Assembly: GCA_964648985.1 (NCBI GenBank)
Contig: CAZYMS010000004.1
Coordinates: forward strand, 2,793-66,792
Direction of reading: 5' to 3'
Length of the DNA: 64,000 bases
From: an uncultured Candidatus Saccharibacteria bacterium
GTDB taxonomy: Bacteria; Patescibacteriota; Doudnabacteria; UBA920
Part shown: positions 1-64,000 of the stretch, piece by piece
Numbering within the stretch: the stretch's first letter is position 1
Layout of the letters: the number at the start of each line of letters is the position of its first letter
The notes under the pieces: generated by a model
Database searches by the model: none
Seen by the model: only the letters and a program-made list of their open reading frames with translations
Told to the model about the DNA's origin: nothing
Translations under genes and position numbers: made by a program

Positions 1-1
1 C

Positions 2-379
2 TATGCGAACGGTCAACTGCTTAATCAAAATGGGACTATATACATTGTGTACAAAAATACCATAACTGGCTTCAGTAATGCGTCTGCATTTCTTGGCTTA
101 GGGTTTAGCTTTGCTAATGCACTTACTATTGACTATACGAATCTACAGACATCTGGTTATATTGTTACCACGCCGTACGCAGCTCATCCGTGGGGTAGTT
201 GGGTAAAGAGCGGTCAGACGGTGTACTTTGTCCACCAGGACGGACTTATTCCCATTTCCTCATACGATATATTCTTAAATAACAGTGGACAGAATAAATT
301 TATAGTAGAAATGAATAGTTATGACTGGCAGCGAACAATGCTATCACATATGACTTATGGCGATTATCGTTTGCGGTAA
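2..379 (+). CDS. 3' end of a surface/secreted repeat protein whose 5' part lies upstream of the window; it carries the same ~55-aa C-terminal repeat as 13949..17209 and 30710..47245
   Basis: The frame is open from position 2 with no stop. 'GQTVYFVHQDGLIPISSYDIFLNNSG' aligns with 'NKTVYFIADAGRIPVSSWEVFLGNGG' of the 1101-aa protein and with the four C-terminal repeats of the giant protein. Confidence 0.6.
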   Translation, partial: YANGQLLNQNGTIYIVYKNTITGFSNASAFLGLGFSFANALTIDYTNLQTSGYIVTTPYAAHPWGSWVKSGQTVYFVHQDGLIPISSYDIFLNNSGQNKFIVEMNSYDWQRTMLSHMTYGDYRLR

Positions 380-391
380 TATTTTGATGGA

Positions 392-757
392 GTGTATATG
401 AACATCCAAACTATAAATCAAATAAAACACACGGCAGATACGGTGGAATTGGCGCACCTTCTATGGATTGCTCTGGTGGTTACAAGCCTGCCAATAATGC
501 TTATGTGGGAACCCTATACGTACGTTGCCGTCAGTACAATATTCATTACTACTGGTTCTTGGATACTGTGGGGAGACTGTCCGCTATTTACCCTAGAAAA
601 CCGCTTGCGACGACAATACGACCAACAGGAAAGTTATGCTGGCTCATTCATGTCGCACTATCTGCATAAGCATTTCTCGATTGAGGTTCCTACTCTCGTA
701 TTTACGGTACTTGGTTACGTGTATGCTGCGTTCATTATCGCTTTTGCATTTTTATAG
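392..757 (+). CDS. hypothetical integral membrane protein
   Basis: 121-aa ORF with hydrophobic segments, tightly spaced after the upstream gene. Confidence 0.4.
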   Translation: MYMNIQTINQIKHTADTVELAHLLWIALVVTSLPIMLMWEPYTYVAVSTIFITTGSWILWGDCPLFTLENRLRRQYDQQESYAGSFMSHYLHKHFSIEVPTLVFTVLGYVYAAFIIAFAFL

Positions 758-997
758 GGGCTCTCAATTATTATTAATCCTTGAGAGGGGGTGAGAACCA
801 ATGAGTAAAACATTGAAACGGCGGATACATAAAATTCATCACACAATACAAAAAGAGGTACAGGAACGACAGCCACTTTGTTTACAAGTAGTGTTTCCCC
901 GCACACGAGTAAGAGATACGCCTACGAAGGAGCGTGGATATATAGTATGCGGGCTGGAGGGTATTATTAATACCAACTCACCCAGTAAAATTCTACG

Positions 998-1393
998 GTG
1001 AGCGAAGGAACATATTATATGAACAAATTTAATTGGACCAAGGCCATTGGTGTTGGCGTAATAATTTGGGGGGTTATGACATTCTCGTTGTGGGTACTAA
1101 GTAGTTTCCAATCTCTCGGACCGCTTTGGGCGCATGCGATTGTAGCTGCCATAGGTGGACTGGCTACGGTTTTGCTCGCCGCAGGGAGCGGGCCTGAAGG
1201 TGGCTCTCAAGCTGCTGAATACGGACTAAGCTGGGCTGTGGTTACGGTGCTATTAGACTTAGCTGTTACTCAGTGGTTTGATGCGCATATTTTTACTGCT
1301 TGGCTGTACTGGCTTGGAATTGCCTTAGTGCTTATTGCCCCGTTTGTGACATACGAATTACAAGGCTCTGGGTCACGCTCAAAGGCAGCATAG
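998..1393 (+). CDS. hypothetical membrane protein
   Basis: 131-aa ORF with 3-4 predicted TM helices. Confidence 0.4.
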   Translation: MSEGTYYMNKFNWTKAIGVGVIIWGVMTFSLWVLSSFQSLGPLWAHAIVAAIGGLATVLLAAGSGPEGGSQAAEYGLSWAVVTVLLDLAVTQWFDAHIFTAWLYWLGIALVLIAPFVTYELQGSGSRSKAA

Positions 1394-1412
1394 GGAACTA
1401 TGCAGAGCAAAC

Positions 1413-1449
1413 ACTCATACTGAGCGTGAGTCGATACGCTCAGTATGAG
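1413..1449. repeat. perfect 14-15 bp inverted repeat (ACTCATACTGAGCGT / ACGCTCAGTATGAG) with an 8-nt loop. Hairpin 3' of the 998..1393 gene, followed by an A-tract
   Basis: seen directly in sequence. Confidence 0.5.
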
Positions 1450-1486
1450 CATACAAAAAAGCGGACTTTAAAAATATAGCGCGCAT

Positions 1487-1840
1487 ATGATAAAGCTAAT
1501 GAAAAAGGGTTCCTACCGTCTGGTAGCAACTAAAGACCATAAAAGAATGCTCTATCTGGATGGGCAGGGGTACCAATGGGCATATGCAGAACATATTGGA
1601 GACTTGCTTGCCTATTCAAAGCATCCGCATAAGTTCAATTACCTGTTGGCGGCAGGTGACTATAGAATATATCAAGTTAAAGACGAGCCAAAGCTTGTAG
1701 ACCTGGACCATTTAGAACTTGAGGCGGGGAAAGATAAGTGGCAGGGATACTTACTGCTAACTGGCCTACCTACCCGAAGTAAGATTCGGAGCCGGATTGA
1801 GGCAACCCGCGAAGTAATCACCGGGTTTGTAGTAGAGTAG
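1487..1840 (+). CDS. hypothetical protein
   Basis: 117-aa ORF, no recognisable motif. Confidence 0.4.
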   Translation: MIKLMKKGSYRLVATKDHKRMLYLDGQGYQWAYAEHIGDLLAYSKHPHKFNYLLAAGDYRIYQVKDEPKLVDLDHLELEAGKDKWQGYLLLTGLPTRSKIRSRIEATREVITGFVVE

Positions 1841-1857
1841 TTGTTAATTAAACATCT

Positions 1858-2409
1858 ATGAATGAACTCGAGACCCAACATGTACATGAATTCAGAATTC
1901 GGAGCAGTGTACTTCTCCTGCTCATTAAAGGCGCGATTGCGTGGATTGCCTTAACCGTGTGTACGTATGCTTTTGATGTTCTGGTGGTGTCTCTGGTTGG
2001 AAATGGAAATAAGTATAGTCTTGGCGCCGTTGTGCTAAGCGCAGAAAGTTTGGTAACGTTTGTTCCTTTGTTCGATTTCATACTAAACACCATATATGGG
2101 GTGCTCGTCCTCTACATTACACTCAGTTGGATTTACGAGTATTCCATGATTAAAAAAAGTGATATTCTCACTCATCGAGGAATTGTGTTTAGCCACGAAC
2201 AAGTGTACGAAATGGGAGATATTAAAACCATAGAGGTGGTGCAAGGATTTTGGGGGAAACTATTCAACACAGGAACAGTAAAACTGTATGCGCATCGGGC
2301 ACAAAAATTTGTATTCCTAAGAAGCGTGAGCAGGCCACATGCGATAGCAGCGCATATACGCGACTTGCATCCTGCACCTGATGTACTAGAAGAGACTACT
2401 GGCAAATAA
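1858..2409 (+). CDS. membrane protein with a bacterial PH-like domain (bPH_2 / YdbS-YdbT-like)
   Basis: Two N-terminal TM helices are followed by 'ILTHRGIVFSHEQVYEMGDIKTIEVVQGFWGKLFNTGTVKL', typical of bPH_2 domains. Confidence 0.45.
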   Translation: MNELETQHVHEFRIRSSVLLLLIKGAIAWIALTVCTYAFDVLVVSLVGNGNKYSLGAVVLSAESLVTFVPLFDFILNTIYGVLVLYITLSWIYEYSMIKKSDILTHRGIVFSHEQVYEMGDIKTIEVVQGFWGKLFNTGTVKLYAHRAQKFVFLRSVSRPHAIAAHIRDLHPAPDVLEETTGK

Positions 2410-2457
2410 ACTGAAAAATAAATATGTACGTTATTTGGTGCACTATATTACACGACC

Positions 2458-3546
2458 ATGAACCGACTATACAAAAATATAATAGTTCTTAGTGTGGTAG
2501 TCTTACTGGTTGCGGGTGCCGTAGTTATTTATTTAGAGCTAAAAGATTTTTCAGTCCTATCGCCCAATACCAATGGTGGAAGAGTAACCCCGGAAGAAGT
2601 GAACTTTAACCAAGTTGGCAACTTGCTGCGAGACAATCCAGGATTAAAGCCAGGAGTATGGTACTTGTCCTACGGAGAACCAGGAAAGCCAGGCTTAAAG
2701 GCGGAGCTACAATTCATCAGTCAAAACTCAGATTTGCAGATTGGTGAACGGGTACATATAGAAGGGCATGAAACCAATGAAGTAGTTATTGTGAGTAAGC
2801 TCGAAATTTTAAATGCATATAAAAGTAATCTTGTTTGGGTTGAGTCGCCCCTGCCTAACGATACGGTGATTAATCCCATTACCATTACGGGTTGGGCTAA
2901 AGGGAGTTGGTACTTTGAGGCCAGTTTTCCAGTAAAAGTTCTAGACGCGAATGGTAAAACTTTGGGACAGGCTGTTGCTACAGCTCAAGACGATTGGATG
3001 ACTAACGAGTATGTACAGTTTATGTCGAGTATGCAATTTACTTCTCCCACTACCGCTACTGGCACTGTAATTCTAGAAAAAGATAATCCATCAGGGTTAC
3101 GACAACATGCAGATGAATTGCGTATACCAGTTACATTTGGTACAGAGGGACGAGCCGTGAAGCTGTATTATTACAGCCCAAATAAAGACAGGGATGCCCG
3201 CGGAAATATTCTTTGTTCGAGGCAAGGGCTTGTGGCAGTGGGGCGGCAAATTCCACTTACCAATACGCCTATTCAAGACACGATTAAGCTTTTACTGCAA
3301 GGACGCGTTACGGAACAGGAAAAATCGCAAGGAATTTCTACAGAGTATCCATTACCGGGGTTAGAGCTAAAAAGTGCCAACCAAGTTAACCGTAGTCTAA
3401 CGTTAGAGTTTGTAGATCCGCAGAACAAAACCGCAGGTGGCTCGTGCAGGGTAGGGGTGCTGTGGTTTCAAATTGAAGCTACCGCCAAGCAGTTTCCTGG
3501 AATAACAGAAGTTATATTTAAACCAGAAGAGTTATTTCAACCGTAA
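2458..3546 (+). CDS. membrane-anchored protein with GerMN / Gmad2-like (spore-germination-related, Ig-like) domains
   Basis: N-terminal TM anchor. The C-terminal region 'LLQGRVTEQEKSQGISTEYP...SLTLEFVDPQ' resembles the GerMN family. Moderate recall. Confidence 0.4.
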   Translation: MNRLYKNIIVLSVVVLLVAGAVVIYLELKDFSVLSPNTNGGRVTPEEVNFNQVGNLLRDNPGLKPGVWYLSYGEPGKPGLKAELQFISQNSDLQIGERVHIEGHETNEVVIVSKLEILNAYKSNLVWVESPLPNDTVINPITITGWAKGSWYFEASFPVKVLDANGKTLGQAVATAQDDWMTNEYVQFMSSMQFTSPTTATGTVILEKDNPSGLRQHADELRIPVTFGTEGRAVKLYYYSPNKDRDARGNILCSRQGLVAVGRQIPLTNTPIQDTIKLLLQGRVTEQEKSQGISTEYPLPGLELKSANQVNRSLTLEFVDPQNKTAGGSCRVGVLWFQIEATAKQFPGITEVIFKPEELFQP

Positions 3547-3565
3547 GTATTAAAGTCGTAACTAT

Positions 3566-3730
3566 ATGAAGATTAAAATTGAACAACACACCTTTTCTGG
3601 GGCTATATGGTTTATTGGGTGGCTGTTTACCATTGGCTTCGTACATCTGACATTTTGGAAAGGCGTACTAGCATTAGTAATCTGGCCGTATTATATAGGA
3701 AACACCATCAGCACTTTATTGTTACAGTAA
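3566..3730 (+). CDS. small hydrophobic protein (54 aa), below the ORF-track cutoff
   Basis: An ATG at 3566 opens a 54-codon ORF for a two-TM-like peptide (MKIKIEQHTFSGAIWFIGWLFTIGFVHL...). It fills an otherwise empty 217-bp gap. Confidence 0.3.
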   Translation: MKIKIEQHTFSGAIWFIGWLFTIGFVHLTFWKGVLALVIWPYYIGNTISTLLLQ

Positions 3731-3763
3731 TTAAATATTCCGCCTAGAGCGAAAGGAGTATAT

Positions 3764-3946
3764 ATGTCAGAAGAAACTATGACTAATAAAAAAGATGACG
3801 CCTCGGGGCTGTTTATCCCAGCCGGGCTATTCCTCGGGTTTGCACTTGGGTTTATTTTCGGTAATATCCCCGCTGGAATATTTGGTGGAATGGGCGTTGG
3901 ATTTCTGCTTTTCGCCATAGTTAAGAATTTAAGAAAGCAATCTTAA
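3764..3946 (+). CDS. small membrane protein
   Basis: 60 aa with a Gly-rich TM pair, preceded by the RBS-like 'aaaggag'. Confidence 0.35.
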   Translation: MSEETMTNKKDDASGLFIPAGLFLGFALGFIFGNIPAGIFGGMGVGFLLFAIVKNLRKQS

Positions 3947-3966
3947 TGGTATAGAAAGGGACTTTT

Positions 3967-4230
3967 ATGACCGAAGAAAAGACAACCTCGCAAGGTCCGA
4001 AAGAAGAATTTAAAGTTTCGGGGGAAGATATCGTAAAAAAGATAAAAGAAATTATTAAGTCTGGTAATGCAAGGCGCATTATTTTAAAGAACGAAAAGGG
4101 CGAGGTGCTTATGGAGATACCGCTTACCTTTGCCGTAGTGGGTACGGTTTTTGCGCCAGTGCTGGCAGCGGTGGGCGCGCTTGCTGCTCTGTTGACCGAG
4201 TGCACCATTACCGTAGTGAGAAAGGAATAG
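3967..4230 (+). CDS. DUF4342 family protein
   Basis: 'KEEFKVSGEDIVKKIKEIIKSGNARRIILKNEKGEVLMEIPLTFAVVGTVFAPVLAAVGALAALLTECTITVVRKE' closely matches the DUF4342 consensus. Confidence 0.55.
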   Translation: MTEEKTTSQGPKEEFKVSGEDIVKKIKEIIKSGNARRIILKNEKGEVLMEIPLTFAVVGTVFAPVLAAVGALAALLTECTITVVRKE

Positions 4231-4232
4231 GT

Positions 4233-4640
4233 ATGCCTGAACATACACAAAACACCTGTACCCGAATACTTAGTGTCTTTCTCTTTTGTATTGGCCTCAG
4301 CGCGATTGCGGGCGGCTACGGACTAATCTTTCTAAATGGCTTGGGCATGCCAGTGACAAGCCTACGCGGAGTGTTTAGCTCCTTTATTATCCCGGGTCTT
4401 ATACTCGCTTTTATCGTAGGAGGTACCCACATTGCGGCCAGCATACTGTTATGGCTAAAGTCTAAATATGCAGTTGAAGCTACCGCAGTTGCCGGTTTCG
4501 GGCTTCTCGTGTGGATCTTTACAGAACTCTATATTATTCGTGAGGGTCATTGGCTGCACGTTTTGTATTTTGGTTTTGCAGTTGTGACGTTGATAGTAAC
4601 GATGCTATTACTTAAACTTCGGAAGCAGACTGATACATAA
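4233..4640 (+). CDS. hypothetical membrane protein
   Basis: ATG at 4233 follows 'gagaaaggaa'. Four TM helices. Confidence 0.4.
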   Translation: MPEHTQNTCTRILSVFLFCIGLSAIAGGYGLIFLNGLGMPVTSLRGVFSSFIIPGLILAFIVGGTHIAASILLWLKSKYAVEATAVAGFGLLVWIFTELYIIREGHWLHVLYFGFAVVTLIVTMLLLKLRKQTDT

Positions 4641-4667
4641 TTATTTAGTTTGCATGAAAGGAGTTGT

Positions 4668-4832
4668 ATGATTAATGCGACTTGGCATAAAAAACATATT
4701 ATGCCGAAAAACCCAACTCTTGCAGAAAGAACTAAATGGCACATGGCTCATGCAAAACAGTGTGGTTGCCGGGCAATGCCAAAGAGTATGCAGGCGCTCG
4801 TAAATCAAATAGTTCATAGGAAAGGAAAATAA
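4668..4832 (+). CDS. small basic protein (54 aa)
   Basis: ATG at 4668 sits 5 nt after AAAGGAG. Function unknown. Confidence 0.3.
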   Translation: MINATWHKKHIMPKNPTLAERTKWHMAHAKQCGCRAMPKSMQALVNQIVHRKGK

Positions 4833-4835
4833 TAT

Positions 4836-5066
4836 ATGCACATAGTATATAGAGACTATCCATTAGTAATGTTGTATCGCCCAGGGTTGGGGTTGTTAGT
4901 ACTGCTCGCAGTCATATGGACGCTTGTCTGGAAAGGTATCGCGTTGTGGAAAGCCGGGCAGAATGGTCATAAGGGTTGGTTTGTTGCTCTTTTCTTACTC
5001 AATACCTTAGGTATTTTGGAGATTGTATATATAGTCTGGTTTGGCCAGAAAAAACCTGCTTACTAA
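4836..5066 (+). CDS. small membrane protein, PLD-nuclease N-terminal (PLDc_N)-like
   Basis: 'GWFVALFLLNTLGILEIVYIVWFGQKK' resembles the PLDc_N / short-membrane-protein family. Confidence 0.35.
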   Translation: MHIVYRDYPLVMLYRPGLGLLVLLAVIWTLVWKGIALWKAGQNGHKGWFVALFLLNTLGILEIVYIVWFGQKKPAY

Positions 5067-5070
5067 TACT

Positions 5071-5541
5071 ATGAAAAAATTACTTATTACTCAAAGTATT
5101 ATTTTATTCAGTGGCACGTTGTTTGCGTGGTATAACGTGATCAGAAACTTTGTGCGATTCTACCACGTAGAAGGAACCATTTTCAAAATTCATAACTGCC
5201 TTATCCCCAACCCGGTAACCGAAGCCTGCTTTTATGGCGCAGTTGCGTTTCTTGTTGCGCTAATTTGGTCACTCGTTATTGTCCAGAAGGCAAAAGATAA
5301 AATCGTGCGTCAACAACGTTGCCTTTGGTGGTTCTTAGTGTTCGGCACAATATTTGCCTGGTGTAACGTAGCTCGGGAGTTTATTGCTTTTTATAGCGTT
5401 CAGTCGGGTCCGGTACTAGGATGTTCGGCAACGCCAATCGTAAATCCGTTTTATACCCCGTGCTTTACCGGAGCGACCATCTTTTTACTCGTAGCTTTCC
5501 TGGCTGGTAGTATTTATGTTTCGCTACACAAAGATTCATAA
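5071..5541 (+). CDS. membrane protein with an internal tandem duplication and paired cysteines
   Basis: Two homologous halves, each with a Cys pair (C..NPVTEAC and C..NPFYTPC), and four TM segments. Confidence 0.4.
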   Translation: MKKLLITQSIILFSGTLFAWYNVIRNFVRFYHVEGTIFKIHNCLIPNPVTEACFYGAVAFLVALIWSLVIVQKAKDKIVRQQRCLWWFLVFGTIFAWCNVAREFIAFYSVQSGPVLGCSATPIVNPFYTPCFTGATIFLLVAFLAGSIYVSLHKDS

Positions 5542-5551
5542 CAATAATTAT

Positions 5552-6175
5552 ATGCATTTCAAAGACCGACAACACGCAGGAGAGCAGCTGGCGCACGTGC
5601 TTAAAAAGTATAAGGACAAGAATAGTGCCGTGTACGCTTTGCCGCGTGGCGGCGTAGTTGTGGGAGCAATGGTTGCTAAAACGCTACAAGCGCCGCTGAA
5701 TCTGCTTATCGTCCGAAAGATTGGCCACCCGTATAATCCTGAATACGCGATTGCCGCAGTTTTCGAGCATGGTGATATCGTCAGCAATGAAGAAGAGTTG
5801 TCACACGTTGACCCTGTGTGGTTCAAGAAAGCAGTAGCCGTAGAACGCGCCGAAGCAACACGACGGAGAAAGCTGTACTTAAAAAACAAGAAACCTATTC
5901 CGGCAAAAGACAAAGTGTGTATTATTGTAGACGATGGTCTCGCTACTGGCTTGACTATGAAGGTAGCAATACAAGAGTTACGTCGCCAAAAACCAAAGTC
6001 AATTATTGTTGCTGTGCCCGTAGCTCCAGCGGAAGTAGTTACGGAACTCGCGAAGTTAGTAGATGATATCGTTGTGCTATATGTCCCCACAGGCTTGTTC
6101 GCTGTCGTAGGTAGTTACTACCAAGACTTTGATCAAGTTACAGACGAACAAGTTATTACATTCATGAAAGGATAA
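5552..6175 (+). CDS. phosphoribosyltransferase-domain protein (predicted PRTase)
   Basis: PRPP-binding motif 'VCIIVDDGLATGLTM' plus 'LPRGGVVVG'. Confidence 0.6.
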   Translation: MHFKDRQHAGEQLAHVLKKYKDKNSAVYALPRGGVVVGAMVAKTLQAPLNLLIVRKIGHPYNPEYAIAAVFEHGDIVSNEEELSHVDPVWFKKAVAVERAEATRRRKLYLKNKKPIPAKDKVCIIVDDGLATGLTMKVAIQELRRQKPKSIIVAVPVAPAEVVTELAKLVDDIVVLYVPTGLFAVVGSYYQDFDQVTDEQVITFMKG

Positions 6176-6182
6176 AACTACT

Positions 6183-6404
6183 ATGCAAGAATCTAATAAT
6201 TATATATGTGAACTTTGCGGTACGCGTATGGCAAGCAGTATAGATTACTCCGAGGACTTTGCTGTGCAAACAGCAGTGTCCGATCGCTTGGAAGCAAACA
6301 CGGGCGAACGAATAAACATAGCCACTATGAGCCGCTTGTGCGATGAGTGTTATAATTCACTTAATATTAACGATGATGAACTGGAAGCGGAAAATGTCCC
6401 ATGA
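6183..6404 (+). CDS. small zinc-ribbon protein
   Basis: CxxC...CxxC ('CELCG ... CDECY'). Confidence 0.35.
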   Translation: MQESNNYICELCGTRMASSIDYSEDFAVQTAVSDRLEANTGERINIATMSRLCDECYNSLNINDDELEAENVP

Positions 6405-6985
6405 GTATGTGGCACACTAAAAAAGGAAGATATGTACTCGCGCTTATTTCCGTAGTTCTGTTTGTCTGCGTGTCTTTAGTATTGTTTGTTGTCTTGAGCC
6501 CTGAGCAAATAATACATTGGGTGGGGGCAAGGAATGCGTATGTTCTCATTTTCGTTATGGCCATTGCTGGGGGGTTTACCACTTTTAATATTATTCCATA
6601 CCACCCCATGTTAATTGCGCTGGCGGTTGGTGGCTTAAACCCGTACCTATTAGGAATGTTAGCAGCTACTGGTGTTACGTTAGGGGACTCAACTTCGTAC
6701 TGGTTGGGAACACAGGGAAGGGTGTTATTGTCTGGGAAGACCAATAAGTGGTTTGACCGGATACATCGTCTGAGTGAGCAGAATGCAAAGCTCCAGATGT
6801 TTTTATTTTTTCTCTATAGCACTTTTATACCAACATCCAACGACCTCCTCACTATTCCTGCTGGTATTGCGCGTATTGCGTTTTGGCGAGTGATGATTCC
6901 ACTGCTGCTTGGTAATATTATTTTTGACACTGCTCTGGCCTACCTTGCTACGCGCGCTCCCGACTTTATTCAAAGATATCTATAA
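6401..6985 (+). CDS. DedA/VTT (SNARE-associated) family membrane protein
   Basis: Polytopic protein. 'AGGFTTFNIIPYHPMLIALAVGG..GMLAATGVTLGDSTSYWLG' resembles DedA. Confidence 0.4.
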   Translation: MSMWHTKKGRYVLALISVVLFVCVSLVLFVVLSPEQIIHWVGARNAYVLIFVMAIAGGFTTFNIIPYHPMLIALAVGGLNPYLLGMLAATGVTLGDSTSYWLGTQGRVLLSGKTNKWFDRIHRLSEQNAKLQMFLFFLYSTFIPTSNDLLTIPAGIARIAFWRVMIPLLLGNIIFDTALAYLATRAPDFIQRYL

Positions 6986-7031
6986 TAGTACTCATAACTG
7001 TACCGCAACGCTCGTAATTAATATCAAACTT

Positions 7032-7829
7032 ATGGAAACAAAAATATCTATACAACACCTTATAGATCTTACGGGGAAAACCGCCATCGTTACCGGTGGT
7101 GCTATGGGAATTGGGTTTGGAATCGCATATCGATTAGCTGAAGCAGGAGCAAATGTAGTTATTGCCGATCTTAACGAAGAGGTCGGTAACCGAGCAGTAA
7201 AACAACTAACTGTTCAAGGTTTTAAAGCTGTGTTTATCAAGGCTAACGTAGCCGAGGAACACGACGTGCAAGCTGCAGTTAATTTTGCTGTTACGACATT
7301 CGGGGCACTTACTATTTTAGTAAATAATGCCGGTATCTATCCAATTGTTCCTATCATGCAAATGCAGGCAGCGGATTTTGAACAGATACTTAATGTTAAC
7401 CTAAAGAGTGTTTTTCTGTTTACCAAGACTGCTAGTGAGGTGATGATTAAACAAGGTCAAGGCGGCAAGATTATTAACATTACTTCTGTAGATGCCCTAC
7501 ATCCTTCATCGGTTGGTCTGGCGGTCTATGACGCTTCTAAGCACGGTCTCTGGGGCTTTACTAAAAACACTGCTTTAGAACTTGCTCCACATAGCATTCA
7601 GGTGAATGCTATTGCCCCGGGCGGTGTGGCCACCCCGGGTACGGGTGAAGGTAAATCTACGTCTCCGGAAATAGAAGAAATTCAAAAGAAGTTTAGAGAC
7701 AAAATCCCAATGAAAAGAATGGGTACTCCGGATGAAATTGGCAAAGTAGCTTTATTTCTAGCTTCCGATTTATCTAGCTATATGACGGGTTCTCAAATAG
7801 TGGTAGATGGAGGAGTTTTGCTCTCTTAA
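7032..7829 (+). CDS. SDR-family NAD(P)-dependent oxidoreductase
   Basis: 'TGGAMGIG' Rossmann motif, 'NNAG', and catalytic 'YDASKHGL'. Confidence 0.8.
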   Translation: METKISIQHLIDLTGKTAIVTGGAMGIGFGIAYRLAEAGANVVIADLNEEVGNRAVKQLTVQGFKAVFIKANVAEEHDVQAAVNFAVTTFGALTILVNNAGIYPIVPIMQMQAADFEQILNVNLKSVFLFTKTASEVMIKQGQGGKIINITSVDALHPSSVGLAVYDASKHGLWGFTKNTALELAPHSIQVNAIAPGGVATPGTGEGKSTSPEIEEIQKKFRDKIPMKRMGTPDEIGKVALFLASDLSSYMTGSQIVVDGGVLLS

Positions 7830-7963
7830 TATGCGGAAATACAAAGTCCTTACGCAGATATTCTCAATCATTGCCGTCCAATTAGTCGGTTATGTTGGAA
7901 CATTATTTTAAATATTATCCTTGGGAAAAATTAAAATAGTTGAGCGGGCGTAGCTTGCAAGCC

Positions 7964-7999
7964 AAAAACCACCATTCGATACACTCATGGTGGTTTTTG
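7964..7999. terminator. stem-loop AAAAACCACCAT-loop-ATGGTGGTTTTT
   Basis: GC stem flanked by an A-tract and a T-tract (bidirectional terminator shape). Near-identical copy at 8496..8530. Confidence 0.5.
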
Positions 8000-8042
8000 C
8001 ATTTGATATGTATAATACGGGTATATTAACCTCATTTTTTAT

Positions 8043-8468
8043 ATGGCTACCATAAACCCTTGGATAAACTTTAACGGCAACGCGGAAGAAGCGTTCACCT
8101 TTTATAAATCCGTCTTTGGCGGAGAGTTTGGCAAAATAGTACGGTTCAAAGACCTCGCCAGCGCTGACTTTCCTGTACCTGAAAATGAGGCGAATAAAAT
8201 TATGTACATTGCTCTGCCTATTGGACAAGGTAATGTATTAATTGGTAACGATGTCCCAGAAGTAATGGGCAAAGTTAACGAGCGTGAAAACCGAAGTAAA
8301 ATTTCTGTGAGTGCGGATAGCAAGGAAGAAGCAGAAAAGTTATTTAACGGACTTTCTGCTGGGGGAGAGGTAGAAGGTCCAATGGGCGACGGCCCCTGGG
8401 GCTCCTATGCCGGTATGTTCCGCGACAAATACGGCATTGAGTGGATAATTGAATTTTATTCCAAATAA
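8043..8468 (+). CDS. VOC / PhnB-like (glyoxalase / 3-demethylubiquinone-9 3-methyltransferase-domain) protein
   Basis: 'INFNGNAEEAFTFYKSVFGGEF' is the PhnB-like N-terminus. Confidence 0.7.
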   Translation: MATINPWINFNGNAEEAFTFYKSVFGGEFGKIVRFKDLASADFPVPENEANKIMYIALPIGQGNVLIGNDVPEVMGKVNERENRSKISVSADSKEEAEKLFNGLSAGGEVEGPMGDGPWGSYAGMFRDKYGIEWIIEFYSK

Positions 8469-8495
8469 AATTTTTTTTGCCTGTAGGGACCATTT

Positions 8496-8530
8496 AAAAA
8501 CCACCGTTCGATAAACTCACGGTGGTTTTT
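8496..8530. terminator. stem-loop AAAAACCACCGT-loop-ACGGTGGTTTTT (paralogous copy of 7964..7999)
   Basis: Bidirectional terminator between convergent genes. It differs from the upstream copy by compensatory A-T to G-C changes. Confidence 0.55.
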
Positions 8531-8539
8531 AATATTAAC

Positions 8540-9019
8540 TTATTCGCTCCAAGCGCTTTTGTACTTATCGGTTTGCAGTAATCTTTCTATCTCAAATCTA
8601 ATTTCTTGAATATCTTCTGTATTGAGTGGCCTAAAGTTGTCGTAGAAACCGGTCTCTCGGTGGGGTAGCTGAACAGCGTCGCCATATTTTTGAATAGTAG
8701 CTGTGGTGGCACGGCCATATATTTGCATGTGAAGCGTTGGGCCTTCCGGCTTGAATACTCCCCAGTTGCCCATGTCTTGATAGTTTACAATCCCTATATC
8801 TACACCACGTCTCGCCATTGCCAATTTTAGTGCCTCTCCTGCAACCATAGACAGCTTCATGTATTCAATGGCAAGTTTGGGGGATAGCTGTGTTCTATCA
8901 CGCACCGCAATCTTGGGGAATATATACATATGACCACCTTCTGCTCGGTCAATGAAAGGCTTGGACGCGGCTTGTATGTAAAAGTTTTCTGTCTCGTAAA
9001 TTGGAATTTGTGTTTGCAT
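8540..9019 (-). CDS. HIT-like fold protein with a degenerate histidine triad
   Basis: 'GGHMYIFPK' and 'LHMQIY' resemble HIT-family motifs but only one His of the triad is kept. Confidence 0.35.
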   Translation of the reverse strand: MQTQIPIYETENFYIQAASKPFIDRAEGGHMYIFPKIAVRDRTQLSPKLAIEYMKLSMVAGEALKLAMARRGVDIGIVNYQDMGNWGVFKPEGPTLHMQIYGRATTATIQKYGDAVQLPHRETGFYDNFRPLNTEDIQEIRFEIERLLQTDKYKSAWSE

Positions 9020-9056
9020 GGGACTAGTATAACAAAAATGTCTCTATCGTATAAGA

Positions 9057-9065
9057 TGCTATAAT
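9057..9065 (+). promoter_or_regulatory. extended -10 element TGCTATAAT upstream of the Nudix gene
   Basis: TGnTATAAT lies ~80 nt upstream of the ATG at 9146. Confidence 0.25.
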
Positions 9066-9145
9066 AATGGTCAGTTTTATTCTACCCATGGGCGTGCGTG
9101 ATTTTTGTGTTTGCGGGGTAAATTAAAGTTCTATATACTCTCGGC

Positions 9146-9592
9146 ATGGAACACAGACAAGAAGGACACCAAGAACTCCGCGAGGGTATTACTGCTTTAA
9201 AAGCAGTTGTTATACACGAGGGAAAATATCTGGTTTTAAGACGAGCGGAAGTGAAAAATGGGAAACCCAACGCCTTCCCGGGTTTGTACGACTTTGCTGG
9301 CGGTAAACCAGAGTCGGGTGAAGAGCTTGGAGAAGCCTTAAAACGAGAAGTAAAAGAAGAAACGGGGTTAGACGTAGAAGCAGAAATGGTTGAGGGTGTG
9401 TACCCGGGCCAGCTCGGGAATACTCCCGTTACATTTATTATTTATGCAGTCAGAGTTTTATCTGAAGACATAACCCATGTCCGGCTGACTGGTGAGCACA
9501 CAGAGAGCCTTTGGGTTACGGCACATGAGCTCAGGAGTTTGCCGAGCATGCCGTACATGGAAAGTTATTTAAACGATTTCCAGAAGATATAA
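9146..9592 (+). CDS. NUDIX hydrolase
   Basis: Nudix box 'GGKPESGEELGEALKREVKEETGL'. Confidence 0.8.
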   Translation: MEHRQEGHQELREGITALKAVVIHEGKYLVLRRAEVKNGKPNAFPGLYDFAGGKPESGEELGEALKREVKEETGLDVEAEMVEGVYPGQLGNTPVTFIIYAVRVLSEDITHVRLTGEHTESLWVTAHELRSLPSMPYMESYLNDFQKI

Positions 9593-9600
9593 ATGCTATA

Positions 9601-9640
9601 ACAAGGATCACCCTTGCGCAACGCGAGGGCATCCTTGTTA
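9601..9640. terminator. hairpin of the GGATCACCCT...AGGGCATCC type, just 3' of the Nudix gene
   Basis: Inverted repeat with a GCGCAACGCGA loop. A member of the recurring hairpin family. Confidence 0.4.
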
Positions 9641-9698
9641 CGAGTAAGCATTTTAAAGTTTGCTTTGGTATACTATAGAAAAGTATTAATAAAGAAAC

Positions 9699-10118
9699 AT
9701 GGAATTAAATTATACAGCGATACTAGTCGCCACAATTGCGCAGTTTATTTTTGGGGCCATTTGGTACACACCCATCTTTGGTAAACTCTGGGGAAAGATT
9801 CACGAGTTCGACAAAGTCCCGGCTGACAAGCAAAAGGAAATGATGAAAAACATGTGGAAGCCTTTGCTGGTCCAGCTTATTGTAACTTTCATAACCAGCT
9901 TCGTGTTTGCATTGCTTTTGAACGGTTTCCCCACGGACTGGAACGTGTACGGCTTGGCATTCTTCTTCTGGCTAGGGTTTATTGTGCCAACGCAGGTGGC
10001 CGCAGTGCTGTTTGGTGGCACTAAGCCAGAGTGGGTGCTAACTAAAATAGCCATTATGGCCGGTGCAGCGCTCGGCTGCATGGAAATAGCCGCGGTTGTG
10101 TTTAAGTGGATGATGTAA
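9699..10118 (+). CDS. DUF1761 family membrane protein
   Basis: 'FIFGAIWYTPIFGKLWGK' matches the DUF1761 signature. Confidence 0.55.
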   Translation: MELNYTAILVATIAQFIFGAIWYTPIFGKLWGKIHEFDKVPADKQKEMMKNMWKPLLVQLIVTFITSFVFALLLNGFPTDWNVYGLAFFFWLGFIVPTQVAAVLFGGTKPEWVLTKIAIMAGAALGCMEIAAVVFKWMM

Positions 10119-10136
10119 TACAGACCACTACTATAT

Positions 10137-10173
10137 AAAAGCCGTTACAATGGTCACCATTGTAACGGCTATT
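10137..10173. terminator. perfect 14-bp palindrome AGCCGTTACAATGG-TCA-CCATTGTAACGGCT around GGTCACC, flanked by an A-tract and a T-tract
   Basis: Bidirectional terminator between convergent genes. Confidence 0.55.
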
Positions 10174-10194
10174 GTTATCTTTAAATTTCAAATA

Positions 10195-10557
10195 TTATTT
10201 GTATTCTAGCTCTGTAAGGTCTATGTGCACGTTGTTTTTTTCTGCAATTTTAGCAACCCAGCTTACAATAACATCTTGTCGGTGCTTGAGTTCTAGGTAC
10301 CGTTCATTGGAAAGGTTCAAGTAGTTATTGACTGAGTTTCTAAGTCCTTCAATTTCGGTTTTAAGCCTTTGTTCCGTAGCGGCGAGGTCATCTTTGGTAG
10401 CCATTTCCGCTCGAATAGCAGCAATGTCATCTTTGGTAGCCATATTCGCAATGCCATCCTTAGTTGCCATTCTGCCGGTAATGTCCTCAAAACCCCTAGC
10501 TACCATAGCAGCTAAGTCGTCTAAGGTCATGGGTTGTTTGTTGTTACTCTCGTCCAT
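10195..10557 (-). CDS. small coiled-coil protein with three tandem 'MATKDD(I/L)AA' repeats
   Basis: ~33-nt tandem DNA repeats at ~10380-10500 encode MATKDGIANMATKDDIAAIRAEMATKDDLAA. Confidence 0.45.
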   Translation of the reverse strand: MDESNNKQPMTLDDLAAMVARGFEDITGRMATKDGIANMATKDDIAAIRAEMATKDDLAATEQRLKTEIEGLRNSVNNYLNLSNERYLELKHRQDVIVSWVAKIAEKNNVHIDLTELEYK

Positions 10558-10705
10558 ATATCAAGTATATCACTGCCTCCGAAGGAAGACAATTTGGATG
10601 GTGTGGTAGTAAAGCTTCGGTACATATGCTGGATCCCCGGGTCTTCCGCCGTCGCCAAGGCTATGGTGGACAGGTCGCGGACTCGCCCGAGGATGGCAAA
10701 CGGGG

Positions 10706-11056
10706 CTACTTTCGCAAAATCTTCTCCATTGGTTTTCCTTTTGCCAGTTCGTCTATGAGTTTGTCTAGGTAGCGGATTTCCTGCATAAGAGGTTCTTTAA
10801 TTTCTTCTACCCGTATGCCGCAAATAATACCAGTAATGAGTTTTCGCGCAGGGTTTAGCTTGGGGGCTTTTGCAAAGAAAGTCTCGAAGTCTGTTTGTTT
10901 TTTTATCTGAGCTTCTAGTTGTTTCTGTGTGTAACCCGTGAGCCAGTGAACAATTGCATCTACTTCTGCTTTGGTGCGGCCCTTTCTTTCTACCTTTGCT
11001 ATATACAGGGGGTAGACCCTTGCAAAGCTCATTGTGTAAACTCTTTGTGTATCCAT
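10706..11056 (-). CDS. DUF2200 family protein
   Basis: '[25 protein letters not shown]...FETFFAKAP...[22 protein letters not shown]' closely matches the DUF2200 consensus. Confidence 0.65.
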
Positions 11057-11138
11057 TTTTGTATTTTAGCATGCGTGCAGCAACTGCAGTATGAACATGC
11101 CATGATATAATTACAGTACTTATTGGTCTGAAACTAAC

Positions 11139-13253
11139 GTGTGCATAAAAAACCAGATAATTACATTACGAACGTCGAGTATTTTTCTATCTGTCCTTGG
11201 CGTTGTATGCACTGCATTCGTACTCGTACTCATATCTCCCGCTCAAGTCGTTCGTGCTGCTACTTCCAGCAACCTTCTTACTAACCCTGGTGCAGAAACA
11301 AGTGACTTCACGGGGTGGACTGTAGTGAACGGGGGAGATGGTTGGGCTATATCAGGTTTGTTCCACACGGGCTCTCGTAGTTTTATTACTTCATATTTTG
11401 ACGGAACCCTTAGTCAGGAAATAAACCTTTCTAATGCAGGATATAATGGCACGGCCATGGACGCGCAGCCGTACATAGATGCGGGTGTGTGGGTCATGGG
11501 GTACGATTCCGGTTCGGGTACGAACGACCCCTATAGTGTGCGGGTTGAGCTCCGTGACGCGAGTCATGCAGCACTCGTCACCTGGGATACAGGGAGTCAA
11601 ACAGCTACGGGAAGCTGGGCAGAGGTTTCGCATAGGTTTACGAACTACGGCACTGGGGTGCGCTATGTATACATGAGGCTTACGGGCCGTTCTTCTGCAT
11701 TTTGGGCAGGACAGTTTGGCGCGGCATTTGATGATGCTTCAGTAACACTGACCACCAGTGAACCGACTGGTTTTATCTCCGGAAGCTATTCGGACAATAA
11801 TAGCGATGGCAAAGTAGACACGCTTACTGCAGCAGTGAATTTTTCCCCGCTTACCACGTGCGATGTGTCCAGTGGTGAACTTGCCTCGGATTGGACTTAC
11901 AATGGAAATTCTTTTGGTGGGAGTATAGCATCGGCGAGTTGCAACTTGTCCACGGGAACTATCACATTTACCCTTACCGGTGGGAGCGATCATTATACTG
12001 GCGGTACCGCGCCAACCATTGCCTATAACAATACTGATGGTGACAACTCCATTGCTAATTCTATTGGTGCCATGGGCACGGTAACTGCGTTTTCGTTGGC
12101 GGATAGCGCAGCCCCTGTACTTCAAGAGGGGACGCCAGTGACTAATCCAACAAACGACAATACTCCAAACTACTCTTTCTTTTCCTCTGAACAAGGCACT
12201 ATTACCTATGCTGGTGGCTGTACTTCTGCTACTACCACTGCCTTTGGAAGCGCAGGGAATGTTATTACGTTTTCTACGCTTGCAGACGGTACCTATGGTA
12301 TTTGCACTATTAAGGTAACAGATGGTAGCGGCAACCAGTCTGCATTGCTTGCAGTAACTCCGTTTACCGTAGACACGACTACGCCAAACATAACTGGCTT
12401 TACTGTATCAATTCTCCGGAGCATTCTTACTGCCACATGGACCACAAATGAAGCCGCCTCTACCCAGCTGCAGTACGAGATCGGTGCGCTTAGTAACGCT
12501 ACTTCAGTTGCAGATACGAGTCCGCGCACTACTTCACATACCGTTATTGTGTCCGGTGTGGACCCGTGTAATCCGTATACTGTTCGAGCAATAAGCGCGG
12601 ATGCTACTGGCAATACTTCGCAAAGCTCATCTTTTAATATAGCTGCTCAGTCGTGCGGAGTTGCCCTGCCCATTGTTGCGTTCGCAGCGCCCGTGCTTCC
12701 CAGTACTGGTTTTCAAGTATCCGCTGCACGTATGGGTAATAAGCTCATTATAACGTCTAACGCTGGAGACGATGTGAAAACCATGGCTGTTGCTACTACC
12801 TCAGATTTTGCGAATACCGGGCAAATACCGTACGCCAAAGTTGTGGAGTGGGGTAGCGATATGCCAGGGTATTCAGGTACTGCAGAAAAAGTCTATGTAA
12901 AGTTTTATACTAGTTGGGGTCAGTCGAGTAGTGTCTACACTGCGCCAGTAGCAAACACTAAAGTCTTAGGAGTAATCACACCTGAAGTGGCAGCACCAAG
13001 TCCACCAACCATACTATTTAAAACAACGTTAACCACACGAAGTAAGAGTCCAGAAGTAAAAGCTTTGCAGGAGTTGCTCAGAACCATGCCTGGCATATAT
13101 CCAGAAGGGTTGGTAACTGGGTACTATGGAAGTGCAACCCGCAGTGCAGTGCAGCGCTTCCAGCTCCAGTACGGTATAGCGCAGAAAAATAGTGGTGGGT
13201 TTGGAATAGTTGGCCCTGCTACCCGAAAGCAGTTAAATGCATTAGTACGTTAG
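11139..13253 (+). CDS. secreted 704-aa repeat protein with an FN3/PAP-N-like module and a C-terminal peptidoglycan-binding (PG_binding_1) domain. Paralogous modules are shared with 13949..17209
   Basis: Signal-peptide-like N-terminus. 'TGGTAPTIAYNNTDGDNSIANSIGAMGTV' parallels 'TSGTPTIAYDNDDGDNSIANSYGSLGTV' in the 1101-aa protein. 'TWTTNEAASTQLQYEIG...' is FN3-like. The C-terminal 'SPEVKALQELL...GYYGSATRSAVQRFQ' is a PG-binding-1 domain. Confidence 0.7.
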   Translation: MCIKNQIITLRTSSIFLSVLGVVCTAFVLVLISPAQVVRAATSSNLLTNPGAETSDFTGWTVVNGGDGWAISGLFHTGSRSFITSYFDGTLSQEINLSNAGYNGTAMDAQPYIDAGVWVMGYDSGSGTNDPYSVRVELRDASHAALVTWDTGSQTATGSWAEVSHRFTNYGTGVRYVYMRLTGRSSAFWAGQFGAAFDDASVTLTTSEPTGFISGSYSDNNSDGKVDTLTAAVNFSPLTTCDVSSGELASDWTYNGNSFGGSIASASCNLSTGTITFTLTGGSDHYTGGTAPTIAYNNTDGDNSIANSIGAMGTVTAFSLADSAAPVLQEGTPVTNPTNDNTPNYSFFSSEQGTITYAGGCTSATTTAFGSAGNVITFSTLADGTYGICTIKVTDGSGNQSALLAVTPFTVDTTTPNITGFTVSILRSILTATWTTNEAASTQLQYEIGALSNATSVADTSPRTTSHTVIVSGVDPCNPYTVRAISADATGNTSQSSSFNIAAQSCGVALPIVAFAAPVLPSTGFQVSAARMGNKLIITSNAGDDVKTMAVATTSDFANTGQIPYAKVVEWGSDMPGYSGTAEKVYVKFYTSWGQSSSVYTAPVANTKVLGVITPEVAAPSPPTILFKTTLTTRSKSPEVKALQELLRTMPGIYPEGLVTGYYGSATRSAVQRFQLQYGIAQKNSGGFGIVGPATRKQLNALVR

Positions 13254-13475
13254 TATGCGCTCGAAAATATAAAGACCCCGAATTTACATTGTTGCATTCA
13301 GCGTTTTTATTATGAATAGATGTACGTACAAATGGCATACTATAAAAATATATTGACTAACTTGTCTACACTTAATTTTGCAGCATGGCAATACATACAG
13401 ATTGCCACGAAAAATATACGCTCGCTATGCTGTCTACATTATAGGAGTGGGTGCAGTGGTATGAACAATATCTAA

Positions 13476-13750
13476 AGCATTGTGGGTTTTGGAAAGTGCC
13501 ACTACAAGTCGGACAAGAGTAGTCAGGAAGGGGGCTGGTTTCGTGTGGGGTTCCCTCCACGGAAGCAAAACCTTCCTCTCTATATATACTTGCGTGGAAA
13601 GCCGAGGAGCCAAAGGAGCTATTCAAGCTTGGAAAGTATAAACGAGGCGGCGGGTGCTTGTATATAAACAAACTTGCAGATGTAAACCAGAAAGTCTTGG
13701 CTAAACTTATAAAAGACATGTACATCTACTATAAAAAATGCATCTTGTTA
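13476..13750 (+). pseudogene. N-terminally truncated, frameshifted remnant of a DUF1801 (YdhG-like) gene, paralog of 28031..28471
   Basis: 'SIVGFGKCHYKSDKSSQEGGWFRVGFPPRKQNLPLYIYL' continues in another frame as 'ELFKLGKYKRGGGCLYINKLADVNQKVLAKLIKDMYIYYKK'. Both parts align with the intact protein at 28031..28471. The frameshift is near 13585 and there is an in-frame stop at 13473. Confidence 0.5.
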
Positions 13751-13948
13751 CATAACACCAAAAATACCAAGTGCCCTCTTGGTATTTTTAATGGCAGTTT
13801 TTCAAATCTTGCCATGGGTCTTTGCACGAGTGTTGCTAATATTCTCATGTGCTATGGTATGCGGGTGGCTGCATGCGACAGTATCCAAAGTTGAGGCGAG
13901 TGCATGATATACTTAAGCCATACTAATAAACAAACTTTAGAGAATCCA

Positions 13949-16900
13949 ATGAGGTCATTTGTAAAAATTTGCGCGCTCTTTGCCTGTGCGCTCGTTGCAT
14001 TCGTCGGCGTTCAGCAGCTGGCTCGTGCAGACGTAAACACTGCTCCGGTCTTAGACAACTCCAAAAGTCCAGTATTTTCTTCAATCCTGGAAGATGCCGG
14101 CGCTCCTGTTGGCGCGGTGGGTACGCTGGTGAGCCAGCTCGTAGATTTTGCAAGCCCCGCAGGGCAGGTGGACAACGTGACCGATCCCGATGCCGGCGCG
14201 CTGCTCGGCATTGCCATAACCGAAACAGACGCGAGTCTTACGTGTTACTACACGACGAACGGCGGGTCCGTTTGGTCCTCGCTTGGTACGCCAGCTGCCA
14301 ACTCAGCTCGCCTGCTTGCGGCAAACGCAAATAATCGGGTTTACTGCCATGCCGTTGCGGACCAAAACGGTGTGTACACTTCTGCTATTACGTTCCGCGC
14401 CTGGGACCAGACCAGCGGGGCAGACGGCTCCGTAGTGTCCACGACGACGAATGGCGGTACAACCGCTTTTTCTGTGGCGACCGACACGGCCAGTCTTACC
14501 ATAACCGGAGTGGAGGATGCGCCAACCGGGTATACGGCGTCGTATCAGGATGTGAATAACGATGGCGCGGTTGATCGGCTGGTGGTGGTTGTCAACGGCG
14601 GACATGCGTTGACTGCCTGTACGGTTTCCGCAGGTGAAATTTCCAGTGACTGGACGTATAGCGGCGGCGGTATTGGCGGGTCACTTGCTTCTGCGTCGTG
14701 CGATACGGCAAGCGCGACCATTACGTTTACCATTAGCGGCGCGACCGCGCTCACAACCAGCGGGACACCTACCATTGCCTACGATAACGACGACGGCGAC
14801 AACTCTATTGCGAACTCTTACGGCAGTCTGGGTACGGTAGGTGCTACTGGTGCGGCTGATGAAGCGCCGCCTTACATGTTTCGCGTGACCGACTACTACG
14901 GCGACTATAACCAGGACGGCACCATTACCGACATGTTTATTGCTTTTTCCGAGTCCATTAGCTGCGAAGTAGAGAGTGGTGACTGGAGTTTTTCGGTGGC
15001 GGGCGGTGTGGGCTTTCAAGCGGTCACGGGGTGCTACTCCTATGTGGGCAACACGTACCGCTTTACCGTGACTTCAAGCACGACGTTAGTAACGGGAGGG
15101 ACCGCTCCGCAGTTTACCTATTCTAACCAGGGGACGCTTGGCTCGCTGCGTGATGCTGCGGGGAACCAGGTCGTCACGACCGGGCCGCTTACGTTAAACG
15201 ATGCCGGCGCGCCCCAAATTCGAAGCTTTACGTATCAAGACGCAGATGTAGATGGTAAAATAGACCGCTTGCTCCTTACCTTTACCGAACCAATTACGTC
15301 TAACTCCTTCCTGAGCGCGAACGACCTTGTATTTAACAACGTAGGTGATTTTACCGGGGCTGCATTTGGCACGGATGGCACCGATTTAGTGACAGGGACA
15401 ATAAGCACGCTTACCATGGTACTGGGCACGGAAGCGACAGCAGTGGATACGGCCAATGGTAATGGCAGCATAAGCATTAGTTCGCGAAATAGTTTCGTAC
15501 TGCGTGATGCGGCGTTTAATATAGGTAATACGCTCAAAGTCCAGTCGCAGGCAAGTTATATAGATGGTGCCGCGCCCGTGTATGTGTCTTCCTCTACTTT
15601 GGATAATAACCAAAATGGTACTGTGGATTATGTGCGGGTAACGTATTCAGAACCAATAGACGATGCTTCGGTGGCTGCCGCGGACTTTGCTGCCGGCTTT
15701 ACCGGGGTTTCTGCGGGTGCGCTGGTGGAAAGCGTTGCTTCTGGGACGCCGGCCAGTGGAGTGGTAACCGACACGGCCAACGATGCCGCAATATATGTGG
15801 GCATTGCCAGTGGAACTGATGTGATTGCTCCGAACAAGACAGATTACACAATGCACATTGCCCAAGTGGGGAGCGTGAGTGATGTATCGGGCAATGCGCT
15901 CGCTTCCTTTACCGAGCAGACTTCTACCGACGGTGCGGCTCCGGCGCTGTATACTAGTACGGTTATTGATAGCCCCACCACTAACACCGCGCCCACTATA
16001 TTCTTTTCTATTATAGAAGACGGTACACTCAGTTATACGGGTGGTTGTACCATGCCTCTCACTAACGTTGTGGCAGGGGCTTACTTGCAAGCCTTTGATG
16101 CTCTGGCAGATGGAACCTATAGCTGTACTATTCTGGGAACAGACGCGTTAGGGAATGTTTCTGCGGCGCTGACTATAAATACCTTTACCGTGGATACCGC
16201 GTCACCCCTGCTTTCTGCCGCGAGCGTAGGACAGAGTGCCGGTACCACTACTACCATAACCTGGACCACGAACGAACCAACTTCAAGTATAGTAAACTAC
16301 GGCACTACCACTGCATACGGCAGCAGCACCGGGGAAGTGGACACCGCTCCACGGGTCACCAGTCACTCGGTGAGTATAAGTGGTTTGGTGCTGTGTCGCG
16401 ACTACCATTTTAGACCGTCTTCCAAAGACAGTGCGGGCAACGAGATTGTCGGACCTGACATTGTGTTGAGCAACCTGGGCGGCTGTGGCGCTGCGTTGCC
16501 CGTAGGGGCTTTGTCCGGCCCGGTAGTCCCTGAGGGTGGCTTTAAAATTAGCTTTAAAGAAGGTGCGGTAGTGAGTGCACCGACGGTTACGTTGCTGTTC
16601 AACGCCGGGGAGGATGTGACTCAACTTGCGTTGTCTAACTCCGCAGATTTTTCCCAAGCTGTGTTAGAGGCCTACCAGCCTGTGCGGGTGTGGAATGTAT
16701 GCCAGAAGTCGGCAGCAGATGTACCCGCACCGGTCTGTAAGCCGGGAACCTACGCCGTGTACGTAAAGTTTTATACCAAGTGGGGTCGGTCGTCCGATGT
16801 AGTGACCGCATCGGTTACGGTACAAGAGTCGGGGTTTAGTTCACACTCGCTCGTGCAAGACGGCACTACTATATACCTTATACTGGGTGGGAAAAAATAC

Positions 16901-17209
16901 GGTTTTACTTCGTTTGTCGCATTCCAAGGGCTGGGCTACACAACAAAGCGGGTGGTTCGAGGTAAAACTACTACTGTGCCCCTGGGTGGACTCATTAAAA
17001 ACGCATCGGCCGCTCACTTGAGTGGTTCATGGGTAGTGCAGAATAAAACGGTCTACTTTATAGCCGACGCAGGTCGCATTCCTGTTTCTTCCTGGGAGGT
17101 GTTTCTGGGTAACGGCGGTACTGCTTCGGTTTTGCTCCCCGCCAACTCTGCGGATATGGCTAAACCTGTTCTTCCGACAATGAGCATGAAAGATGGCCGG
17201 GTAAACTAA
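13949..17209 (+). CDS. secreted 1086-1101-aa surface protein with repeated modules, a PAP-N/FN3-like domain and two copies of the C-terminal ~55-aa repeat
   Basis: Signal peptide 'MRSFVKICALFACALVAFVGVQQLARA'. Modules are shared with 11139..13253. The C-terminus carries 'G.TIYLILGGKKYGFTSFVAFQGLGY' and 'NKTVYFIADAGRIPVSSWEVF' repeats. Confidence 0.7.
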   Translation: MRSFVKICALFACALVAFVGVQQLARADVNTAPVLDNSKSPVFSSILEDAGAPVGAVGTLVSQLVDFASPAGQVDNVTDPDAGALLGIAITETDASLTCYYTTNGGSVWSSLGTPAANSARLLAANANNRVYCHAVADQNGVYTSAITFRAWDQTSGADGSVVSTTTNGGTTAFSVATDTASLTITGVEDAPTGYTASYQDVNNDGAVDRLVVVVNGGHALTACTVSAGEISSDWTYSGGGIGGSLASASCDTASATITFTISGATALTTSGTPTIAYDNDDGDNSIANSYGSLGTVGATGAADEAPPYMFRVTDYYGDYNQDGTITDMFIAFSESISCEVESGDWSFSVAGGVGFQAVTGCYSYVGNTYRFTVTSSTTLVTGGTAPQFTYSNQGTLGSLRDAAGNQVVTTGPLTLNDAGAPQIRSFTYQDADVDGKIDRLLLTFTEPITSNSFLSANDLVFNNVGDFTGAAFGTDGTDLVTGTISTLTMVLGTEATAVDTANGNGSISISSRNSFVLRDAAFNIGNTLKVQSQASYIDGAAPVYVSSSTLDNNQNGTVDYVRVTYSEPIDDASVAAADFAAGFTGVSAGALVESVASGTPASGVVTDTANDAAIYVGIASGTDVIAPNKTDYTMHIAQVGSVSDVSGNALASFTEQTSTDGAAPALYTSTVIDSPTTNTAPTIFFSIIEDGTLSYTGGCTMPLTNVVAGAYLQAFDALADGTYSCTILGTDALGNVSAALTINTFTVDTASPLLSAASVGQSAGTTTTITWTTNEPTSSIVNYGTTTAYGSSTGEVDTAPRVTSHSVSISGLVLCRDYHFRPSSKDSAGNEIVGPDIVLSNLGGCGAALPVGALSGPVVPEGGFKISFKEGAVVSAPTVTLLFNAGEDVTQLALSNSADFSQAVLEAYQPVRVWNVCQKSAADVPAPVCKPGTYAVYVKFYTKWGRSSDVVTASVTVQESGFSSHSLVQDGTTIYLILGGKKYGFTSFVAFQGLGYTTKRVVRGKTTTVPLGGLIKNASAAHLSGSWVVQNKTVYFIADAGRIPVSSWEVFLGNGGTASVLLPANSADMAKPVLPTMSMKDGRVN

Positions 17210-17216
17210 ATACGGT

Positions 17217-17254
17217 AACAAAGAGCACCTGTCAAAAGCAGGTGTTCCTTGTTA
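17217..17254 (+). terminator. hairpin AACAAAGAGCACCTG-TCAAAAG-CAGGTGTTCCTTGTT followed by a T-rich tract
   Basis: Immediately 3' of the 1101-aa gene. Confidence 0.5.
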
Positions 17255-17258
17255 TTAT

Positions 17259-17576
17259 TTGTGTATGAGTATGAGTAAAAAAGAGGCAGCCACACCCATG
17301 CCGCACACGTTACCGACGGACCTGCGGAAGGCCATTACTGCTGTACCTAAAGTGCAGGCATTGTGGGATAGTATAACGCCACTCGCGCGCAATGAGTGGG
17401 TGTGTTGGGTAATATCGGGCAAGCAAGAAAAGACCCGCGGTGTTCGTATTGCCAAAGCAGTATCTAAAATGCGCGGTGGTATGCGCCGGCCCTGCTGCTG
17501 GATGGGCTGCCCGCATAGGACTGACAAAGCCTTGAGCCCTTCCGCAAAATGGGCATGGTCTAAAGCGAAGAAATAA
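17259..17576 (+). CDS. YdeI/OmdA-family (bacteriocin-protection-like) protein
   Basis: 'LPTDLRKAITAVPKVQALWDSITPLARNEWVCWVISGKQEKTRGVRIAKAVSKM' matches the YdeI/OmpD-associated family. Confidence 0.5.
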   Translation: MCMSMSKKEAATPMPHTLPTDLRKAITAVPKVQALWDSITPLARNEWVCWVISGKQEKTRGVRIAKAVSKMRGGMRRPCCWMGCPHRTDKALSPSAKWAWSKAKK

Positions 17577-17604
17577 TTAGATGGCATACAAGGACGTATA
17601 AGCA

Positions 17605-17643
17605 ACAAAGGTCACCCTCGCGTCGCGCGAAGGTGGCCTTTGT
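17605..17643 (+). terminator. hairpin CAAAGGTCACCCTCGCG-TCGC-GCGAAGGTGGCCTTTG followed by TTTTC
   Basis: Member of the GGTCACCC hairpin family. Confidence 0.55.
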
Positions 17644-17678
17644 TTTCATAAGCTTGTGATTTTTGTTATCATTGGAAC

Positions 17679-18266
17679 ATGCATAAAGACATTACAACAT
17701 ATAACCGTGCGCAAGATAAAACTTTCAAAGCCATTTGTACGGAACTGGCAAAGCACATAGACGCCGGACTCCCTAAAGCAGAAAGTAAAGTGTGGCATGC
17801 ACATCCCGTATGGTTTATAGACGGTAACCCAGTAGTGGGGTATGCCGTGCGTAAGCAAAATGTACAGCTTTTGTTTTGGAGTGGTCAGTCATTTGAAGAA
17901 CCGGGTCTAGAACCTGAAGGTAGTTTTAAAGCAGCAGAAGTTCGCTATGCGGCTAAAGAGGAGGTAAATTCCCGTAATCTAAAACGCTGGCTCAAAAAAG
18001 CAAAAACCATTCAGTGGGACTATAAAAACATAGTAAAGCGCAAAGGAGAACTGGTCATGCTGGAAACAGACAAGCGTAAAAAGCCGGCCTCACAGAAGCA
18101 GCTCAAGAACGGCGCCAGATGCGCAGTTGTTGCCGGTACGCATAAGGGTAAGGCCGGTACGGTTGAAGATGTGCATACCAGCAAAACCGGAGCGGTAACT
18201 ATAACCGTTCGCCAGAGTAACGGTAACCGTTTTAAGACTTTAGCGAGCAAAATTGAGCTTGTGTAA
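17679..18266 (+). CDS. DUF1801 (YdhG-like) domain protein with a C-terminal KOW-like extension
   Basis: N-terminal DUF1801 pattern. The C-terminal 'RCAVVAGTHKGKAGTVEDV...VTITV' resembles a KOW motif. Confidence 0.45.
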   Translation: MHKDITTYNRAQDKTFKAICTELAKHIDAGLPKAESKVWHAHPVWFIDGNPVVGYAVRKQNVQLLFWSGQSFEEPGLEPEGSFKAAEVRYAAKEEVNSRNLKRWLKKAKTIQWDYKNIVKRKGELVMLETDKRKKPASQKQLKNGARCAVVAGTHKGKAGTVEDVHTSKTGAVTITVRQSNGNRFKTLASKIELV

Positions 18267-19010
18267 ATGTATATGAAACATAAATTTTTGGTGTTGTGGT
18301 TAGCGGGGTTAGTGGGGGCAGCGGCAGTGCTGCCGTATGCGTTTACGTTGCAGCATGACATTATTGCTACAGTCGGGAAGCCATTGCCGCTGCTGGTATT
18401 TGCGTCCATTGCGCAAACAGCTGTATTACTCGCCGTTGCTATATTTTTTGGACTGAAGTTTGCCAAGCGTGTAGGGTTGTCCGTGCTTGAAGCGGGCTTG
18501 CTTGCAAAGGGAAAACTGCGCGGCTTTTTAACACTTACCGTTGGTGCCGGCATAGTAACCGCGGTGCTTATTGCTGTAGGCGATAATATCTTCGGGCGGT
18601 ACTTACCGGAGCTTGCTCGCGTGAATGGCAGTGTTGCACTTTGGAAAACTTTACTTGCCTCGCTCTATGGGGGAATAGTAGAAGAATTGCTCATGCGCCT
18701 ACTCTGCATGTCTCTGTTTACCTGGGTGCTGGCAAAAGTGTTCCGGTCCCCTGAGCCCGCAAAGAACGCAGTGCTCATGTGGACGGCCATGGGTCTCTCT
18801 GCCGTACTGTTTGGCCTTGGTCACTTGCCCATAACTTCCGCGCTTATGGTTATTACGCCTTTGGTTGTAGTTAGGGCCATAGTCCTCAACGGAATTGGCG
18901 GCCTTGTCTTTGGTTGGCTCTACTGGAAAAAAGGCCTTGAGTACAGCATGGCCGCGCACTTTACTGCAGACATAGTGCTCCTCGCCATCCTCCCTGCTTT
19001 GCTCAAGTAA
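18267..19010 (+). CDS. CPBP-family intramembrane metalloprotease (CAAX protease / Abi)
   Basis: 'EELLMRLL' (EExxxR) and 'FGLGH' (FxxxH) motifs on a polytopic scaffold. Confidence 0.65.
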   Translation: MYMKHKFLVLWLAGLVGAAAVLPYAFTLQHDIIATVGKPLPLLVFASIAQTAVLLAVAIFFGLKFAKRVGLSVLEAGLLAKGKLRGFLTLTVGAGIVTAVLIAVGDNIFGRYLPELARVNGSVALWKTLLASLYGGIVEELLMRLLCMSLFTWVLAKVFRSPEPAKNAVLMWTAMGLSAVLFGLGHLPITSALMVITPLVVVRAIVLNGIGGLVFGWLYWKKGLEYSMAAHFTADIVLLAILPALLK

Positions 19011-19023
19011 GTATTCTATATAC

Positions 19024-19887
19024 ATGAAGCGAAGATTTTTAACTACGGCAGACATACAAACTATTTTAACCAATTTTCGCGTTGGCACTTTGGTGCGCAG
19101 ACATTACATAGACGGTACCATTGAGAACCAGAACTATAAAATAGTAACTACCAAAGGAGTCTACCTTTTAAAAGTATTTGGGGATGCGCACGTGCCGGCA
19201 AAGGATATTGTGTTCCAGAACAACTTTATGACTTACTTGCGGGTGCAGCGGCTTAAAGTCCCTAAAGTTATTCCTACTCAAAGTTCGGAAACAGTTATAG
19301 AGTATGCCGGTAAGCCGGTGTCTGTATACCAATTTGTAGAAGGTGCGCACATAACAAAGTTTACTAAGCAGATAGTTACAAGCTTGGCCAAAGAAATAGC
19401 CAAGCTGCACACGGTGCTATTAAACTATAAGTTACCCAAAGAACACCAGAACACTTACTACTCAGTTAAGGCGCAAGGTTTTGTAAAAGGCAAAAAGCTC
19501 CGGTCGACATTACTCCACGGTGACTTGGGCACGGACAACATACTCATGCGTGGGAGTAGGGTAACCGCCATTATAGACTTTAACAACCTACACTGGAGCT
19601 ACCTTATAAACGACCTAGCCACCTTTGCCTTGGTGTTTCTCAGTAAACAAAACCTTAAGTACATTCCCATGTTTTTTGCTGAGTACCAGAAGTACCTCAA
19701 GCTGACCCAAGACGAAAAGGCTAGTCTGCAGTTTTTTATGACCGAACACACCAAAGGCGTACTCCGCTGGCTTGAACAACAACTCAAGCAAAAACGCGGC
19801 AAACAACTCACATACGTAAAAAAGACAAAAATAGCCTACACAAAGAAGTTAGCGCTGCTTAAACAGAATCGAATTACGATAATATAA
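19024..19887 (+). CDS. aminoglycoside/choline-kinase-type phosphotransferase (APH family)
   Basis: 'LLHGDLGTDNIL' catalytic loop and 'IIDFNN' (DFG-like). Confidence 0.6.
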   Translation: MKRRFLTTADIQTILTNFRVGTLVRRHYIDGTIENQNYKIVTTKGVYLLKVFGDAHVPAKDIVFQNNFMTYLRVQRLKVPKVIPTQSSETVIEYAGKPVSVYQFVEGAHITKFTKQIVTSLAKEIAKLHTVLLNYKLPKEHQNTYYSVKAQGFVKGKKLRSTLLHGDLGTDNILMRGSRVTAIIDFNNLHWSYLINDLATFALVFLSKQNLKYIPMFFAEYQKYLKLTQDEKASLQFFMTEHTKGVLRWLEQQLKQKRGKQLTYVKKTKIAYTKKLALLKQNRITII

Positions 19888-19899
19888 AAACTATACGAT

Positions 19900-19936
19900 A
19901 AAAGCCGTCGCTATAGTTATCTGTGCGATGGCTTTT
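19900..19936. terminator. bidirectional hairpin AAAAGCCGTCGC-loop-GCGATGGCTTTTT
   Basis: Between convergent genes. Confidence 0.55.
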
Positions 19937-19952
19937 TAAGTGTCTCCGCAAA

Positions 19953-21167
19953 CTATATGTTGCGTAACCAGTTTCTCACTTTCCATCTAAAAGTATCCTG
20001 TTCAGCTAGCATGGTTTCAAGGCTATGTTTGCGTAGGATTTCAGAGACTTCAAATATCTTTAATTTTACCTCTGGGATTTCCTTGGTTATTGTAGCCAAT
20101 AGTACTGAATATCTATCGCCATTAGTCCGTTTAAATTGTGATTTAAAATTTTCAAATTGAGCAGCTCTTTCTTGACCAGTTTTTGTGATGTGTTTTACTA
20201 TTTTCTCAACTTCATCAGGCAACTGAGCTTCTATTGCCTGGATTTGCAATTCAATCTCAGGCCGTGCTTCAGCTGGCGCTCTTTTAATCTTTGCCCTCAA
20301 ACTTGCAATTTCGTCTGCATATTTAACTTGTAGCTGTCGAGCCTTGTCGCAAAGTAATTCTGTAAAATGAAGATACGTTTCCGCTGTAGATTCGGTGTTG
20401 GTAATGCAGGCATATTCCGCTACGGCATCCGAACCGCCTGCTTGTATGTGCTGTGCTTCCTCCACCCGTTCACTTAAACGACTAAATTCGCTCTGCGGCT
20501 TTAAGTCTTTGCCTAAACGTTCGAGTGCAACCACCCTGCCGTCGTGTTGCTTTTCTAGGCGCACCCAACCGTCGTCTGTTTTACAAACTACTTCATTTAT
20601 ATTATTCTGAGCGGCATCGCTATAGCCAAGCCCTATGGCAATAGGCTCCTCAAATTCTTGTTTGCCCCAATATACATCCGCTGCGGCAATGAGTTGATTG
20701 TTCTTGTGTATGCGACGAAAGCCATCCATCTTTTTGATTTGGTTTTTATCATAAACCAAGCCAACGGGGCCACCGGCTTGCATATCCCGTTTCACTGCGC
20801 TAGCATCTTCCCGCTTGGGCAGTACAGTTACATGCATGTCAGTAAAGGTTAACTCCCCATATACATGCTGTTCAACTTCTCGGCTTGCTTCGCTTTCCAG
20901 GAATAGTTTATCAGCTGATATTTTTACTCCCCAAGACTGCAAGTATTCTGCTCGCTTGGTAGCAATGTTATTGCCTGCGGTGGCAACTTCCTTTGTTACT
21001 TCCTGCCAGTGGGATTCGCCCAATCTATTGAGTTTGGTATAGTACGCATCGTTGGATGCCGACATGGCGAGCTGGCTTTGCTCCCTGCCCAAACTCGTTT
21101 CTGCCGGGCGTTGGCCTTCAATGTTTCTTTGGGTCATATATAATCTTTTAAGATAAGTATAATACAA
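19953..21167 (-). CDS. hypothetical 404-aa protein. A 'KMDGFR' (KxDGxR-like) sequence hints at a nucleotidyltransferase/ligase-like fold, which is speculative
   Basis: Long ORF with a coiled-coil C-terminal half. 'IKKMDGFRRI' then 'KTDDGWVRL' ~48 aa later resemble ligase motifs I and III, but motifs IV and V are not evident. Confidence 0.45.
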   Translation of the reverse strand: MYYTYLKRLYMTQRNIEGQRPAETSLGREQSQLAMSASNDAYYTKLNRLGESHWQEVTKEVATAGNNIATKRAEYLQSWGVKISADKLFLESEASREVEQHVYGELTFTDMHVTVLPKREDASAVKRDMQAGGPVGLVYDKNQIKKMDGFRRIHKNNQLIAAADVYWGKQEFEEPIAIGLGYSDAAQNNINEVVCKTDDGWVRLEKQHDGRVVALERLGKDLKPQSEFSRLSERVEEAQHIQAGGSDAVAEYACITNTESTAETYLHFTELLCDKARQLQVKYADEIASLRAKIKRAPAEARPEIELQIQAIEAQLPDEVEKIVKHITKTGQERAAQFENFKSQFKRTNGDRYSVLLATITKEIPEVKLKIFEVSEILRKHSLETMLAEQDTFRWKVRNWLRNI

Positions 21168-21605
21168 ACTGGCCTAAAACTCCCGCTTTGCCGTCGTGAT
21201 GGTCACCTTCGCGACCGCTTTTTATACCGAGGGTGAGTGGCTGGAGTTTAATTAGAATTTATTACTTAAATAAAACTAATTCGTTACTTATCCACAATCA
21301 TATTCTTGCCTAACCTTTACAAAAAGTATAGGCTTATTGGGTAGTTCTTTGAAAATCAAGCTAGAATAATAACGGTCAATAATATTTCGAATTTTCTAGA
21401 TATCCGACAGTGATATCTCCCCTTCCAGTCTCGAACTACTTTTAAGACTGACAAGGTTCTCACACACCCGCACGCCCAATTCTCCGCGTTCAAAAGAGAA
21501 GTCCAAGAATGCCGCCCTGTAGTACCTGGGCGATTGGCGAATGGAGTGGTTGAAGTAGAGCAAGCGAGTAGTAAATTAGACATTCAACGTTCGCTTCGCT
21601 CGCGA

Positions 21606-21682
21606 CTACTTAGTAGCTAACGGTTACTTTAGTTCTATACGGAAAGTTATATCGAAATTTTAACCGTTAGAAGCTTAAGTAG
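21606..21682 (+). repeat. long interrupted inverted repeat (about 19 bp stem, 34-nt loop) inside a 0.7-kb ORF-free AT-rich region. Candidate structured ncRNA, possibly retron msr/msd-like
   Basis: CTACTTA-gt-AGCTAACGGTTA (21606-21626) pairs with TAACCGTTAG-aa-GCTTAAGTAG (21661-21682). A second small hairpin AGATATC/GATATCT lies at 21398-21418. Confidence 0.3.
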
Positions 21683-21889
21683 TTGTTTAGGTCGTAAATT
21701 TACAAATGTAGTTAATCCAACTCATAATTTATGGAACATCCAACTTCTCATCCTTTCAGTCTTAGCTTGAACTTTCCGTATTTATGGGCGGTTATACGTT
21801 ATGGAACGATTGTTGCGAATTATCCTGCTAATATTGCAGATTATTCGTTTGCTAATCGATATAATGTACTAGCCGCCCTTTAGTTATTT

Positions 21890-22231
21890 ATGTACACTTT
21901 TCCAATATTATTAAAAAAAATAAGAGAAGAAAGCGGCCTGTCCCAGAAGCAATTGGCTGATGTTTTGGATGTATCTGAAATACTTGTCACTTTGATCGAA
22001 ACCGATAAGAAAGAGCCCTCTCGGAAGTTTATTAATAAGCTCGCTAGTAAACTAGAGGTAAGCCCTAGTTCTATAACTCCATTTATGATTGATGTTGCCG
22101 AAGAGAGTAATTTGTCTTTAATAGAAAGAAAATTATTCAATGTCGCATCAAAAATTCAAGAGTATTTGATATCAAAGAAGTCTCATAATTTAAATAAATA
22201 TATAAAAAATGGTTATGCTCCCGAAGATTAA
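21890..22231 (+). CDS. XRE-family helix-turn-helix protein, overlapping the downstream RT gene
   Basis: 'LLKKIREESGLSQKQLADVLDVSEILVTLIETDKKEPSRKFINKLASKL' is a canonical Cro/C1-type HTH. A TATAAT sits at 21860-21865. Confidence 0.65.
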   Translation: MYTFPILLKKIREESGLSQKQLADVLDVSEILVTLIETDKKEPSRKFINKLASKLEVSPSSITPFMIDVAEESNLSLIERKLFNVASKIQEYLISKKSHNLNKYIKNGYAPED

Positions 22232-23189
22232 TATCCGAAGCATTGCCGAGCTATCCCGCCGTTTGTCTGACAAGTCGCTGCCTAGACAGAGGGCGCTGGC
22301 GCTCATTCAGGATGTCCTGGCCAATCAGTTCAGACTTTGGAAAGATTCAAAAGCATCAGATGCGTCTAAAAGAAAGTTTGTCCGCAATGCTAAGCGAACA
22401 AAGTTGGGTAACTTATTGCATCTCATTGACCATAAGGTTCTTGCTGTGCACGATAAAGAATTACCAGGATTTATATTTGGTGGGGTTACATCAAAAAGTC
22501 ATTTGGATGCCGCTTTTGCTTTAATGGGCAATAGTAGAAAAAGAACATTATTAGCTCTAGATATCAGTACTTTTTTTGAAAATGTTGATGCTGCAAGCGT
22601 TACCAACTTTTTTTGTAAAGCAGGGTGCTCTCTAAAGTTGGCTGAACAGTTGAGTAATGTCTGCTGCGTGCCAGAGGGTCCAAAAGATAATCCTAGTCCT
22701 TTCAGGACACTGGCTCGTGGTTTTGCAACTTCCACTCGTCTGGCGACTTGGGTCAATATAGGTACTTTTAAGAAGTTAGAGTTGCTAGTGAGAAATAGGC
22801 TCCGAAGATTTGACCCTAGAATCGCCATCTTTGTGGATGATATAGGTATTACCGCAAGTAATGTGCCAAAAGCAAAGATGGTGTCCTTAGGCCTAGAGAT
22901 ACAGAAGCTATTGGCAACTTTTGATAATAATCAACCTCTCCCCCTTAACGCTAAGAAGAGCAAAGTTCTTACATGGGAAGAGGGTATGGAACACTTGGGT
23001 GTTCGTCTTGGGAAAGGCGGTTTGTCCCCAGGCAGAAAATCTCAGATAAAATACGCAAAGCTTTTGAACGAGATAGGAAAAACTAACAATAACTTTCAAA
23101 GAAGGAAGTTATTGCAAAAGAAAAAGGGGCATACACGATATAGGCGGTTTATTAGGCAGAGTAATGTAGCGCGTACCACATCTGTATAA
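22209..23189 (+). CDS. prokaryotic reverse transcriptase (retron/Abi/defence-RT-like)
   Basis: RT motif 2 'RKRTLLALDISTFFENV' (compare retron 'KRYILKIDLKDFFHSI'). Motif B-like 'RGFATSTRLATWV'. Motif C 'IAIFVDDIGITAS' (YxDD). Thumb-like 'HLGVRLG'. Confidence 0.65.
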   Translation: MVMLPKINIRSIAELSRRLSDKSLPRQRALALIQDVLANQFRLWKDSKASDASKRKFVRNAKRTKLGNLLHLIDHKVLAVHDKELPGFIFGGVTSKSHLDAAFALMGNSRKRTLLALDISTFFENVDAASVTNFFCKAGCSLKLAEQLSNVCCVPEGPKDNPSPFRTLARGFATSTRLATWVNIGTFKKLELLVRNRLRRFDPRIAIFVDDIGITASNVPKAKMVSLGLEIQKLLATFDNNQPLPLNAKKSKVLTWEEGMEHLGVRLGKGGLSPGRKSQIKYAKLLNEIGKTNNNFQRRKLLQKKKGHTRYRRFIRQSNVARTTSV

Positions 23190-23234
23190 ATAAAAGCAAT
23201 GAATATATGCTGACTGTTTTTATTTATGCTTCTT

Positions 23235-24713
23235 TTAATTTCTTGGCTCTTGCAGTAATTTCAAAGCGCGAGAGCGGGATAAGTTAAAGGCTTGCCATCG
23301 ATTGTTTTCGGTTTCAAGTTTAGTTTGTTGACTTGCTAGCCAGCTTCGTAGTTGTTCTTTATTATCGCCATCGAGCTTATGGTAGAGCTCTACTTTTTGG
23401 GTGGTGGCGTCTGGAGAAAGACTTGCTATGTAGTAGGTATCTATTTTCCCAGTTTTGCTGTATCGTTTTAGATTTGAGTTGGCTATGTAAGCGTCGGGGT
23501 TTATGAGGTTCACTACTATTAAGAACGCTGTGCCGGTGAGGAGTGTACCAAAGGTAAAAAAGTTCTCCGGTTTGGTTTTTATGAACTTTATTGCAAGGAG
23601 TATGAACAGTGCAAGTAGGAAAATTACGAACACTGTTACGTAAAATCGTTGTTCTGTTAGGCTGTAGGCGTCTATATATAGTGAGAGGCGTTTGAAGGCG
23701 GAGATAATTACAACTATAACTTCGGTTATGAGTACTAAGGCAGGCACTAAGAAGTGCTTATTCTTTTTTTCTTCTGTACCCGCAAACTGTTCTGAGGCAA
23801 GTAGTACAAACAGCGAGAGTATAGCCACCATGAGTAGTTCCCAAAAACCTCGGCGGGCGTATTCGGCATAGGTAAAGCCCCAGGTGGTTATGTTGGCTTG
23901 GCCCCCAAAGAGGTAGGTAACTTGGAAGCCAATGAAGAGGAAAAAGAGAAGAGAGATGAGAGACAAGAAAACTAGCACTTCTATGCTGCGGTCAGAATTA
24001 ATGCTGGATTCCGGTCTTCCCGCACTCGAAGACTCGTTTGTGGAAACCGGAATGACAGGGGGGGAGAAGAATATATAGGATAGATAACAAAGTCCAGTCA
24101 CGAAAGCGAATGCGAGGAGCACAAGGTACTGTATGGAGCGTTCTGAAATATTTATATCTATAAAGTTGCTCAGAAATTGCGAAAAAGCTAGGTCTGCTTG
24201 GGAAAAGAGCGCACCGAATATTATTAAAATAGGTACGGCCATAACCACGCCTTTAAGTACGCGAATCCACACGTCTCGGTGTTGTACGTTGCTGTGAATT
24301 TGCCCGAGTTTAGAAACGGTAGAAAGACCTCTGCCCAACATGCGGAACGGTACGAGCATTGCAAGCAGGAAGTAGTCCCGTACTTTCATAAGAAAAACGG
24401 GAGTACCAATTAGTTGGTGGGCGAGCAGTATGAGCAAGCCAAAAGTTGCTACAACATTCAGTAAAGTTAAAAATTCATTTGCGCGAATGCCGGGCATGAG
24501 ACTAAAGAAAGCTATGAGCGCTACTAACCACCACGTTTGTTTGAGAGGTACTTTCTGGTAGTGCGCAAAGCCGAGTACAGTCCCGAGTAGGATAACCACG
24601 AACACAAAAACGGAAATACCAATAAGCTTGCTAAAGAATAAATAGTTAAAAACTAGGGCTAGGCCTAAACTTAGGAGAATAATGTAGAGCGCTTTTTTGA
24701 GAGTGGGATTCAT
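23235..24713 (-). CDS. large polytopic membrane protein (DUF4153/DUF4173-like)
   Basis: 492 aa with more than 10 TM helices. Confidence 0.45.
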   Translation of the reverse strand: MNPTLKKALYIILLSLGLALVFNYLFFSKLIGISVFVFVVILLGTVLGFAHYQKVPLKQTWWLVALIAFFSLMPGIRANEFLTLLNVVATFGLLILLAHQLIGTPVFLMKVRDYFLLAMLVPFRMLGRGLSTVSKLGQIHSNVQHRDVWIRVLKGVVMAVPILIIFGALFSQADLAFSQFLSNFIDINISERSIQYLVLLAFAFVTGLCYLSYIFFSPPVIPVSTNESSSAGRPESSINSDRSIEVLVFLSLISLLFFLFIGFQVTYLFGGQANITTWGFTYAEYARRGFWELLMVAILSLFVLLASEQFAGTEEKKNKHFLVPALVLITEVIVVIISAFKRLSLYIDAYSLTEQRFYVTVFVIFLLALFILLAIKFIKTKPENFFTFGTLLTGTAFLIVVNLINPDAYIANSNLKRYSKTGKIDTYYIASLSPDATTQKVELYHKLDGDNKEQLRSWLASQQTKLETENNRWQAFNLSRSRALKLLQEPRN

Positions 24714-24850
24714 GGTATTCGTAGATTAATTCAATTGTCTTCGTCATTGCGAGGAGCGAGTCCTCGAGTGACGCGGCAATCCATATTATTCATGAGAAAG
24801 CGAGATTGCTTCGTCGCAAAGCCTTCTCGCAATGACAGAGGAGAATGAGA

Positions 24851-25051
24851 TCATTCTTTATATTCCAGAATATCGCCCGGTTGGCAGTCCAAAGCTTCGC
24901 ATATTGCCTCTAAGGTAGAGAAGCGGATGGCTTTGGCTTTGCCGTTTTTGAGTATGGAAATGTTGGCCATGGTAATGCCGACTTTCTCGGTGAGCTCGGT
25001 TACGCTCATTTTTCGTTTGGCTAACATAACGTCTAGGTTGATAATTATCAT
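24851..25051 (-). CDS. YozG-like small XRE-family transcriptional regulator
   Basis: 'MIIINLDVMLAKRKMSVTELTEKVGITMANISILKNGKAKAIRFSTLEAICEALDCQPGDILEY' closely matches this family. Confidence 0.7.
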   Translation of the reverse strand: MIIINLDVMLAKRKMSVTELTEKVGITMANISILKNGKAKAIRFSTLEAICEALDCQPGDILEYKE

Positions 25052-25238
25052 AAATTTATAGGACTTCCGCGCTTCAATCTATTAAAGGATTAATATTGAT
25101 TTGAAGCCACAGGGGTTTGCCCAATTACTTCCTTATTTTACTGCGGTGGTTCTCACCGTAGTGTAACTACGCCTCCAACCATCCTCGCAAAATGCGTCGT
25201 ACTTGGCCAAACGCGGAAGTCCCAGGTTAAGAAGTTGA

Positions 25239-25718
25239 TTAAACGGTTAAGTCGTTTTCGGATTTTAGGTCCACCGCTTTTTGTAATAGGTTTTCGAACA
25301 AGGCGGCGGCTGTAGCGGTTACGACGGTGGTAAAAATTAATATTAGTCCTATAGCAACGCCTCCGGCAATGTCATCCTCGGGTCTGGCTAAAACTAGGTA
25401 AGCTTCTGCACCCACTATAAAACCAATAAACGTGAGTGCGCAGTATTTTATAGTGCGGAACGCATTTACTGTTGCCTGGGAGAATGACTTATTTTGCCGT
25501 ACGTACCCGAGTATCTTGAAAGCCTTGTACAGTGCTACAAAGAAGCAGATAAATGCTACATATATGTATGCTAAAAACGGGTCTTTAAAGTACACTTCAA
25601 AGTTGGTAGCATGTGTATTTCTACCCTCTAAGTGAGGCTCCCATAAAAGAAGGGCAAGAGTGCCAATGCCAATTAGGATAGTTACAATTTGTAGAAATAT
25701 AGTTGAGCCTCGTTTCAT
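25239..25718 (-). CDS. DUF2975-family membrane protein, the usual partner of YozG-like regulators
   Basis: ~160 aa with four TM helices, directly upstream of and co-oriented with the YozG-like gene. Confidence 0.5.
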   Translation of the reverse strand: MKRGSTIFLQIVTILIGIGTLALLLWEPHLEGRNTHATNFEVYFKDPFLAYIYVAFICFFVALYKAFKILGYVRQNKSFSQATVNAFRTIKYCALTFIGFIVGAEAYLVLARPEDDIAGGVAIGLILIFTTVVTATAAALFENLLQKAVDLKSENDLTV

Positions 25719-25830
25719 AAAATATGCTTGTTTATTGATACATATATAGTAGTCTACTATTTATCGTTTGTCAATATATGATTATTGATATGCAATTGAT
25801 TTGTTCATAAATGTAACCATTTTTTAAATC

Positions 25831-25866
25831 AAAAACCACCCAGAAAAAGTTCGTGGGTGGTTTTTG
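25831..25866 (-). terminator. hairpin AAAAACCACCC-loop-GGGTGGTTTTT
   Basis: Sits 19 nt 3' of the small minus-strand ORF at 25885..26055. Confidence 0.5.
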
Positions 25867-25884
25867 GTGCTGTGCCTGCGGTAG

Positions 25885-26055
25885 CTAGTGAACAATACCG
25901 GCTAGGTGCAGGATCCAAACACACAGACTGAGCTCAACAAAGAAAAGGCCAAGGCCAACTGGGCTGCCCCAGGAAAACCATGAGCCCCAGGAGCGCCAGT
26001 TTGCCATGGGCCAGTTTTCTTCGTTGTGCTTCTTGTGTTGCTCGCTTATATCCAT
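25885..26055 (-). CDS. small Trp-rich membrane peptide (56 aa), below the ORF-track cutoff
   Basis: MDISEQHKKHNEENWPMANWRSWGSWFSWGSPVGLGLFFVELSLCVWILHLAGIVH, followed immediately by a terminator hairpin. Confidence 0.3.
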   Translation of the reverse strand: MDISEQHKKHNEENWPMANWRSWGSWFSWGSPVGLGLFFVELSLCVWILHLAGIVH

Positions 26056-26338
26056 ATAATAAGAGTCTTAATGTCGAATGTCGTCAGGTCTATCACGTCT
26101 CCAGGCATGATAGACTTTATAAACTTTCGACGTTTGACGTTTTTGTTCGACCTTTGGATAACCCAAAGGAATGGGCGGACGCGGCCTTTGTAAATCAGGG
26201 CTGGTGATTTGAGGTTTGTATAGCGCCACTTATACCGTGCGGCAATTATAGCAAATATCTGTCTTGCCGGATATAAGTGGGCAGGCATTTAGTTTTCTGC
26301 TACTATTTATACACACTAAACAGTAATTAAACATATAT

Positions 26339-26755
26339 ATGACAAGCAAACTAAATCCGTATCTACATTTTGATGGAAAAGCTAAGGAAGCAATGGAGTT
26401 TTATAAGGGCGCGTTTGGTGGTGAGCTTACCATGAGTACTTTTGCGCAGGGCATGCCTGGTGGTGACGTTGCAGATGCAGAGAAGATTATGCACGCGCAG
26501 CTTATTGTCCCAAACGGCATGACCCTTATGGCTTCGGATGCACCAAAGGGCTGGCCGCTTAACCCAGGTATGAGTGTTAGTATGTCTTTGAGCGGTGACG
26601 ACGAAGCAGAGCTAAAAGGTTATTGGGATAAATTGGCCGAAGGCGGAAAAATAACTCAGCCCCTTGTACCGGCTCCGTGGGGCGACCAGTTTGGTATGCT
26701 CACTGATAAATACGGTATGGAATGGATGGTTAACATTGCTGGCAAAAAAGCATAA
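26339..26755 (+). CDS. VOC / PhnB-like protein
   Basis: 'LHFDGKAKEAMEFYKGAFGGEL'. Paralog of 8043..8468. Confidence 0.7.
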   Translation: MTSKLNPYLHFDGKAKEAMEFYKGAFGGELTMSTFAQGMPGGDVADAEKIMHAQLIVPNGMTLMASDAPKGWPLNPGMSVSMSLSGDDEAELKGYWDKLAEGGKITQPLVPAPWGDQFGMLTDKYGMEWMVNIAGKKA

Positions 26756-26765
26756 TATACCAAAA

Positions 26766-26815
26766 AGAAAAAGGGCCACCCTTTGCGCAATGCAAAAGGT
26801 TGACCCTTTTTCTTT
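26766..26815. terminator. bidirectional hairpin AAAAAGGGCCACCCTTT-GCGCAATGCA-AAAGGTTGACCCTTTTT
   Basis: GGGT.ACCC hairpin family, between convergent genes. Confidence 0.5.
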
Positions 26816-26819
26816 TTAA

Positions 26820-27323
26820 TCAAGGAGTTAGCTTAGGGGTATTGAGTTCGTCTTCGGCAGCTCGTCCGAGTTCAAGCAGGTAGTCAATATCGGTAACACT
26901 TAAGCTGCGAGGCTTTATATCTTTAATGCAGAATACCCCAATGGGCAAGTGAGTAGTGCGGTTATGCAGGGCAATCCCGGCGTAAAAGCGAATGTGCGGC
27001 GCACCTACCACCATAGGGTTGTCTTTAAAGCGTTCATCTTTGAGTGTATCTTCCACAATAAATACAAATTTACTGTACATGGCGTGTCCGCAGAATGATA
27101 CGGTGCGGTCACAGGTGCGTTGTTCTAGCCCCTGGCATGATTTATATATTTCTTTATCCTGACCAATTAAGCTAATAGTAGAAATGGGGACATGAAAGAA
27201 ATCTACTGCTGCTTTGGTTAGGCGGTCGAACCGCTCTTCCGGACTTGCGAGGTCCAGTAACCCGAGGGCGTGGAGCGAGTCCAGCCGTTCTTGCTCTCCA
27301 GGCAAGATGGGTGCGAGTTGCAT
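26820..27323 (-). CDS. stand-alone GAF-domain protein
   Basis: GAF-like core 'FIVEDTLKDERFKDNPMVVGAPHIRFYAGIAL'. Confidence 0.6.
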   Translation of the reverse strand: MQLAPILPGEQERLDSLHALGLLDLASPEERFDRLTKAAVDFFHVPISTISLIGQDKEIYKSCQGLEQRTCDRTVSFCGHAMYSKFVFIVEDTLKDERFKDNPMVVGAPHIRFYAGIALHNRTTHLPIGVFCIKDIKPRSLSVTDIDYLLELGRAAEDELNTPKLTP

Positions 27324-27336
27324 AGCGTTTTGTCTC

Positions 27337-27804
27337 TTATTTAATTATTGTTTGAATGCCTAAGAAATATTGTACTTCTCCTAGTTCGTCTAAAATAGGT
27401 GATACTCGATTAATACATTCATAGTGCGTGCCATCTTTCTTTTTATTGGTGAGGCGTACTAGGGTTGCTTTTTTCTGAACGAGAATAGTTTGCCAAAAGT
27501 TTTCATAAAATTGATCGGGCATTTGTCCTCCCCAAATGGCGGGGGTTTTTCCGAGTACGTCTGTGAGCGTGTAGCCGGTGATGGCTTCAAGCTGTTCATT
27601 TGCGTATATAATATGACCCGCGGCCGAAGTAATATAGATGAGTGTATCTTTGCCGTCTAAAATAGAGTTGATAGTTCCGCATCGGGTACATTTAATTTCT
27701 ATGGTGGCAGTCTGCAGAGCATGCTTGCCGAGCAGCTTAGAGCAGCTGCGGCAACGTAGTTCGTAGTCTGAGGGGGTTGAGCCGGATGGTTCTTGTGGCA
27801 ACAT
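27337..27804 (-). CDS. zinc-ribbon plus PAS domain protein
   Basis: 'CRSCSKL...CTRCGT' followed by a PAS-like 'IYITSAAGHIIYANEQLEAITGYTLTDVLGKTPAIWGG'. I chose the start at 27804 (MLPQEP). Confidence 0.5.
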   Translation of the reverse strand: MLPQEPSGSTPSDYELRCRSCSKLLGKHALQTATIEIKCTRCGTINSILDGKDTLIYITSAAGHIIYANEQLEAITGYTLTDVLGKTPAIWGGQMPDQFYENFWQTILVQKKATLVRLTNKKKDGTHYECINRVSPILDELGEVQYFLGIQTIIK

Positions 27805-27975
27805 GGTTTGTATAAAAAGATGAGCCCAAAACAGACAAATGTGTTTTGAGCTTCTAAAGAGCTTCGTTTTATTATACATGTAGTGTATCACATTTTTTGC
27901 TCGTCTCGTATGTACGTGTATAAGTAGCGAAACAAATGCACGGATTATTCAGTGGCTGAGCGCATACGAGAGAAG

Positions 27976-28019
27976 AAAAAGGGTTACCCTTTTACGTTGC
28001 GCAAAGGGTGACCCTTTTT
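27976..28019 (-). terminator. hairpin AAAAAGGGTTACCCTTT-TACGTTGCGC-AAAGGGTGACCCTTTTT
   Basis: 3' of the 28031..28471 gene. GGGT.ACCC family. Confidence 0.55.
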
Positions 28020-28030
28020 GGTATATGCGG

Positions 28031-28471
28031 TTACGCTTTATGCTTTTTCTTCATGGCCACGTAAGACTTTTGTATGATTTGTTTGAGCACGGTCATGTCT
28101 ACATTGCTCAGCTTGTTTATGTAGAGGCATGAACCGCCGCTCATTTTATGTTTACCAAGTTTCTTCAGAAGACTTGTGTAGTCAGCAAGTCCAAGCATTA
28201 TATATAGAGTAAGGTTTTGCTTACGAGGGGAGAAGCCAGTAAGCGGCCAGACACCTTGTTGGCTGCTGCGTTCGGACTTGTAGTGGTACTTGCCAAATCC
28301 AATAATGCTTGACCCCCACATCTTTGGTTTCTCACCCGTAATGTCTTTGAATAATTTAAGCAGCGCAAGACTATCTTTTCGTTTAGTCTCATCGGGTACT
28401 TGTTTTATAAACTCTAGTACACTCGCACTGGTTTCTTTTGTCTTTATTTCCGTCATGTGTATATTATACAC
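28031..28471 (-). CDS. DUF1801 (YdhG-like) family protein
   Basis: Intact homolog of the pseudogene at 13476..13750. Confidence 0.6.
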   Translation of the reverse strand: MYNIHMTEIKTKETSASVLEFIKQVPDETKRKDSLALLKLFKDITGEKPKMWGSSIIGFGKYHYKSERSSQQGVWPLTGFSPRKQNLTLYIMLGLADYTSLLKKLGKHKMSGGSCLYINKLSNVDMTVLKQIIQKSYVAMKKKHKA

Positions 28472-28556
28472 ATGCTTTACAGACTGTCCATATATTTGTA
28501 CAATGCGGTATTCGATAACTCTAGCTCGTGACTAGGTTCTCTGTCTATTAATAATA

Positions 28557-29468
28557 GTGACATTATATATGGCGATAATATTGGCAATAGTTATAGCGGC
28601 CTTGTTATTACTCGTAATGAGTTTGTTTACTGTTAAGCAACAAACTGCTGCGGTAATGCAACGTTTTGGTAAGTTTGTGCGAGTAGCAAATCCGGGACTC
28701 AATGTTCGTATTCCGTTTATTGAGCATGTTGCTGGCCGCGTTAATTTGCGCGTACAGCAAATAGATGTTGGGGTAGAAACTAAAACACAAGATAATGTGT
28801 TTGTGCATATAACAGTAGCGGTGCAGTATTTCATAGAGCCAAATCGGGTGTACGAAGCATTTTATCGACTCGACAATCCACAAAAGCAAATTACTTCTTT
28901 TGTGTTCGATGTGGTTCGGGCGAGAGTGCCTGGTATAATTTTGGATGGTGTGTTTGAAAAGAAAGATGAAATTGCTAATGCAGTAAAGCAAGAGCTAGAG
29001 GCGGTAATGGCCAATTTCGGATATGGCATTATTAAGGCTTTAGTTACCGACATTGAGCCGGACATGAAGGTTAAGGAAGCCATGAACGAGATAAACGCAG
29101 CGCAACGATTGCGTGTTGCTGCCACTGAGCGCGGTGAGGCAGAGAAAATCTTGAAAGTAAAATCCGCAGAGGCTGAAGCCCAAAGCAAGGCGCTCCAAGG
29201 TCGAGGTATCGCTGACCAGCGTAGCGCTATAGTGGAAGGTCTGCGGGATAGTGTTGGCGAGTTTCAGCGCAGTGTTCCCGGAACTACTGCTCAAGATGTA
29301 ATGCAGCTGGTACTTATGACTCAGTACTTCGATACTCTAAAAGAGTTGGGCGTGAATTCAAACACTATACTCATTCCACATTCTCCTGGTGCTCTGGAAG
29401 ACTTAACAAGCCAAATACGAAATGCCATGATTGTGGGAAATGAAGTTTCCAAGAAGTCTGGACAGTAA
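28557..29468 (+). CDS. SPFH/Band-7 (stomatin/prohibitin-like) membrane protein
   Basis: N-terminal TM then PHB domain 'NVFVHITVAVQYFIEPNRVYEAFYRLDNPQKQI...', with a coiled-coil tail. Confidence 0.8.
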   Translation: MTLYMAIILAIVIAALLLLVMSLFTVKQQTAAVMQRFGKFVRVANPGLNVRIPFIEHVAGRVNLRVQQIDVGVETKTQDNVFVHITVAVQYFIEPNRVYEAFYRLDNPQKQITSFVFDVVRARVPGIILDGVFEKKDEIANAVKQELEAVMANFGYGIIKALVTDIEPDMKVKEAMNEINAAQRLRVAATERGEAEKILKVKSAEAEAQSKALQGRGIADQRSAIVEGLRDSVGEFQRSVPGTTAQDVMQLVLMTQYFDTLKELGVNSNTILIPHSPGALEDLTSQIRNAMIVGNEVSKKSGQ

Positions 29469-29469
29469 A

Positions 29470-30709
29470 CGTAATAAGAAATTGTTATAGAAATAAACAT
29501 GACAAATAAAGTTTTTTCTTAAGAGGAAACCCCGGACAAGCGGCCAGACAAGAAGCGTAAAAGTATTTCTGAGCGTAGCTGCTGTCCAAGAATGAATCGT
29601 GCCCAGACACGCCTCCTCGTCTTGGGGAATGTGTGACTCAAAAACTATGTCAAAACAGAACTTCGCAAAAGCCTTACCGAAACTTCTACCTGGTTGAAAC
29701 TAACACCGACCAAAAACCATGTGTACATTCAGATTGGAATACCACCGAATATCGCCTTAGTGATGCCGTCTCGAGGTTGAAGATCAATGCCAGTATCCAT
29801 ATCCGTAAGAAGCTCAAGTTAATTAGAGAGTTATACTTAGAAAAAGATGGCATGTGGAGTGTTGGAAACTGTATCACCTCGGTCGGTCTTGATGAAGGTA
29901 TAGTCAAAAAGCACATCGAATGGCAAGGCAAAAAAAGAGAAGCCCCGAACAATTTAGTTGTTCTAGGGCTTTTTCTATTTCGCCATGGCAGTTTTCATGC
30001 CGAGTTGGAAACCTGGGAAGGAAGTCGCTGTTGCGGAGGCTATGGTTGCTGGAAGGTGTCGGGTATAAAAGTTGGTTTCTTGCTTGCGCGGTTGGCTTTA
30101 TGGGCAGGGAAGTCGCGAGGGGTGTGTATAACTATGAATTAAAATAAGTACCAACAGAGCTCTTTTTATGTGGACAAGTCAGTACTAAGATTTTACTTAT
30201 ATTGCCTCAATAAGTGCCCAAGCGTGTCATGGGTGGCATGGTTAGAACCATCCAGGGTGGCTGCTCATGAACACTCTTTGGAATATGGCTGCAGGAATTC
30301 AATCCGTATAAAAGTAAGTGTTTCATGGGCTACCATAGGAAAGTATACTTTATATTCTGTACCTTCGGGTGGAATAAAAAAGTATCTCGGTTAGAAATCA
30401 GAATTATGAAATATGTAAAACACATTGCAGAAGGTGTTTAACGAACATGGAAAAAGTTTTTTTGGTGTTCCATGGGGGGGTCGAACAATTTAAAAAGTAA
30501 AATTATAACCTTTTTTGACTTGGGCGCTGCATGAATAATTCCTCATACAACAGGCCCCCTTGTACATAGAAAATAAGTAGGAATTTTCCAGACAGAAAAG
30601 CGAGAATTTCTTATACTTAATATAAGGAATGCAGCTCAAAAAGTAGTGCAAAAAGTCCTCGTTTGAAAGAAAAATCAGAATACAATTTATCAGTTATCAG
30701 ATACAAAAA
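29470..30709. other. 1.2-kb region with no convincing coding potential upstream of the giant gene. Candidate structured RNA(s), a long leader, or a gene remnant
   Basis: The only ORFs (e.g. 29633..30142) encode Trp/Cys-rich low-plausibility peptides. Local hairpins such as CCCAGAC-acgcctcctc-GTCTTGGG occur at 29602-29624. Confidence 0.2.
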
Positions 30710-33700
30710 ATGCCCCACATGCCGTCCGTAGTCAAACTTTTTTTCCTTGCCAGCTGCTTTGTGCTAGCTGGGTTTTTATTTCTAGCAAGTCCAATAAAAG
30801 CTGCTGTAGCTGAGGAGGTCGTTGCATCGTCGGAGACATCGCTTGCAGCACTAGTTCCCACCCAAGAAGTAGCTACAACTTCAGCTGAGGGAGTAGCAAG
30901 TGAGCCAGCTCCTACGGTAGTTGCAGAAGTCACTGTAAGTGAAGAAATAATCGATGCACCTGAAGCAGAAGCTGCCCCAGGTACTGAAGGCGCCGATGTT
31001 CCTGAGGCCACAACTCCAGCACCTGAAGCCAGCACTTCTACCTCCGAGGATGCCAGTGCCCAGGTGCTGATTGTTTCAGAAGCTACGGAGCAAGAAGGTG
31101 CATTAGATACTGCCCCGGATGTTGCTGAAGTTCCAGAAGAGTCGAGTGAAGAAGTGGTGCCCGAAATTATAGCAGCAGGGCCAGAGCAAGTTGCACAAAC
31201 TGAGGAAGCAGCATCAGTTGCAGAGAGCGGTGCGGCCCCAAGTGCAAAGTCCGCTCCAGAGGAAATAATTTCTGAAACTCCTGTTGCGGAAACCCCTGCT
31301 CAAGGCACAGAGATGACACCAGAGGTAGAAGTTCCAGCAGTGGAAGTTGCGGAGACAGCAAGTGAAATTTCTGTGGGAGAAGAATTGCCTGTAGCTGAAG
31401 TTACAGAAATTGCACAATCAACCGCGATTGAGGAAGCGCTAGAAACTGAGAGTGTGGCTCCAACAGTAGAAGAAAATATTTCTGAGACAGTAGAAGCAGA
31501 AACGGAAGTCGCATCTACTGTAGATGCGACACCAACAGTGGTAGAAGAATTTACCAGCAATGGAAAAACAGTGGTGGTATCTTCTACGGAAGAGCAAGAG
31601 CTGGTGCATCCTATGGTCAACGTTCCAGTAGGTACCGACATACCAGAAATATTTCGAGTGGGTCAGGAAGATCAGATAAAAATAAAATGGCAAAACAATG
31701 ATGGTCAGGAAATGCAGTTCACTGCGCTCGACACAAATGACAACGGATATATTGACCGTGTCGAGTGGATAGTGCCGCATCTTTCAACTCAAACGTTTGA
31801 AATTATTTATATTTCCAATGCGTTACTTTTGGACGAACATAAAAATACCGTTGGTGATATATACGGGCTTGTGGCGACGCAGGACCAAAACTATGCGAGC
31901 GTAACCAACGGGCAATTCGTGCGCGTAACATTTGAGCATATCTTAAATGAAAGTAGAGATATTACCCTCTATGCCAAGCCGGCGAATCCAGCAGAGCCAG
32001 CAACTATAGAAGCGTATACCGTAGACGGCCAGCGCATAGCTACGTTTGCAACCATAGACCATGACGGAAAATACAGAATAATTCTTCTGGGACTTTCCAA
32101 TCCTTCCGCAGTGTTCGATTTGAAAGTTACGGGCGCTGTTGATATTGACTTTATTATTGACCCACCGGCAAATGCGTATTGGGTTGGCGGCGCGGGTAAT
32201 TGGTCTGATGCTGCTAATCACTGGGCAACAACATCTGGTGGAGCCCCGGGCGCAGGTAATGCCCCTGATGCAACTAGTAATGTAATTTTTGATGCTTCTT
32301 CTGGGTCTGCTTCTGATATTGTGAATATTGATACCACTATAACTATTGGTTCGTTAGCTATAAATGGTTTTACTGGTACAATTTCTCAAAATGCAGATGT
32401 GAGCATAACTAATTCTGGCGGACAGTCAGGAAGTTATTCACAAACTTCAGCCGCTACTTGGACAGCGCCAGATCCTGGTACAGACACTTTTTCTGCTACT
32501 GGAAGTTTTTCGGTGACAGCTGGAACATTTAGGCGTTACACCGGAACAGGTATCAGCACCGATCCATTCGTAATTTATGACGTTTACGGCTTACAGGCAA
32601 TGAAAACCAATCTCGCAAATTCATATCGGTTAAATGGTAACATTGATGCATCTGTAACTACCGGTTGGAATTCTGGGGAAGGATTTGTACCAGTTGGAAC
32701 AAATATCACAAACTTTACTGGAAATTTTGATGGCGCAGGATTTGTTATAAGCGATTTATTTATTAACTCAACAACTTTAAGTTATGTTGGGTTATTTGGT
32801 TATACTCTTGGTAGTATTCAAGATTTGACATTGACTAATGCAGATATTACTGGTGTCGGGATTGCTGGGAGTAATGGATCCGATGGTGCAGCCGGAAGTT
32901 CCGGTACTACCCCAACTGTTGGTGGTACTGGTACTATTGGCACCGCCGGCAGTATTTTATATATTGGAGGTTTGGCGGGTTATAACGCTGGAACGATTAC
33001 TAATATTAGCATTTCTGGAACTGTAACTGGAACTGGCGGAGCAGGTGGTAATTCGGGTAATGGTGGTGCAGGCGGAAACACTACGAGCGGAGCAACTGTA
33101 TCTGGAGCAGGTGGTACTTCGTTAGCTGGCGGAGCGGGTGCAGTAGTATATAGCGGAGGTTTAATTGGCTACTCTGCTCAAGGTAGCATAAATGATTCTA
33201 GTTCTTCGGCAATCGTAACTGGAACTGGCGGAGCAGGTGGTAATTCGGGTAATGGTGGTGCAGGCGGAACTAATTCTGGTTCTGGTATTGGTGGCGCAGG
33301 TGGTGGAGTAGGTGCACCGGGTGTTGGTGGTATAAGTTATACAGGTGGTCTAATTGGTTGGGTCAACTCCGGTATTGTTGTAACATCTTTTGCAACCGGC
33401 AATGTTATTGCTGCTGGTGGAACGGGTGGTTCTGCCGGTGCGGCAGGCGTGGGTGGTGCTGGTGGTACAGCAGCTATTGGCGGCGCTGGCGGCGCTGGCG
33501 GTACGGGTGCAACTGGCGGCGCTAGTTTTGCTGGAGGTTTGGTTGGAAATAATTTAGGTAACATTCGTTTTGCTTCATATGCGACAGGGGATATAACTGC
33601 TACTGGAGGTACACCTGGGAATGGTTCTGCCGGAGGGACTGCAGGGGCAAGTGCAGTTGCAACTACTGGAACAGCTGCAACAGGGGGCGCCGGTGGCGTT

Positions 33701-36700
33701 GGTGGCGCCGGTGGTATTGCGTACGCTGGTGGTTTGGTTGGGCAAAATAATTCTGATGGTGTAGTTAGCGGTGTCACTGCTCCTAACTATGCGACAGGTG
33801 ACGTAACTGCAACTGGTTCAAACGGGCAAAATGGACAAGTTGGTGGAACTGGTGGGAGTGCAGCAGCCGGTACAGCGCATACAGGAGGTACTGGCGGCGC
33901 TGGTGGAACTGGCGGTGCTGGTGGTGGTGCGTACGCTGGTGGTTTGGTTGGGCTAAATACAGGAGTAATTTTAATTTCAAATTCTAATACTGGAACTGTG
34001 ACTGTTGTAGGTGGTACTGGCGGCGCTGGAGGTACTGGCGGCACAGGCGGTGCGAAAGGATCAAGTGGTTCTAATGGTGCAAATGGAGCATCTGGAACCG
34101 GTGGTTCCGCAAATGTAACTTCTTCTTATGTTGGTGGGTTAGTTGGGAGTAATGTTGGAGCAGTCCAAGATTCTTATTCCACAAACCCGGTTATAGGAAC
34201 CGGTGGTGCGGGTGGTAGTGGTGCAACTGGAGTAAATGGGTTAACGGGAATAGTCGGAGCTACCGGGGGAACTGGGGGTGCGGCTGGTGTTCTATATATT
34301 GGTGGTGTTGCCGGAAACAATACCTTGACTATTACCGGCAGCTATCACACAACTGGAGCAGTCACAGGTACTGCTGGCAGTGGTGGTTCGGCTGGCGCAG
34401 GTGGTGCCGGCGGCACTGGTGCGTTAGCAGGTGCAGGCGGGGTTGCTACAGTGGGGGCAATTATTTATGCGGGCGGCGTTATTGGAAACAACACAGGTAA
34501 TTCTCTTTTAAATGATTACTCAACATCTAACGTCACTGGAACTGGTGGAGCAGGAGGCAACGGAGCAAGCGGCGGAGTAGGCGCTACTAGTTTAGCTGGT
34601 ATAACAGGTACTGTTGGCGCAGTCGGCGGCATTGCGTATGTTGGTGGTGTAGTTGGTTATAGTTCTAATGGTGAAATTTTAGAATCTTATTCAACCGGTG
34701 ATGTAGTTGCTATCGGCGGCGCAGGGGGCACTGGCGGCAATGGTGGTGCCGGCGGAACTGGAGCAGCTTCTACTACTGGGGGTGCTGGTGCAAATGGAGC
34801 TATTGGCGGGGCAGGGGGCGCAGCATTCGGCGGCGGTGTTTTAGGTAACTATATACTAGGTCCAATTGGCGAAGTGCATAATACTGGTAACGTTACGGTT
34901 ACTGGGGGCACTGGTGGTAACGGTGGAGCTGGCGGCACTGGTGGTAACGGTGGCACCAATGCTGTTGGGGGCACTGGTGGTAACGGTGGAGCTGGCGGCG
35001 CAGGTGGTGTGGCAAATAGTGGTGGTATTGCCGGGCAGAGCACAGGTGTTATTAACGGTGTTTCATATTCTACTGGAAATATTACTGCGATAGCCGGAAC
35101 TCCTGGGAATGGTGGAGTAGGTGGTGCTGGCGGCTCAACTACTGCAACTTTTAATGCTACAGCTGCTGCGGCAGGTGGAACTGGTGGTGCCGGTGGCGCT
35201 GGAGCAATTGCCTATGCTGGGGGCTTGGTTGGAAACAATGCTAATACAATTATTAACTCATATGCTAGCGGTATAATTACAGCAACTGCTAGTGCAGGTA
35301 AAGATGGTGCGGCTGCTGGCAGTGCAGGTAATGGATCGGCTGGAGGATCAAGTCATGCTGGAGCAGTAGGTGCAACGGGCGGCGCTGGCGGCGCTGGAGC
35401 CGCTGCTTATGCAGGTGGCTTGGCTGGGTTAAATACTTCTACAATTACAAATTCATATATACAAACTGGTTCGGTAACGGCAACAGGTAGTATAGGGGGG
35501 AATGGAGCAGCTGGCGCTTCTGGTGGTGTTGGCGGTACGAGCGCAATAGGCGGTGTTGGTGGTGTTGGCGGCGTCGGTGGTGCTGGCGGTGTTGGTCATG
35601 CAGGTGGAGTTGCTGGCCATAACAACACTGGTGGTGTTGTTCAAGATGGGACTTATTCAAATGTTAACATCACTTCTCTTGGCGGTACTTCAGGCAATGG
35701 CGGCGCCGGTGGTGCTGGTGGGGTTCGTGCTGTTGGCGGCGCCGGTGGTGCGGTAGTAGCAGGTGCTATTGCCTATGCTGGCGGATTAGTTGGTTTGAAT
35801 ACAGCAACAATTGCAGATTCACACGCAACTGGAAATGTGACAGCTACCGCTGGCTCCGGTGGTTCTCCAGGTTCTGGTGGTAATGGTGGTAGTGGAACAA
35901 CTGGTGCGGCTGGTGGAGCTAGTGGTGCTACTGACGTAGCAGCTTCTGTTTTGCTTCGTATTGGCGGTGCCGCATATGCTGGCGGTTTACTGGGTTACAA
36001 TACAACAAATGGAATAATTCAAGGTACTTCTTATTCCACAGGTGATGCTACATCAACTGGTGGTGCGGGTGGTGCAGGAGCTAATGGAGCCAACGGTGGT
36101 AACTCATCTGGAGCAGTAGCTGGTGCCGCGGGCATAGCAGGTATTAGCGGTGGCGCGGGTGGAGTTGGTGCCGCGGGTGGATTGGTTGGTTGGAATATAG
36201 GCGTAGTGAGCCCTGCTTCTTATGCTCAAGGTGACGTAAGTGCAGCCGGCGGTGTTGGTGGATCGTCTGGAAGTGCTGGTACACCTGGTTCTAGCGGTGC
36301 TGGTATGGCTGGTGTTGCAGGAGTTGCTGGTGGCGCTGGTGGTATTGGTGGTGCCGCATATGCTGGCGGTGTAATTGGATACAATGGTGTTTTAGGTTCA
36401 ACAATTAGTACAGCAAATAATGTGGGCACTGTTGCTTCGATAGGCGGCGCGGGAGCTAATGGTGCTGTCGGTGGCGCTGGCGGCGCCGGGGGGAGTTCTA
36501 CTGGTGCAATTGGCGGAGCAGGTGGCGCTGGCGGAGCAGGTGGCGCTGGCGGAGCAGCTTACGGTGCCGGTGTTGCTGGTTTAAATATTGGATTAATTAA
36601 AGACGTAAATTATACAATCACTACTGTTACAGTTGTGGGCGGCGCTGCGGGTAATGGTGCTGTGGGCGGTAATGCTGGACCTTCAGGGAATATTTCTGGA

Positions 36701-39700
36701 AGTACTGGTGCTACTGCAGGTACAGGCGGCGTCGGTGGTATTGGTGGTGCTGTATTTATTGGTGGTTTGGCTGGTGACAACCCTGGAGTGATTCATAACT
36801 CTACAGTTGTTGGAAGTTTATCTGCAAGTAATAAAGCAGGTGGTAACGGTGGAAATGGTGGCATTGGAGGTGACGGTAGTTTAGGTACGGGTAGTCACAA
36901 TGGTGGTGTGGGTGGACTCGGAGGCGCTGGAGGCGCTAGCGGTGCACTATATATGGGTGGTCTTGCTGGGCAGGGAAATGGAAATATTTCTGACTCAAGT
37001 AGTACTGGCGGAACAATGACTGTCGCTCAATCAGTTGGTGGTGGTAACGGTGGTAATGGTGGTAATGGTGGTACTGCTGGTACTGGCGGCAGAAATGGAA
37101 CTGGCGGAGCAGGTGGTGCCGGTGGTGTGACTGGAGCAATGTTTGTTGGCGGTGCAATTGGGCACAACTCTTTGGCTAATGTTACTTTTGATAATATTTT
37201 TTCGACTAATAATATCGTAATTAGTGCGGACGATGGCGGTGATGGCGGTGCTGGTGCTAATGGGGCAAATGGAGCGATTGGGGGAATTGGTGGCGCCGGC
37301 GGCGCCGGCGGAGTAACTCAGACTACTGCGACAAATGCTGGTGGTTTGATCGGTGATGTGACCGGAGCGGGGACATCGATTTTAAATTCTTATGCTACAG
37401 GAAATGTTACCGTAGTTGGTGACTCTGGTGGGACAGGTGCGACCGGTGGTGCTGGTGGTAATGGTGCTGCAGGTATGACAGGCGGCGCTGGTGCTGTTGG
37501 TGGAGCTGGCGGCTCTGGTGGTTACGTGTATGGTGGCGGTTTAATCGGGTTTACTAGTACTAATGCTTATGTTGGAAGTTCACATGCTACCGGAAATGTA
37601 ACAATAACAGCTGGAAGTGGCGGTGCCGCGGGTAATGGTGGCGCAGGCGGCGCTGGTGGCTCAGCATCAGTTGGCGGGGCAGGGGCTATCGGCGGTGCCG
37701 GTGGTGTTGGAGGAATTTCTAATGTCGGTGGATTAGTAGGATATGCTACCTCTGGTATTATTGTTGATTCATATTCGACAGGGGCAGTACAAGGTACATC
37801 TGGTAATGGTGGAAACTCTGGTAATGGTGGCGCAGGAGGTAGCGGTGGTAGTGGAGCAATTGGTGGCGCAGGTGGTGCCGGAACTGTAGGAGCGGCTGGT
37901 GGAGCCAGTTTTACCGGTGGTTTGATAGGAGATCATGCTATTACTATTGAAACTTCTTACCATACTACAGGTGCAGTTACTTCTTATTCTGGTAATGGCG
38001 GAGCAGGTGGTGCTGGTGGTGCCGGCGGCGCATCGGGAAATATTACAAATGGAACCGCTGCAATTGGCGGCGCTGGCGGTGCTGGCGGTGCCGGCGGTGC
38101 ATTGCACGCAGGTGGTTTAGTCGGTAGAAACAATGCTGTTACCGGTATTATAAATAATTCTTATGCAACTTCGAACGTCAATGGCGTAGGGGGTAATGGC
38201 GGAGCAGGTGGTGCCGGTGGCGCTGGTGGAGATGGCTCAAGCGGGACTAATCATATCGGTGGTGCCGGTGGCGCTGGTGGTGCCGGTGGTGCAGCGGCGA
38301 TTGCTGTGGCATCATCTCTACAAATTGGAGGCTTAGTTGGTAGTAATTTGCTTGGTACAATTACTAACTCTTATGCTCAAACAGGAACAGTAACTGCTAC
38401 AGGTGGTGCCGGCGGGGCAAGTAGCCAGGGCGGTGTTGGTGGCACTGGTACTGGCACAGCTTTATATGGTATTGGCGGTGCTGGTGGTATTGGCGGTGCC
38501 GGCGGTGGTATATATGCGGGTGGTTTAGTTGGTTATACAACTGGTGTTATTCAAACTGGTTCATATTCTAAAACCAGTATTGATGTTACTGGTGGTGCTG
38601 GTGCAAATGGCTCTGATGGCCGTAGCGCTGCCGCAAACAGCGGAGTTGCAGGTAGCGCTGGAGGAGCAGGTGGTGCTTCCGGAATAGTTTATGCTGGTGG
38701 ATTAGTAGGGTATGCGACTTCGGATATTATTTCTTCTTATGCCAGTTTCCATGCAGGGTCAGGCAAAGGAAACATTGTTGTGAATGGTGGTGTTGCGGGT
38801 AATGGCGGTTCAGGCGGCGATGGCGGTTCTGGTTTGGTTGGCGGCAGTGTCGGCGGCGCGGGTGGTGTCGGCGGCGCGGGTGGTGCTGAGACTGGGTCGT
38901 TTGTTGGAGGATTATCTGGCTATATTTCAGCTACCGGTGTAATTACTGATTCTTACTCTGAAAACTTAACTATCACCGGAGCAGAACAACCTGGAGGTGC
39001 AGGCGGCGATGGCGGAAGCGGCGGCACAGGAGTTGGTACTTTTGTCGGCGGCATTGGAGCTGTTGGTGGTGCAGGCGGCGCCGGTGGGGTTCGCGCTTTT
39101 GGCGGTTTAGTCGGTGATAACTTAGGGACAATCCAATCTGGGTCGTATTCAAATGTAAATATTACAGTTGTTGGAGGTGCAGGCGGCGATGGCGGAAGCG
39201 GCGGCAACGGCGGTACCTCTGGTAGTTCTGTATCTTCTGGTACAGCTGCAGCCGGCGGTGTTGGTGGTGCAGGCGGAGCCGGAGCAGCTACGTATGGTGG
39301 CGGTTTAGTCGGCCGTATGTCTGGAACTACTCAACTTTTACAAATTTTAAATTCTTATGCGACAGGTTCTGTAACTGTAGTAGGAGGTTTGGGTGGTAAT
39401 GGTGGTAATGGTGGTAATGGCGGTAATGGATCAACAGGAACTTCTACTCACATCGGTTCCGTTGGTGCGCTTGGCGGTGCTGCAGGTGTGGGTGGTGAAG
39501 CAGATGCAGGTGGGTTAGTTGGAATGAGTAACTTCTCTTCTGGCACAAGCAACTTTTTATACACATATGCCACAGGAAATGTTTCTAGTACAGGAGGGAA
39601 CTCTGGAGCTGCGGGAACATCTGGTAATGGTGGTGCATCTCGCACAACTATAGCCGGAGGTGCTGGAGGTGGTGCGGTTGCCGGGGTAGCTGGTGGTGCT

Positions 39701-42700
39701 AGTTATGCTGGTGGTTTAATTGGTAATAATAGAATCACAACAGGGTTAAGTGATGTGATCGGGTCTTATGCTACTGGCAATGTCACCAGTATTGGTGGTG
39801 TGGGAAGTACTGGAAGCTTGGGTGGTAACGGTGCAAATGGGGCAGCAAGTTCTGTTGGTGGTGCTGGCGGTGTTGGTGGTGCTGGCGGCATCGGCGGTGA
39901 AGCAGATGCCGGTGGTTTACTTGGGTATGGAAGCGTTACCAGTGGCGGTAGTAAATATTTTAATTCATACTCTACTGGTAATACTGTAACAGCCACTGGG
40001 GGCACTGGTGGTAACAGCGGTAGTGCCGGTACTGCCGGTAATGGAGGTTCTGGTGCTGCTGGTGGTGCAACTAGTGCAGCTGGGGTAGGTGGAACAGGCG
40101 GCGCAGCCTATGCTGGTGGACTAACTGCTCAACTGGTAGGCTCAGTTTTAATTACAACAAGTTATTCTACTAGAAACGTTTTGGCTACTGGGGGTGCTAG
40201 TGGTAACGGTGCAACTGGAGTTGCTGGAAGTACCGGCGGTTCTGGTGCTATAGGTGGCACTGGTGGGGCTGGTGGTACTGCTGGTGCTGGTGGTGCTAGT
40301 TATGCTGGTGGCTTAGTGGGAAGTAGTGCGGGGATTATTGGTGGTATTTCTTATGCGACTGGAAATGTCACTTCTAATGGAGGAGAAGCTGGGACTTCAG
40401 GTGCAGGCGGTGCAGGCGGCGCAAGTGGAAGTATTTCAGGTTCTACCGCCGCAACTGGTGGCGCAGGAGGTAGCGGTGGCGCAGGTGGTGCTAGTTATGC
40501 TGGTGGCTTAGTCGGAAACAACGGAGCAACTGGTATTATTTCATATTCTTATTCAACAGGTTCGGTGACTTCACTAGGTAGAAATGGCTCCAACGGTAAT
40601 ACTGGCGGCGCTGGTGGAGATGGTTCTAGCGGAACTGGAAACCATGTTGGTGGAACTGGTGGCGCAGGCGGCGCAGGTGGCGCAGGTGGCGCAAGTTATT
40701 CTGGTGGTTTAGTCGGAAACAATGTTAATACTACGAACACAATCACTACCAGTTACACATCAGGAAATGTAACTGGTACAAGCGGTACCGGTGGTAATGC
40801 TGGTATTGGTGGTGCAGGCGGTTTGGCTGGCAATGTTGGCGCTGGTGGTGCGGGCGGTGTCGGTGGCGCAGGTGGCGCAGCTGGGGTTTTGTATACTGGT
40901 GGGTTTGTTGGTTATAACGATGGGACTGTTCAATTATATTCTTATGCGACTGGGAATGTGAGTGGTACTGCTGGTGCCGGTGGTAATGGGTCTACTGGCG
41001 GTGTTGGTGCTGACGGCTTTGACGGTACAACCGCAAACGGTGGTGCTGGCGGCGTTGGTGGTGCAGGCGGCGCAGGCGGCGCTGGTGGTATTACTTATGG
41101 TGGTGGTTTTACAGGGTGGAATAATACGGCCAGAACAATTCGTGATTCATCATCAAGTGGAGACCTTATCCTAACTGGCGGCGCTGGCGGTAATGGAGGA
41201 ACTGGCGGTAATGGAGGAACTGGCGGTGATGGTGCTGCTGCCGGAACCGGAGGAACTGGCGGCGCAGCAGGAGCCCGCAGCGCTGGTATTGTAGGTGGTA
41301 TTACTTATGGTGGTGGATTTGCTGGATATAATTTAGGAACTTTATATGCAGATTATGCAGAAGGAAATGTGACAGTAAATGGTGGTGCTGGTGGTGCTGG
41401 TGGTAACGGCGGTACAGCAGGTGCTGGTGGTAACGGCGGCGCAACTGGAGCTGGGGGAGTTGGCGGTGCTCAAGGTGCTACTGCAGCAGGTGGTGCTGGT
41501 GGTGCATTGTATGCTGGTGGTTTTGCTGGCTACAATTTCACTGCTGGATTAATTCAGTATTCTTGGGCGTCAGGTGACATTACAACTGTAGGCGGTAATG
41601 GTGGTGCATCTGGAACAGCGGGAACTTCGGGTACTGGCGGCGCCGGTGGTACTCTTGCTGGCGGAGCCGGTGGCGCAGCGGTAGCCGGTGGCGCCGGTGG
41701 CGCAGGCGGCGCTAGTTTTGCCGGTGGATTCATCGGTGCAGATTTAACTACAGGAAGTTTTAATACAAGTTATGCTTCTGGTTCTGTAACTATGACGGGT
41801 GGTAATGGAGCTATGGGAGGAGTGGGGGGTGTTGGCGGACATGGAGGTACTGGTGGTTCTGGTGGGTCTGGTAATGGCGGTGCCGGAATAATTGGTGGTA
41901 CTGGAGGAGTTGGAGGAGTTGGAGGTGCTGTTACCGGCGGAGGTTTAGTTGGTCAGAACACTGGAACTATTTCTAATGCTTATGCTTTAGGTAGTGTGAC
42001 TGGGACTGCTGGCACTCCAGGTAATGGTGGCGCAGGCGGTAATGGCGGTAATGGCGGCACGGCTGGTGGTGGAACTGCTGGTTCTAATGGTAATGGCGGT
42101 GCCGGTGGCGCAGGCGGCGCTGGAGCCAATGCGCACATGGGAGGACTACTAGGTAGTCAAGCTACTTCTGTCATTACAAATGTTTATTCTTCTGGTGTGC
42201 CAACAGGAACTAAGACCACTGGTGCCACTGGTGGCGCTGGCGGTATTGCGGGAGTTGGTGGAACTGGCGGTAGTGGCGGTGCTTCTGGAGCAATAGGATC
42301 TTCTGCGTCTACCCAGTATGTTGGAGGTATCACCGGCTTACCAACAAGTGGAACATATGTCTCGACATATTGGGACACAACAACCTCCGGTTACGCAGCA
42401 GGGGATGGTGTTGGTAATGGTGCGGACCCGTCTGGTATGACCGGTAAGACAACCGCCGAAATGAAACAGGAAACTACTTTTGTAGGCTGGGACTTTACTT
42501 CTTTGATTTGGGATATAGATGAAAATAACACTTATCCATATTTTAGTTATCAAACAGTACCCGATTCACCAACTAATATTGTTGCTGTAGGTGGTAATGG
42601 TCAGGCCACGATTACATTTACCCCGCCTGTAGATAATGGCAGTTCTACCATCGTCAGTTACACTGTAACTTCTAATACTGGTGGCCACACAGCAATAGGT

Positions 42701-45700
42701 GGCGGTTCGCCAATTACGGTTACTGGTTTAACCAATGGTACAACCTATACCTTTACTGTTACAGCGACCAATGCTAACGGTACCAGTTCGGCTTCCGGCA
42801 CAAGCAATGCGGTTACACCTGCAACTGTCCCAGGTGCTCCTACAAATGTTTCTGCAGTACGGGGTAACGGACAAGCAACTATTACATTTACTGCTCCTGC
42901 TGGTAATGGCGGTTCAGCGATATTGTCGTACACAGTTACATCCAGTCCCGGCGGACTTACCGCTACTGGCGGCTCTTCGCCATTGGTTGTCACTGGTCTT
43001 TCAAATGGTACAACATACACTTTTACGGTTACCGCTACAAATAGTGCAGGTACAGGTGTTTCTTCAAGTTCAAGCAACTCTGTAACACCAGCAACAGTAC
43101 CTGGCGCTCCTACTGGTGTCACAGCTGTCGCAGGCAACGGACAAGCAACTATTACATTCACGGCTCCTCTAAGCAATGGTGGTGACCCTATTACTTCTTA
43201 TACCGTTACCTCAAGCCCAGGCGGATTTACAGCGACCGGCGGCAGCTCCCCAATTATCGTAACCGGACTTACGAATGGTACTGCATACACGTTTACTGTT
43301 GTGGCGACTAACACCATTGGAAATAGTACGTCATCTAGTACTAGTAATTCTGTAACACCAGCAACAGTACCTGGCGCTCCTACTGGTGTCACAGCTGTCG
43401 CAGGCAACGGACAAGCAACTATTACATTCACGGCTCCTCTAAGCAATGGTGGTGACCCTATTACTTCTTATACCGTTACCTCAAGCCCAGGCGGATTTAC
43501 AGCGACCGGCGGCAGCTCCCCAATTATCGTAACCGGACTTACGAATGGTACTGCATACACGTTTACTGTTGTGGCGACAAATGCGGTAGGTGATAGCAGT
43601 GCTTCTTCGAGCAGCAATGCGGTTACACCTGCAACTGTCCCAGGTGCTCCTACAAATGTTTCTGCAGTACGGGGTAACGGACAAGCAACTATTACATTTA
43701 CTGCTCCTGCTGGTAATGGCGGTTCAGCGATATTGTCGTACACAGTTACATCCAGTCCCGGCGGACTTACCGCTACTGGCGGCTCTTCGCCATTGGTTGT
43801 CACTGGTCTTTCAAATGGTACAACATACACTTTTACGGTAATAGCTACGAATGCAGTGGGAGACAGCAGTAGTTCAAGTGCAAGCAATTCAATTTCACCA
43901 GCCACAGTACCCGGCGCCCCTATAGTTGGTACGGCAACTGCTGGGGACGGCGAAGCAACTATTACATTTACACCACCAGCGAGTGACGGCAGTGCTGTCA
44001 TAACCAGCTACACCGTAACTTCCAGCCCTGGCGGGCTTACTGCCACTGGTGGTTCTTCACCGCTTATAGTTACAGGACTTACGAATGGTGTCACGTATAC
44101 GTTTACCGTAACAGCGACCAATGCTGTTGGGGTAAGTAGTGGCTCGAGCTCGAGTAATTCTGTGGTTCCAAAAACTATTCCCGGTGCTCCAACAGGTGTC
44201 ACCGCCGTTCGCGGAAATGGTGAAGCGACTATTACGTTTACTGCTCCGGTGAGCAACGGCGGCTCAGCCATAACCAGCTACACCGTTACTTCCAGCCCTG
44301 GCGGCTTTACCGCAACCGGCGGATCTTCGCCAATCACGGTAACAGGTTTGACCAACGGTACAACATATACGTTTACGGTGACTGCGACAAATGCTGCTGG
44401 TACGAGCATTGCTTCTAGCTCGAGTAACTCAGTTATTCCTGCTACGGTGCCCGGTGCACCTACAGCCGTAACCGCCGTTCGCGGAAATGGTGAAGCCTCT
44501 GTTTCATTTACTGCGCCTATTAGCAACGGCGGTTCGGCAATAACCGGCTATACCGTTACTTCCAGCCCGGGCGGCATAACCGCTAGTGGCGGTTCTTCGC
44601 CAATAGTTATAACTGGTCTTTCAAATGGCACTGCATACACGTTTACGGTAGTGGCAACAAATGCTATAGGTAGTAGCGCTGCTTCGAGCTCCAGTAATTC
44701 AATCACTCCTGCTGCTGTGCCAGGCGCGCCAACAAGTGTTGCTGCTGTTGCGGGTAATGGCGAAGCAATCATTTCATTTACTGCGCCGCTTGACAATGGG
44801 AGTGCTGCCATAACTAGCTACACCGTTACTTCCAGCCCTGGCGGCTTTACCGCAACCGGTGGTTCTTCGCCACTCATTGTGACAGGTTTAACCAACGGCG
44901 TAACATATACGTTTACCGTTACCGCAACGAATGCAGTTGGTACGAGCATTGCATCCAGCTCCAGTAATTCCATAGTGCCTGCAACAGTACCAGGTGCGCC
45001 AACTTCAGTAACCGCCGTTCGCGGAAATGGTGAAGCGACTATTACATTTACTGCTCCGGTGAGCAACGGCGGTTCAGTCATTACCGGTTACACCGTTACT
45101 TCCAGCCCTGGCGGCTTTACTGCCACTGGTGGTTCTTCACCGCTTATAGTTACAGGACTTACGAATGGTGTCACGTATACGTTTACCGTTACTGCAACGA
45201 ATGGCATTGGTACGAGCATAACTTCCAGCTCATCCAATTCAGTGGTACCAGCAACAGTGCCCGGTGCTCCAACAGCCGTAACCGCCGTTCGCGGAAATGG
45301 TGAAGCGACTATTACATTTACTGCTCCGGTGAGCAACGGCGGTTCAGTCATTACCGGTTACACCGTTACTTCCAGCCCTGGCGGCTTTACCGCAACCGGC
45401 GGATCTTCGCCAATCACGGTAACAGGTTTGACCAACGGTACAAGTTACACCTTTACGGTAGTGGCCACGAATGCAGTGGGCTCGAGTAGTAACTCAGGTG
45501 CAAGTAGCGCAGTAACTCCTGCTACTGTGCCGGATGCGCCTATAAACGTAGCGGGAACAATTGGTGATGGTAGTGTTACTGTGTCCTTCACAACCCCGGT
45601 ATCGAATGGTGGCTCCGCAATAACCAGCTACACGGTTACTTCGAACATTGGCGGCTTTTTTGCCACCGGTAGTTCATCGCCTCTTACAGTGACTGGTTTA

Positions 45701-47245
45701 ACCAATGGAGTTACCTATACGTTTACCGTAACCGCCACGAATAGTCTCGGAACTAGTACGAGTTCAGGGACAAGTGCTGGCTTGACTCCCGCAAGTGTCC
45801 CGGGTGTTCCAACCAACCTTGCCTCTACCAGTGGAGATACAAGTGTTGCACTGTCATGGTCCGCGCCGGTAAGTAACGGAGGCTCTGCAGTTACCGATTA
45901 TGTTATTGAATACAAATTAACCAGTGGCGGTACATGGTCAGTGTTTGCCGATGGGGTCGGTGCTGGACTTTCTGCTACGGTAACGGGCCTCGCAAATGAT
46001 AACTCGTATGATTTTAGGGTCAGTGCCAAGAACGCTGCAGGACAAGGTGCAAGCACTAATTCTGTGAGTGAAACACCAGCACCACCAGCGCAGGTACTTA
46101 TACAAAGCTTTACCGATCTGACTGCCCCGACTGTAGCAGCTGCAGTACGTATTACAAACGAAGGGGCAACTGCCTACGAGTATCAATACACGTGGTGTGT
46201 TACTGACGCACAAGCAAATGTGTGCGGCGGTGGCGATGATGTGTTCTCTTCCACAGCTGCAAAGCTTATCCAGTCCGGCGAGAACTTTGATGCTACGCTG
46301 AACTCGACGATTTCGACTCCTGGAAACTATTGGTTTCACCTAAATGTACAATTTGGTTCTGATTCTTCTGAAGCAGTACAATCTTTTACTGCAATAGCCG
46401 CAACACCAGTTGTTACTCCACCGGGCGGTGGAGGTGGTGGAGGTGGTGGGGGCGGATCTACGGGCGGTGGGGGAGTAATAGTAAGTCCACAGCCTACTCC
46501 GGTAACGACTGTCCCCGTAGGTGGGGCTGGTACAGGCGAGGCTCATCCAAACGGTACGCTTATATATGATGGTAATACATTTTATATTCTTTCTGCAGGT
46601 CAGCGAGTAGGGTTTAGAAATGAGCAAGAATATAAATCGTACGGATATACCTTTGATCAGGCTGTGCCCGCTTCCTTGTACGATAAAGCACTTCCTGAAC
46701 ACGGAATTAATAAAGCTATGGAGGGTACATTGGTGTTGGATGCGACCGATGGCAGAACAGTGTATATGATAGGCGCGGGTAGTACAAAGCGCGGTTTTGT
46801 TTCTGCCGCAGTATTTAAGGCGCTTGGGTATAGCTATACAAACCTGCCAAAAATAAATCTATCCGACTATCCAACCGGAATACCGATTGGCAGTGCAAAA
46901 CTACCACATCCGGATGGCTCACTCGTTATGCAAGGTAAAACTATTTGGTGGATTCGCAATGGGCAAAAAACCGGCTTCGAGACAATGGCAGTATTCAACA
47001 CATACGGCTTTAGCCTTTCAAGAGTGGTAAAAGCGAACGCTGCAGATGTAGCGTTGCCCGAAGGCCCCATTGTTAAGTTCCGCGATGGAACCTTGGTTTT
47101 GGACCAGCGGACCTATCATCTTATATCGGATGGTAAAAAGCTGGCATTCACTTCCGACAGTCAACTCATACAGCTTGGTTATAATATTGTACGAGCAGTG
47201 TTAGCTAGTCTGTATACCTATGAATCAGGTGGAGTAGTGAAGTAA
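30710..47245 (+). CDS. giant (5511 aa) secreted multi-domain surface protein. Order of domains: signal peptide/TM, acidic Glu/Ala/Thr/Val-rich region, GLUG lead-in domain, more than 45 GLUG-motif repeats with poly-Gly (GGAGG) spacers, 13 FN3 repeats, poly-Gly hinge, four C-terminal ~55-aa repeats
   Basis: Lead-in 'YDVYGLQAMKTNLANSYRLNGNIDAS...FTGNFDGAGFVISDLFIN...VGLFGYT' and repeated 'YxGGLVGxNxGxIxNSYATGNVTG' are GLUG-family signatures. 'GKTTAEMKQETTFVGWDFTSLIWDIDENNTYPYF' is the usual GLUG-region terminus. FN3 units are 'PGAPTxVTAVxGNGxATITFTAP..NGGS.ITSYTVTSSPGG.TATGGSSP..VTGLTNGT.YTFTV.ATN'. The ORF is uninterrupted. Confidence 0.85.
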   Translation: MPHMPSVVKLFFLASCFVLAGFLFLASPIKAAVAEEVVASSETSLAALVPTQEVATTSAEGVASEPAPTVVAEVTVSEEIIDAPEAEAAPGTEGADVPEATTPAPEASTSTSEDASAQVLIVSEATEQEGALDTAPDVAEVPEESSEEVVPEIIAAGPEQVAQTEEAASVAESGAAPSAKSAPEEIISETPVAETPAQGTEMTPEVEVPAVEVAETASEISVGEELPVAEVTEIAQSTAIEEALETESVAPTVEENISETVEAETEVASTVDATPTVVEEFTSNGKTVVVSSTEEQELVHPMVNVPVGTDIPEIFRVGQEDQIKIKWQNNDGQEMQFTALDTNDNGYIDRVEWIVPHLSTQTFEIIYISNALLLDEHKNTVGDIYGLVATQDQNYASVTNGQFVRVTFEHILNESRDITLYAKPANPAEPATIEAYTVDGQRIATFATIDHDGKYRIILLGLSNPSAVFDLKVTGAVDIDFIIDPPANAYWVGGAGNWSDAANHWATTSGGAPGAGNAPDATSNVIFDASSGSASDIVNIDTTITIGSLAINGFTGTISQNADVSITNSGGQSGSYSQTSAATWTAPDPGTDTFSATGSFSVTAGTFRRYTGTGISTDPFVIYDVYGLQAMKTNLANSYRLNGNIDASVTTGWNSGEGFVPVGTNITNFTGNFDGAGFVISDLFINSTTLSYVGLFGYTLGSIQDLTLTNADITGVGIAGSNGSDGAAGSSGTTPTVGGTGTIGTAGSILYIGGLAGYNAGTITNISISGTVTGTGGAGGNSGNGGAGGNTTSGATVSGAGGTSLAGGAGAVVYSGGLIGYSAQGSINDSSSSAIVTGTGGAGGNSGNGGAGGTNSGSGIGGAGGGVGAPGVGGISYTGGLIGWVNSGIVVTSFATGNVIAAGGTGGSAGAAGVGGAGGTAAIGGAGGAGGTGATGGASFAGGLVGNNLGNIRFASYATGDITATGGTPGNGSAGGTAGASAVATTGTAATGGAGGVGGAGGIAYAGGLVGQNNSDGVVSGVTAPNYATGDVTATGSNGQNGQVGGTGGSAAAGTAHTGGTGGAGGTGGAGGGAYAGGLVGLNTGVILISNSNTGTVTVVGGTGGAGGTGGTGGAKGSSGSNGANGASGTGGSANVTSSYVGGLVGSNVGAVQDSYSTNPVIGTGGAGGSGATGVNGLTGIVGATGGTGGAAGVLYIGGVAGNNTLTITGSYHTTGAVTGTAGSGGSAGAGGAGGTGALAGAGGVATVGAIIYAGGVIGNNTGNSLLNDYSTSNVTGTGGAGGNGASGGVGATSLAGITGTVGAVGGIAYVGGVVGYSSNGEILESYSTGDVVAIGGAGGTGGNGGAGGTGAASTTGGAGANGAIGGAGGAAFGGGVLGNYILGPIGEVHNTGNVTVTGGTGGNGGAGGTGGNGGTNAVGGTGGNGGAGGAGGVANSGGIAGQSTGVINGVSYSTGNITAIAGTPGNGGVGGAGGSTTATFNATAAAAGGTGGAGGAGAIAYAGGLVGNNANTIINSYASGIITATASAGKDGAAAGSAGNGSAGGSSHAGAVGATGGAGGAGAAAYAGGLAGLNTSTITNSYIQTGSVTATGSIGGNGAAGASGGVGGTSAIGGVGGVGGVGGAGGVGHAGGVAGHNNTGGVVQDGTYSNVNITSLGGTSGNGGAGGAGGVRAVGGAGGAVVAGAIAYAGGLVGLNTATIADSHATGNVTATAGSGGSPGSGGNGGSGTTGAAGGASGATDVAASVLLRIGGAAYAGGLLGYNTTNGIIQGTSYSTGDATSTGGAGGAGANGANGGNSSGAVAGAAGIAGISGGAGGVGAAGGLVGWNIGVVSPASYAQGDVSAAGGVGGSSGSAGTPGSSGAGMAGVAGVAGGAGGIGGAAYAGGVIGYNGVLGSTISTANNVGTVASIGGAGANGAVGGAGGAGGSSTGAIGGAGGAGGAGGAGGAAYGAGVAGLNIGLIKDVNYTITTVTVVGGAAGNGAVGGNAGPSGNISGSTGATAGTGGVGGIGGAVFIGGLAGDNPGVIHNSTVVGSLSASNKAGGNGGNGGIGGDGSLGTGSHNGGVGGLGGAGGASGALYMGGLAGQGNGNISDSSSTGGTMTVAQSVGGGNGGNGGNGGTAGTGGRNGTGGAGGAGGVTGAMFVGGAIGHNSLANVTFDNIFSTNNIVISADDGGDGGAGANGANGAIGGIGGAGGAGGVTQTTATNAGGLIGDVTGAGTSILNSYATGNVTVVGDSGGTGATGGAGGNGAAGMTGGAGAVGGAGGSGGYVYGGGLIGFTSTNAYVGSSHATGNVTITAGSGGAAGNGGAGGAGGSASVGGAGAIGGAGGVGGISNVGGLVGYATSGIIVDSYSTGAVQGTSGNGGNSGNGGAGGSGGSGAIGGAGGAGTVGAAGGASFTGGLIGDHAITIETSYHTTGAVTSYSGNGGAGGAGGAGGASGNITNGTAAIGGAGGAGGAGGALHAGGLVGRNNAVTGIINNSYATSNVNGVGGNGGAGGAGGAGGDGSSGTNHIGGAGGAGGAGGAAAIAVASSLQIGGLVGSNLLGTITNSYAQTGTVTATGGAGGASSQGGVGGTGTGTALYGIGGAGGIGGAGGGIYAGGLVGYTTGVIQTGSYSKTSIDVTGGAGANGSDGRSAAANSGVAGSAGGAGGASGIVYAGGLVGYATSDIISSYASFHAGSGKGNIVVNGGVAGNGGSGGDGGSGLVGGSVGGAGGVGGAGGAETGSFVGGLSGYISATGVITDSYSENLTITGAEQPGGAGGDGGSGGTGVGTFVGGIGAVGGAGGAGGVRAFGGLVGDNLGTIQSGSYSNVNITVVGGAGGDGGSGGNGGTSGSSVSSGTAAAGGVGGAGGAGAATYGGGLVGRMSGTTQLLQILNSYATGSVTVVGGLGGNGGNGGNGGNGSTGTSTHIGSVGALGGAAGVGGEADAGGLVGMSNFSSGTSNFLYTYATGNVSSTGGNSGAAGTSGNGGASRTTIAGGAGGGAVAGVAGGASYAGGLIGNNRITTGLSDVIGSYATGNVTSIGGVGSTGSLGGNGANGAASSVGGAGGVGGAGGIGGEADAGGLLGYGSVTSGGSKYFNSYSTGNTVTATGGTGGNSGSAGTAGNGGSGAAGGATSAAGVGGTGGAAYAGGLTAQLVGSVLITTSYSTRNVLATGGASGNGATGVAGSTGGSGAIGGTGGAGGTAGAGGASYAGGLVGSSAGIIGGISYATGNVTSNGGEAGTSGAGGAGGASGSISGSTAATGGAGGSGGAGGASYAGGLVGNNGATGIISYSYSTGSVTSLGRNGSNGNTGGAGGDGSSGTGNHVGGTGGAGGAGGAGGASYSGGLVGNNVNTTNTITTSYTSGNVTGTSGTGGNAGIGGAGGLAGNVGAGGAGGVGGAGGAAGVLYTGGFVGYNDGTVQLYSYATGNVSGTAGAGGNGSTGGVGADGFDGTTANGGAGGVGGAGGAGGAGGITYGGGFTGWNNTARTIRDSSSSGDLILTGGAGGNGGTGGNGGTGGDGAAAGTGGTGGAAGARSAGIVGGITYGGGFAGYNLGTLYADYAEGNVTVNGGAGGAGGNGGTAGAGGNGGATGAGGVGGAQGATAAGGAGGALYAGGFAGYNFTAGLIQYSWASGDITTVGGNGGASGTAGTSGTGGAGGTLAGGAGGAAVAGGAGGAGGASFAGGFIGADLTTGSFNTSYASGSVTMTGGNGAMGGVGGVGGHGGTGGSGGSGNGGAGIIGGTGGVGGVGGAVTGGGLVGQNTGTISNAYALGSVTGTAGTPGNGGAGGNGGNGGTAGGGTAGSNGNGGAGGAGGAGANAHMGGLLGSQATSVITNVYSSGVPTGTKTTGATGGAGGIAGVGGTGGSGGASGAIGSSASTQYVGGITGLPTSGTYVSTYWDTTTSGYAAGDGVGNGADPSGMTGKTTAEMKQETTFVGWDFTSLIWDIDENNTYPYFSYQTVPDSPTNIVAVGGNGQATITFTPPVDNGSSTIVSYTVTSNTGGHTAIGGGSPITVTGLTNGTTYTFTVTATNANGTSSASGTSNAVTPATVPGAPTNVSAVRGNGQATITFTAPAGNGGSAILSYTVTSSPGGLTATGGSSPLVVTGLSNGTTYTFTVTATNSAGTGVSSSSSNSVTPATVPGAPTGVTAVAGNGQATITFTAPLSNGGDPITSYTVTSSPGGFTATGGSSPIIVTGLTNGTAYTFTVVATNTIGNSTSSSTSNSVTPATVPGAPTGVTAVAGNGQATITFTAPLSNGGDPITSYTVTSSPGGFTATGGSSPIIVTGLTNGTAYTFTVVATNAVGDSSASSSSNAVTPATVPGAPTNVSAVRGNGQATITFTAPAGNGGSAILSYTVTSSPGGLTATGGSSPLVVTGLSNGTTYTFTVIATNAVGDSSSSSASNSISPATVPGAPIVGTATAGDGEATITFTPPASDGSAVITSYTVTSSPGGLTATGGSSPLIVTGLTNGVTYTFTVTATNAVGVSSGSSSSNSVVPKTIPGAPTGVTAVRGNGEATITFTAPVSNGGSAITSYTVTSSPGGFTATGGSSPITVTGLTNGTTYTFTVTATNAAGTSIASSSSNSVIPATVPGAPTAVTAVRGNGEASVSFTAPISNGGSAITGYTVTSSPGGITASGGSSPIVITGLSNGTAYTFTVVATNAIGSSAASSSSNSITPAAVPGAPTSVAAVAGNGEAIISFTAPLDNGSAAITSYTVTSSPGGFTATGGSSPLIVTGLTNGVTYTFTVTATNAVGTSIASSSSNSIVPATVPGAPTSVTAVRGNGEATITFTAPVSNGGSVITGYTVTSSPGGFTATGGSSPLIVTGLTNGVTYTFTVTATNGIGTSITSSSSNSVVPATVPGAPTAVTAVRGNGEATITFTAPVSNGGSVITGYTVTSSPGGFTATGGSSPITVTGLTNGTSYTFTVVATNAVGSSSNSGASSAVTPATVPDAPINVAGTIGDGSVTVSFTTPVSNGGSAITSYTVTSNIGGFFATGSSSPLTVTGLTNGVTYTFTVTATNSLGTSTSSGTSAGLTPASVPGVPTNLASTSGDTSVALSWSAPVSNGGSAVTDYVIEYKLTSGGTWSVFADGVGAGLSATVTGLANDNSYDFRVSAKNAAGQGASTNSVSETPAPPAQVLIQSFTDLTAPTVAAAVRITNEGATAYEYQYTWCVTDAQANVCGGGDDVFSSTAAKLIQSGENFDATLNSTISTPGNYWFHLNVQFGSDSSEAVQSFTAIAATPVVTPPGGGGGGGGGGGSTGGGGVIVSPQPTPVTTVPVGGAGTGEAHPNGTLIYDGNTFYILSAGQRVGFRNEQEYKSYGYTFDQAVPASLYDKALPEHGINKAMEGTLVLDATDGRTVYMIGAGSTKRGFVSAAVFKALGYSYTNLPKINLSDYPTGIPIGSAKLPHPDGSLVMQGKTIWWIRNGQKTGFETMAVFNTYGFSLSRVVKANAADVALPEGPIVKFRDGTLVLDQRTYHLISDGKKLAFTSDSQLIQLGYNIVRAVLASLYTYESGGVVK
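42797..43028 (+). repeat. FN3 repeat copy A: a 232-nt exact direct repeat of 43617..43848
   Basis: Identical nucleotide strings seen in sequence. Confidence 0.8.
43081..43318 (+). repeat. FN3 repeat copy B: a 238-nt exact tandem direct repeat of 43351..43588
   Basis: Identical nucleotide strings seen in sequence. Confidence 0.8.
43351..43588 (+). repeat. FN3 repeat copy B' (exact duplicate of 43081..43318)
   Basis: see above. Confidence 0.8.
43617..43848 (+). repeat. FN3 repeat copy A' (exact duplicate of 42797..43028)
   Basis: see above. Confidence 0.8.
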
Positions 47246-47262
47246 ACAAGTCTTAGTAGCAT

Positions 47263-47295
47263 AAAAAATGCTCGCTATATATGGTGAGCATTTTT
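47263..47295 (+). terminator. rho-independent terminator of the giant gene (AAAAAATGCTC-loop-GAGCATTTTT)
   Basis: Perfect 10-bp stem plus a T5 tract, 18 nt after the stop. Confidence 0.6.
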
Positions 47296-47331
47296 GATAT
47301 GCTTGTACTATATCCCTAGCAATATATACAT

Positions 47332-47933
47332 ATGAGAAAAATAATACTGTTCATGGTTATATCCCTTGATGGTTTTGTCGGGGGGCCGCAGAGTGAACTA
47401 GACTTTGAAATTCGCGATGAAGAGATTGGTCGGTTTTTAATTCCAGCCCTTTTGCAAAATGTAGATAGCATGGTTATGGGCCATGGGCTCTACAAAGGGT
47501 TTACCCAGGCCTGGCCTGCTATGGCGAAAGACCTCAATAGTCCGGCAGACTTAGTAGAATTTGCTCAGGGGGTCGAAAATTCCCCAAAGTACGTATTTCA
47601 CACACCGCTGCTGAGTCGCTCGATAATGACGAGTGGAAAAATACTACCATGATTCAAGCGCAGGGCGACGAAGAAGTTAGGGCTGAAATAACAAAGTTAA
47701 AACAAAGTTCAGGAAAAGATATTGTGCTCTTTGGTGGTGTGCGCATGGCGCAAACCTTAGTACGCTTAGGGCTAGTAGACGAATATCGTTTTAAGATTCA
47801 ACCAATGGCACTTGGTGCTGGACAGCCGCTCTTTGTAGGTCTCACCCAGCGGGCTAACTTAAAGCTTACATTCTCCAAAGTGTTCGATTCGGGGTGGTTG
47901 CACTTTACTACGTGCCTAAACAATAATCATTGA
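47332..47933 (+). pseudogene. dihydrofolate-reductase-family (RibD C-terminal domain) gene interrupted by a frameshift near 47617-47622
   Basis: The first ORF 'MRKIILFMVISLDGFVGGPQSELDF...' and the second ORF, when extended upstream as 'DNDEWKNTTMIQAQGDEEVRAEITKLKQSSGKDIVLFGGVRMAQTLVRLGLVDEYRFKIQPMALGAGQPLF', together reconstruct one ~185-aa RibD_C/DHFR-family protein. Confidence 0.6.
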
Positions 47934-48025
47934 AAAATTCCCAAGCAGCAGCTTGGGAATTTTTGTATTTACAAACCTGATGGCTGAGGGTAGTATGAGG
48001 TAGTAGGGTAATTTACTCAAAATAT

Positions 48026-48319
48026 ATGTGGAAAGAATATACAGAATATTTTCGAAATAATCCCGAAGGCTACTGGTTTAAGGCTAAGCTATATGGTTGG
48101 GGTTGGACACCGGTAAAATGGCAGGGGTGGGTGGCAATTTTGGTATATCTGTTTGCTGTATTTGCGTTTGCATTAACTTTGAATAATGATTCACCTCCCC
48201 GCGAAGTAGTCTTTACTTTTGTGCTGCCTACCGCAATTCTGACTGCTGCGCTCATTCGTTTGTGCTACAAAACCGGGGAAAAACCCCATTGGCAGTGGGG
48301 TCCACCGAAGCAGAAATAA
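48026..48319 (+). CDS. hypothetical membrane protein
   Basis: 97 aa with two TM helices. Confidence 0.4.
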   Translation: MWKEYTEYFRNNPEGYWFKAKLYGWGWTPVKWQGWVAILVYLFAVFAFALTLNNDSPPREVVFTFVLPTAILTAALIRLCYKTGEKPHWQWGPPKQK

Positions 48320-48359
48320 TCTCAAGAGAGTTTGGGCAACTTTTGCTATACATTTATAT

Positions 48360-48830
48360 ATGGACAAAACTACATTTGATTGGAAAAAATATATAATGGA
48401 ATGTATGCAGTCTACGAATTTTTGCACATTGGGCACTGTAGATAAAAAGGGGGTGTGGACCAATCCTGTATTTTTTGCTTGGGATAACAAGCTCAATTTG
48501 TATTTTATTTCTCAAATGCATTCTCGCCATATGCAAAACTTGCAAAAAGATGGTCGCATATCCGTGGCCATATATAGTACTGAACAAATGGGCGACGTTG
48601 CCGGCATCCAGCTTGAAGGTACAGCTCAGATTTTGCTAAATGATGCACCGGCTATCCAGCATGCATTTGATACATATTTTGCGAGGGCAGGTAAGGGGAA
48701 TGATGTGCAGCAATATATAAACAATCCTACATGGATATTTGTGCAAATTACTCCTGAGTATATGTACTACTTTGACACTCGTTTTTTTGAAGAAGAAAGG
48801 CAGGAGGTGCCGTTGGAAAAATTAATATAG
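48360..48830 (+). CDS. pyridoxamine-5'-phosphate-oxidase-like FMN-binding (split-barrel) protein
   Basis: Resembles the general-stress-protein-26 / PNPOx-like family. Moderate. Confidence 0.5.
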   Translation: MDKTTFDWKKYIMECMQSTNFCTLGTVDKKGVWTNPVFFAWDNKLNLYFISQMHSRHMQNLQKDGRISVAIYSTEQMGDVAGIQLEGTAQILLNDAPAIQHAFDTYFARAGKGNDVQQYINNPTWIFVQITPEYMYYFDTRFFEEERQEVPLEKLI

Positions 48831-48873
48831 TTATAACGTACCTGGTCTAAGGTTAATTTGAGGAGAAGGATAT

Positions 48874-49758
48874 ATGCAAAAGATTATAACGCATTTGTGG
48901 TTTGATAAGGAAGCAAAAGAGGCGAGCGAGTTTTATGTTTCTTTATTTCCGGACTCAAAAATCAGTAACGTCCGCACTATCACCGGTACGCCGTCGGGTG
49001 ATTGCGATATAGTAAACTTTGTGTTAGCAGACCAGGGATTTATGGCTATAAGTGCGGGGCCATACTTTAAGCTCAACCCATCCATTTCCCTGTTCGCAGT
49101 GTTTGAAAATGAAGAAGATATCACTGCAGCATGGAACAAGCTTATAGAAGGCGGTAAAGCGCTTATGGCGTTTGATACCTATCCGTGGGCGCATAAGTAT
49201 GGTTGGGTCCAGGACAAGTACGGGCTTACCTGGCAACTCTCTATGAGCGAACATCACCAGGTGGCGCAGCGCATAACCCCACTACTTATGTATACGCAAA
49301 GTATGGCGGGTAAAACAAAAGAAGCCATAGAACATTATACCAGTGTATTTCCAGATTCAAACGTAGAAATGATGGTGCCATATAACGAAGGTGAAGGAGA
49401 TGTTGCGGGGTATATAAAGCATTCCCGCTTTAGTTTGCTTGGTCAGAATTTTATGGCCATGGATAGCTCTGGCAAACATGATTTTGTATTTAATGAGGCT
49501 ATTTCATTTGTTGTGCATTGCAATACACAAGAAGAAATAGATACGTACTGGGAAAAACTTTCGGCGGACCCTTCAGCGGAACAATGTGGTTGGCTCAAAG
49601 ATAGGTTTGGCGTATCTTGGCAAATAGTACCAGCTGCTATGAGCGAAATGATGGAGCGTGCTACTAAGGAGCAAATGGATAGGATAACACAAGCGTTTCT
49701 AAAAATGAAAAAGTTTAACATCGCTGAGCTACAAAAGGCATATGAATCAGGTGTTTAG
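48874..49758 (+). CDS. tandem two-domain VOC / PhnB-like protein
   Basis: Two PhnB-like halves, each beginning with '..LWFDKEAKEA.EFY..'-type motifs. Confidence 0.65.
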   Translation: MQKIITHLWFDKEAKEASEFYVSLFPDSKISNVRTITGTPSGDCDIVNFVLADQGFMAISAGPYFKLNPSISLFAVFENEEDITAAWNKLIEGGKALMAFDTYPWAHKYGWVQDKYGLTWQLSMSEHHQVAQRITPLLMYTQSMAGKTKEAIEHYTSVFPDSNVEMMVPYNEGEGDVAGYIKHSRFSLLGQNFMAMDSSGKHDFVFNEAISFVVHCNTQEEIDTYWEKLSADPSAEQCGWLKDRFGVSWQIVPAAMSEMMERATKEQMDRITQAFLKMKKFNIAELQKAYESGV

Positions 49759-49842
49759 TAGAAGAAAGTAAGCTGATAAAAACAGTAGCGAAAGCTGCTG
49801 TTTTTTGTTATGGTTAATTAATAAGTTATTAAATTAACACAT

Positions 49843-50298
49843 ATGGAAAAAATACATTTCTCTATCTTCATACATGCCCCGCGCGAGAAAGTGTGGCACA
49901 CCATGCTCGATGATAGTACGTATCGCCAGTGGACTGCTGCATTTAACCCGGGTTCGTACTACAAGGGCGACTGGAATAAGGGTTCGAAAATACTATTCCT
50001 TGGACCGGAAACTCAACCTGGCGAAGGTGAGGGTGGTATGGCTAGTCGCATAGCAGAGAATAGAGAGTTCGAGTTTATATCTATAGAGCACGTAGGCATA
50101 GTAAAAAATGGGGTAGAGGACACTGAAAGCGAGGAAGCAAAGAAGTGGTCGCCAGCATTCGAAAACTATACATTTACCGATAAGGGTGACGGCACAGAGG
50201 TAGTAGTAGAAATGGATATTATGCCTGAGTATAAAGAAATGTTTGAGGGTATGTGGCCCAAAGCCTTGGAAAAACTTAAAGAAGTAGCTGAGCAATAG
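49843..50298 (+). CDS. SRPBCC-family protein (AHSA1/YndB-like)
   Basis: 'HFSIFIHAPREKVWHTMLDDSTYRQWTAAFNPGSYYKGDW' is AHSA1-domain-like. Confidence 0.6.
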   Translation: MEKIHFSIFIHAPREKVWHTMLDDSTYRQWTAAFNPGSYYKGDWNKGSKILFLGPETQPGEGEGGMASRIAENREFEFISIEHVGIVKNGVEDTESEEAKKWSPAFENYTFTDKGDGTEVVVEMDIMPEYKEMFEGMWPKALEKLKEVAEQ

Positions 50299-50304
50299 AT
50301 TATA

Positions 50305-50673
50305 ATGACAAACATAAAAGATATAGATGCGTATATTCGCACGTATCCCGAAGATGTTCAGCAGTTATTGAAAAAAGTACGACAGGTAATTCGGGCGGTA
50401 GCGCCTAAAGCAGAAGAATGTATTAAATACGGCCTTCCTACTTTCATGCTGAATGGAAAAAACTTAGTTCACTTTGGTGGTTTTAAAAATCATATTGGGT
50501 TTTATCCAGCGCCTTCCGGTATAATTGCTTTTAAAAAAGAACTTTCAAAATACGGAGGTGCGAAGGGTTCCATTCAATTTTCACTTGATAAACCCCTACC
50601 ACTTATACTTATAAAAAAGATTACGCAGTTTCGCGTTAAAGAAAATATGAAACTCGTCAAGAAAAATATGTAA
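50305..50673 (+). CDS. DUF1801 (YdhG-like) family protein
   Basis: 'KYGLPTFMLNGKNLVHFGGFKNHIGFYP' is typical of DUF1801. Confidence 0.6.
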   Translation: MTNIKDIDAYIRTYPEDVQQLLKKVRQVIRAVAPKAEECIKYGLPTFMLNGKNLVHFGGFKNHIGFYPAPSGIIAFKKELSKYGGAKGSIQFSLDKPLPLILIKKITQFRVKENMKLVKKNM

Positions 50674-50726
50674 GGGAAATTACGAGAGTCCCCGCTGCGG
50701 GTAATTATTGTGCGGGAGGTTCGAAT

Positions 50727-50767
50727 AAAAAAACCGCTTCTCAGGCCGAGAAGTGGTTTTTTTATCC
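50727..50767 (+). terminator. rho-independent terminator AAAAAAACCGCTTCTC-AGGCC-GAGAAGTGGTTTTTTT
   Basis: 9-bp stem plus a T7 tract, 53 nt after the stop. Confidence 0.65.
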
Positions 50768-51344
50768 TGCACACAGTCTTTAGCGCAGAAGTCCTGTTGT
50801 ATGCAGTAGAAGGAGAAGTACTGTTACTGAGATAAGCAAGAAGCAGAAGAAAATACTTGGTCTACACGAGAGTCCCAGCTACACCATGATCGTCATACTT
50901 TTCAGGCGGTCTCCCATACATCCATTCGTTACATAACGTACTGGATATTTATTGTAGGATCCTTGCTTTTATATTGGCTTCCTTTGCCACTTCAAGAGTA
51001 GAGCGAGAAGAGATATTCCAATTTGTATAACCAAGCGGCTCCATACGCTCGATTCTATGAGAAAGCTGGCTTGGTATAGCTTTGTCTGAGATCCAAGAGT
51101 GTTGAGGTAATAGAATTCCGCTTGCCTCGCATTTTCGGTGATGTGAGGCTGTTCTATACCTTCTGTACTGTGCATATCTTGCCCGATAGATTTTACGAAT
51201 TTGCTAATAAAGGTTTTTTGGGTTGATATAGTTGCAATTATTTATTAGATAATCAGTTTTTGTTCTATGGTGCTATAGGCGACAGGCTGTCATTGTTACA
51301 ACCATCTGATGGTCTGATATAATACTAAGAAATATAAATATACT

Positions 51345-52007
51345 ATGCGCATACTTATTGTCGAAGATACAAGCGAACTTGCACATGCGTTACAGCACCA
51401 TTTAAAGGAAGTTGGTTTTACAGTCGATGTCGCTCTTGATGGAGCCAGTGGCATTGCGTGCGCCCGAAGAATAGAGTATGATCTTCTTATTTTGGATTAT
51501 ACCCTTCCGGGTAAGAGTGGCCGCGATATCTGTCTGGAACTAAGAGCGGATGGAAGTAGTGTGCCTATTCTTATGCTGTCTGTTATTTCAGATAGTACTA
51601 GTAAAGCCGATTTGCTTTCCGTGGGGGCGGATGATTATATGAGTAAGCCTTTTTCCGTGAACGAACTCATTGCTCGGGTCCGGGCCTTGCTTCGCAGACC
51701 TGCCCGTATTGCCCCAGAAGAATATCGGGTGGGAGATATAATTATTGATTTGTCCAAACAGATTGTCCACAAGGATAATATGTTGATTGATACTACGGCG
51801 AAAGAGTTTAGATTATTGGAATATCTGGTTCGTAACCGTGGGAGTGTGCTTACGAGAGCAAAGATAATGGAGCATGCTTGGGACATGAACGGTGATGCGT
51901 TCTCGAATTCAATAGAAACCCATATATTAAACATTCGAAAGAAAATAGGAGATAGTAATCATTCGCTTATCGTAACTGTGCCTGGAAGAGGGTATATGAT
52001 CCGCTAA
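51345..52007 (+). CDS. OmpR-family response regulator (REC plus winged-helix)
   Basis: 'ILIVEDTSELA', 'LLILDYTLPGKSG', phosphoacceptor-site context, and C-terminal 'LTVPGRGY'. Confidence 0.85.
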   Translation: MRILIVEDTSELAHALQHHLKEVGFTVDVALDGASGIACARRIEYDLLILDYTLPGKSGRDICLELRADGSSVPILMLSVISDSTSKADLLSVGADDYMSKPFSVNELIARVRALLRRPARIAPEEYRVGDIIIDLSKQIVHKDNMLIDTTAKEFRLLEYLVRNRGSVLTRAKIMEHAWDMNGDAFSNSIETHILNIRKKIGDSNHSLIVTVPGRGYMIR

Positions 52008-52264
52008 TTTTTATAAAAATTTTATTATTTCTTGAGCTGCGCGAGTTTATACTTACTATGAAGTCACAGGTCGAAGGCTTCGGAGTTAAAGATTTTATAT
52101 AAGGCTTACCTTGGAGACGAAAGCTCAGAAACAATGAAACAAATAATAGAGTCCATTTTAACTAATCCACAAGCTCGCACAGCTGAGAATGTGGAGGCCG
52201 CGTTCCTTTCTTCCATTGAGTTCGCACCGTGGCGTGAGTAGAGGCGCTGAATTATTTTAATATT

Positions 52265-53710
52265 ATGAAAACGCTGACTTTCCGAAAGCGTCTGGAAATT
52301 ATACGTAGATTCTTTCATGAAAGTGGCGTTTTTCTTTACTCTCGTTTTATTGCCCCTCGCGCAGAGGACGACGACGACCGCCGGAGGGAATTCATTCTTA
52401 CCGTTGTTTTGCTCGCGACTCTTTTTTTGCTCTTTTGTGCGGAACTTAGTGTATTTTGTGATAGTGTCCGCTTTGGAAGTGGCTACCATGGTGTGAAACC
52501 TGGTCCGTTCTTTGTGCTTATTGCGTTCATTTTTTGTCTGTATGTTTCGTCTCGCAAAGGGTACTTTACCTTTGCGTCCTATGCACTGTTATTTCTGTAC
52601 TTTATAGGGACTGCTTATAGTATGTTCAAATGGGGTGCTGCACTTCCTGTAGTGCTTGTGTCATGTGCGGCTATTATTGTTATGGCTAGTATACTTATTG
52701 GCACTCGGTTCGGCTTTATAGCTACGGGCGTTGTTATTGGTACCTTATTTATTATTGGATATTTGCAGATATATGGCTCCGTGCATCCTGAATTGTATTG
52801 GCAGTCTCGGGAATTCAGGCTGTTCGGCGATGGCATTGTGTATGCAATACTCCTTTTGTTCATTGGAGTTGTCTCCTGGCTTTCAAACCGCGAAAAAGAA
52901 AATTCCTTACGCCGTGCCCGCTCATCTGAGGCGGCTTTGCTCGCAGAGCGTGATTTGCTCGAAATAAAAGTTGAAGAGAGAACTGAGGAGCTTAAAAGAA
53001 TGCAGCTCGATGAAATGTCACGTATGTACAGGTTTGTTGAATTTGGGAGGCTTGCGTCCGGTATAGTGCACGATCTTATGAGTCCCCTTACTGCCATTTC
53101 ACTCAATATCCCCAAGCTTGATGTAAACGATGCGAATACTATTGAAGCAGCAAAAATCTCGCTTGAGCGCGCAGTGAGCGCAAGTCAGCGCATGGGTAGT
53201 TTTATGCAGGCTGTACGAAATCAGATGGGCGAGCAAGAGTTGCAGGCACCTTTTTCGGTCAATGAACAAATTGCTTCTGTGGTAGAGCTGTTCCATTATA
53301 AAGCTCAAGTAGGTGGTATTTTGCTTAAATATAAACCTCCAGAAAGAGACGTTACTCTTTTTGGCAATGCGCTCAAGTTCCATCAGGTTGTAGCCAATTT
53401 AGTCTCAAATGCTCTTGATGCGTGCGTGCGAGCTTCGAATGCAGAGCCCCAGAATGTAAGTTTGTTTCTGTGTCTCCGTCCCGATACTATGGCTTTACAT
53501 GTCCAGGATACAGGTCCAGGAATTTTACCAGAACATATGGACAAAATGTTTGAACCATTTTTTACTACAAAATCAATTCAAGAGGGTACTGGTATTGGTC
53601 TTTCAACTGCCAAGTATATAGTGGAGAATAGCTTTAAAGGAAATATTACCCCAGTCAACATTCCTGGTGGGGGAGCACTCTTTGTGGTTAGTATTCCTTT
53701 GTCGAGCTGA
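52265..53710 (+). CDS. sensor histidine kinase with a polytopic membrane sensor region
   Basis: H-box 'IVHDLMSPLTAI'. HATPase 'NLVSNALDA', 'DTGPGI', 'GTGIGLSTAKYIV'. Confidence 0.8.
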   Translation: MKTLTFRKRLEIIRRFFHESGVFLYSRFIAPRAEDDDDRRREFILTVVLLATLFLLFCAELSVFCDSVRFGSGYHGVKPGPFFVLIAFIFCLYVSSRKGYFTFASYALLFLYFIGTAYSMFKWGAALPVVLVSCAAIIVMASILIGTRFGFIATGVVIGTLFIIGYLQIYGSVHPELYWQSREFRLFGDGIVYAILLLFIGVVSWLSNREKENSLRRARSSEAALLAERDLLEIKVEERTEELKRMQLDEMSRMYRFVEFGRLASGIVHDLMSPLTAISLNIPKLDVNDANTIEAAKISLERAVSASQRMGSFMQAVRNQMGEQELQAPFSVNEQIASVVELFHYKAQVGGILLKYKPPERDVTLFGNALKFHQVVANLVSNALDACVRASNAEPQNVSLFLCLRPDTMALHVQDTGPGILPEHMDKMFEPFFTTKSIQEGTGIGLSTAKYIVENSFKGNITPVNIPGGGALFVVSIPLSS

Positions 53711-53718
53711 AGAGGAGT

Positions 53719-55671
53719 ATGGATACTAAGATTTTGAACACTCTAACGTTGGAGTGCCTTGGCTTTATTGCACAAGCGCAGGAGTTAAGTGGCGCATTTC
53801 TAAGTGCATCTCGTTCGCTTTCTGCAGATATGTCGGAGAGAGTGTATGCGAGTCCGTTTTTTACAGGCTTAATTGTCCATGCGCTCAGCGCGGTGTCAGC
53901 AGACTATAGGGCGGTATCTTCCATTCAAAAACGAGCGTGCGCATATTTGCTCAGCCAGCAGAGCGAGCTGTGTTCTTTTAACTACTGGCAAAGGGGATCG
54001 GATATGGCCCGAGAATTCCCATACCCCGATGACCTTGATGATACGTTTTCCATACTGTCTGCGCTTGTTCGCGTTAGGCCTGAACTGTGTAATGGTGGAA
54101 CTCTTGCACACATTGCTCGTTTGCTTATTGCTACTGAAACCAATGCCGGTGGGCCCTATAGAACGTGGCTTAGTACAAAGCTATCTACCCCTTCCGAAGA
54201 ATTACTTCCCGACATTGCCGTTAATGCCAATGTTGCGTACTTCTTAAAACTCCAGGGCCTGCATGTAGAGCCGTTACTAAATTATTTACATAGCCAGATA
54301 CAGTCTGGTGCTCTTGTATCCCGGTACTACCCATCCATATGGCCCGTACTCTATTTTCTTGCACGGAGTATGCCGCGTACTTCATACGGTGTGCTCATAA
54401 GTTATATAAGAAAAGAATCGCCGGCCTTAGATGCAGCGCCAGACTTGCTGTTGTATGCGCTTCGCTTGCTGGCGCTTGTTTATGTAGATGCATCGTCCGA
54501 TCTTGTCGTCTCCGCACAGAATTCCTTAGTCACACTCATGCGGTATGGAAGGAAGGTATCGCCATTTTGTTTTGATCCTGTTATAATCGGCTCCCAGTAT
54601 GCTGCGCATTCAGAGGCCCTTACAAGGGCTTTGGCCCTAGAATCCCTTTGGCTTTCGAACGCAACCTACAAACCGTTTAGTTCGGTCCACAAGCTTAGTA
54701 AACAGGTGGGAGTGGTAGCTCCAGATTTTCACACGACCGTGCATGCGGCTGTATCAAAGTGCATACAAAGTTTGCCGGGACAAATTGCTGAAAGTGCGCA
54801 GGAGATTCACGCGGCTCTTATACGCAAAGATATTCACCATGAAATAGCGCTATTGCCAAGTTGGTTTGCTAAGAAAAAAATCGAACTGCACACTCCTTTG
54901 GGCGAGGTGGCGGTACGTTTGGGCGCGGCCTCTGTATTTGGCTGGATGGCTTACACTATATACGACACTATTATGGATACGGCACATGGTACGAAGTTAT
55001 TGCCTGTAGCCAATACTTTTTTGCTTGAGCTCTCATGTATATATGGCGATTTGCTGAAATCCGCCCCGAAAGGTCTAGACTTATTTAAAACCTTAATTGC
55101 ACGCATGGAGGCTGGTAATTTGTGGGAGCTTTCGTATGCTCGTATGCAGGTTCTAAATGGGGTTTTCGTGTTGCCAGAACAGGATATACCTTTTTTGCCT
55201 ATGCAACCCGCAGAAAAGTCGATTGGTCACTCATTGGCCCCGCTCATTTTTTCTTTTATTCAGAGCGATAGGCCAGAGGTTTTTGATGGGGCTGCTATAC
55301 TTCGTTTTTTTGAACACTACTTAACAGCCAGACAACTCAATGATGATGCTCACGACTGGTTCGAAGACATATGCGTTGGACAGCTTACTATGGTCAATAC
55401 CATGGTTCTTCGAGGTTGTGGCGGAAAAGTGCCAGTGGATGTTATTGGCCAAAAACTGACCATGCAGCGATATTTTTGGAATACTGTATTGCCGCACATT
55501 GCACAAACTATTACCTATCACGTAACTGAAGCACGTGCAGCTCTGCACGTTTTGCACTTACCAGAGTCGTTTCGTATAGAGAAGAGCCTGCTTAATCCTT
55601 TGGAAAAGTCTGCGCGTACTGCCCTTGCAGACAGTATAAATGCAGCGCGTTTTTTAAAAGAATATGCGTAA
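53719..55671 (+). CDS. hypothetical 650-aa protein co-transcribed with the two-component system
   Basis: It starts 9 nt after the kinase gene. It contains 'YPDDLDDTFSILSAL' (a DxDDT-like motif) and 'LNDDAHDWFED'. No confident family assignment. Confidence 0.5.
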   Translation: MDTKILNTLTLECLGFIAQAQELSGAFLSASRSLSADMSERVYASPFFTGLIVHALSAVSADYRAVSSIQKRACAYLLSQQSELCSFNYWQRGSDMAREFPYPDDLDDTFSILSALVRVRPELCNGGTLAHIARLLIATETNAGGPYRTWLSTKLSTPSEELLPDIAVNANVAYFLKLQGLHVEPLLNYLHSQIQSGALVSRYYPSIWPVLYFLARSMPRTSYGVLISYIRKESPALDAAPDLLLYALRLLALVYVDASSDLVVSAQNSLVTLMRYGRKVSPFCFDPVIIGSQYAAHSEALTRALALESLWLSNATYKPFSSVHKLSKQVGVVAPDFHTTVHAAVSKCIQSLPGQIAESAQEIHAALIRKDIHHEIALLPSWFAKKKIELHTPLGEVAVRLGAASVFGWMAYTIYDTIMDTAHGTKLLPVANTFLLELSCIYGDLLKSAPKGLDLFKTLIARMEAGNLWELSYARMQVLNGVFVLPEQDIPFLPMQPAEKSIGHSLAPLIFSFIQSDRPEVFDGAAILRFFEHYLTARQLNDDAHDWFEDICVGQLTMVNTMVLRGCGGKVPVDVIGQKLTMQRYFWNTVLPHIAQTITYHVTEARAALHVLHLPESFRIEKSLLNPLEKSARTALADSINAARFLKEYA

Positions 55672-55674
55672 CAA

Positions 55675-55707
55675 AAAATTCCCGAGCGGCTCCCCTCGGA
55701 AATTTTG
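55675..55707. terminator. bidirectional hairpin TTCCCGAG-cggctccc-CTCGGAAA flanked by an A-tract and a T-tract
   Basis: Between convergent genes. Confidence 0.45.
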
Positions 55708-56526
55708 TTATTTTATTAGATCTACCACGCGCCCTGTTTTTGTTTCCCAGAAAACCATTTTGCTGACTGCGCCTTTATCGGACTCTTCTTCATAGAAGCT
55801 CAGTATATAGCCAAATGGTACATTGGTTACGCCCACTAATGTGTATTTCTCAGGACTCTTTTTATACCACGGCATATTGGTTTTAAGGAGTGTATTGATG
55901 GTGCTGCCCTTTGCTTCTATTGCGTGTTCGTTTAAGTTGTATGTGACGAACTGAATGTCGTTATGTTCGGGTGCGCCAGTAAAGTAGGTGATTTGATCCC
56001 CATTCTGCAAGAAGTCACTCCCAGCTAGGCCAATCTCGCTAATAATATTTTTCACTTCCAGCGTATCTCCAAGCCATACTTCATATATTTTATCGAATGT
56101 ATATATACCGTCTTTCCCTCTGTTCGCTGCAGAAACTAAATAGTACCCTGCACGTATATTTTCTATACTGTAAGTGCCATTAAAAACCGCGTGCTCATAC
56201 GTAATAAAAGGACTATCAGTGTCGGTAAACATGTATTCCTTTCCACTGCTGCTTGTGAGTTTAAGGCTGGTGCGTCCGTCTTCTTTTGATGAAAGTGTCT
56301 CAATTTTCCCATACTCGCTGACGAGTAAGGTTTGCATGCAGCCGTATGTGGACCCTTCGGCGCACCTCTCTAATTCCTGAGGAGATGGGTTAGTGGTTTG
56401 GGTAGAGATTGCGGCTAATTGTTCTGCTCGCAAGTTTCCTAGTTCGCGTTTGCTCACTAAAATAACAAGGAGTATGCATGCAAGCGATAATGCTGCAATC
56501 ATACCAACTTTTATTCTTACATTCAT
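55708..56526 (-). CDS. secreted hypothetical protein
   Basis: Signal peptide 'MNVRIKVGMIAALSLACILLVILVS'. Confidence 0.5.
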   Translation of the reverse strand: MNVRIKVGMIAALSLACILLVILVSKRELGNLRAEQLAAISTQTTNPSPQELERCAEGSTYGCMQTLLVSEYGKIETLSSKEDGRTSLKLTSSSGKEYMFTDTDSPFITYEHAVFNGTYSIENIRAGYYLVSAANRGKDGIYTFDKIYEVWLGDTLEVKNIISEIGLAGSDFLQNGDQITYFTGAPEHNDIQFVTYNLNEHAIEAKGSTINTLLKTNMPWYKKSPEKYTLVGVTNVPFGYILSFYEEESDKGAVSKMVFWETKTGRVVDLIK

Positions 56527-56658
56527 ACTATGTATTGGCTAATCCGAAAATTTATATATTTATAGTATATCAAAATTCGCTAATGCTCTCATCTCTGTAC
56601 AGGCTTACCTTTGCATTGTATGATGATGAGGCAAAGATATTAACTTTATCCACTAATT

Positions 56659-57000
56659 ATGAGCGATTTAGCAGTTACAGAACTTAAAAAAGAAATTATT
56701 ACTGAGGGTGCTGGCCAGGAGGCAAAAGCAGGGGACACGGTAGAAGTCCACTATACTGGTACACTTCTCGATGGTAGCAAGTTCGATTCAAGTCTTGACC
56801 GCGGACAACCATTCTCATTTCCACTTGGCGCAGGTATGGTCATAAAAGGCTGGGACCAAGGTGTTGCTGGTATGAAAGTAGGTGAAAAAGTAAAACTAAC
56901 CATTCCAGCAGAGCTTGGCTATGGCGCCATGGGCTACCCACCCGTTATTCCTGCAAACGCCACTTTGATATTCGAAGTAGAATTATTGGGAATTAGCTAA
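56659..57000 (+). CDS. FKBP-type peptidyl-prolyl cis-trans isomerase
   Basis: '[18 protein letters not shown]...[27 protein letters not shown]' is a canonical FKBP domain. Confidence 0.85.
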
Positions 57001-57038
57001 GCCTGTTTCCCAAATCATTAAAGTGCTATTAATGCGAT

Positions 57039-57518
57039 ATGGCAATTATAGAAACAACATTCGGACCTAAAAAGTATTTAACGCTTAAGAAGTCTATTGC
57101 AATAAGGCAGGTGAGCGATAAAGATATGTATGACCAGGCTGGTAAGAAGCTTGGTGGGTATATGCAGGAGCATGGTCTTGTCCCCAGTGGTCCATGGTCC
57201 GTTATATATTTTACGTGGGACCAGGTAGCAGGAACGACGGATTTGGGTATCGCCTTTCCGGTGAGTAGTCTTGAAAGCGTAGAAGATGCAGATTTGAGTT
57301 TGGTAGAAATTCCAGAGTGTAAAGCTGCTGTGGATGTACTGCATGGCTCGTATGAAGGCCTGGCAACTATCCATCAAGGGCTAATGCAATATGTCCAAGA
57401 AAAGGGATATGCTGGGCAAGGTCTCCCAGCCATGGCGGTAGAGGAGTATGTTGTAGATCCTATGCAGGAGTCTAATCCAGACAATTTAGTCACAAACATT
57501 TACTACTTGCATAACTAG
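57039..57518 (+). CDS. GyrI-like small-molecule-binding domain protein
   Basis: ~160-aa effector-binding (AraC-E_bind/GyrI-like) pattern. Confidence 0.55.
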   Translation: MAIIETTFGPKKYLTLKKSIAIRQVSDKDMYDQAGKKLGGYMQEHGLVPSGPWSVIYFTWDQVAGTTDLGIAFPVSSLESVEDADLSLVEIPECKAAVDVLHGSYEGLATIHQGLMQYVQEKGYAGQGLPAMAVEEYVVDPMQESNPDNLVTNIYYLHN

Positions 57519-57637
57519 TACTTTCCTCTATATATAAAAGGCCCAGATATAAGCTGGGTCTTTTATATTGTACTCTTGACAATATTAGTTAAGATGCTAA
57601 ACTATTTAGAGTCTTAATTGATATGTAGTACCTATAT

Positions 57638-58093
57638 ATGGATAAGAACGAGTTAGTCCGTAAATTATTTACAAATATAGATGCTTTGGGTAGGGCGGCA
57701 AGTGCGCAGAAATTTGCGCCTACGGCAAAGGGTATGCCCACGCATGCTCAGGTTGGGGTGCTCTTTGTCATATTCCATTCAGGCCCCCAGAGTATAAAAG
57801 ATATGGCTGCAAAGTTCGGCATGACACCGAGCGGCATTACTCAGCTGGTAAATGGGTTGGTCAAAGACGGTTTACTCAAACGTACTGAGGATGCTGAAGA
57901 CCGCAGGAAGATTTGTGTCACACTGACTGAGAAGGGGAGAGCGCGTATGGCTGCTATTAAGAAACAGCGATACGAAACCCTTTCAAAGGTCTTTGAGCCG
58001 CTTTCCAGTAATGAACTTATTCAATTAGATACTATATTACAGAAGATAGTTAAACAGGTACAAACCATATGGACAAAAAACCAGAACAAGTAG
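57638..58093 (+). CDS. MarR-family transcriptional regulator
   Basis: Winged HTH 'MTPSGITQLVNGLVKDGLLKRTEDAEDRRKICVTLTEKGR'. Confidence 0.75.
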   Translation: MDKNELVRKLFTNIDALGRAASAQKFAPTAKGMPTHAQVGVLFVIFHSGPQSIKDMAAKFGMTPSGITQLVNGLVKDGLLKRTEDAEDRRKICVTLTEKGRARMAAIKKQRYETLSKVFEPLSSNELIQLDTILQKIVKQVQTIWTKNQNK

Positions 58094-59820
58094 GAAAGAA
58101 GCCGTCAGGACCAAACCTTTTTAGCTTGCTTGGGCCGTATAGAGGCTTTATAGCGCTGCTGATTGTGCTGGCGCTCGCAAGTAACGGGCTTACCTTGTGG
58201 CTGCCAAAGATTATTGCTCACGGCATAGATGCCTTTCTCCGAAGTGGTCTCTCTTCGCATGCTATTATATGGGAATTTGGCATAGCAGGTGCCCTCATCT
58301 TTATTTTTACGTATCTTCAAAACGTAGTGCAGGTTTATGCGTCTGAAAAGGTGGCGCGTGACCTTCGTCATAAACTTTCTGAAAAGATTTCTAACCGGAC
58401 CTATGCGTTTGTTCAAAAAGTCACTCCAGACAAACTCCTCACAAACCTTACCTCAGATATAGATGCAGTAAAGAACTTTGTGGCCCAGGCAATAGTAAAC
58501 ATTATCTCTTCCATTTTTATTATTATAGGTGCGAGCGTGTTATTGCTATCTATTAACTGGAGGCTTGGCCTTGCGGTGCTCGCTATTGTACCTATTATTG
58601 GCGGTACATTTTTCTTTGTCTTGACTCGCGTCAGGGCACTCTTTCTTAAAACCCGCGAAATAGTAGACTGGCTGAACAAAGTTATAAACGAAAGCATACT
58701 TGGCGCGGGTCTTATCCGCGTACTTAATTCGCACGAGTCAGAATATGGGAAGTTTGTAGCAGCGAACACCAGCGCCCGTGATTTAGGCCTGCAAATTCTT
58801 CGCTTGTTCGCGAGTATGGTGCCAATTATTACGTTTGTCGCCAATCTTGCAGCGCTTATTATACTTGCGCTTGGTGGTCACTTTGTTATTGGCGGTAGTA
58901 TGACGCTGGGAGAATTTGCCGCCTTCAATAGCTACATGTTTATACTTATATTTCCTATTTTCATAATAGGATTTATGAGCAATATTATTGCTCAGGCACA
59001 GGCAAGTTATGGTAGAGTTGCTGAAGTCTTGAATACTCCAGATAGCGAGCAGGGCGGATCAGTGACAGAGCAGCTTACTGGGGAAATTGGAGTGAAAGAT
59101 GTAACGCTCATGTTCGGTGAGAAGCCTGCGCTCAAAAATGTGAATATACATATACAGCCAGGTACTAAAACAGCCATTATTGGACCTACTGCTGCGGGCA
59201 AGACCCAATTGCTGAACTTGCTTATTGGCCTTACTGAGCCTACGAGCGGAAGTGTAGAGTACAATGGTAAAAATATTCGCGACTTTAACCAGGAAATTCT
59301 CTACAAACAAGTCGGACTGGTATTTCAGGACAGCATCGTTTTCAACATGTCTCTCAGAGAAAATATTGCATTCAATACTGAGGTAACAGAGGAGAGTATG
59401 CAGAAAGCTATAGACACAGCAGAGCTTGCAGATTTTATCGCAGGCTTACCCGATGGCCTTAACACTATGGTATCTGAACGCGGTCTGAGTTTGTCGGGCG
59501 GACAAAAACAACGCATTATGCTCGCGCGAAGTCTTGCTATACATCCTAAAATATTGTTGCTCGATGACTTTACTGCGCGGGTAGATGCAAAGACAGAGCG
59601 CAAGATACTTGCTAATGTGTCTCAGAACTACCCAGGCCTTACTTTGCTTTCGGTAACCCAGAAAATAGCAGCGGTAGAGCACTATGACCAAATTATTGTG
59701 CTTATGGAAGGCGAGGTAATTGCCAGTGGTACGCATGAAGAACTTATGCATACATCACCTGAGTACGTACAAATTTATAATTCACAACAGAGCACCAGCA
59801 CCTATGAATTACAGTCTTAA
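58069..59820 (+). CDS. ABC exporter, fused permease/ATPase (heterodimer subunit 1)
   Basis: 6-TM domain, Walker A 'GPTAAGKT', signature 'LSGGQKQR', Walker B 'ILLLDD'. Confidence 0.85.
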   Translation: MDKKPEQVGKKPSGPNLFSLLGPYRGFIALLIVLALASNGLTLWLPKIIAHGIDAFLRSGLSSHAIIWEFGIAGALIFIFTYLQNVVQVYASEKVARDLRHKLSEKISNRTYAFVQKVTPDKLLTNLTSDIDAVKNFVAQAIVNIISSIFIIIGASVLLLSINWRLGLAVLAIVPIIGGTFFFVLTRVRALFLKTREIVDWLNKVINESILGAGLIRVLNSHESEYGKFVAANTSARDLGLQILRLFASMVPIITFVANLAALIILALGGHFVIGGSMTLGEFAAFNSYMFILIFPIFIIGFMSNIIAQAQASYGRVAEVLNTPDSEQGGSVTEQLTGEIGVKDVTLMFGEKPALKNVNIHIQPGTKTAIIGPTAAGKTQLLNLLIGLTEPTSGSVEYNGKNIRDFNQEILYKQVGLVFQDSIVFNMSLRENIAFNTEVTEESMQKAIDTAELADFIAGLPDGLNTMVSERGLSLSGGQKQRIMLARSLAIHPKILLLDDFTARVDAKTERKILANVSQNYPGLTLLSVTQKIAAVEHYDQIIVLMEGEVIASGTHEELMHTSPEYVQIYNSQQSTSTYELQS

Positions 59821-61570
59821 TACATCCAAAGACCAGCAAGGCAAGTCCTCTGCACTGGCTGCTGCAAAAAAACTCTGGCCACTGCTTGCTACGGAAAAAG
59901 AAATTATTACAGCTGCCCTTATTGCAGTCATATTGAACTCACTGGTAAACTTGTTCGCGCCACGTCTTATAGCGCATGTGGTAGATACGTTTTTGCCAAT
60001 TAAAGATTACCACCATGTGTTGGTATACAGCGGCATCATACTTGCTATGTATACCTTTGGCCTGGTCACCAGCTATGCCCAAACACGGCTCATGGGCGGG
60101 GTAGGGCAGCGCGTGCTCTATCGTTTACGCAACTTAGTTTTTACCAAACTGCAGGAATTGCCAGTTGGATTTTTTAGTGCGAACAAAGCAGGCGATCTTA
60201 TATCCCGTATAAATAATGATACTGATAAGATAAATCAGTTCTTCTCCCAATCTTTGGTTCAATTTATGGGTAGTGTATTCCTTATGATAGGGGCCGCTAT
60301 ATTCTTGCTTTCCATTCACTTTGCACTTGGCGGCGCTGCTTTACTTCCTGCAGTTGCATTGCTTATATTTACCCAGCTTATTTCCGGATGGGTCAAGCGC
60401 CGTAACCTTTCCAGTATGCAGAGTCTGGGTGGTATGAGTGCTGAAATTCAGGAGAGCCTTAATAATTTTAAAGTAATAATTGCGTTTAATCGCCGAGATT
60501 ATTTCCGTAAGCGTTTTCAGGAAGTAAATGAGCAAAATTATACGGCATCTATTGGTTCTGGGCTTGCAAACAATACGCTGGTGCCGGTATACGGTCTTGC
60601 TTCAAATTTAGGTCAGCTCATTGTTTTGAGTTACGGTATATATCTTATTTCCACCGGTAGCTTCACCATAGGTTTGCTTATTAGTTTTCTTTCGTATGCA
60701 AATAACTTCTACAATCCACTTCGTCAGCTGGCTGCTTTGTGGGCAAGTTTTCAGCAAGCCATGGCAAGTTGGGACCGTGTTCATGAAATACTTTCTCTGG
60801 AGACAAATCTGGTCACAATACCAACACAAGGTGAAGGGTCAAGATCCAATGCGCTGCTCGAGTTTCACAATGTACATTTTAAGTATGTAGATGACGGAGC
60901 AGAAATACTTCACGGTATAAATCTAAAACTTGAGCAGGGTAAAACCTATGCCTTGGTTGGTCCTACGGGCGGGGGAAAAACTACTACTGCGTCGCTCATG
61001 GCTCGGCTCTATGATCCAACCGAAGGTAGTGTGCTGCTGGGCGGTCAAGATATTCGCAGTTTTAGCGCAGAAGAGCGGACAAAAAAGATTGGATTTATTT
61101 TGCAAGATCCTATACTTTTTACGGGTACTGTCCGCGAGAATTTAGCTTACGGCAATGTTGAGTATAAAGACCTAACCAGTGAACAGTTGGAAAAAGTGAT
61201 TAATGATGCAGGACTCGGGAGCTTGCTTGCGCGGTTCGACGAAGGTTTGGAAACAAAGATAACTGCAACAGGCGATTCCATTAGTCTTGGTCAAAAGCAG
61301 CTTATAGCGTTCATGCGTGCAGTGCTCCGTAAACCCGAACTGCTTATACTTGATGAAGCTACAGCTAACATAGATACCGTTACGGAAGGATTGCTTCAGC
61401 AGGTACTTGATAAACTACCGCAGTCTACTACTCGCGTTATTATTGCGCACCGCTTGAACACCATAGCCAACGCAGATGAAATATTCTTCGTGAATTCCGG
61501 ATCGCTCACCCCTGCCGGTTCCATGGAGCACGCAGTGGATATGCTGCTACACGGAAAACGTGAGAGCTAA
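59804..61570 (+). CDS. ABC exporter, fused permease/ATPase (heterodimer subunit 2)
   Basis: Walker A 'GPTGGGKTT', signature 'LGQKQLIAF', 'LILDEAT'. It overlaps subunit 1 by 17 nt. Confidence 0.85.
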   Translation: MNYSLNTSKDQQGKSSALAAAKKLWPLLATEKEIITAALIAVILNSLVNLFAPRLIAHVVDTFLPIKDYHHVLVYSGIILAMYTFGLVTSYAQTRLMGGVGQRVLYRLRNLVFTKLQELPVGFFSANKAGDLISRINNDTDKINQFFSQSLVQFMGSVFLMIGAAIFLLSIHFALGGAALLPAVALLIFTQLISGWVKRRNLSSMQSLGGMSAEIQESLNNFKVIIAFNRRDYFRKRFQEVNEQNYTASIGSGLANNTLVPVYGLASNLGQLIVLSYGIYLISTGSFTIGLLISFLSYANNFYNPLRQLAALWASFQQAMASWDRVHEILSLETNLVTIPTQGEGSRSNALLEFHNVHFKYVDDGAEILHGINLKLEQGKTYALVGPTGGGKTTTASLMARLYDPTEGSVLLGGQDIRSFSAEERTKKIGFILQDPILFTGTVRENLAYGNVEYKDLTSEQLEKVINDAGLGSLLARFDEGLETKITATGDSISLGQKQLIAFMRAVLRKPELLILDEATANIDTVTEGLLQQVLDKLPQSTTRVIIAHRLNTIANADEIFFVNSGSLTPAGSMEHAVDMLLHGKRES

Positions 61571-61585
61571 ATTAGCTGCAATTTT

Positions 61586-61624
61586 AAAAGGGTGGCCCTT
61601 TACTCCAAAGGGTCACCCTTTTGC
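61586..61624 (+). terminator. hairpin AAAAGGGTGGCCCTTT-actcc-AAAGGGTCACCCTTTTG
   Basis: 3' of the ABC operon. GGGT.ACCC family. Confidence 0.55.
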
Positions 61625-61659
61625 TTCTAACTTTGGTGGCATATGCTATAGTAAAAACA

Positions 61660-61992
61660 ATGAACATGACCAAGAAAATTTTGATTGGAATAGGTGTTGC
61701 GCTTCTTTGCGTGGTTTTGCTTATGGCAGGCTTTAGAACATATTTGTCATGGACCCATCAGTACTTTCGCGGTACGCTCACAAAGCAAGGGGAACATGCG
61801 TATACACTTCATACTGCCACCGGTCCATTACCTGTGCATGTTAGTGGTAGAACGCGGATTCGCGCAGGAAGGCATGCTGTTGCTCTGGTAGTTCGGCAAG
61901 GGGAGTCTGCCGTTGTAGTTGGCAAAGTAAATGAAAATGGATTACTGGAGGCACGTTTTATTCGGTTTGTAAAAACAAGATACGGTCGGTGA
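61660..61992 (+). CDS. hypothetical membrane-anchored protein
   Basis: 'MNMTKKILIGIGVALLCVVLLMAG' N-terminal TM. Confidence 0.4.
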   Translation: MNMTKKILIGIGVALLCVVLLMAGFRTYLSWTHQYFRGTLTKQGEHAYTLHTATGPLPVHVSGRTRIRAGRHAVALVVRQGESAVVVGKVNENGLLEARFIRFVKTRYGR

Positions 61993-62056
61993 TTAATAAA
62001 ATTATTAGGAAACTATGGCCTTAGAGCATTGCATGAGCGGGGAACTCAATTGATTA

Positions 62057-62428
62057 ATGAGTATGTTAGCTGTAGCTTCAGAATTTAGATTTATTCTTTA
62101 TCCAAAAGATTTTTACCGTGTTAGGAAATTTTACGAGGAGACTTTAGGGTATTCTATTGTAACCGAGTGGGATGACGGAGCAGAAAGTAGTGGGGTCATG
62201 TTTAATACGGGCGCCGCAACGCTTGAGCTACTATCCCCTAAGCCTGATTATATTCCGGTACAAGGTGTAACTATTGCTCTACAGATAAATAATGTTATGG
62301 CGTTGTGGGAAGAGCTAAAAGACCAAGTAACTGTGGTATTTGATCCTAGACACAACGAATGGGGCGACACCTCATTTGGGATTAGTGATCCAGAAGGTTT
62401 GCATATAACTTTCTTTAAAAACGATTAG
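62057..62428 (+). CDS. VOC-family (glyoxalase / bleomycin-resistance-like) protein
   Basis: ~120-aa beta-alpha-beta-beta-beta module pattern. Confidence 0.55.
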   Translation: MSMLAVASEFRFILYPKDFYRVRKFYEETLGYSIVTEWDDGAESSGVMFNTGAATLELLSPKPDYIPVQGVTIALQINNVMALWEELKDQVTVVFDPRHNEWGDTSFGISDPEGLHITFFKND

Positions 62429-62552
62429 GCATTAAAATTGCACCATCTAAGAATAGAGATACTGTCTTGCATTATATATGTTACATTCATTATTATATTT
62501 TAGTTGCGGTACTCTCTTGCTGGGATGTTCATAAATAGTATTTTGATTAAAT

Positions 62553-63752
62553 TTGATTCGCATGTCGGAAAATAGTTTTCATAAGGAACAATTTGTTAGT
62601 AATAGGGATGAAATAGAAACGAGCGAAGTTAATCTTAGCGCTGAGTTAGTAGAGGCTCAGAATAATGAGCAAGAGCTGGCTAAGGAGGATGGCAAGTTTT
62701 TTTATAAGCTCTCTGCAGTTAGAAATAAATTTAAAAAGATGGGTCCATGGCTCGCACTGATGGGCGCATCTTTGTTTGCGGCAGAACGCGTGGAAATTAT
62801 CAATACTGGTTCATACGAGAACAAGAATAGGGCGCAAGCTGAAATGATAGACCATGGTATTACAACTGAGCAACAACGCGTATATAAAAAAGGGTTAAGC
62901 GAGCTTGCCTATCAGGCAATTGATCCTGTCGGGTATCCTGAGAATGGCAAGGAGCGCGCAGAAAGATGGCAACAAGCTTCTGAAAACCTGGCGCATTTGA
63001 ATGAAACTAACTTGAGGTACTCCACCAAAGATGCTCAGTTTAGTAATTACGCATCAAAAGAGGATGCGTGGAGGTTGTATTTGGGTTTGCCTGAGAGATT
63101 CCACACATTTGGAATATCAGATTATAGGCCAAATAACAGCAAAGAAAATATTTATTATTATAAAATAAATAATTTTCCTGAGGTTCTATCACGCCTTTTC
63201 GAGCAATATAGAAATGAACCGAGCAACGAATCCGTCCGTGGTATATTTATTACTAACTTAAAAGCGTCCGATGAACGCGGTGACCATACATGGAATGAGG
63301 CGGTAGATAAATCGCCTGCCAATGAGTTTCATGCGACAAATTGGCAAACCCCTTTATACGGTTGGGCGCTTTCTCGTTTTGAAGCTGACCTCGCCGAGTC
63401 GGATAAAGTTATTTTGGCTTTTGCCAATAAGAGGGCAGGCTTGGATTTGAGCCGTGTCGATTCTGTTCTTTGCTTAGACTCGGGAGAGTTAAATTTACTG
63501 GGGACTTTTACTATGAGCATTGGCAGAGATGAGAAGGGCTACTATATAAGCTATTTTGATTTATGGGACCTAAAAAACAACCCTAGAGAAAACAAGTTGG
63601 TTGGGATTGGAGGTGCTTTGCCAATATATGATCGAATATATATGACATACAATACAAAGGAAAAGAAGATTGAGTTTCTCGATTATCCAAACGCGCTTCA
63701 AAATTATCAGAAACCGCTAAAACTAACTGAGGAAGATTTTGAAATTAATTAA
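62553..63752 (+). CDS. hypothetical protein
   Basis: 399-aa ORF, no recognisable motif. Confidence 0.45.
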   Translation: MIRMSENSFHKEQFVSNRDEIETSEVNLSAELVEAQNNEQELAKEDGKFFYKLSAVRNKFKKMGPWLALMGASLFAAERVEIINTGSYENKNRAQAEMIDHGITTEQQRVYKKGLSELAYQAIDPVGYPENGKERAERWQQASENLAHLNETNLRYSTKDAQFSNYASKEDAWRLYLGLPERFHTFGISDYRPNNSKENIYYYKINNFPEVLSRLFEQYRNEPSNESVRGIFITNLKASDERGDHTWNEAVDKSPANEFHATNWQTPLYGWALSRFEADLAESDKVILAFANKRAGLDLSRVDSVLCLDSGELNLLGTFTMSIGRDEKGYYISYFDLWDLKNNPRENKLVGIGGALPIYDRIYMTYNTKEKKIEFLDYPNALQNYQKPLKLTEEDFEIN

Positions 63753-63797
63753 AGTATAAGAATGCGCAATAATACATATGCCAGTAATCTGCAGCGT

Positions 63798-64000
63798 ATG
63801 TATTTTTTTATAGTATAAAAAATCATTACTTATTTGTATTTAGTGCGGTGGTGCTGCTTGCCGTAGGGTGTAATTCTACTGCGCAGGTAATGCCTCTGCC
63901 TACTCCATCTGATCGAAATGCTAACCTTAAACCAGTGAGTGACGTCGCGGTCGCTGCTGCAGTGCCTGTTGCCGCAGTGCCTCCTGTGAATACTGAGTCA
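63798..64000 (+). CDS. putative lipoprotein, 5' partial in the window. The N-terminus is only continuous if the T8 tract at 63803-63810 is read as T9
   Basis: The downstream frame encodes '...YLFVFSAVVLLAVGCNSTAQ...' with the lipobox LAVGC. The only ATG (63798) is in the -1 frame across a T8 homopolymer. Confidence 0.3.

Follow-up and report, generated by a model that had tools for sequence, protein, structure and literature searches.

The locus described here is probably a type VI retron, that is, a reverse transcriptase (RT)-based abortive-infection module, from a large clade found mainly in Patescibacteria (CPR). Retrons of this kind are already known; the architecture of the RNA and toxin is, as far as we found, undescribed in the literature. 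On the plus strand, a structured RNA is followed by a leader ORF (frame A) with a candidate toxin ORF (frame B) nested inside it, an HTH gene, and the RT gene (Table 1), and the toxin appears to be a 23-residue peptide in the second frame of a small ORF annotated by the gene caller. By analogy, the locus would synthesize msDNA and defend its host against phages. All positions are those of the window, by which we mean the whole 64-kb stretch of DNA that was analyzed.

Type VI retrons are treated in Mestre et al. 2020 (PMC7736814), and two members have been described in preprints, Retron-Vpa2 (Zhang et al. 2025, bioRxiv 10.1101/2025.10.22.683967) and Retron-Sen3 (Garcia-Rodriguez et al. 2026, bioRxiv 10.64898/2026.04.27.721009). 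The published architecture is ncRNA-SP-HTH-RT, with the SP gene's ribosome-binding site sequestered and inverted repeats flanking that gene. The HTH protein, small and of the Cro/C1 type (91-110 aa, cluster 2_1), acts as the antitoxin and as the partner of the RT. The 2025-2026 literature regards the small toxin gene as the type VI effector, and the ssDNA is reported to activate, not restrain, the toxin. An SP of the described size is found in only about a quarter of type VI members and is not strictly defining. One of the preprints tested a single CPR retron heterologously (Ca. Levybacteria) and detected no RT-DNA from it.

Table 1. Features of the locus, with positions in the window and the evidence for each.
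Feature	Position	Strand	Evidence
Block approximately 96% identical to related genome L053	21225..23190	.	blastn, pairwise identity per 50-nt bin
Possible short hairpin P0, just 5' of P1	21562..21596	+	Folds in relatives, weak support
85-nt hairpin domain (P1 + P2) of the predicted retron RNA	21602..21686	+	Covariation, covariance model R2
Helix P1	21602-21612 with 21676-21686	+	Compensatory changes at 11/11 pairs
Helix P2	21617-21626 with 21661-21670	+	Compensatory changes at 9/10 pairs
H1 5' arm, a1-like, ATACGGAAAGTT	21637..21648	+	Perfect 12-nt inverted repeat, covariation
Frame A, 50-aa leader ORF	21731..21883	+	Kept open; peptide not conserved
H1 3' arm, a2-like, AACTTTCCGTAT	21770..21781	+	Inverted repeat, covariation
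H2 5' arm with G-rich Shine-Dalgarno-like element, ATGGGCGGT	21784..21792	+	Covariation
Frame B, nested 23-aa ORF, candidate toxin (SP), MERLLRIILLILQIIRLLIDIMY	21801..21872	+	Coding signature, conserved ATG
H2 3' arm, anti-SD-like, GCCGCCCTT	21872..21880	+	Covariation
Cro/C1 (XRE) type HTH protein, 113 aa	21890..22231	+	Pfam HTH_3, PADLOC HTH_VI
Type VI retron-type RT, 326 aa	22209..23189	+	PADLOC RT_VI, fold, intact active site
AT-rich inverted repeat, possible bidirectional terminator	23186..23227	.	13-nt arms, 92% complementary

The identity of the module rests first on its RT, which had been called retron-like from its motifs. The ORF passed Pfam RVT_1 in a profile search, and its top PADLOC model was RT_VI (4.1e-23, 80 bits, profile positions 31-276 of 279, i.e., near full-length), with RT_IV second at 40 bits. 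The RT_VI score is modest. The same model matched all 37 aligned relatives, and its family-wide best E-value of 2.6e-34 was the lowest among all models. This HMM ranking suggests a place in retron RT clade 3, within its type VI lineage. The catalytic residues are intact (D118 in the LDIS of motif A; D210 and D211 in the FVDD of motif C), and among the 37 relatives the catalytic Asp residues of the two motifs are invariant or nearly so, D210, D211, and G213 being invariant. A profile search of PDB sequences gave only weak matches, nominally led by a group II maturase (6.6e-05); therefore, a fold search was needed. In the search with the AlphaFold model (pLDDT 93.9), the first 14 PDB matches were all solved retron RTs (TM-scores 0.56-0.72), which ranked above DGR, G2L4, and group II RTs. 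Ec86/Retron-Eco1 shares the fold (Foldseek E 4e-13, TM 0.67-0.69).

The co-oriented XRE-type HTH gene seen in the original prediction lies on the plus strand and overlaps the RT gene by 23 nt. Its product matched Pfam HTH_3 (2.3e-11) and had HTH_VI as its top PADLOC model (5.4e-14). Essentially every complete related locus has an HTH homologue directly 5' of its RT; the pairing is kept in approximately 44 of the 51 loci of the clade, and the remainder are cut off or masked. We predict that the HTH protein is the antitoxin and the repressor partner of the RT. Its start codon is not preceded by GGAG, GAGG, or AGGA in 39 of 40 loci, and this locus has no Shine-Dalgarno motif there. At the other end of the module, the AT-rich inverted repeat sits between the convergent RT and DUF4153 genes, though it was not reported by the terminator scan. 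Promoter and terminator scans gave counts not above the shuffled expectation, and a TTTACA/CATAAT site from the promoter scan (21699-21728) is not trustworthy.

Relatives with the same layout number at least 40, nearly all of them in Patescibacteria, and the clade comprises 146 protein matches and 51 species-level genome loci. The comparisons drew on 37 aligned RTs, 28 loci for covariation, and 40 loci for the analysis of reading frames. One comparison is with genome L053, in which the shared block (its bounds in Table 1 being the minimum extent of the recently shared module) is approximately 96% identical while the flanking genes are only 62-86% identical. The GC content is 0.390 in the interval 21168-23230, as compared with 0.459 in the window as a whole; no other 2-kb stretch of the 64 kb is as poor in GC, and the interval falls within the bottom 0.5% of sliding windows. 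Together, the identity step and the GC minimum fit a recent transfer of the module, in agreement with the horizontal acquisition first suggested. The accompanying claim that the whole module is much more AT-rich than its flanks went too far: the low GC comes from the HTH gene (0.319) and from the RNA region (0.358), and the RT gene (0.421) resembles its neighbors (0.42-0.44). No relatives of the RT were found in plasmids and phages by tblastn, nor were relatives found in a pattern scan of IMG/VR viral contigs.

The region upstream of the HTH gene had been described as a 0.7-kb ORF-free stretch, 21168-21889, that might hold an ncRNA. It is not free of ORFs, since the leader ORF and the nested ORF lie within it, and its conserved part is limited to approximately 21600-21889, with 21168-21560 not conserved in relatives. 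A small gene for the candidate toxin, located between the RNA and the HTH gene, had been missed. Within the conserved part there is a structured RNA, as expected, although it was revealed only by comparative analysis: single-sequence folding of 21630-21790 on the two strands gave unremarkable z-scores (-1.0 and -1.5). Rfam 15 was of no help, with no family match in the upstream stretch, nothing relevant at the gathering score across the whole window, and only chance snoRNA-level noise in 20800-23600 at E <= 10.

Across the 28 related loci, the RNA comprises four helices (P1, P2, H1, and H2) with 39 pairs, 38 of which show compensatory changes. In these helices 87.7% of cells are paired, against 36-45% in slid controls, and none of 500 shuffles matched the observed values. 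G-U pairs are frequent, which fits an RNA transcribed from the plus strand. P1 and P2 form a hairpin domain whose 34-nt apical loop carries conserved CGGAA motifs. As the automatic consensus (covariance model R1) captured only seven pairs, model R2 was used instead; it has a single match in the whole window (21600-21689, plus strand, 53 bits) and also matches 5' of the RT in six loci that were left out of model building.

The 5' arm of the long-range helix H1 lies within the apical loop of P2, so that H1 is a pseudoknot, and its partner site lies approximately 130 nt 3' of the hairpin loop, inside frame A and just 5' of the ribosome-binding region of frame B. All nine pairs of H1 covary (e.g., GC:12, CG:11, AU:2, UA:2 at one position), and eight or nine of them are formed in 37 of 40 loci. 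A local alternative hairpin (GTTCC with GGAAC) that would compete with H1 is paired in 79% of cells and shows few compensatory changes. H2 joins the G-rich ribosome-binding region of frame B to sequence at or after the frame B stop codon; nine of nine pairs covary, and 96% of cells are paired. The G-rich element in its 5' arm stands 9 nt upstream of the frame B ATG, and its 3' arm overlaps the final base of the stop codon. The comparative evidence thus points to what characterizes type VI retrons, namely an upstream RNA holding a (candidate) toxin ORF with a predicted sequestered ribosome-binding site.

A further short hairpin, P0, is possible. Hairpins at its position recur in many relatives (mean z -0.67 in folds of the 41 nt that precede P1 across 28 loci), the corresponding value in the window being +0.17; a short hairpin just 5' of the first conserved helix also recalls the stem-loop of the cl2075 lineage. 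A weak -35/-10 pair, read by eye, overlaps P0 (TTGAAG at 21550-55 and TAAATT at 21572-77), and the promoter scan gave nothing significant in this region.

The sole large stem of the RNA is the P1-P2 hairpin. A search of the segment from the P1-P2 domain to the a2-like arm gave no canonical long msd hairpin (mean z +0.42, none of the 28 loci below -1.5). The a1-like arm is part of a hairpin loop and not of the RNA's 5' end, so that the template and the priming site are not assignable. These features would suit a locus whose core is a toxin-antitoxin pair (the hydrophobic toxin and the HTH protein), with an RT of retron-like fold serving as an RNA-binding sensor or as a DRT-like enzyme on another template, and without classical branched msDNA. 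The HTH-SP module of Retron-Sen3, which works independently of the RT and ncRNA, would agree with this, as would the lack of detectable RT-DNA from six type VI retrons, one of them from the CPR. We nevertheless consider it unlikely, given that the RT catalytic residues are invariant family-wide, that RNA, RT, and HTH co-occur and co-vary across at least 40 loci, that Vpa2 and Sen3 make RT-dependent ssDNA and need RT catalysis for defense, and that DRT models score far below RT_VI.

In the retron reading that we prefer, the effector has to be sought between the RNA and the HTH gene, where no ORF of the described type VI SP size is present; the ORFs there are of 50 aa and 23 aa. In 38 of 40 loci frame A stays open over 47-111 codons, whereas chance would leave it open in 4.4 of 32 loci and the third frame is open in none. 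It ends in an invariant stop codon, here 6 nt ahead of the HTH ATG (median gap 9.5 nt in 40 loci). Frame B, in the +1 frame of frame A, keeps its ATG in 36-37 of 40 loci and has column entropies of 1.33, 0.62, and 1.66 bits at its three codon positions (40 loci), that is, a coding signature. The peptides of this family have 20-31 aa and the consensus MxxxxLRILxIIxxIIRIxxDxxx; the one encoded here is predicted to be a cationic, amphipathic, hydrophobic helix (GRAVY 1.35, hydrophobic moment 0.53). It has no match in Pfam, PADLOC, or any HMM, nor in the SP clusters, and we infer its toxicity by analogy. A programmed frameshift from frame A into frame B was considered and rejected, as there is no conserved slippery site, the frame B ATG is conserved, and many loci have stops just upstream of the frame B start.

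One might instead take the 50-aa product of frame A for the real effector (SP) and regard the frame B pattern as a by-product of constraints on RNA structure or codons. Frame A is indeed the ORF called on the related L053 contig, it has an ATG in nearly all loci with a strong AGGAGG Shine-Dalgarno sequence in those of the Saccharibacteria clade, and its length comes close to the 55 aa of the Vpa2 SP. We find this very improbable. In the overlap the conservation of frame A is the inverse of a coding signature, with the third codon position the most conserved and the first the least; its conserved "motifs" are the arms of H1 and H2, whose compensatory pair changes alter amino acids; and both differences from L053 in this region change the frame A peptide while being synonymous in frame B. 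The frame A peptide, which has no Pfam or PADLOC match, lacks a hydrophobic C-terminus (GRAVY 0.19).

That the RT comes from another class (DGR, group II intron, or Abi/DRT defense RT) is scarcely credible: DGRs make up approximately 80% of CPR RTs according to a review, and the nominal PDB hit was a group II maturase, but the structural matches favor retron RTs, no direct repeat of at least 35 nt involves the locus within 12000-33000, so that there is no TR/VR pair, no Avd-like gene is present, there is no Rfam intron match and the RT, of only 326 aa, is not extended by a maturase or endonuclease domain, and the best DRT/UG/Abi models in PADLOC (RT_UG26, 16.3 bits; Drt8, 13.2 bits) and NCBIfam (Drt3a, 15.8 bits vs. 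a cutoff of 200) fall far below the 80 bits of RT_VI. The DRT, Abi, and DGR classes that the original prediction had kept in reserve can accordingly be set aside, and its proposal of a type VI retron is upheld by the top models for RT and HTH, the relatives, the fold, the covarying upstream RNA, and the signs of transfer.

Compared with Vpa2 and Sen3, the locus is alike in the order of RNA, small ORF, Cro/C1 HTH, and RT, in the overlap of HTH and RT genes, and in the type VI HMMs that best match their products. It also resembles them in having a toxin gene embedded in a conserved structured transcript (predicted here), a ribosome-binding region sequestered in a helix, and a toxin (here a candidate) that forms a hydrophobic amphipathic helix; the inverted repeat bracketing the toxin ORF corresponds to IR1-IR2 of Sen3. 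It differs in the size of the peptide (20-31 aa and outside the SP clusters, as compared with 79 aa in Sen3 and 55 aa in Vpa2) and in the placement of the candidate toxin ORF, which is nested at +1 within an ORF that is not conserved and stops at the HTH start; overlapping frames are mentioned in neither preprint. The a1-like arm is in a hairpin loop (pseudoknot) and there is no long msd-type stem, the host belongs to the Patescibacteria instead of the Proteobacteria or Bacteroidetes, and motif C of the RT reads F/YVDD in place of YADD. With Ec86/Retron-Eco1 the locus shares a same-strand upstream RNA and a long-range inverted repeat reminiscent of a1/a2; unlike that retron, it matches no Rfam msr family and lacks a long msd hairpin, and its putative effector gene lies inside the RNA.

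The arrangement of frames has a parallel in a different system. In hok/mok/sok, the type I toxin-antitoxin system of plasmid R1, a small hydrophobic toxin ORF is overlapped by an ORF in another frame whose translation governs that of the toxin, and an end-to-end fold-back keeps the toxin mRNA untranslatable. The likeness lies in the working, that is, an overlapping-frame ORF and long-range pairing around the toxin ORF. The two systems share no sequence homology, and the retron locus shows no evident antisense RNA gene; its regulator is presumed to be RT-made DNA together with an HTH protein, and its overlapping ORF would also feed translation into the HTH and RT genes that follow.

With this parallel in mind, we tentatively propose that the effector throughout the clade is the 20-31-aa peptide in the +1 frame, that the outer ORF is a leader gating the toxin in the manner of hok/mok, and that H1 ties the loop of the presumed template hairpin to that gate, a proposal we regard as plausible if somewhat short of probable. 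By analogy with Retron-Vpa2 and Retron-Sen3, the RNA would be a "hybrid RNA," both template for the RT and mRNA for the toxin. In uninfected cells, H2 would repress toxin translation, and the HTH protein, bound to the RT, would neutralize the toxin or repress reverse transcription. Phage interference with host nucleases or recombination might cause RT-made ssDNA to accumulate, or the RNA might be remodeled in some other way; H1 and H2 would then open, the membrane-active peptide would be made, and the infected cell would arrest. Translation of frame A would, in our own reading, deliver ribosomes to the HTH and RT genes while sweeping through H2, and could link antitoxin supply with access to the toxin, as mok does for hok.

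Type VI is the least understood retron type, and the two preprints on it put forward differing control logics, one of translational derepression by ssDNA and one of post-translational toxin-antitoxin control. The locus also cautions that, at type VI loci, the conserved effector may be encoded in a frame other than that of the annotated small ORF. The locus stands for a large, diverse, uncharacterized clade in the ultra-small, host-dependent Patescibacteria, whose RT repertoire was thought to be dominated by DGRs. Its RNA is compact, and its clean covariation allows individual helices to be named, among them a pseudoknot that joins the hairpin loop with the toxin leader and a helix predicted to lock the toxin's ribosome-binding region; these allow testable predictions on how reverse transcription is coupled to toxin translation. 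If the proposal is true, H1 would offer a concrete way for reverse transcription of the hairpin to free toxin translation.

The locus is, as the original prediction had proposed, a type VI retron; it belongs to a Patescibacteria clade. Its RNA helices, its coding frame, and the distribution of the family have all been shown by computation. Both of the genes first recognized, an HTH gene of the XRE type and a reverse transcriptase (RT) gene, are present where they had been placed, co-oriented on the forward strand with a 23-nt overlap, and Pfam confirms their identities (see the table below). In an alignment of the RT with 36 relatives, the aspartate of motif A (LDIS, D118) is nearly invariant and the F/YVDD of motif C (D210, D211, G213) is invariant.

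Features of the retron locus and its left flank (window coordinates)
Feature	Position	Strand	Remarks
APH-family kinase gene	19024..19887		Absent from L053 (compared at L053 465-640)
404-aa ORF	19953..21167	-	No family match; absent from L053
P1 helix	21602-12 with 21676-86	+	A2 pair counts
P2 helix	21617-26 with 21661-70	+	A2 pair counts
H1 helix	21640-48 with 21770-78	+	A2 pair counts
H2 helix	21784-92 with 21872-80	+	A2 pair counts
Frame A ORF	21731..21883	+	50 aa; stop 6 nt 5' of HTH start
Frame B ORF	21801..21872	+	23 aa; nested in the +1 frame of frame A
HTH gene	21890..22231	+	113 aa; Pfam HTH_3, 2.3e-11
RT gene	22209..23189	+	326 aa; Pfam RVT_1, 30.4 bits, barely over threshold

The HMM search of the RT, which had been suggested as a check, placed the PADLOC model RT_VI first (4.1e-23, 80 bits, profile positions 31-276 of 279), ahead of RT_IV in second place (40 bits) and the DRT/UG models (16 bits or less); the top model for the HTH protein is HTH_VI (5.4e-14). 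RT_VI is matched by all 37 aligned family members and gives the lowest of the best family-wide E-values (2.6e-34), while the retron and Drt3a matches in NCBIfam are sub-threshold only. Sequence profile searching of the PDB is nearly blind to this family. Confidence is high for the AlphaFold2 model derived from the family alignment (pLDDT 93.9, pTM 0.88), and retron RTs (Ec86, type I-A, Eco7, Eco2, Eco8, Ec83, and Ec78) account for all of its best 14 Foldseek matches in the PDB, with E-values of 4e-13 to 3e-9 and TM-scores of 0.56 to 0.72; the G2L4, DGR, group II intron, DRT2, and DRT9 enzymes rank below them.

The other RT classes that had been considered fared worse. A group II intron RT, the outcome that was to count against a retron, ranks lower than the retron RTs by fold, and Rfam returned no matching family, intron or otherwise, for the locus or, at gathering score, for the whole 64-kb window, in which no tRNA genes were found either. 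The DRT/UG reading falls on its PADLOC scores, and a DGR on the lack of any repeat of at least 35 nt fit for a template/variable pair within 21 kb.

A search of 5.8 billion proteins yielded 146 RT homologues, all of approximately 320 aa, one 95% identical and the remainder 42-56%; those that are named all come from Patescibacteria lineages. Scanning one genome per species gave 51 related loci, almost all in Patescibacteria (Saccharibacteria, Paceibacterota, Doudna-, Magasanik-, Wolfe-, Collier-, and Gottesmanbacteria), with a few in bins that carry the label Bdellovibrionales, Gammaproteobacteria, or Planctomycetota; searches of plasmid, phage, and IMG/VR collections returned no relative. The ABC transporter encoded in the window has its closest named homologues in Paceibacterota, Doudnabacteria, and Magasanikbacteria, which places the host among the Patescibacteria. 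An HTH homologue lies immediately 5' of the RT in every locus with complete sequence, with the single exception of a sheep-gut Saccharibacteria relative (L043:2781-3996; RT 38% identical), which is without the HTH gene. Two overlapping small ORFs stand immediately 5' of that RT, and the hydrophobic C-terminus of the inner one differs (…ILDILADIAEIVALLVALLA).

The upstream ncRNA that had been anticipated is supported by four covarying helices spanning 21602-21880. Single-sequence folds of this region are unremarkable; it holds a perfect 12-nt inverted repeat (ATACGGAAAGTT, 21637-48; AACTTTCCGTAT, 21770-81). The 300 nt 5' of the HTH start were aligned from 28 loci (alignment A2), leaving out the Saccharibacteria clade, and RNAalifold predicted two long-range helices with compensatory changes at each pair. 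Two more were read from the alignment, and pairs were counted for all four, which comprise 39 pairs, 38 of them with changes on both sides. Paired cells amount to 87.7%, compared with 36-45% in controls with partners slid by 1-3 columns, and the covariation score is 0.542 versus 0.10-0.16; none of 500 shuffles attained any observed helix measure. Because the 5' arm of H1 lies within the apical loop of the P1-P2 hairpin, H1 is a pseudoknot. Both H1 and H2 also form, with other sequences, in the Saccharibacteria-clade loci outside A2, and the many G-U pairs are consistent with a + strand transcript.

In the proposed RNA search of the upstream stretch, nothing matched in Rfam; covariation and our own covariance model point to a structured RNA. 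The P1+P2 model has a single match in the window (21600-21689, + strand) and further matches 5' of the RT in six loci outside the set it was built from. A short hairpin, weakly supported, is commonly found 5' of P1 across loci. The variable segment from P1 to the 3' arm of H1 is of ordinary stability (mean z +0.42), so that the RNA has no long msd stem of the canonical kind. Within the P2 loop lies a conserved direct repeat, CGGAA(C/G)G and TTCGGAA (21639-21646 and 21652-21658; A2 columns 69-75 and 86-93), and a conserved A(A/G)GGTCG motif lies 3' of P1 (21688-21695); these may be counterparts of direct repeats reported to be conserved in the hybrid RNA of Vpa2.

The 0.7 kb upstream of the HTH gene, originally described as ORF-free, in fact holds two small ORFs, frame A and, nested within it, frame B, the candidate toxin. 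Frame A (47-111 codons, mostly ATG-started) is present in 38/40 loci, its stop lying 4-38 nt (median 9.5) 5' of the HTH ATG, and frame B has 20-31 codons. Column entropy at frame B codon positions 1, 2, and 3 is 1.33, 0.62, and 1.66 bits (40 loci, gap-free overlap), which is the classical coding signature; read in frame A, the third position would be the most conserved and the first the least. The frame B ATG is kept in 36-37 of the 40 loci amid an otherwise variable stretch, and only two differences separate this segment from that of the 95%-identical relative, both of them silent in frame B and altering the amino acid in frame A. Seeming frame A "motifs" fall on the arms of H1 and H2, which vary by compensatory pairs.

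The openness of frame A was assessed in 32 loci by fixing the frame B peptides, resampling synonymous codons, and shuffling the upstream part. Frame A is open in all 32, compared with 4.4 by chance, and the third frame in none. A GGAG, GAGG, or AGGA motif is absent at the HTH start in 39/40 loci. We infer that frame A is a leader ORF, of which the translation and not the product matters: its ribosomes would be brought to the HTH and RT genes and, in traversing H2, could act as a gate on the toxin.

Frame B peptides (consensus MxxxxLRILxIIxxIIRIxxDxxx) are hydrophobic (GRAVY 1.35), amphipathic (hydrophobic moment 0.53), and cationic (mean +3.4), with no family match in Pfam or PADLOC. The 5' arm of H2 is a G-rich element 6-9 nt 5' of the frame B ATG, and the 3' arm takes in the final base of the frame B stop codon and extends 3' from there; H2 is therefore predicted to lock the initiation region. 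In a Paceibacterota relative (L026:2506-2652), frame B has an internal stop (MKFFRAL*ILLQVVRILRDLLC) with frame A still open, which could reflect an inactivated toxin or an alternative start.

The GC content of the interval originally marked out (21168-23230) is 0.390, versus 0.459 for the window, and no other 2-kb stretch of the 64 kb is as low. The AT-richness ascribed to the whole module holds for the upstream region (0.358) and the HTH gene (0.319) and not for the RT gene, which at 0.421 resembles its neighbours. The same module occurs on a contig from another sample (L053), at approximately 96% identity from 21225 to the RT stop; the DUF4153 gene downstream is 62-86% identical and the CPBP protease gene upstream 78%. 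This single comparison, taken with the GC minimum, fits a recent exchange of the 2-kb module, in keeping with the horizontal acquisition first suggested. Adjoining the retron is an indel polymorphism (window 19024..21167 versus L053 465-640): the kinase gene and 404-aa ORF that follow the CPBP gene are absent from L053. A 64-aa ORF that is intact in L053 survives in the window as no more than its last 10 codons (21225-21255, ...TEGEWLEFN*). At the left edge of the shared block is a terminator-like hairpin followed by a T-run (21200-21227, +), with no + strand gene 5' of it.

Elsewhere in the window, a single giant ORF of 5511 aa (30710..47245, +) is preceded by genes for large surface proteins of 1101 aa (13904..17209) and 704 aa (11139..13253; FBA and peptidoglycan-binding domains). 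These two share a 36-nt direct repeat (83% identical; 12891-12926 and 16757-16792), which we rejected as a DGR template/variable pair and which probably reflects a homologous C-terminal domain. A 66-aa HTH_26 (Cro/C1) regulator (24851..25051, -) adjoins a DUF2975 membrane protein (25239..25718, -); its weak PADLOC HTH_VI match (21 bits) probably reflects general similarity among XRE proteins.

The defining features of type VI retrons were a clade 3 RT and a 91-110-aa Cro/C1 HTH protein, with a 75-79-aa accessory protein in some and no ncRNA recognized at the time (Mestre et al. 2020, PMC7736814). In Retron-Vpa2, a "hybrid RNA" combines the RT template with a 55-aa toxin (SP) whose translation is repressed; reverse transcription is repressed by the HTH protein, and ssDNA induced by phage lifts the block on SP translation (Zhang et al. 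2025, bioRxiv 10.1101/2025.10.22.683967). In Retron-Sen3, ssDNA is constitutive, the trigger is RecBCD inhibition, and the HTH protein is an RT-binding antitoxin; in its RNA a stem-loop precedes the 5' repeat, the ribosome-binding site of SP is sequestered, and the SP gene is bracketed by an inverted repeat (Garcia-Rodriguez et al. 2026, bioRxiv 10.64898/2026.04.27.721009). The latter preprint notes a Ca. Levybacteria type VI retron in the original dataset, for which a heterologous census yielded no RT-DNA; CPR members are thus on record, but uncharacterized, and we found no papers on them in the literature searched.

Our locus shares with Vpa2 and Sen3 the gene order, the type VI HMM identities, and an embedded candidate toxin ORF with a predicted sequestered initiation region, and with Sen3 an inverted repeat bracketing that ORF. 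It differs from both in the size of the peptide (23 aa, against 55 aa in Vpa2), in its nested small ORFs (neither preprint mentions overlapping frames), in the H1 pseudoknot, and in being without a long msd-like stem. By analogy with these two distant relatives, as described in the preprints, msDNA synthesis, toxicity, a role for the HTH protein, and defence would be expected of this retron.

What the first reader, a model, noticed from the sequence alone, without database searches (positions are those of the whole stretch)
21606..21682. Long interrupted hairpin in the ORF-free region upstream of the HTH-RT pair: candidate msd/msr-like structured RNA
CTACTTA..AGCTAACGGTTA at 21606-21626 pairs with TAACCGTTAG(aa)GCTTAAGTAG at 21661-21682. 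This gives a stem of about 19 bp around a 34-nt loop. The surrounding 720 bp has no ORF longer than 75 codons and contains further small hairpins at 21398-21418 and 21496-21530. A stable long stem-loop next to an RT is the hallmark of retron msd, and it could also be a DGR template region.
Basis: seen in the sequence. Interest (0 to 1): 0.6.

Follow-up and report, generated by a model that had tools for sequence, protein, structure and literature searches.

The report
Type VI retron structured-RNA hairpin
The hairpin is real and is the conserved core stem-loop of the structured RNA of a type VI retron, a reverse-transcriptase anti-phage system described in 2025-26; its loop also base-pairs with the small gene just downstream, which may show how reverse transcription switches that gene on.

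Summary
The hairpin exists as described: outer stem 21602-21614/21673-21686, inner stem 21617-21626/21661-21670, 34-nt loop. Its stability alone is unremarkable (top ~2% of GC-matched windows). The comparative evidence is what makes it real. The genes downstream are a 50-codon ORF (21731-21883), a Cro/C1-type HTH (21890-22231) and a 326-aa RT (22209-23189). The HTH and RT best match PADLOC HTH_VI and RT_VI. This is the published type VI retron layout: ncRNA, small protein (SP), HTH, RT.

In 82 non-redundant homologous loci, mostly Patescibacteria MAGs, both stems keep pairing through many compensatory changes. The conserved loop motif (21640-21648) forms a covarying long-range helix with SP codons 14-16 (21770-21778): 93% paired, 146 double changes against 18 expected. 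The 5' arm of the outer stem can alternatively pair with the SP stop-codon region. The rest of the SP ORF folds into a 93-nt covarying arm.

I conclude the hairpin is the "first arm" of a type VI retron hybrid RNA. It is probably the RT template (msd), by analogy with Retron-Vpa2. That assignment, the priming site and any cDNA are untested. A DGR template is excluded. This is a new member of a known kind, with a possibly undescribed loop-ORF pseudoknot.

The parts
21558..21601 (+). P0: stem-loop immediately 5' of the hairpin (GAGCAAGCGA...TCGCTTCGCTC). [quoted passage not shown]
   Evidence: Present in the MFE folds. In 42 of 60 loci a predicted hairpin ends 0-4 nt before P1, often with the motif CAAG..CTTG. 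Covariation on the unfitted alignment is weak, about 40% paired, so support is moderate.
21602..21686 (+). The hairpin of the finding. P1 outer stem is 21602-21614 with 21673-21686. P2 inner stem is 21617-21626 with 21661-21670. The apical loop is 21627-21660. This is the first arm of the hybrid RNA and the probable RT template (msd).
   Evidence: - Fold.
- CM hit at 21598-21687, 49.9 bits.
- P2 is 80-92% paired on the unfitted alignment.
- On the CM alignment P1 is 81.7% and P2 91.1% paired, with 287 double-change cells against 111 +/- 12 shuffled, and about 40% paired when partners are slid.
- G.U outnumbers A.C 128 to 41.
- 100% identical in the 95%-RT relative L130.
21637..21648 (+). PK 5' strand: conserved apical-loop motif ATACGGAAAGTT, with its conserved core at 21640-21648.
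   Evidence: - 12 of 12 nt complementary to 21770-21781.
- Covaries with that site in 82 loci: 92.9% paired, 146 double-change cells against 18 +/- 4, 0 of 500 shuffles, 31-54% paired when slid.
- At least 8 contiguous pairs in 79 of 82 loci.
21687..21730 (+). Linker between the hairpin and the SP start codon. It carries a motif AGGTCG (21689-21694) that recurs in many of the aligned loci.
   Evidence: Alignment A2. No conserved helix was established here. The local fold is weak, -6.5 kcal/mol.
21731..21883 (+). Small ORF (SP, 50 codons) embedded in the structured RNA. It is the presumed counterpart of the type VI toxic small protein.
   Evidence: - An ATG-started ORF of 44-60 codons is present in 79 of 82 non-redundant loci.
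- The other two frames are open in 0 of 79.
- A strong SD precedes it in 10 of 79 loci, mainly the Saccharibacteria-type ones.
- A public gene caller called it in L130.
21770..21781 (+). PK 3' strand: AACTTTCCGTAT, which is SP codons 14-17 (N-F-P-Y). It pairs with the hairpin loop.
21786..21878 (+). P3/P4: long hairpin arm made of the 3' two-thirds of the SP ORF. Basal helix P3 is 21786-21794 with 21870-21878. This is the third arm of the hybrid RNA.
   Evidence: - MFE -41.8 kcal/mol for 21784-21880.
- It is the most stable GC-matched 97-nt window in the 64 kb.
- P3 is 87.5% paired with many double changes on the unfitted alignment.
- The inner P4 pairs are poorly aligned, so their support is weaker.
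21881..21885 (+). Alternative partner (H4) of the 5' arm of P1 (21604-21608). It covers the SP stop codon and the 2 nt after it, just upstream of the HTH start. It is an a1/a2-like long-range helix.
   Evidence: 80.4% paired against 22-53% when slid. The third base of the stop codon covaries with the 5' arm: C-G in 35 loci, U-A in 25, U-G in 9.
21890..22231 (+). Cro/C1-type HTH protein, 113 aa.
   Evidence: - Pfam HTH_3, E = 2e-11.
- PADLOC HTH_VI, E = 5e-14.
- Present in 118 of 130 loci.
- Almost no SD (1 of 79 loci); it starts 4-16 nt after the SP stop in most loci.
22209..23189 (+). Reverse transcriptase, 326 aa, catalytic FVDD. It overlaps the HTH gene by 23 nt.
   Evidence: - Pfam RVT_1.
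- PADLOC RT_VI at E = 4e-23, against RT_IV at 7e-11.
- All 35 aligned homologues match RT_VI, which also gives the lowest E-value of any family (2.6e-34).
- D210 and D211 are invariant.
23184..23229 (+). Terminator-like hairpin with a U-rich tail at the end of the RT gene.
   Evidence: Fold -13.0 kcal/mol, z = -3.65. It appears as a self-complementary BLAST hit.

Best explanation
**What it is.** The hairpin is the main stem-loop ("first arm") of the about 330-nt structured transcript of a type VI retron, spanning roughly 21556-21890 on the plus strand. The transcript is a "hybrid RNA": a non-coding 5' domain followed by a small ORF (SP) that is itself folded into the RNA. The HTH and RT genes follow it.

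**What is shown here.**
- The hairpin's two stems are conserved by covariation.
- Its apical loop forms an 8-12 bp long-range helix (pseudoknot) with SP codons 14-17.
- The 5' arm of its outer stem has a second, mutually exclusive partner at the SP stop codon.
- The 3' two-thirds of the SP ORF form a long closed arm.

**What is inferred, by analogy with Retron-Vpa2 and Retron-Sen3.**
- RT and HTH bind this RNA.
- The RT copies the hairpin into single-stranded cDNA (msDNA), mainly after phage-derived triggers.
- The SP is a toxic effector held in check until then.

**My proposed mechanism for this clade (inference).**
- The loop-ORF pseudoknot and the closed arm keep the SP ORF locked against translation.
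- Reverse transcription through the hairpin removes the loop strand, by unwinding or by RNase H.
- Alternatively, free cDNA titrates the loop in trans. The cDNA loop has the same sequence as the SP site, so it acts as a decoy.
- Either route frees the ORF for translation.
- HTH and RT are probably translationally coupled to the SP ORF.
For: **Proteins.**
- PADLOC RT_VI at E = 4e-23 and HTH_VI at E = 5e-14.
- All 35 homologues match RT_VI, which also has the lowest E-value of any family.
- The gene order small ORF, HTH, RT with overlaps holds in about 40 of 49 genome loci and in 118 of 130 loci overall. This matches the published type VI layout (PMC7736814; 10.64898/2026.04.27.721009).

**RNA.**
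- P2 is 80-92% paired, P3 87.5%, and the pseudoknot 92.9%, with 146 double changes against 18 +/- 4. All of this is on a MAFFT alignment not fitted to any structure.
- P1 is 81.7% and P2 91.1% paired on the CM alignment.
- The H4 helix shows stop-codon covariation.
- G.U exceeds A.C about 3:1 in every helix.
- CM hits are far stronger on the RT strand.
- The whole 340-nt RNA has z = -5.0.
- Against a 95%-RT relative, the RNA is the most conserved part of the module: hairpin 100%, hybrid RNA 98.5%, RT 95.5%, flanking gene 76.6%.

**ORF.** Open in 79 of 82 loci; the other frames are open in 0 of 79.

**Published analogues.**
- The Vpa2 hybrid RNA has three arms. The msDNA maps to the long stem-loop of the first arm, and msDNA is needed for, and sufficient in trans for, SP translation.
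- Sen3 has a stem-loop just upstream of the 5' repeat, and a pairing between the sequence after that stem-loop and the HTH start region. These match P0 and H4 here.
Against: - There are no experimental data for this locus or clade: no transcript, no cDNA, no toxicity assay.
- The one CPR type VI retron tested in E. coli gave no detectable ssDNA.
- No canonical a1/a2 pair enclosing msr plus msd, and no conserved branching G next to a helix end, could be identified.
- The apical loop is conserved in sequence. That is more typical of a protein-recognition (msr-like) element than of an msd loop.
- The P3/P4 arm is longer, more stable, and adjacent to the a2-like strand.
- The 7-nt direct repeats proposed to mediate msDNA action in Vpa2 were not found.
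- The SP is 44-60 aa and rich in N, D, H and Y. The SPs of the three clusters described by Mestre et al. are 75-79 aa three-helix bundles.
- Both conserved "peptide motifs" coincide with RNA helices, so a toxin role for the peptide is unproven.
- RT_VI scores are modest (80 bits), so the clade could be a sister of the classical type VI.
- Hairpin stability alone is not exceptional.
Confidence: 0.75

Rival explanations
1. The system is the same (a type VI retron hybrid RNA), but the hairpin is not the template. On this reading it is an msr-like domain for RT/HTH recognition and regulation. The reverse-transcribed msd is the long P3/P4 arm inside the SP ORF (21786-21878). Synthesis would be primed next to the a1/a2-like helix H4 (21604-21608 with 21881-21885).
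For: - The order a1, 5' hairpin, long 3' hairpin, a2 mirrors canonical retrons.
- P3/P4 is the most stable GC-matched element in the window, and it abuts the H4 3' strand, which covaries with the 5' arm.
- The apical loop of the finding's hairpin is sequence-conserved, like msr loops.
- Period-3 invariant T's in the P4 region point to nucleotide-level constraint there.
Against: - In Retron-Vpa2, RT-dependent DNA maps to the long stem-loop of the first arm, upstream of the SP.
- In Retron-Sen3, the candidate DNA stem-loop is also upstream of the SP.
- Copying and RNase H digestion of the SP coding region would destroy the mRNA. That fits poorly with msDNA-dependent activation of SP translation.
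Confidence: 0.18
2. The inverted repeat works at the DNA level, as an operator for the adjacent HTH protein. Alternatively, it is simply a transcription terminator or attenuator. Either way it is not a retron RNA domain.
For: - An HTH regulator is encoded next to it.
- Palindromic half-sites can also appear to covary.
Against: - G.U outnumbers A.C 128 to 41 in the stems, and there is a strong strand asymmetry in both fold energy and CM score.
- About 20 bp of stem around a 34-nt loop is far larger than an operator.
- The loop covaries with a site 120 nt away.
- No U-tract follows the stem.
- The upstream gene is on the other strand.
Confidence: 0.03
3. It is a DGR template repeat, or a chance hairpin with no function.
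For: - An RT is adjacent.
- 1.8% of GC-matched windows fold as stably.
Against: - No second, variable copy of 21225-21900 exists anywhere in the 64 kb.
- The RT best matches retron models, not DGR RTs.
- The element is conserved with covariation in about 75 of 82 distant loci.
Confidence: 0.02

Closest known systems
Retron-Vpa2 hybrid RNA (type VI retron, Vibrio parahaemolyticus; Zhang et al., bioRxiv 10.1101/2025.10.22.683967)
   Same: - Operon: structured RNA, SP, HTH, RT.
- The SP ORF is embedded in a multi-arm RNA.
- A long stem-loop sits in the first arm.
- The 3' end of the RNA pairs back to the base of the first arm.
- The SP is about 50 aa.

All of these features are seen here.
   Different: - Vpa2 is described as having 7-nt direct repeats, one in an msd loop and one in a riboregulator loop, and an RBS and AUG sequestered in stem-loops.
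- Here no conserved direct repeats were found. The linker around the AUG folds weakly.
- Instead, the apical loop is complementary to SP codons 14-17.
- The catalytic motif is FVDD rather than YADD.
- The hosts are mostly Patescibacteria.
- I could not obtain the Vpa2 sequence, so I could not test whether the same pseudoknot exists there.
Retron-Sen3 / cl2075 type VI retrons (Garcia-Rodriguez et al., bioRxiv 10.64898/2026.04.27.721009)
   Same: - A conserved stem-loop lies immediately upstream of the 5' repeat (P0 here).
- A long internal stem-loop upstream of the SP is the candidate DNA stem-loop.
- The SP coding region shows covarying base pairs.
- The sequence after the 5' stem-loop pairs with the HTH start region (H4 here).
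   Different: - The Sen3 stem-loop is about 166 nt with a variable centre. Here it is 85 nt with a conserved loop.
- The Sen3 long-range pair IR1-IR2 joins the 3' part of SL3 to a site after the SP stop. Here the apical loop pairs inside the ORF.
- cl2075 SPs are 75-79 aa, against about 50 aa here.
- cl2075 hosts are Beta- and Gammaproteobacteria.
Canonical retron msr-msd ncRNA (e.g. Retron-Eco1/Ec86)
   Same: - A structured RNA is encoded immediately upstream of, and on the same strand as, a retron-family RT.
- It has a long stable hairpin of msd-like size.
   Different: - No a1/a2 pair encloses separate msr and msd hairpins.
- No conserved branching G was identified.
- No Rfam hit down to E = 10.
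- A protein-coding ORF lies inside the RNA.
- In type VI the cDNA activates rather than neutralises the effector, according to the Vpa2 preprint.

Membership tests
Type VI retron | RT belongs to the type VI RT clade (Mestre RT clade 3) | tested here: met
   PADLOC RT_VI at E = 4e-23 (80 bits), against the next best RT_IV at 7e-11. All 35 homologues match RT_VI, and it has the lowest E-value of any family. No phylogeny with reference sequences was possible, so a sister-clade position is not excluded.
Type VI retron | Small (91-110 aa) Cro/C1-type HTH protein immediately upstream of, or overlapping, the RT gene | tested here: met
   The HTH is 113 aa. It matches Pfam HTH_3 at E = 2e-11 and PADLOC HTH_VI at E = 5e-14, and it overlaps the RT gene by 23 nt. 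It is present in 118 of 130 loci.
Type VI retron | Small accessory protein (SP) gene upstream of the HTH gene | tested here: met
   The ORF of 44-60 codons is present in 79 of 82 loci, and the other frames are never open. Its similarity to published SP clusters, its fold and its toxicity were not tested. Its length differs from the 75-79 aa clusters.
Type VI retron | Conserved structured RNA upstream of the SP, extending through the SP ORF (hybrid RNA) and supported by covariation | tested here: met
   (covariation). (z = -5.0 for 340 nt).
Type VI retron | 7-nt direct repeats in an msd loop and a riboregulator loop (Vpa2-type hybrid RNA) | tested here: not met
   No conserved direct-repeat run of 5 or more columns appears in the 82-sequence alignment. 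This test depends on the alignment. An inverted, pairing relationship is found instead.
Type VI retron | RT-dependent single-stranded cDNA templated by the RNA; anti-phage defence | not testable with these tools
   This needs cDNA sequencing and phage assays. The catalytic aspartates (FVDD) are intact and invariant.
Canonical retron (msr-msd) | a1/a2 inverted repeats enclosing msr and msd, with a branching G at the end of a1 | tested here: inconclusive
   There are two candidate helices for the 5' arm: P1 and H4. Neither is followed by a conserved G, and only one hairpin lies inside P1.
Canonical retron (msr-msd) | Similarity to described RNA families, including any curated retron RNA families | tested here: not met
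   There is no Rfam match in 19500-24000 down to E = 10 apart from two chance snoRNA hits. There is none at gathering score in the whole window.
Diversity-generating retroelement | Template repeat plus a near-identical variable repeat in a target gene; DGR-type RT | tested here: not met
   No second copy of 21225-21900 exists in the 64 kb. The RT matches retron models.

The most novel reading that the evidence does not exclude
In this mostly candidate-phyla clade, the switch that couples reverse transcription to effector production may be the pseudoknot between the hairpin's apical loop and codons 14-17 of the small ORF.
- The cDNA of the loop has the same sequence as the mRNA site.
- So the msDNA, or the act of copying the hairpin, would unlock translation by competing for the loop as an mRNA decoy.
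- It would not act by hybridising to the mRNA.
- The alternative pairing of the stem's 5' arm with the stop-codon / HTH-start region would make it a two-state RNA switch.

This would be a concrete and different mechanism from the direct-repeat model proposed for Retron-Vpa2.
Probability: 0.3. Interest if true: 0.7.

Novelty: new member of a known kind. Interest (0 to 1): 0.45.

Why it matters
Type VI retrons are the odd ones out among retrons. Their cDNA is scarce at rest and appears to activate, not restrain, the toxic effector. How the RNA couples the two is an open question in two recent preprints.

This locus belongs to a large, diverse clade, with over 100 loci found here, mostly in Patescibacteria. 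That diversity gives unusually clean covariation.

- It pins down a specific loop-ORF helix and an alternative pairing at the stop codon. Both can be mutated and tested directly.
- It shows that this clade of type VI-like modules with their hybrid RNA is found mostly in ultra-small, host-dependent bacteria.
- The covariance model built here could be used to annotate the element, which is absent from Rfam.

Tried and rejected
- **Rfam.** Searched around the locus at E up to 10, and over the whole window at gathering score. Nothing relevant.
- **tRNA / tmRNA.** None in the window.
- **RNAalifold on the raw hairpin alignment.** It returned no structure because the alignment was too gappy. I supplied the window's structure to build the CM instead.
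- **First CM alignment.** It was contaminated by minus-strand hits of the near-palindromic hairpin. I redid it with a stricter threshold.
- **mafft-qinsi.** Not installed.
- **Reference type VI loci.** I looked for Vpa2-, Eco12- or Sen3-like loci to test for the same pseudoknot. tblastn of the RT against plasmids found nothing. The preprints' supplements hold no RNA sequences. That comparison could not be made.
- **PDB.** The single sequence gave no hit. The profile gave only weak hits to a group II maturase and the Ec86 RT.
- **Direct repeats.** A scan for conserved direct repeats in the style of Vpa2 found none.
- **Second loop motif.** TCGRAA (21652-21658) does not pair with the SP site. 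Its role is unknown.
- **Promoter scan.** Not above chance. The best site, at 21699-21728, lies inside the RNA.
- **DGR reading.** Rejected.
- **Operator or terminator reading.** Rejected.
- **Host identity.** Not resolved. The exact RT is found only on a short Logan contig from SRR13208906.

Full report
**1. The observation**

RNAfold on the plus strand gives:
- an outer stem, 21602-21614 with 21673-21686;
- 2-nt internal loops;
- a perfect 10-bp inner stem, 21617-21626 with 21661-21670;
- a 34-nt loop.

The MFE is -29.4 kcal/mol, with z = -3.2 and 2 of 200 dinucleotide shuffles as good. The minus strand folds less well, at -21.6 kcal/mol.

Stability alone is not decisive. In a sliding scan of the whole window, 1.8% of GC-matched 97-nt windows fold at least as well. 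The most stable of them is the neighbouring segment starting at 21781. There is no Rfam match.

**2. The neighbourhood**

Three plus-strand genes follow the hairpin:
- a 50-codon ORF, 21731-21883;
- a 113-aa Cro/C1-type HTH protein, 21890-22231;
- a 326-aa reverse transcriptase, 22209-23189, which overlaps the HTH gene.

PADLOC models give HTH_VI at E = 5e-14 and RT_VI at E = 4e-23. The next best RT model is RT_IV at 7e-11. All 35 aligned RT homologues match RT_VI, and RT_VI gives the lowest E-value of any family. A terminator-like hairpin closes the operon at 23184-23229.

This is the type VI retron layout. Mestre et al. defined the type as a clade-3 RT plus a small Cro/C1 HTH, often with a small accessory protein (PMC7736814). 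Two preprints describe how it works.
- In Retron-Vpa2, a structured "hybrid RNA" of about 470 nt carries both the RT template and the coding sequence of a toxic small protein (SP). RT, HTH and the RNA form a complex. [quoted passage not shown] That cDNA is required for SP translation, and it is sufficient when supplied in trans (10.1101/2025.10.22.683967).
- In Retron-Sen3, a conserved ncRNA, a stem-loop just upstream of its 5' repeat, and an SP region under RNA structural selection are described (10.64898/2026.04.27.721009).

**3. Relatives**

The RT has one 95%-identical relative. All other homologues are at most 56% identical. Those carrying a source name are mostly from Patescibacteria, with single entries from Planctomycetes and Chitinophagaceae. 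Scans gave 49 genome loci, which added Bdellovibrionales, Bacteriovorax and Gammaproteobacteria MAGs, and 80 metagenome loci.

Of 130 loci, 118 have the HTH gene abutting the RT gene. After removing near-duplicates, 82 remained. An ATG-started ORF of 44-60 codons (median 51) ends just before the HTH gene in 79 of the 82. Over the same span the other two frames are never open, 0 of 79.

**4. The hairpin is a conserved RNA**

On a MAFFT alignment of the 82 loci that was not fitted to any structure (A2), the inner stem is 80-92% paired. In most of its pairs, 17-29 sequences have changed on both sides.

I built a covariance model from the hairpin alignment. It finds one plus-strand hit in the window: 21598-21687, 49.9 bits, E about 1e-9. 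It also hits about 75 of the 82 loci, always much better on the RT strand.

On the 60 best plus-strand hits:
- the outer stem is 81.7% paired and the inner stem 91.1%;
- there are 287 double-change cells against 111 +/- 12 in shuffles;
- about 40% are paired when partners are slid.

This alignment is fitted to the model, so it leans towards the structure. The unfitted alignment agrees for the inner stem.

G.U pairs outnumber A.C mismatches 128 to 41. That argues for a plus-strand RNA rather than a DNA palindrome. Against the 95% relative L130, the hairpin is 100% identical and the whole RNA 98.5%. The RT gene is 95.5% identical and the flanking gene 76.6%.

**5. What else the RNA does**

An all-against-all covariation scan and the counting tool give three further helices.

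(a) *A pseudoknot.* The conserved apical-loop motif pairs with SP codons 14-17. In the window these are ATACGGAAAGTT (21637-21648) and AACTTTCCGTAT (21770-21781), which are 12 of 12 complementary.
- Across the family the 9 core pairs are 92.9% paired.
- There are 146 double-change cells against 18 +/- 4 in shuffles, reached by 0 of 500 shuffles.
- Slid controls are 31-54% paired.
- At least 8 contiguous pairs are present in 79 of 82 loci.
- Examples: CGGACGCC/GGCGTCCG, CAGGAGGT/ACCTCCTG, ACAAAACGCT/AGCGTTTTGT.

(b) *A closed arm.* The ORF segment right after that site (21786-21794) pairs with the ORF's 3' end (21870-21878). This helix is 87.5% paired and closes a 93-nt arm of -41.8 kcal/mol.

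(c) *An alternative pairing.* The 5' arm of the outer stem (21604-21608) can also pair with the SP stop codon and the two bases after it (21881-21885). This helix is 80% paired. TAG or TAA covaries with C or U in the arm.

A further stem-loop (P0, 21558-21601) sits directly upstream in most loci. The full 340-nt RNA folds with z = -5.0.

This three-arm picture matches the published descriptions of type VI hybrid RNAs: a first arm, a linker with the start codon, an ORF arm, and a 3' end pairing back to the first arm. Neither preprint's text mentions a loop-ORF helix or pseudoknot.

**6. Mechanism**

*Shown:* the architecture and its conservation.

*Inferred from the Vpa2 and Sen3 work:* RT and HTH bind the RNA, the RT copies the first-arm stem-loop, and the SP is the effector.

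*My inference for this clade:* the pseudoknot and the closed arm lock the ORF. Copying the hairpin removes the loop strand and opens the ORF. Free cDNA could do the same in trans, because its loop has the sequence of the SP site and would compete for the RNA loop.

The HTH gene has almost no Shine-Dalgarno sequence (1 of 79 loci). It starts 4-16 nt after the SP stop in most loci, and the RT gene overlaps it. Translational coupling along the operon is therefore likely.

The main rival keeps the same system but makes the ORF arm the template and this hairpin an msr-like recognition domain. The geometry (a1, 5' hairpin, long 3' hairpin, a2) favours the rival. The experimental mapping in Vpa2 and Sen3 disfavours it.

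**7. Rejected readings**

- *DGR template.* No second copy of the region exists in 64 kb, and the RT is retron-type.
- *Operator or terminator.* The strand asymmetry, the size, the absence of a U-tract and the long-range covariation all argue against it.
- *Chance.* Excluded by conservation.

**8. Limits**

- There are no experimental data for this clade.
- No branching G or canonical a1/a2 pair was identified.
- Vpa2-style 7-nt direct repeats were not found.
- The SP differs in length and composition from the described clusters, and its conserved "peptide motifs" coincide with RNA helices.
- RT_VI scores are modest, and no reference phylogeny was possible.
- The host of the window is unknown.

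**Verdict.** The retron-RNA interpretation is supported in kind. The msd assignment is plausible but unproven. This is a new member of a recently described kind, with a well-supported structural detail (the loop-ORF pseudoknot) that may be new and is directly testable.

Noticed in passing
window 21786-21878: A 93-nt hairpin arm lies inside the small ORF. It is more stable than the reported hairpin (-41.8 kcal/mol for 21784-21880) and is the most stable GC-matched 97-nt window in the whole 64 kb. Its basal helix covaries across 82 loci.
   Followed up: yes
window 21823-21862 (SP codons 31-44): Eight T's that are invariant or more than 90% conserved all fall on third codon positions of the small ORF. 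Codons are mostly NAT or NNT, giving N, D, H and Y. First positions vary while the 'AT' stays fixed, the opposite of ordinary coding constraint. T at position 3 is 45% in SP against 30% in the HTH genes.
   Followed up: partly
window 21648-21660: A second conserved loop motif, TATATCGAAATTT (family consensus TCGRAA), is a degenerate tandem copy of the pairing motif. It does not pair with the SP site. Its role is unknown, and it contains a conserved G.
   Followed up: partly
window 21225-23871 vs L130:641-3295: Homology with the 95%-RT relative starts abruptly at 21225, and the upstream neighbours differ. The retron module is 95-100% identical while the downstream DUF4153 gene is only 76.6% identical. 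This suggests recent transfer of the module or much stronger constraint on it.
   Followed up: partly
window 21225-21555: An ORF-poor 330-nt stretch upstream of the conserved RNA is 90% identical in L130. It includes the 21398-21418 hairpin. L130 has a 7-nt insertion (GACGATT) around 21530. It may hold the promoter, but no convincing sigma-70 site was found.
   Followed up: partly
window 21890 and 22209; 79 related loci: The HTH start almost never has a Shine-Dalgarno sequence (1 of 79 loci). It lies 4-16 nt after the SP stop in most loci, and the RT gene overlaps the HTH gene. This suggests translational coupling of the whole operon to the small ORF.
   Followed up: partly
L034, L051, L111; L017, L038, L039, L051, L066, L107, L111: Three of the 82 loci lack an intact small ORF. 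About seven lack a significant hit to the hairpin model. More distant RTs (L002, L042, L046-L048) also lack a hit. These may be decayed or variant systems.
   Followed up: no
window 30710-47245: A single ORF of 5511 codons. Only 25 ORFs of 180 or more codons occur in the 64 kb under the standard bacterial code.
   Followed up: no
window 11139-13253: The predicted protein combines a eukaryote-type F-box-associated (FBA) domain with a peptidoglycan-binding domain.
   Followed up: no
window ~9565-9700, 10081-10190, 25789-25900, 26725-26850, 61561-61680: Other unusually stable plus-strand folds for their GC content, at -30 to -35 kcal/mol per 97 nt. They are possibly terminators or other RNA elements.
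   Followed up: no

What the first reader, a model, noticed from the sequence alone, without database searches (positions are those of the whole stretch)
30710..47245. 5511-aa GLUG-repeat giant surface protein with poly-glycine spacers
One uninterrupted 16.5-kb ORF codes for a signal peptide, a ~250-aa acidic low-complexity segment, a GLUG lead-in domain and more than 45 GLUG motifs. Each GLUG motif is separated from the next by a GGAGGxGG glycine tract. These are followed by 13 FN3 repeats, a PPGGGGGGGGGGGSTGGGG hinge and four copies of a ~55-aa C-terminal module. GLUG proteins with this many repeats and collagen/PGRS-like poly-Gly spacers are unusual. The protein is probably an adhesin or a surface-layer fibre.
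Basis: partly seen in the sequence, partly recalled or inferred. Interest (0 to 1): 0.6.

Follow-up and report, generated by a model that had tools for sequence, protein, structure and literature searches.

The report
Giant finned beta-helix surface fibre protein
This is a real 5511-residue surface protein of an ultra-small (CPR/Patescibacteria) bacterium: its shaft is a GLUG-type beta-helix in which each of 50 rungs carries a conserved, probably ordered glycine-rich hairpin, a composite repeat I found only in its direct orthologues.

Summary
ORF 30710-47245 encodes 5511 aa: a signal peptide, an acidic segment (60 D+E, 1 K+R), a head domain, a GLUG lead-in, 49 composite units plus a terminal half-unit, 13 FN3 domains, an Ig-like domain, a poly-Gly hinge and a four-copy C-terminal module.

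- **Repeat number is ordinary.** Other GLUG proteins have 40-79 motifs at a 25-34 aa period.
- **The glycine tracts do not behave as loose spacers.**
  - They are (xGG)n hairpins of about 34 aa with period 3.
  - Their glycines have dN/dS 0.02-0.03 against orthologues, and indels are almost absent.
  - pLDDT is 88-97.

At least 21 related loci carry exactly 50 units, matching unit for unit, so assembly collapse is excluded for this array. FN3 number varies (5 to at least 23). The C-terminal anchor is swapped for dockerin or PG_binding_1 in orthologues.

Best reading: a Sec-exported, C-terminally wall-anchored fibre with a beta-helix shaft carrying a polyglycine-II-like fin. An adhesive role is inferred, not shown. 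It is a new variant of a known kind.

The parts
30710..47245 (+). Whole gene: 5511 codons plus stop, about 500 kDa product
   Evidence: dN/dS well below 1 against orthologues.
30710..30802 (+). Signal-peptide-like N-terminus (aa 1-31)
   Evidence: Read from the sequence: basic n-region, 17-residue hydrophobic core, IKA|A site. No predictor was run.
30803..31561 (+). Acidic low-complexity segment (aa 32-284)
   Evidence: 60 D+E against 1 K+R; rich in A/E/V/S/P/T. Shorter and different in orthologues.
31562..32176 (+). Conserved head domain (aa 285-489) with an EF-hand-like loop DTNDNGYIDRVE
   Evidence: Relatives in CPR and in DPANN archaea. Weak EF-hand Pfam hits. No PDB sequence relative.
32177..32776 (+). 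Pre-helix and GLUG lead-in region (aa 490-689)
   Evidence: Homologous to the N-terminal region of canonical GLUG proteins carrying PF07581/PF05342 (P0029, P0030, P0041).
32777..42313 (+). 49 composite units (aa 690-3868). Each is a GLUG core of about 30 aa plus an (xGG)n hairpin of about 34 aa.
   Evidence: Fold. Conservation.
42314..42544 (+). Terminal GLUG half-unit and C-terminal cap (aa 3869-3945; YWD...GKTTAEMK...WDF...YPYF)
   Evidence: The same cap motif occurs in the canonical GLUG protein P0030.
42545..46078 (+). 13 FN3 domains at 90-aa spacing. Twelve are similar (57-92% identical); the thirteenth is divergent.
   Evidence: Pfam fn3 E 5.7e-122, 13 stretches.. The 100%-identical duplication at 43079-43578.
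46079..46417 (+). Ig-like domain with two Cys (aa 5124-5236), conserved in orthologues whatever the anchor
   Evidence: Second hit group.
46418..46474 (+). Poly-Gly hinge PPGGGGGGGGGGGSTGGGG
   Evidence: Poly-Gly at the same place in L059, L065 and L069.
46544..47242 (+). Four copies of a 55-61 aa module (aa 5279-5511), the putative wall anchor
47264..47295 (+). Hairpin 19 nt after the stop, flanked by an A-run and a U-run (terminator-like)
   Evidence: RNA fold -16.8 kcal/mol, z -4.7. The consensus terminator scan did not call it.

Best explanation
The gene encodes a Sec-exported cell-surface fibre of about 500 kDa from a Patescibacteria (CPR) bacterium.

**Proposed arrangement.**
- The C-terminal four-copy module holds the protein non-covalently on the cell wall.
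- A poly-Gly hinge, an Ig-like domain and a stalk of FN3 domains project outward. FN3 number differs between orthologues.
- The stalk carries a rigid right-handed beta-helix of GLUG type with a fixed 50 rungs. At 4.8 A per rung this is about 24 nm.
- The shaft ends in a conserved head domain with a putative Ca-binding loop, followed by a strongly acidic tail.

**The new feature.** Each rung leaves the helix as a hairpin of about 34 residues made of xGG triplets. These hairpins are ordered. They most likely form polyglycine-II helices that stack from rung to rung into a flat sheet, or 'fin', along the shaft.

**Likely role.** Reaching and binding a host cell or surface.

**Shown:** the architecture, the GLUG/beta-helix fold assignment, the conservation pattern and the modular anchor.

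**Inferred:** PGII geometry, wall binding, orientation and adhesive function.
For: **Gene and domains.** ORF and layout. FN3 x13. GLUG above threshold on a two-unit piece.

**Lead-in.** It is homologous to proteins annotated PF07581/PF05342.

**Fold of six units.**
- AF2 model: pLDDT 82.3, pTM 0.82, three strands per core.
- The best hit, 3n6z, aligns 173 residues, about 6 x 29. That matches the combined size of the six cores.

**Gly halves.**
- Composition: 50% G, 19% A, 1.3% charged, 0.26% Pro.
- The non-Gly autocorrelation is 0.60, 0.47 and 0.41 at lags 3, 6 and 9.
- pLDDT is 88-97 with no helix or strand assigned by DSSP.
- The top Foldseek hits are PPII/PGII-bundle springtail antifreeze proteins, but weakly (E 0.01).

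**Constraint across orthologues.**
- Gly positions are 88-97% conserved; X positions 35-72%.
- Only 0-17 of about 1500 Gly-half residues fail to align.
- dN/dS is 0.017-0.031 at Gly positions, 0.16-0.18 at X positions and 0.07-0.09 in cores, with dS at or above 1.

**Fixed array.**
- Exactly 50 units in 16 genome loci and 5 metagenome loci.
- Unit i best matches unit i in 50/50, 48/50, 46/50 and 36/50 cases.

**Anchor end.**
- The module fold resembles EccB1 repeats, PlyCB and endolysin wall-binding domains.
- The module is shared by many CPR secreted proteins, including a second protein in this window.
- Orthologues carry dockerin (30.3 bits) or PG_binding_1 (21.4 bits) at the same position after the same Ig-like domain and hinge.
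Against: - No coordinates were available, so PGII geometry was not measured.
- The Foldseek matches to PGII proteins are not significant (E at or above 0.01, TM 0.34-0.44) and partly reflect composition.
- The AF2 alignment had only 8 rows, all taken from the same protein. High confidence on repetitive Gly sequence may be over-optimistic.
- No expression, localisation or binding data exist.
- No conserved neighbouring gene points to a function.
- Variable FN3 number argues against a fixed overall reach.
Confidence: 0.6

Rival explanations
1. Beads on a string: the glycine tracts are flexible, disordered spacers between GLUG elements. The protein would then be an extensible, brush-like tether.
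For: Very high Gly content. DSSP assigns no helix or strand there. The Pfam PGRS and Collagen matches are only sub-threshold. Poly-Gly is used as a genuine hinge elsewhere in the same protein.
Against: - A 30-residue GLUG core cannot fold alone. In the model the cores stack contiguously.
- Disordered linkers tolerate indels and substitutions. Here unit lengths are kept one by one and indels are almost absent.
- Gly positions have dN/dS of 0.02-0.03, lower than the beta-helix cores.
- The strict period 3 is not needed for flexibility.
Confidence: 0.12
2. The same fibre architecture, but its job is not host adhesion. It could be a structural envelope or sheath component, or a binder of a flat inorganic or ice surface through the glycine-rich face, as in springtail antifreeze proteins.
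For: The top Foldseek hits are PGII-bundle antifreeze proteins. The Gly halves expose small A/T/S/N/V side chains and almost no charge. Nothing in the data identifies a ligand.
Against: The Foldseek hits are not significant. I obtained no habitat information that points to ice or to any particular surface. X positions drift between orthologues at 35-72% identity, which does not suggest a precisely patterned ice-binding face. At about 500 kDa it is far larger than S-layer subunits usually are (general knowledge).
Confidence: 0.15
3. The beta-helix is catalytic, for example a polysaccharide lyase, hydrolase or epimerase, or a depolymerase like phage tailspikes. The protein would then be a surface enzyme.
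Against: Those hits reflect the generic fold. The best hits are the non-catalytic GLUG helices of IgA1 proteases. Pfam found no catalytic family anywhere in the protein. Fifty uniform rungs with a Gly hairpin on each leave no obvious substrate groove.
Confidence: 0.06
4. Assembly artefact: the ORF is a chimera, or its repeat number is wrong.
For: Short-read assemblies of orthologues often break or frameshift in this gene. The FN3 region holds a 100%-identical 1.9-copy duplication.
Against: - GLUG units are only 44% identical to each other on average, 62% at most. TRF finds no unit-length DNA repeat.
- 21 independent assemblies give the same 50 units with the same individual lengths.
- The whole array evolves under purifying selection.
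- Only the FN3 count (13) remains uncertain. Orthologues range from 5 to at least 23.
Confidence: 0.03

Closest known systems
GLUG-motif beta-helix proteins (Pfam PF07581). Examples: the N-terminal beta-helix of Gram-positive M26 IgA1 metalloproteases (PDB 7jgj, 7uvk) and BACOVA_03286 (3n6z).
   Same: - The motif xYxGGLxGxNxGxIxxSYxTGxV.
- The lead-in region and the YWD...WDF...YP cap.
- A Pfam hit above threshold on a short piece.
- Giant members with 40-79 motifs are common.
   Different: - Canonical period is 25-34 aa (147 of 150 top proteins). Here it is 65 aa, because each rung carries a Gly-rich hairpin of about 34 aa.
- The pneumococcal helix is described as lacking protruding elements (PMC7695701).
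- There is no protease domain here.
PGRS domains of mycobacterial PE_PGRS proteins
   Same: Glycine triplet repeats of the GGA/GGN type, with Ala and Asn among the commonest non-Gly residues. PGRS domains are proposed and AlphaFold-predicted to form polyglycine-II sandwiches with Gly pointing inward (PMC9436101). The period-3 pattern and the much stronger conservation of Gly than of X positions are consistent with that proposal.
   Different: No PE domain, and a Sec-type signal rather than PE-dependent ESX export. Pfam PGRS is only sub-threshold in 4 of 50 units (E at or above 0.18). Here the triplet runs are short hairpins regularly interleaved with beta-helix rungs, not a free-standing sail. 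The array is fixed rather than polymorphic.
Springtail / snow-flea antifreeze proteins (PGII/PPII helix bundles; PDB 7jjv, 2pne, 3bog)
   Same: They are the only solved folds that Foldseek ranks first for the six-unit model. They are Gly-rich triplet repeats that form flat two-layer bundles.
   Different: The matches are not significant (E 0.01-1.1, TM 0.34-0.44). Those proteins are 81-126 residues long and free-standing, with no beta-helix. There is no evidence for ice binding here.
Beta-helical and repeat-stalk surface adhesins (PfbA 3zpp, L. reuteri SRRP 5nxk, UpaB 6bea, Fap2 9qe7, HMW1 2odl, EtpA 8cpk)
   Different: No LPXTG, autotransporter barrel, TPS domain or T1SS signal. The anchor is a CPR-specific module, and the rungs carry Gly hairpins.
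Wall-binding repeat domains: EccB1 periplasmic repeats, PlyCB, and the wall-binding domains of enterococcal endolysins LysIME-EF1 and Lys170

Membership tests
GLUG-motif proteins (Pfam PF07581) | Match to the PF07581 profile at or above the gathering score | tested here: met
   26.1 bits against 20.5 on a two-unit piece. 7 of 50 single units match at E<=1, best 1.4e-5. No hit on 1000-1600 aa pieces.
GLUG-motif proteins (Pfam PF07581) | Conserved lead-in region before the first motif and the YWD/WDF cap after the last | tested here: met
   The region aa 285-760 hits proteins annotated PF07581, some with PF05342, at E 1e-33 to 1e-35, aligned over the lead-in. The cap motif is seen in P0030 and here.
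GLUG-motif proteins (Pfam PF07581) | Motifs stack as rungs of a right-handed parallel beta-helix | tested here: met
GLUG-motif proteins (Pfam PF07581) | Head-to-tail motifs with a period of about 27-30 aa | tested here: not met
   Median period is 65 aa here. It is 25-34 aa in 147 of the 150 best-scoring GLUG-type proteins. This is the variant feature.
Fibronectin type III (PF00041) | Profile match above threshold, tandem domains of about 90 aa | tested here: met
   398.6 bits, E 5.7e-122, 13 stretches. Regular 90-aa spacing.
PE_PGRS / PGRS repeats (PF21526) | PGRS profile match together with an N-terminal PE domain | tested here: not met
   PGRS matches only 4 of 50 units at E at or above 0.18. 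No PE domain in any Pfam scan.
Collagen triple helix (PF01391) | G-X-Y triplets, Pro-rich, profile match above 27.2 bits | tested here: not met
   13-15.4 bits. Two Gly per triplet and 0.26% Pro.
Polyglycine-II bundle folds (springtail antifreeze type) | Left-handed three-residue-per-turn helices packed in flat layers with Gly facing inward | tested here: inconclusive
   Period-3 xGG pattern. Gly-specific constraint. High pLDDT with no DSSP helix or strand. Top but non-significant Foldseek hits 7jjv, 3bog and 2pne. Backbone angles could not be measured.
RTX / type I secreted giant adhesins | GGxGxD nonapeptide Ca-binding repeats and a C-terminal secretion signal | tested here: not met
   The Gly halves hold 12 Asp in about 1530 residues. 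The protein has an N-terminal signal peptide instead. No RTX family appears in Pfam.
Peptidoglycan- or wall-binding anchor modules | Fold similarity to known wall-binding domains and demonstrated wall binding | tested here: inconclusive

The most novel reading that the evidence does not exclude
The 50 Gly hairpins stack in register, one per 4.8-A rung, which is also the packing distance of polyglycine-II helices. They would form a continuous two-layer polyglycine-II sheet running the whole length of a beta-helix. No solved structure I know of shows such a hybrid 'finned solenoid'. Rung number and rung identity are frozen across a CPR clade because the fin, not only the tip, is the functional surface. 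Candidate roles are docking onto a host envelope or lateral self-association of fibres.
Probability: 0.35. Interest if true: 0.75.

Novelty: new variant of a known kind. Interest (0 to 1): 0.6.

Why it matters
CPR/Patescibacteria are ultra-small bacteria, and those studied appear to live attached to other cells. How they hold on is largely unknown. This protein is a large investment for a small genome: 16.5 kb, against 977 kb for the one complete related chromosome seen here. It is conserved rung for rung in more than 20 related genomes.

Structurally, it would be a natural case of polyglycine-II elements built at regular intervals into a beta-solenoid. That bears on the debated structure of mycobacterial PGRS domains, and it offers a long, regular and highly constrained model system.

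Practically, public protein sets largely miss the family. Assemblies and gene callers break it up, and composition filters hide its Pfam signature.

Tried and rejected
- **Pfam on long pieces.** No GLUG hit. This was a false negative, resolved with short pieces.
- **Overlapping six-unit windows as an alignment for AF2 (A3).** MAFFT aligned the rows by their true overlap, out of register. I discarded A3 and used eight windows instead (A4; two of them share one unit).
- **Word-indexed homologue search with four composite units.** Only three weak, frame-shifted fragments were returned, probably because Gly-rich words swamped the candidate set. It was uninformative on distribution.
- **afdb50 fold library.** Unavailable.
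- **Exact look-up of a neighbouring gene to find the source sample.** Not on record.
- **PDB sequence searches.** No relatives for the head and lead-in region, the unit profile or a head-domain profile.
- **Conserved operon partner.** Upstream synteny is seen only in L003 and L030, so no partner emerged.
- **Link to the nearby reverse transcriptase as a diversity-generating retroelement.** No direct repeats of 40 nt or more in 17000-30700.
- **Rfam and tRNA scans of the window.** Empty.
- **Consensus terminator scan after the stop.** Nothing found. Folding shows a strong hairpin.
- **Collagen, RTX and PE_PGRS membership.** Each was considered and rejected; see the membership test.
- **Taxon below phylum.** Record labels for close relatives disagree: Doudnabacteria for L003 and Saccharibacteria for L030, both syntenic with the window. 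I claim only Patescibacteria/CPR.
Full report
**1. Observation**

The window holds one uninterrupted ORF at 30710..47245 (+), 5511 aa and about 500 kDa. Its GC content and GC skew rise across the repeat region because of GGN codons.

- a signal-peptide-like N-terminus, aa 1-31, read by eye;
- an acidic low-complexity segment, aa 32-284, with 60 D+E against 1 K+R;
- a globular region and GLUG lead-in, aa 285-689;
- a long array of GLUG-like motifs alternating with glycine tracts;
- 13 FN3 domains (Pfam fn3 E 5.7e-122, 13 stretches) at exact 90-aa spacing;
- the hinge PPGGGGGGGGGGGSTGGGG, aa 5237-5255;
- four copies of a 55-61 aa module, aa 5279-5511.

A strong hairpin follows the stop codon by 19 nt (-16.8 kcal/mol, z -4.7). 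The simple terminator scan did not call it.

**2. The repeat array**

A profile HMM built from clean units finds 49 in-register units from aa 690 to 3868, plus a terminal half-unit. The median period is 65 aa, range 56-72. The consensus is xYxGGLxGxNxGxxxxxSYxTGxVTxTGGxGGNGGxGGxGGxGxxxxxGGxGGxGGAGGAGGx.

Each unit has two halves. The GLUG core is about 30 aa. The glycine-rich half has a median of 34 aa, with 50% Gly, 19% Ala, 1.3% charged residues, 0.3% aromatic and 0.26% Pro.

Pfam GLUG behaves awkwardly:

- no hit on 1000-1600 aa pieces;
- 26.1 bits against a 20.5 cut-off on a two-unit piece;
- 7 of 50 single units at E<=1.

**3. Is it a GLUG beta-helix?**

Three lines agree.

- **Sequence.** The lead-in region is homologous to proteins annotated PF07581, and in some cases PF05342 (Peptidase_M26_N). 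Those proteins have ordinary 27-30 aa GLUG repeats.
- **Model.** An AlphaFold2 model of six units has pLDDT 82.3 and pTM 0.82, with three strands per core.

173 aligned residues is six times 29. That matches the combined size of the six cores, so the Gly halves appear to lie outside the helix. The pneumococcal helix is described as lacking protruding elements (PMC7695701), so the excursions are what is new here.

**4. What are the glycine halves?**

They are runs of xGG triplets. The non-Gly indicator autocorrelates at 0.60, 0.47 and 0.41 at lags 3, 6 and 9. Each is arranged as two arms of about 15-17 residues around a loop of about 5 residues.

In the model they have no DSSP helix or strand, yet they carry the highest confidence: pLDDT is 88-97 in 10-residue blocks.

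Across orthologues:

- the glycine positions are 88-97% conserved, while the X positions drift to 35-72%;
- only 0-17 of about 1500 residues fail to align;
- against three orthologues with dS at or above 1, dN/dS is 0.017-0.031 at Gly positions, 0.16-0.18 at X positions and 0.07-0.09 in the cores.

Flexible spacers would not be held this tightly. The pattern fits a fold in which glycine is sterically required at two of every three positions, that is polyglycine-II helices. The same has been proposed, and predicted by AlphaFold, for mycobacterial PGRS domains (PMC9436101).

Foldseek's top hits for the model are the PPII/PGII-bundle springtail antifreeze proteins 7jjv, 3bog and 2pne. They are not significant (E 0.01-1.1). 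I could not obtain coordinates, so PGII geometry remains an inference.

From general knowledge, the rise per beta-helix rung and the packing distance of PGII helices are both about 4.8 A. Hairpins of successive rungs could therefore stack into a continuous sheet along the shaft.

**5. Is the number of repeats unusual, and is the array an artefact?**

A profile search of 1.84 billion representative proteins found 12,688 proteins at E<=0.001 and 364 at E<=1e-30. Many are giants with 40-79 GLUG stretches. Repeat number as such is ordinary.

In 149 of the best 150, the best-scoring stretch stays within profile positions 1-44, mostly 1-32. In 147 of 150 the period is 25-34 aa. None has the 65-aa composite unit.

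The library is incomplete for this family. Full-length orthologues would score above 950 bits with default filters, yet they are absent from the list. 'Restricted to this clade' is therefore provisional.

A scan of GTDB species genomes with the N-terminal region returned 57 loci. About 30 are clear orthologues at 56-79% identity, all with Patescibacteria/CPR labels. They include a complete chromosome, CP066698.1.

- Sixteen genome loci and five metagenome loci carry exactly 50 units with the same period and the same Gly fraction, 0.34-0.36.
- Units are positionally orthologous. Unit i best matches unit i in 50/50 (L001), 48/50 (L011), 46/50 (L016) and 36/50 (L027) cases.
- Unit lengths are conserved one by one. 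They are identical for 49 of 50 units in L001.
- Within the protein, units are only 44% identical on average, 62% at most.

The array is ancient, fixed and not homogenised. Assembly collapse or chimerism is excluded for it.

**6. The variable parts**

- **FN3 number differs.** Counts are 5, 12, 20 and at least 23 in orthologues, against 13 here.
- **FN3 count here is uncertain.** Within the window, two FN3 pairs are 90-92% identical, and 43079-43578 is a 100%-identical 1.9-copy DNA repeat.
- **Anchors differ.** After the FN3 array, all orthologues keep the same Ig-like domain with two cysteines and a poly-Gly hinge. The last module then varies:
  - the four-copy module here;
  - a dockerin in L059 and L065 (PF00404, 30.3 bits, tested on the L059 tail);
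  - a PG_binding_1-like domain in L069 (21.4 bits against a 23 cut-off).

**7. The C-terminal module**

AlphaFold folds this region (A2 query, aa 5261-5511) at mean pLDDT 92.4. The strands and short helices recur along it.

A search with aa 5081-5511 gave 181 proteins at E<=0.001. One group, with CPR labels, carries the module at 49-67% identity behind other N-terminal domains. The 1101-aa secreted protein at 13904-17209 in this window ends with two copies of it (by eye).

Together with the anchor swapping, this makes the C-terminus the cell-proximal, wall-holding end. That is an inference.

**8. Mechanism proposed**

The protein is Sec-exported, held on the wall by the C-terminal module and hinged by poly-Gly.

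- It extends through an FN3 stalk, about 45 nm if 13 x 3.5 nm.
- The stalk carries a rigid 50-rung finned beta-helix, about 24 nm.
- The helix presents the head domain. That domain has an EF-hand-like loop, DTNDNGYIDRVE, with only weak Pfam EF-hand hits.
- The head domain is followed distally by the acidic tail.

Each rung keeps its own identity across species, and FN3 number does not. The helix-plus-fin is therefore probably a functional surface rather than a spacer.

An adhesive role towards a host or a surface fits what is reported of the CPR lifestyle, but it is untested. No conserved neighbouring gene informs function.

**9. Comparison and novelty**

It is a member of the GLUG beta-helix kind. 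Three of four defining features are met. The fourth, the period, fails because of the inserted hairpin.

It is not a PE_PGRS, collagen or RTX protein; defining features were tested and not met. It may work like PGRS and springtail-antifreeze PGII folds in its glycine half.

I found no literature on GLUG proteins with such insertions, nor on this CPR family.

**Verdict:** a new variant of a known kind, of moderate-to-high interest. The interest lies mainly in the predicted hybrid fold and the frozen 50-rung architecture.

Noticed in passing
window 31562-32176 (aa 285-489); loci L035-L042: The head domain has relatives at 33-43% identity over about 200 aa in contigs labelled DPANN archaea (Woesearchaeota, Pacearchaeota, Nanoarchaeota). 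It also occurs in CPR proteins that continue into a Fib_succ_major domain instead of a GLUG helix. This is a module shared across domains of life by ultra-small organisms.
   Followed up: partly
window 13904-17209 (+): A 1101-aa secreted protein in a GC-rich stretch (0.50-0.55) ends with two copies of the same C-terminal module as the giant protein. It has a weak Big_13 hit.
   Followed up: partly
window 11139-13253 (+): A 704-aa protein combines an F-box-associated (FBA, PF04300, 79 bits) domain with Big_13 and a C-terminal PG_binding_1. From general knowledge, FBA is mainly a eukaryotic glycan-binding domain, so it is unexpected in a CPR bacterium.
   Followed up: no
window 22209-23189 (+): A reverse-transcriptase gene (RVT_1, E 4e-7). 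No direct repeats of 40 nt or more in 17000-30700, so there is no obvious template/variable repeat pair of a diversity-generating retroelement.
   Followed up: partly
window 29633-30142 (+): An IS200-like Y1 transposase fragment lies about 570 nt upstream of the giant gene (20 bits, below Pfam's cut-off of 23).
   Followed up: no
window 43079-43578: 1.9 copies of the 270-nt FN3 unit at 100% DNA identity. This is either a very recent duplication or a place where short reads could miscount copies.
   Followed up: partly
L059, L065, L069 (orthologue 3' ends): Orthologues keep the Ig-like domain and poly-Gly hinge but end in a dockerin (L059, L065) or a PG_binding_1-like domain (L069) instead of the four-copy module.
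   Followed up: yes
P0343 and P0344 (same 98-kb NCBI contig); L007, L021: Public gene calls for orthologues are broken into frame-shifted fragments with out-of-frame W/R/C-rich stretches. Two genome loci have premature stops after 46 and 38 units. The family is therefore poorly represented in protein databases.
   Followed up: partly
window 47332-47933 (+): Two overlapping small ORFs follow the giant gene. The second matches only positions 122-195 of RibD_C, and the first has no Pfam hit. This may be a split or degraded gene.
   Followed up: no
L003 and L030 against the window: The two loci that share upstream genes with the window (79-88% protein identity) are labelled Doudnabacteria and Saccharibacteria respectively. 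Record-level taxon names for this clade are therefore unreliable.
   Followed up: partly
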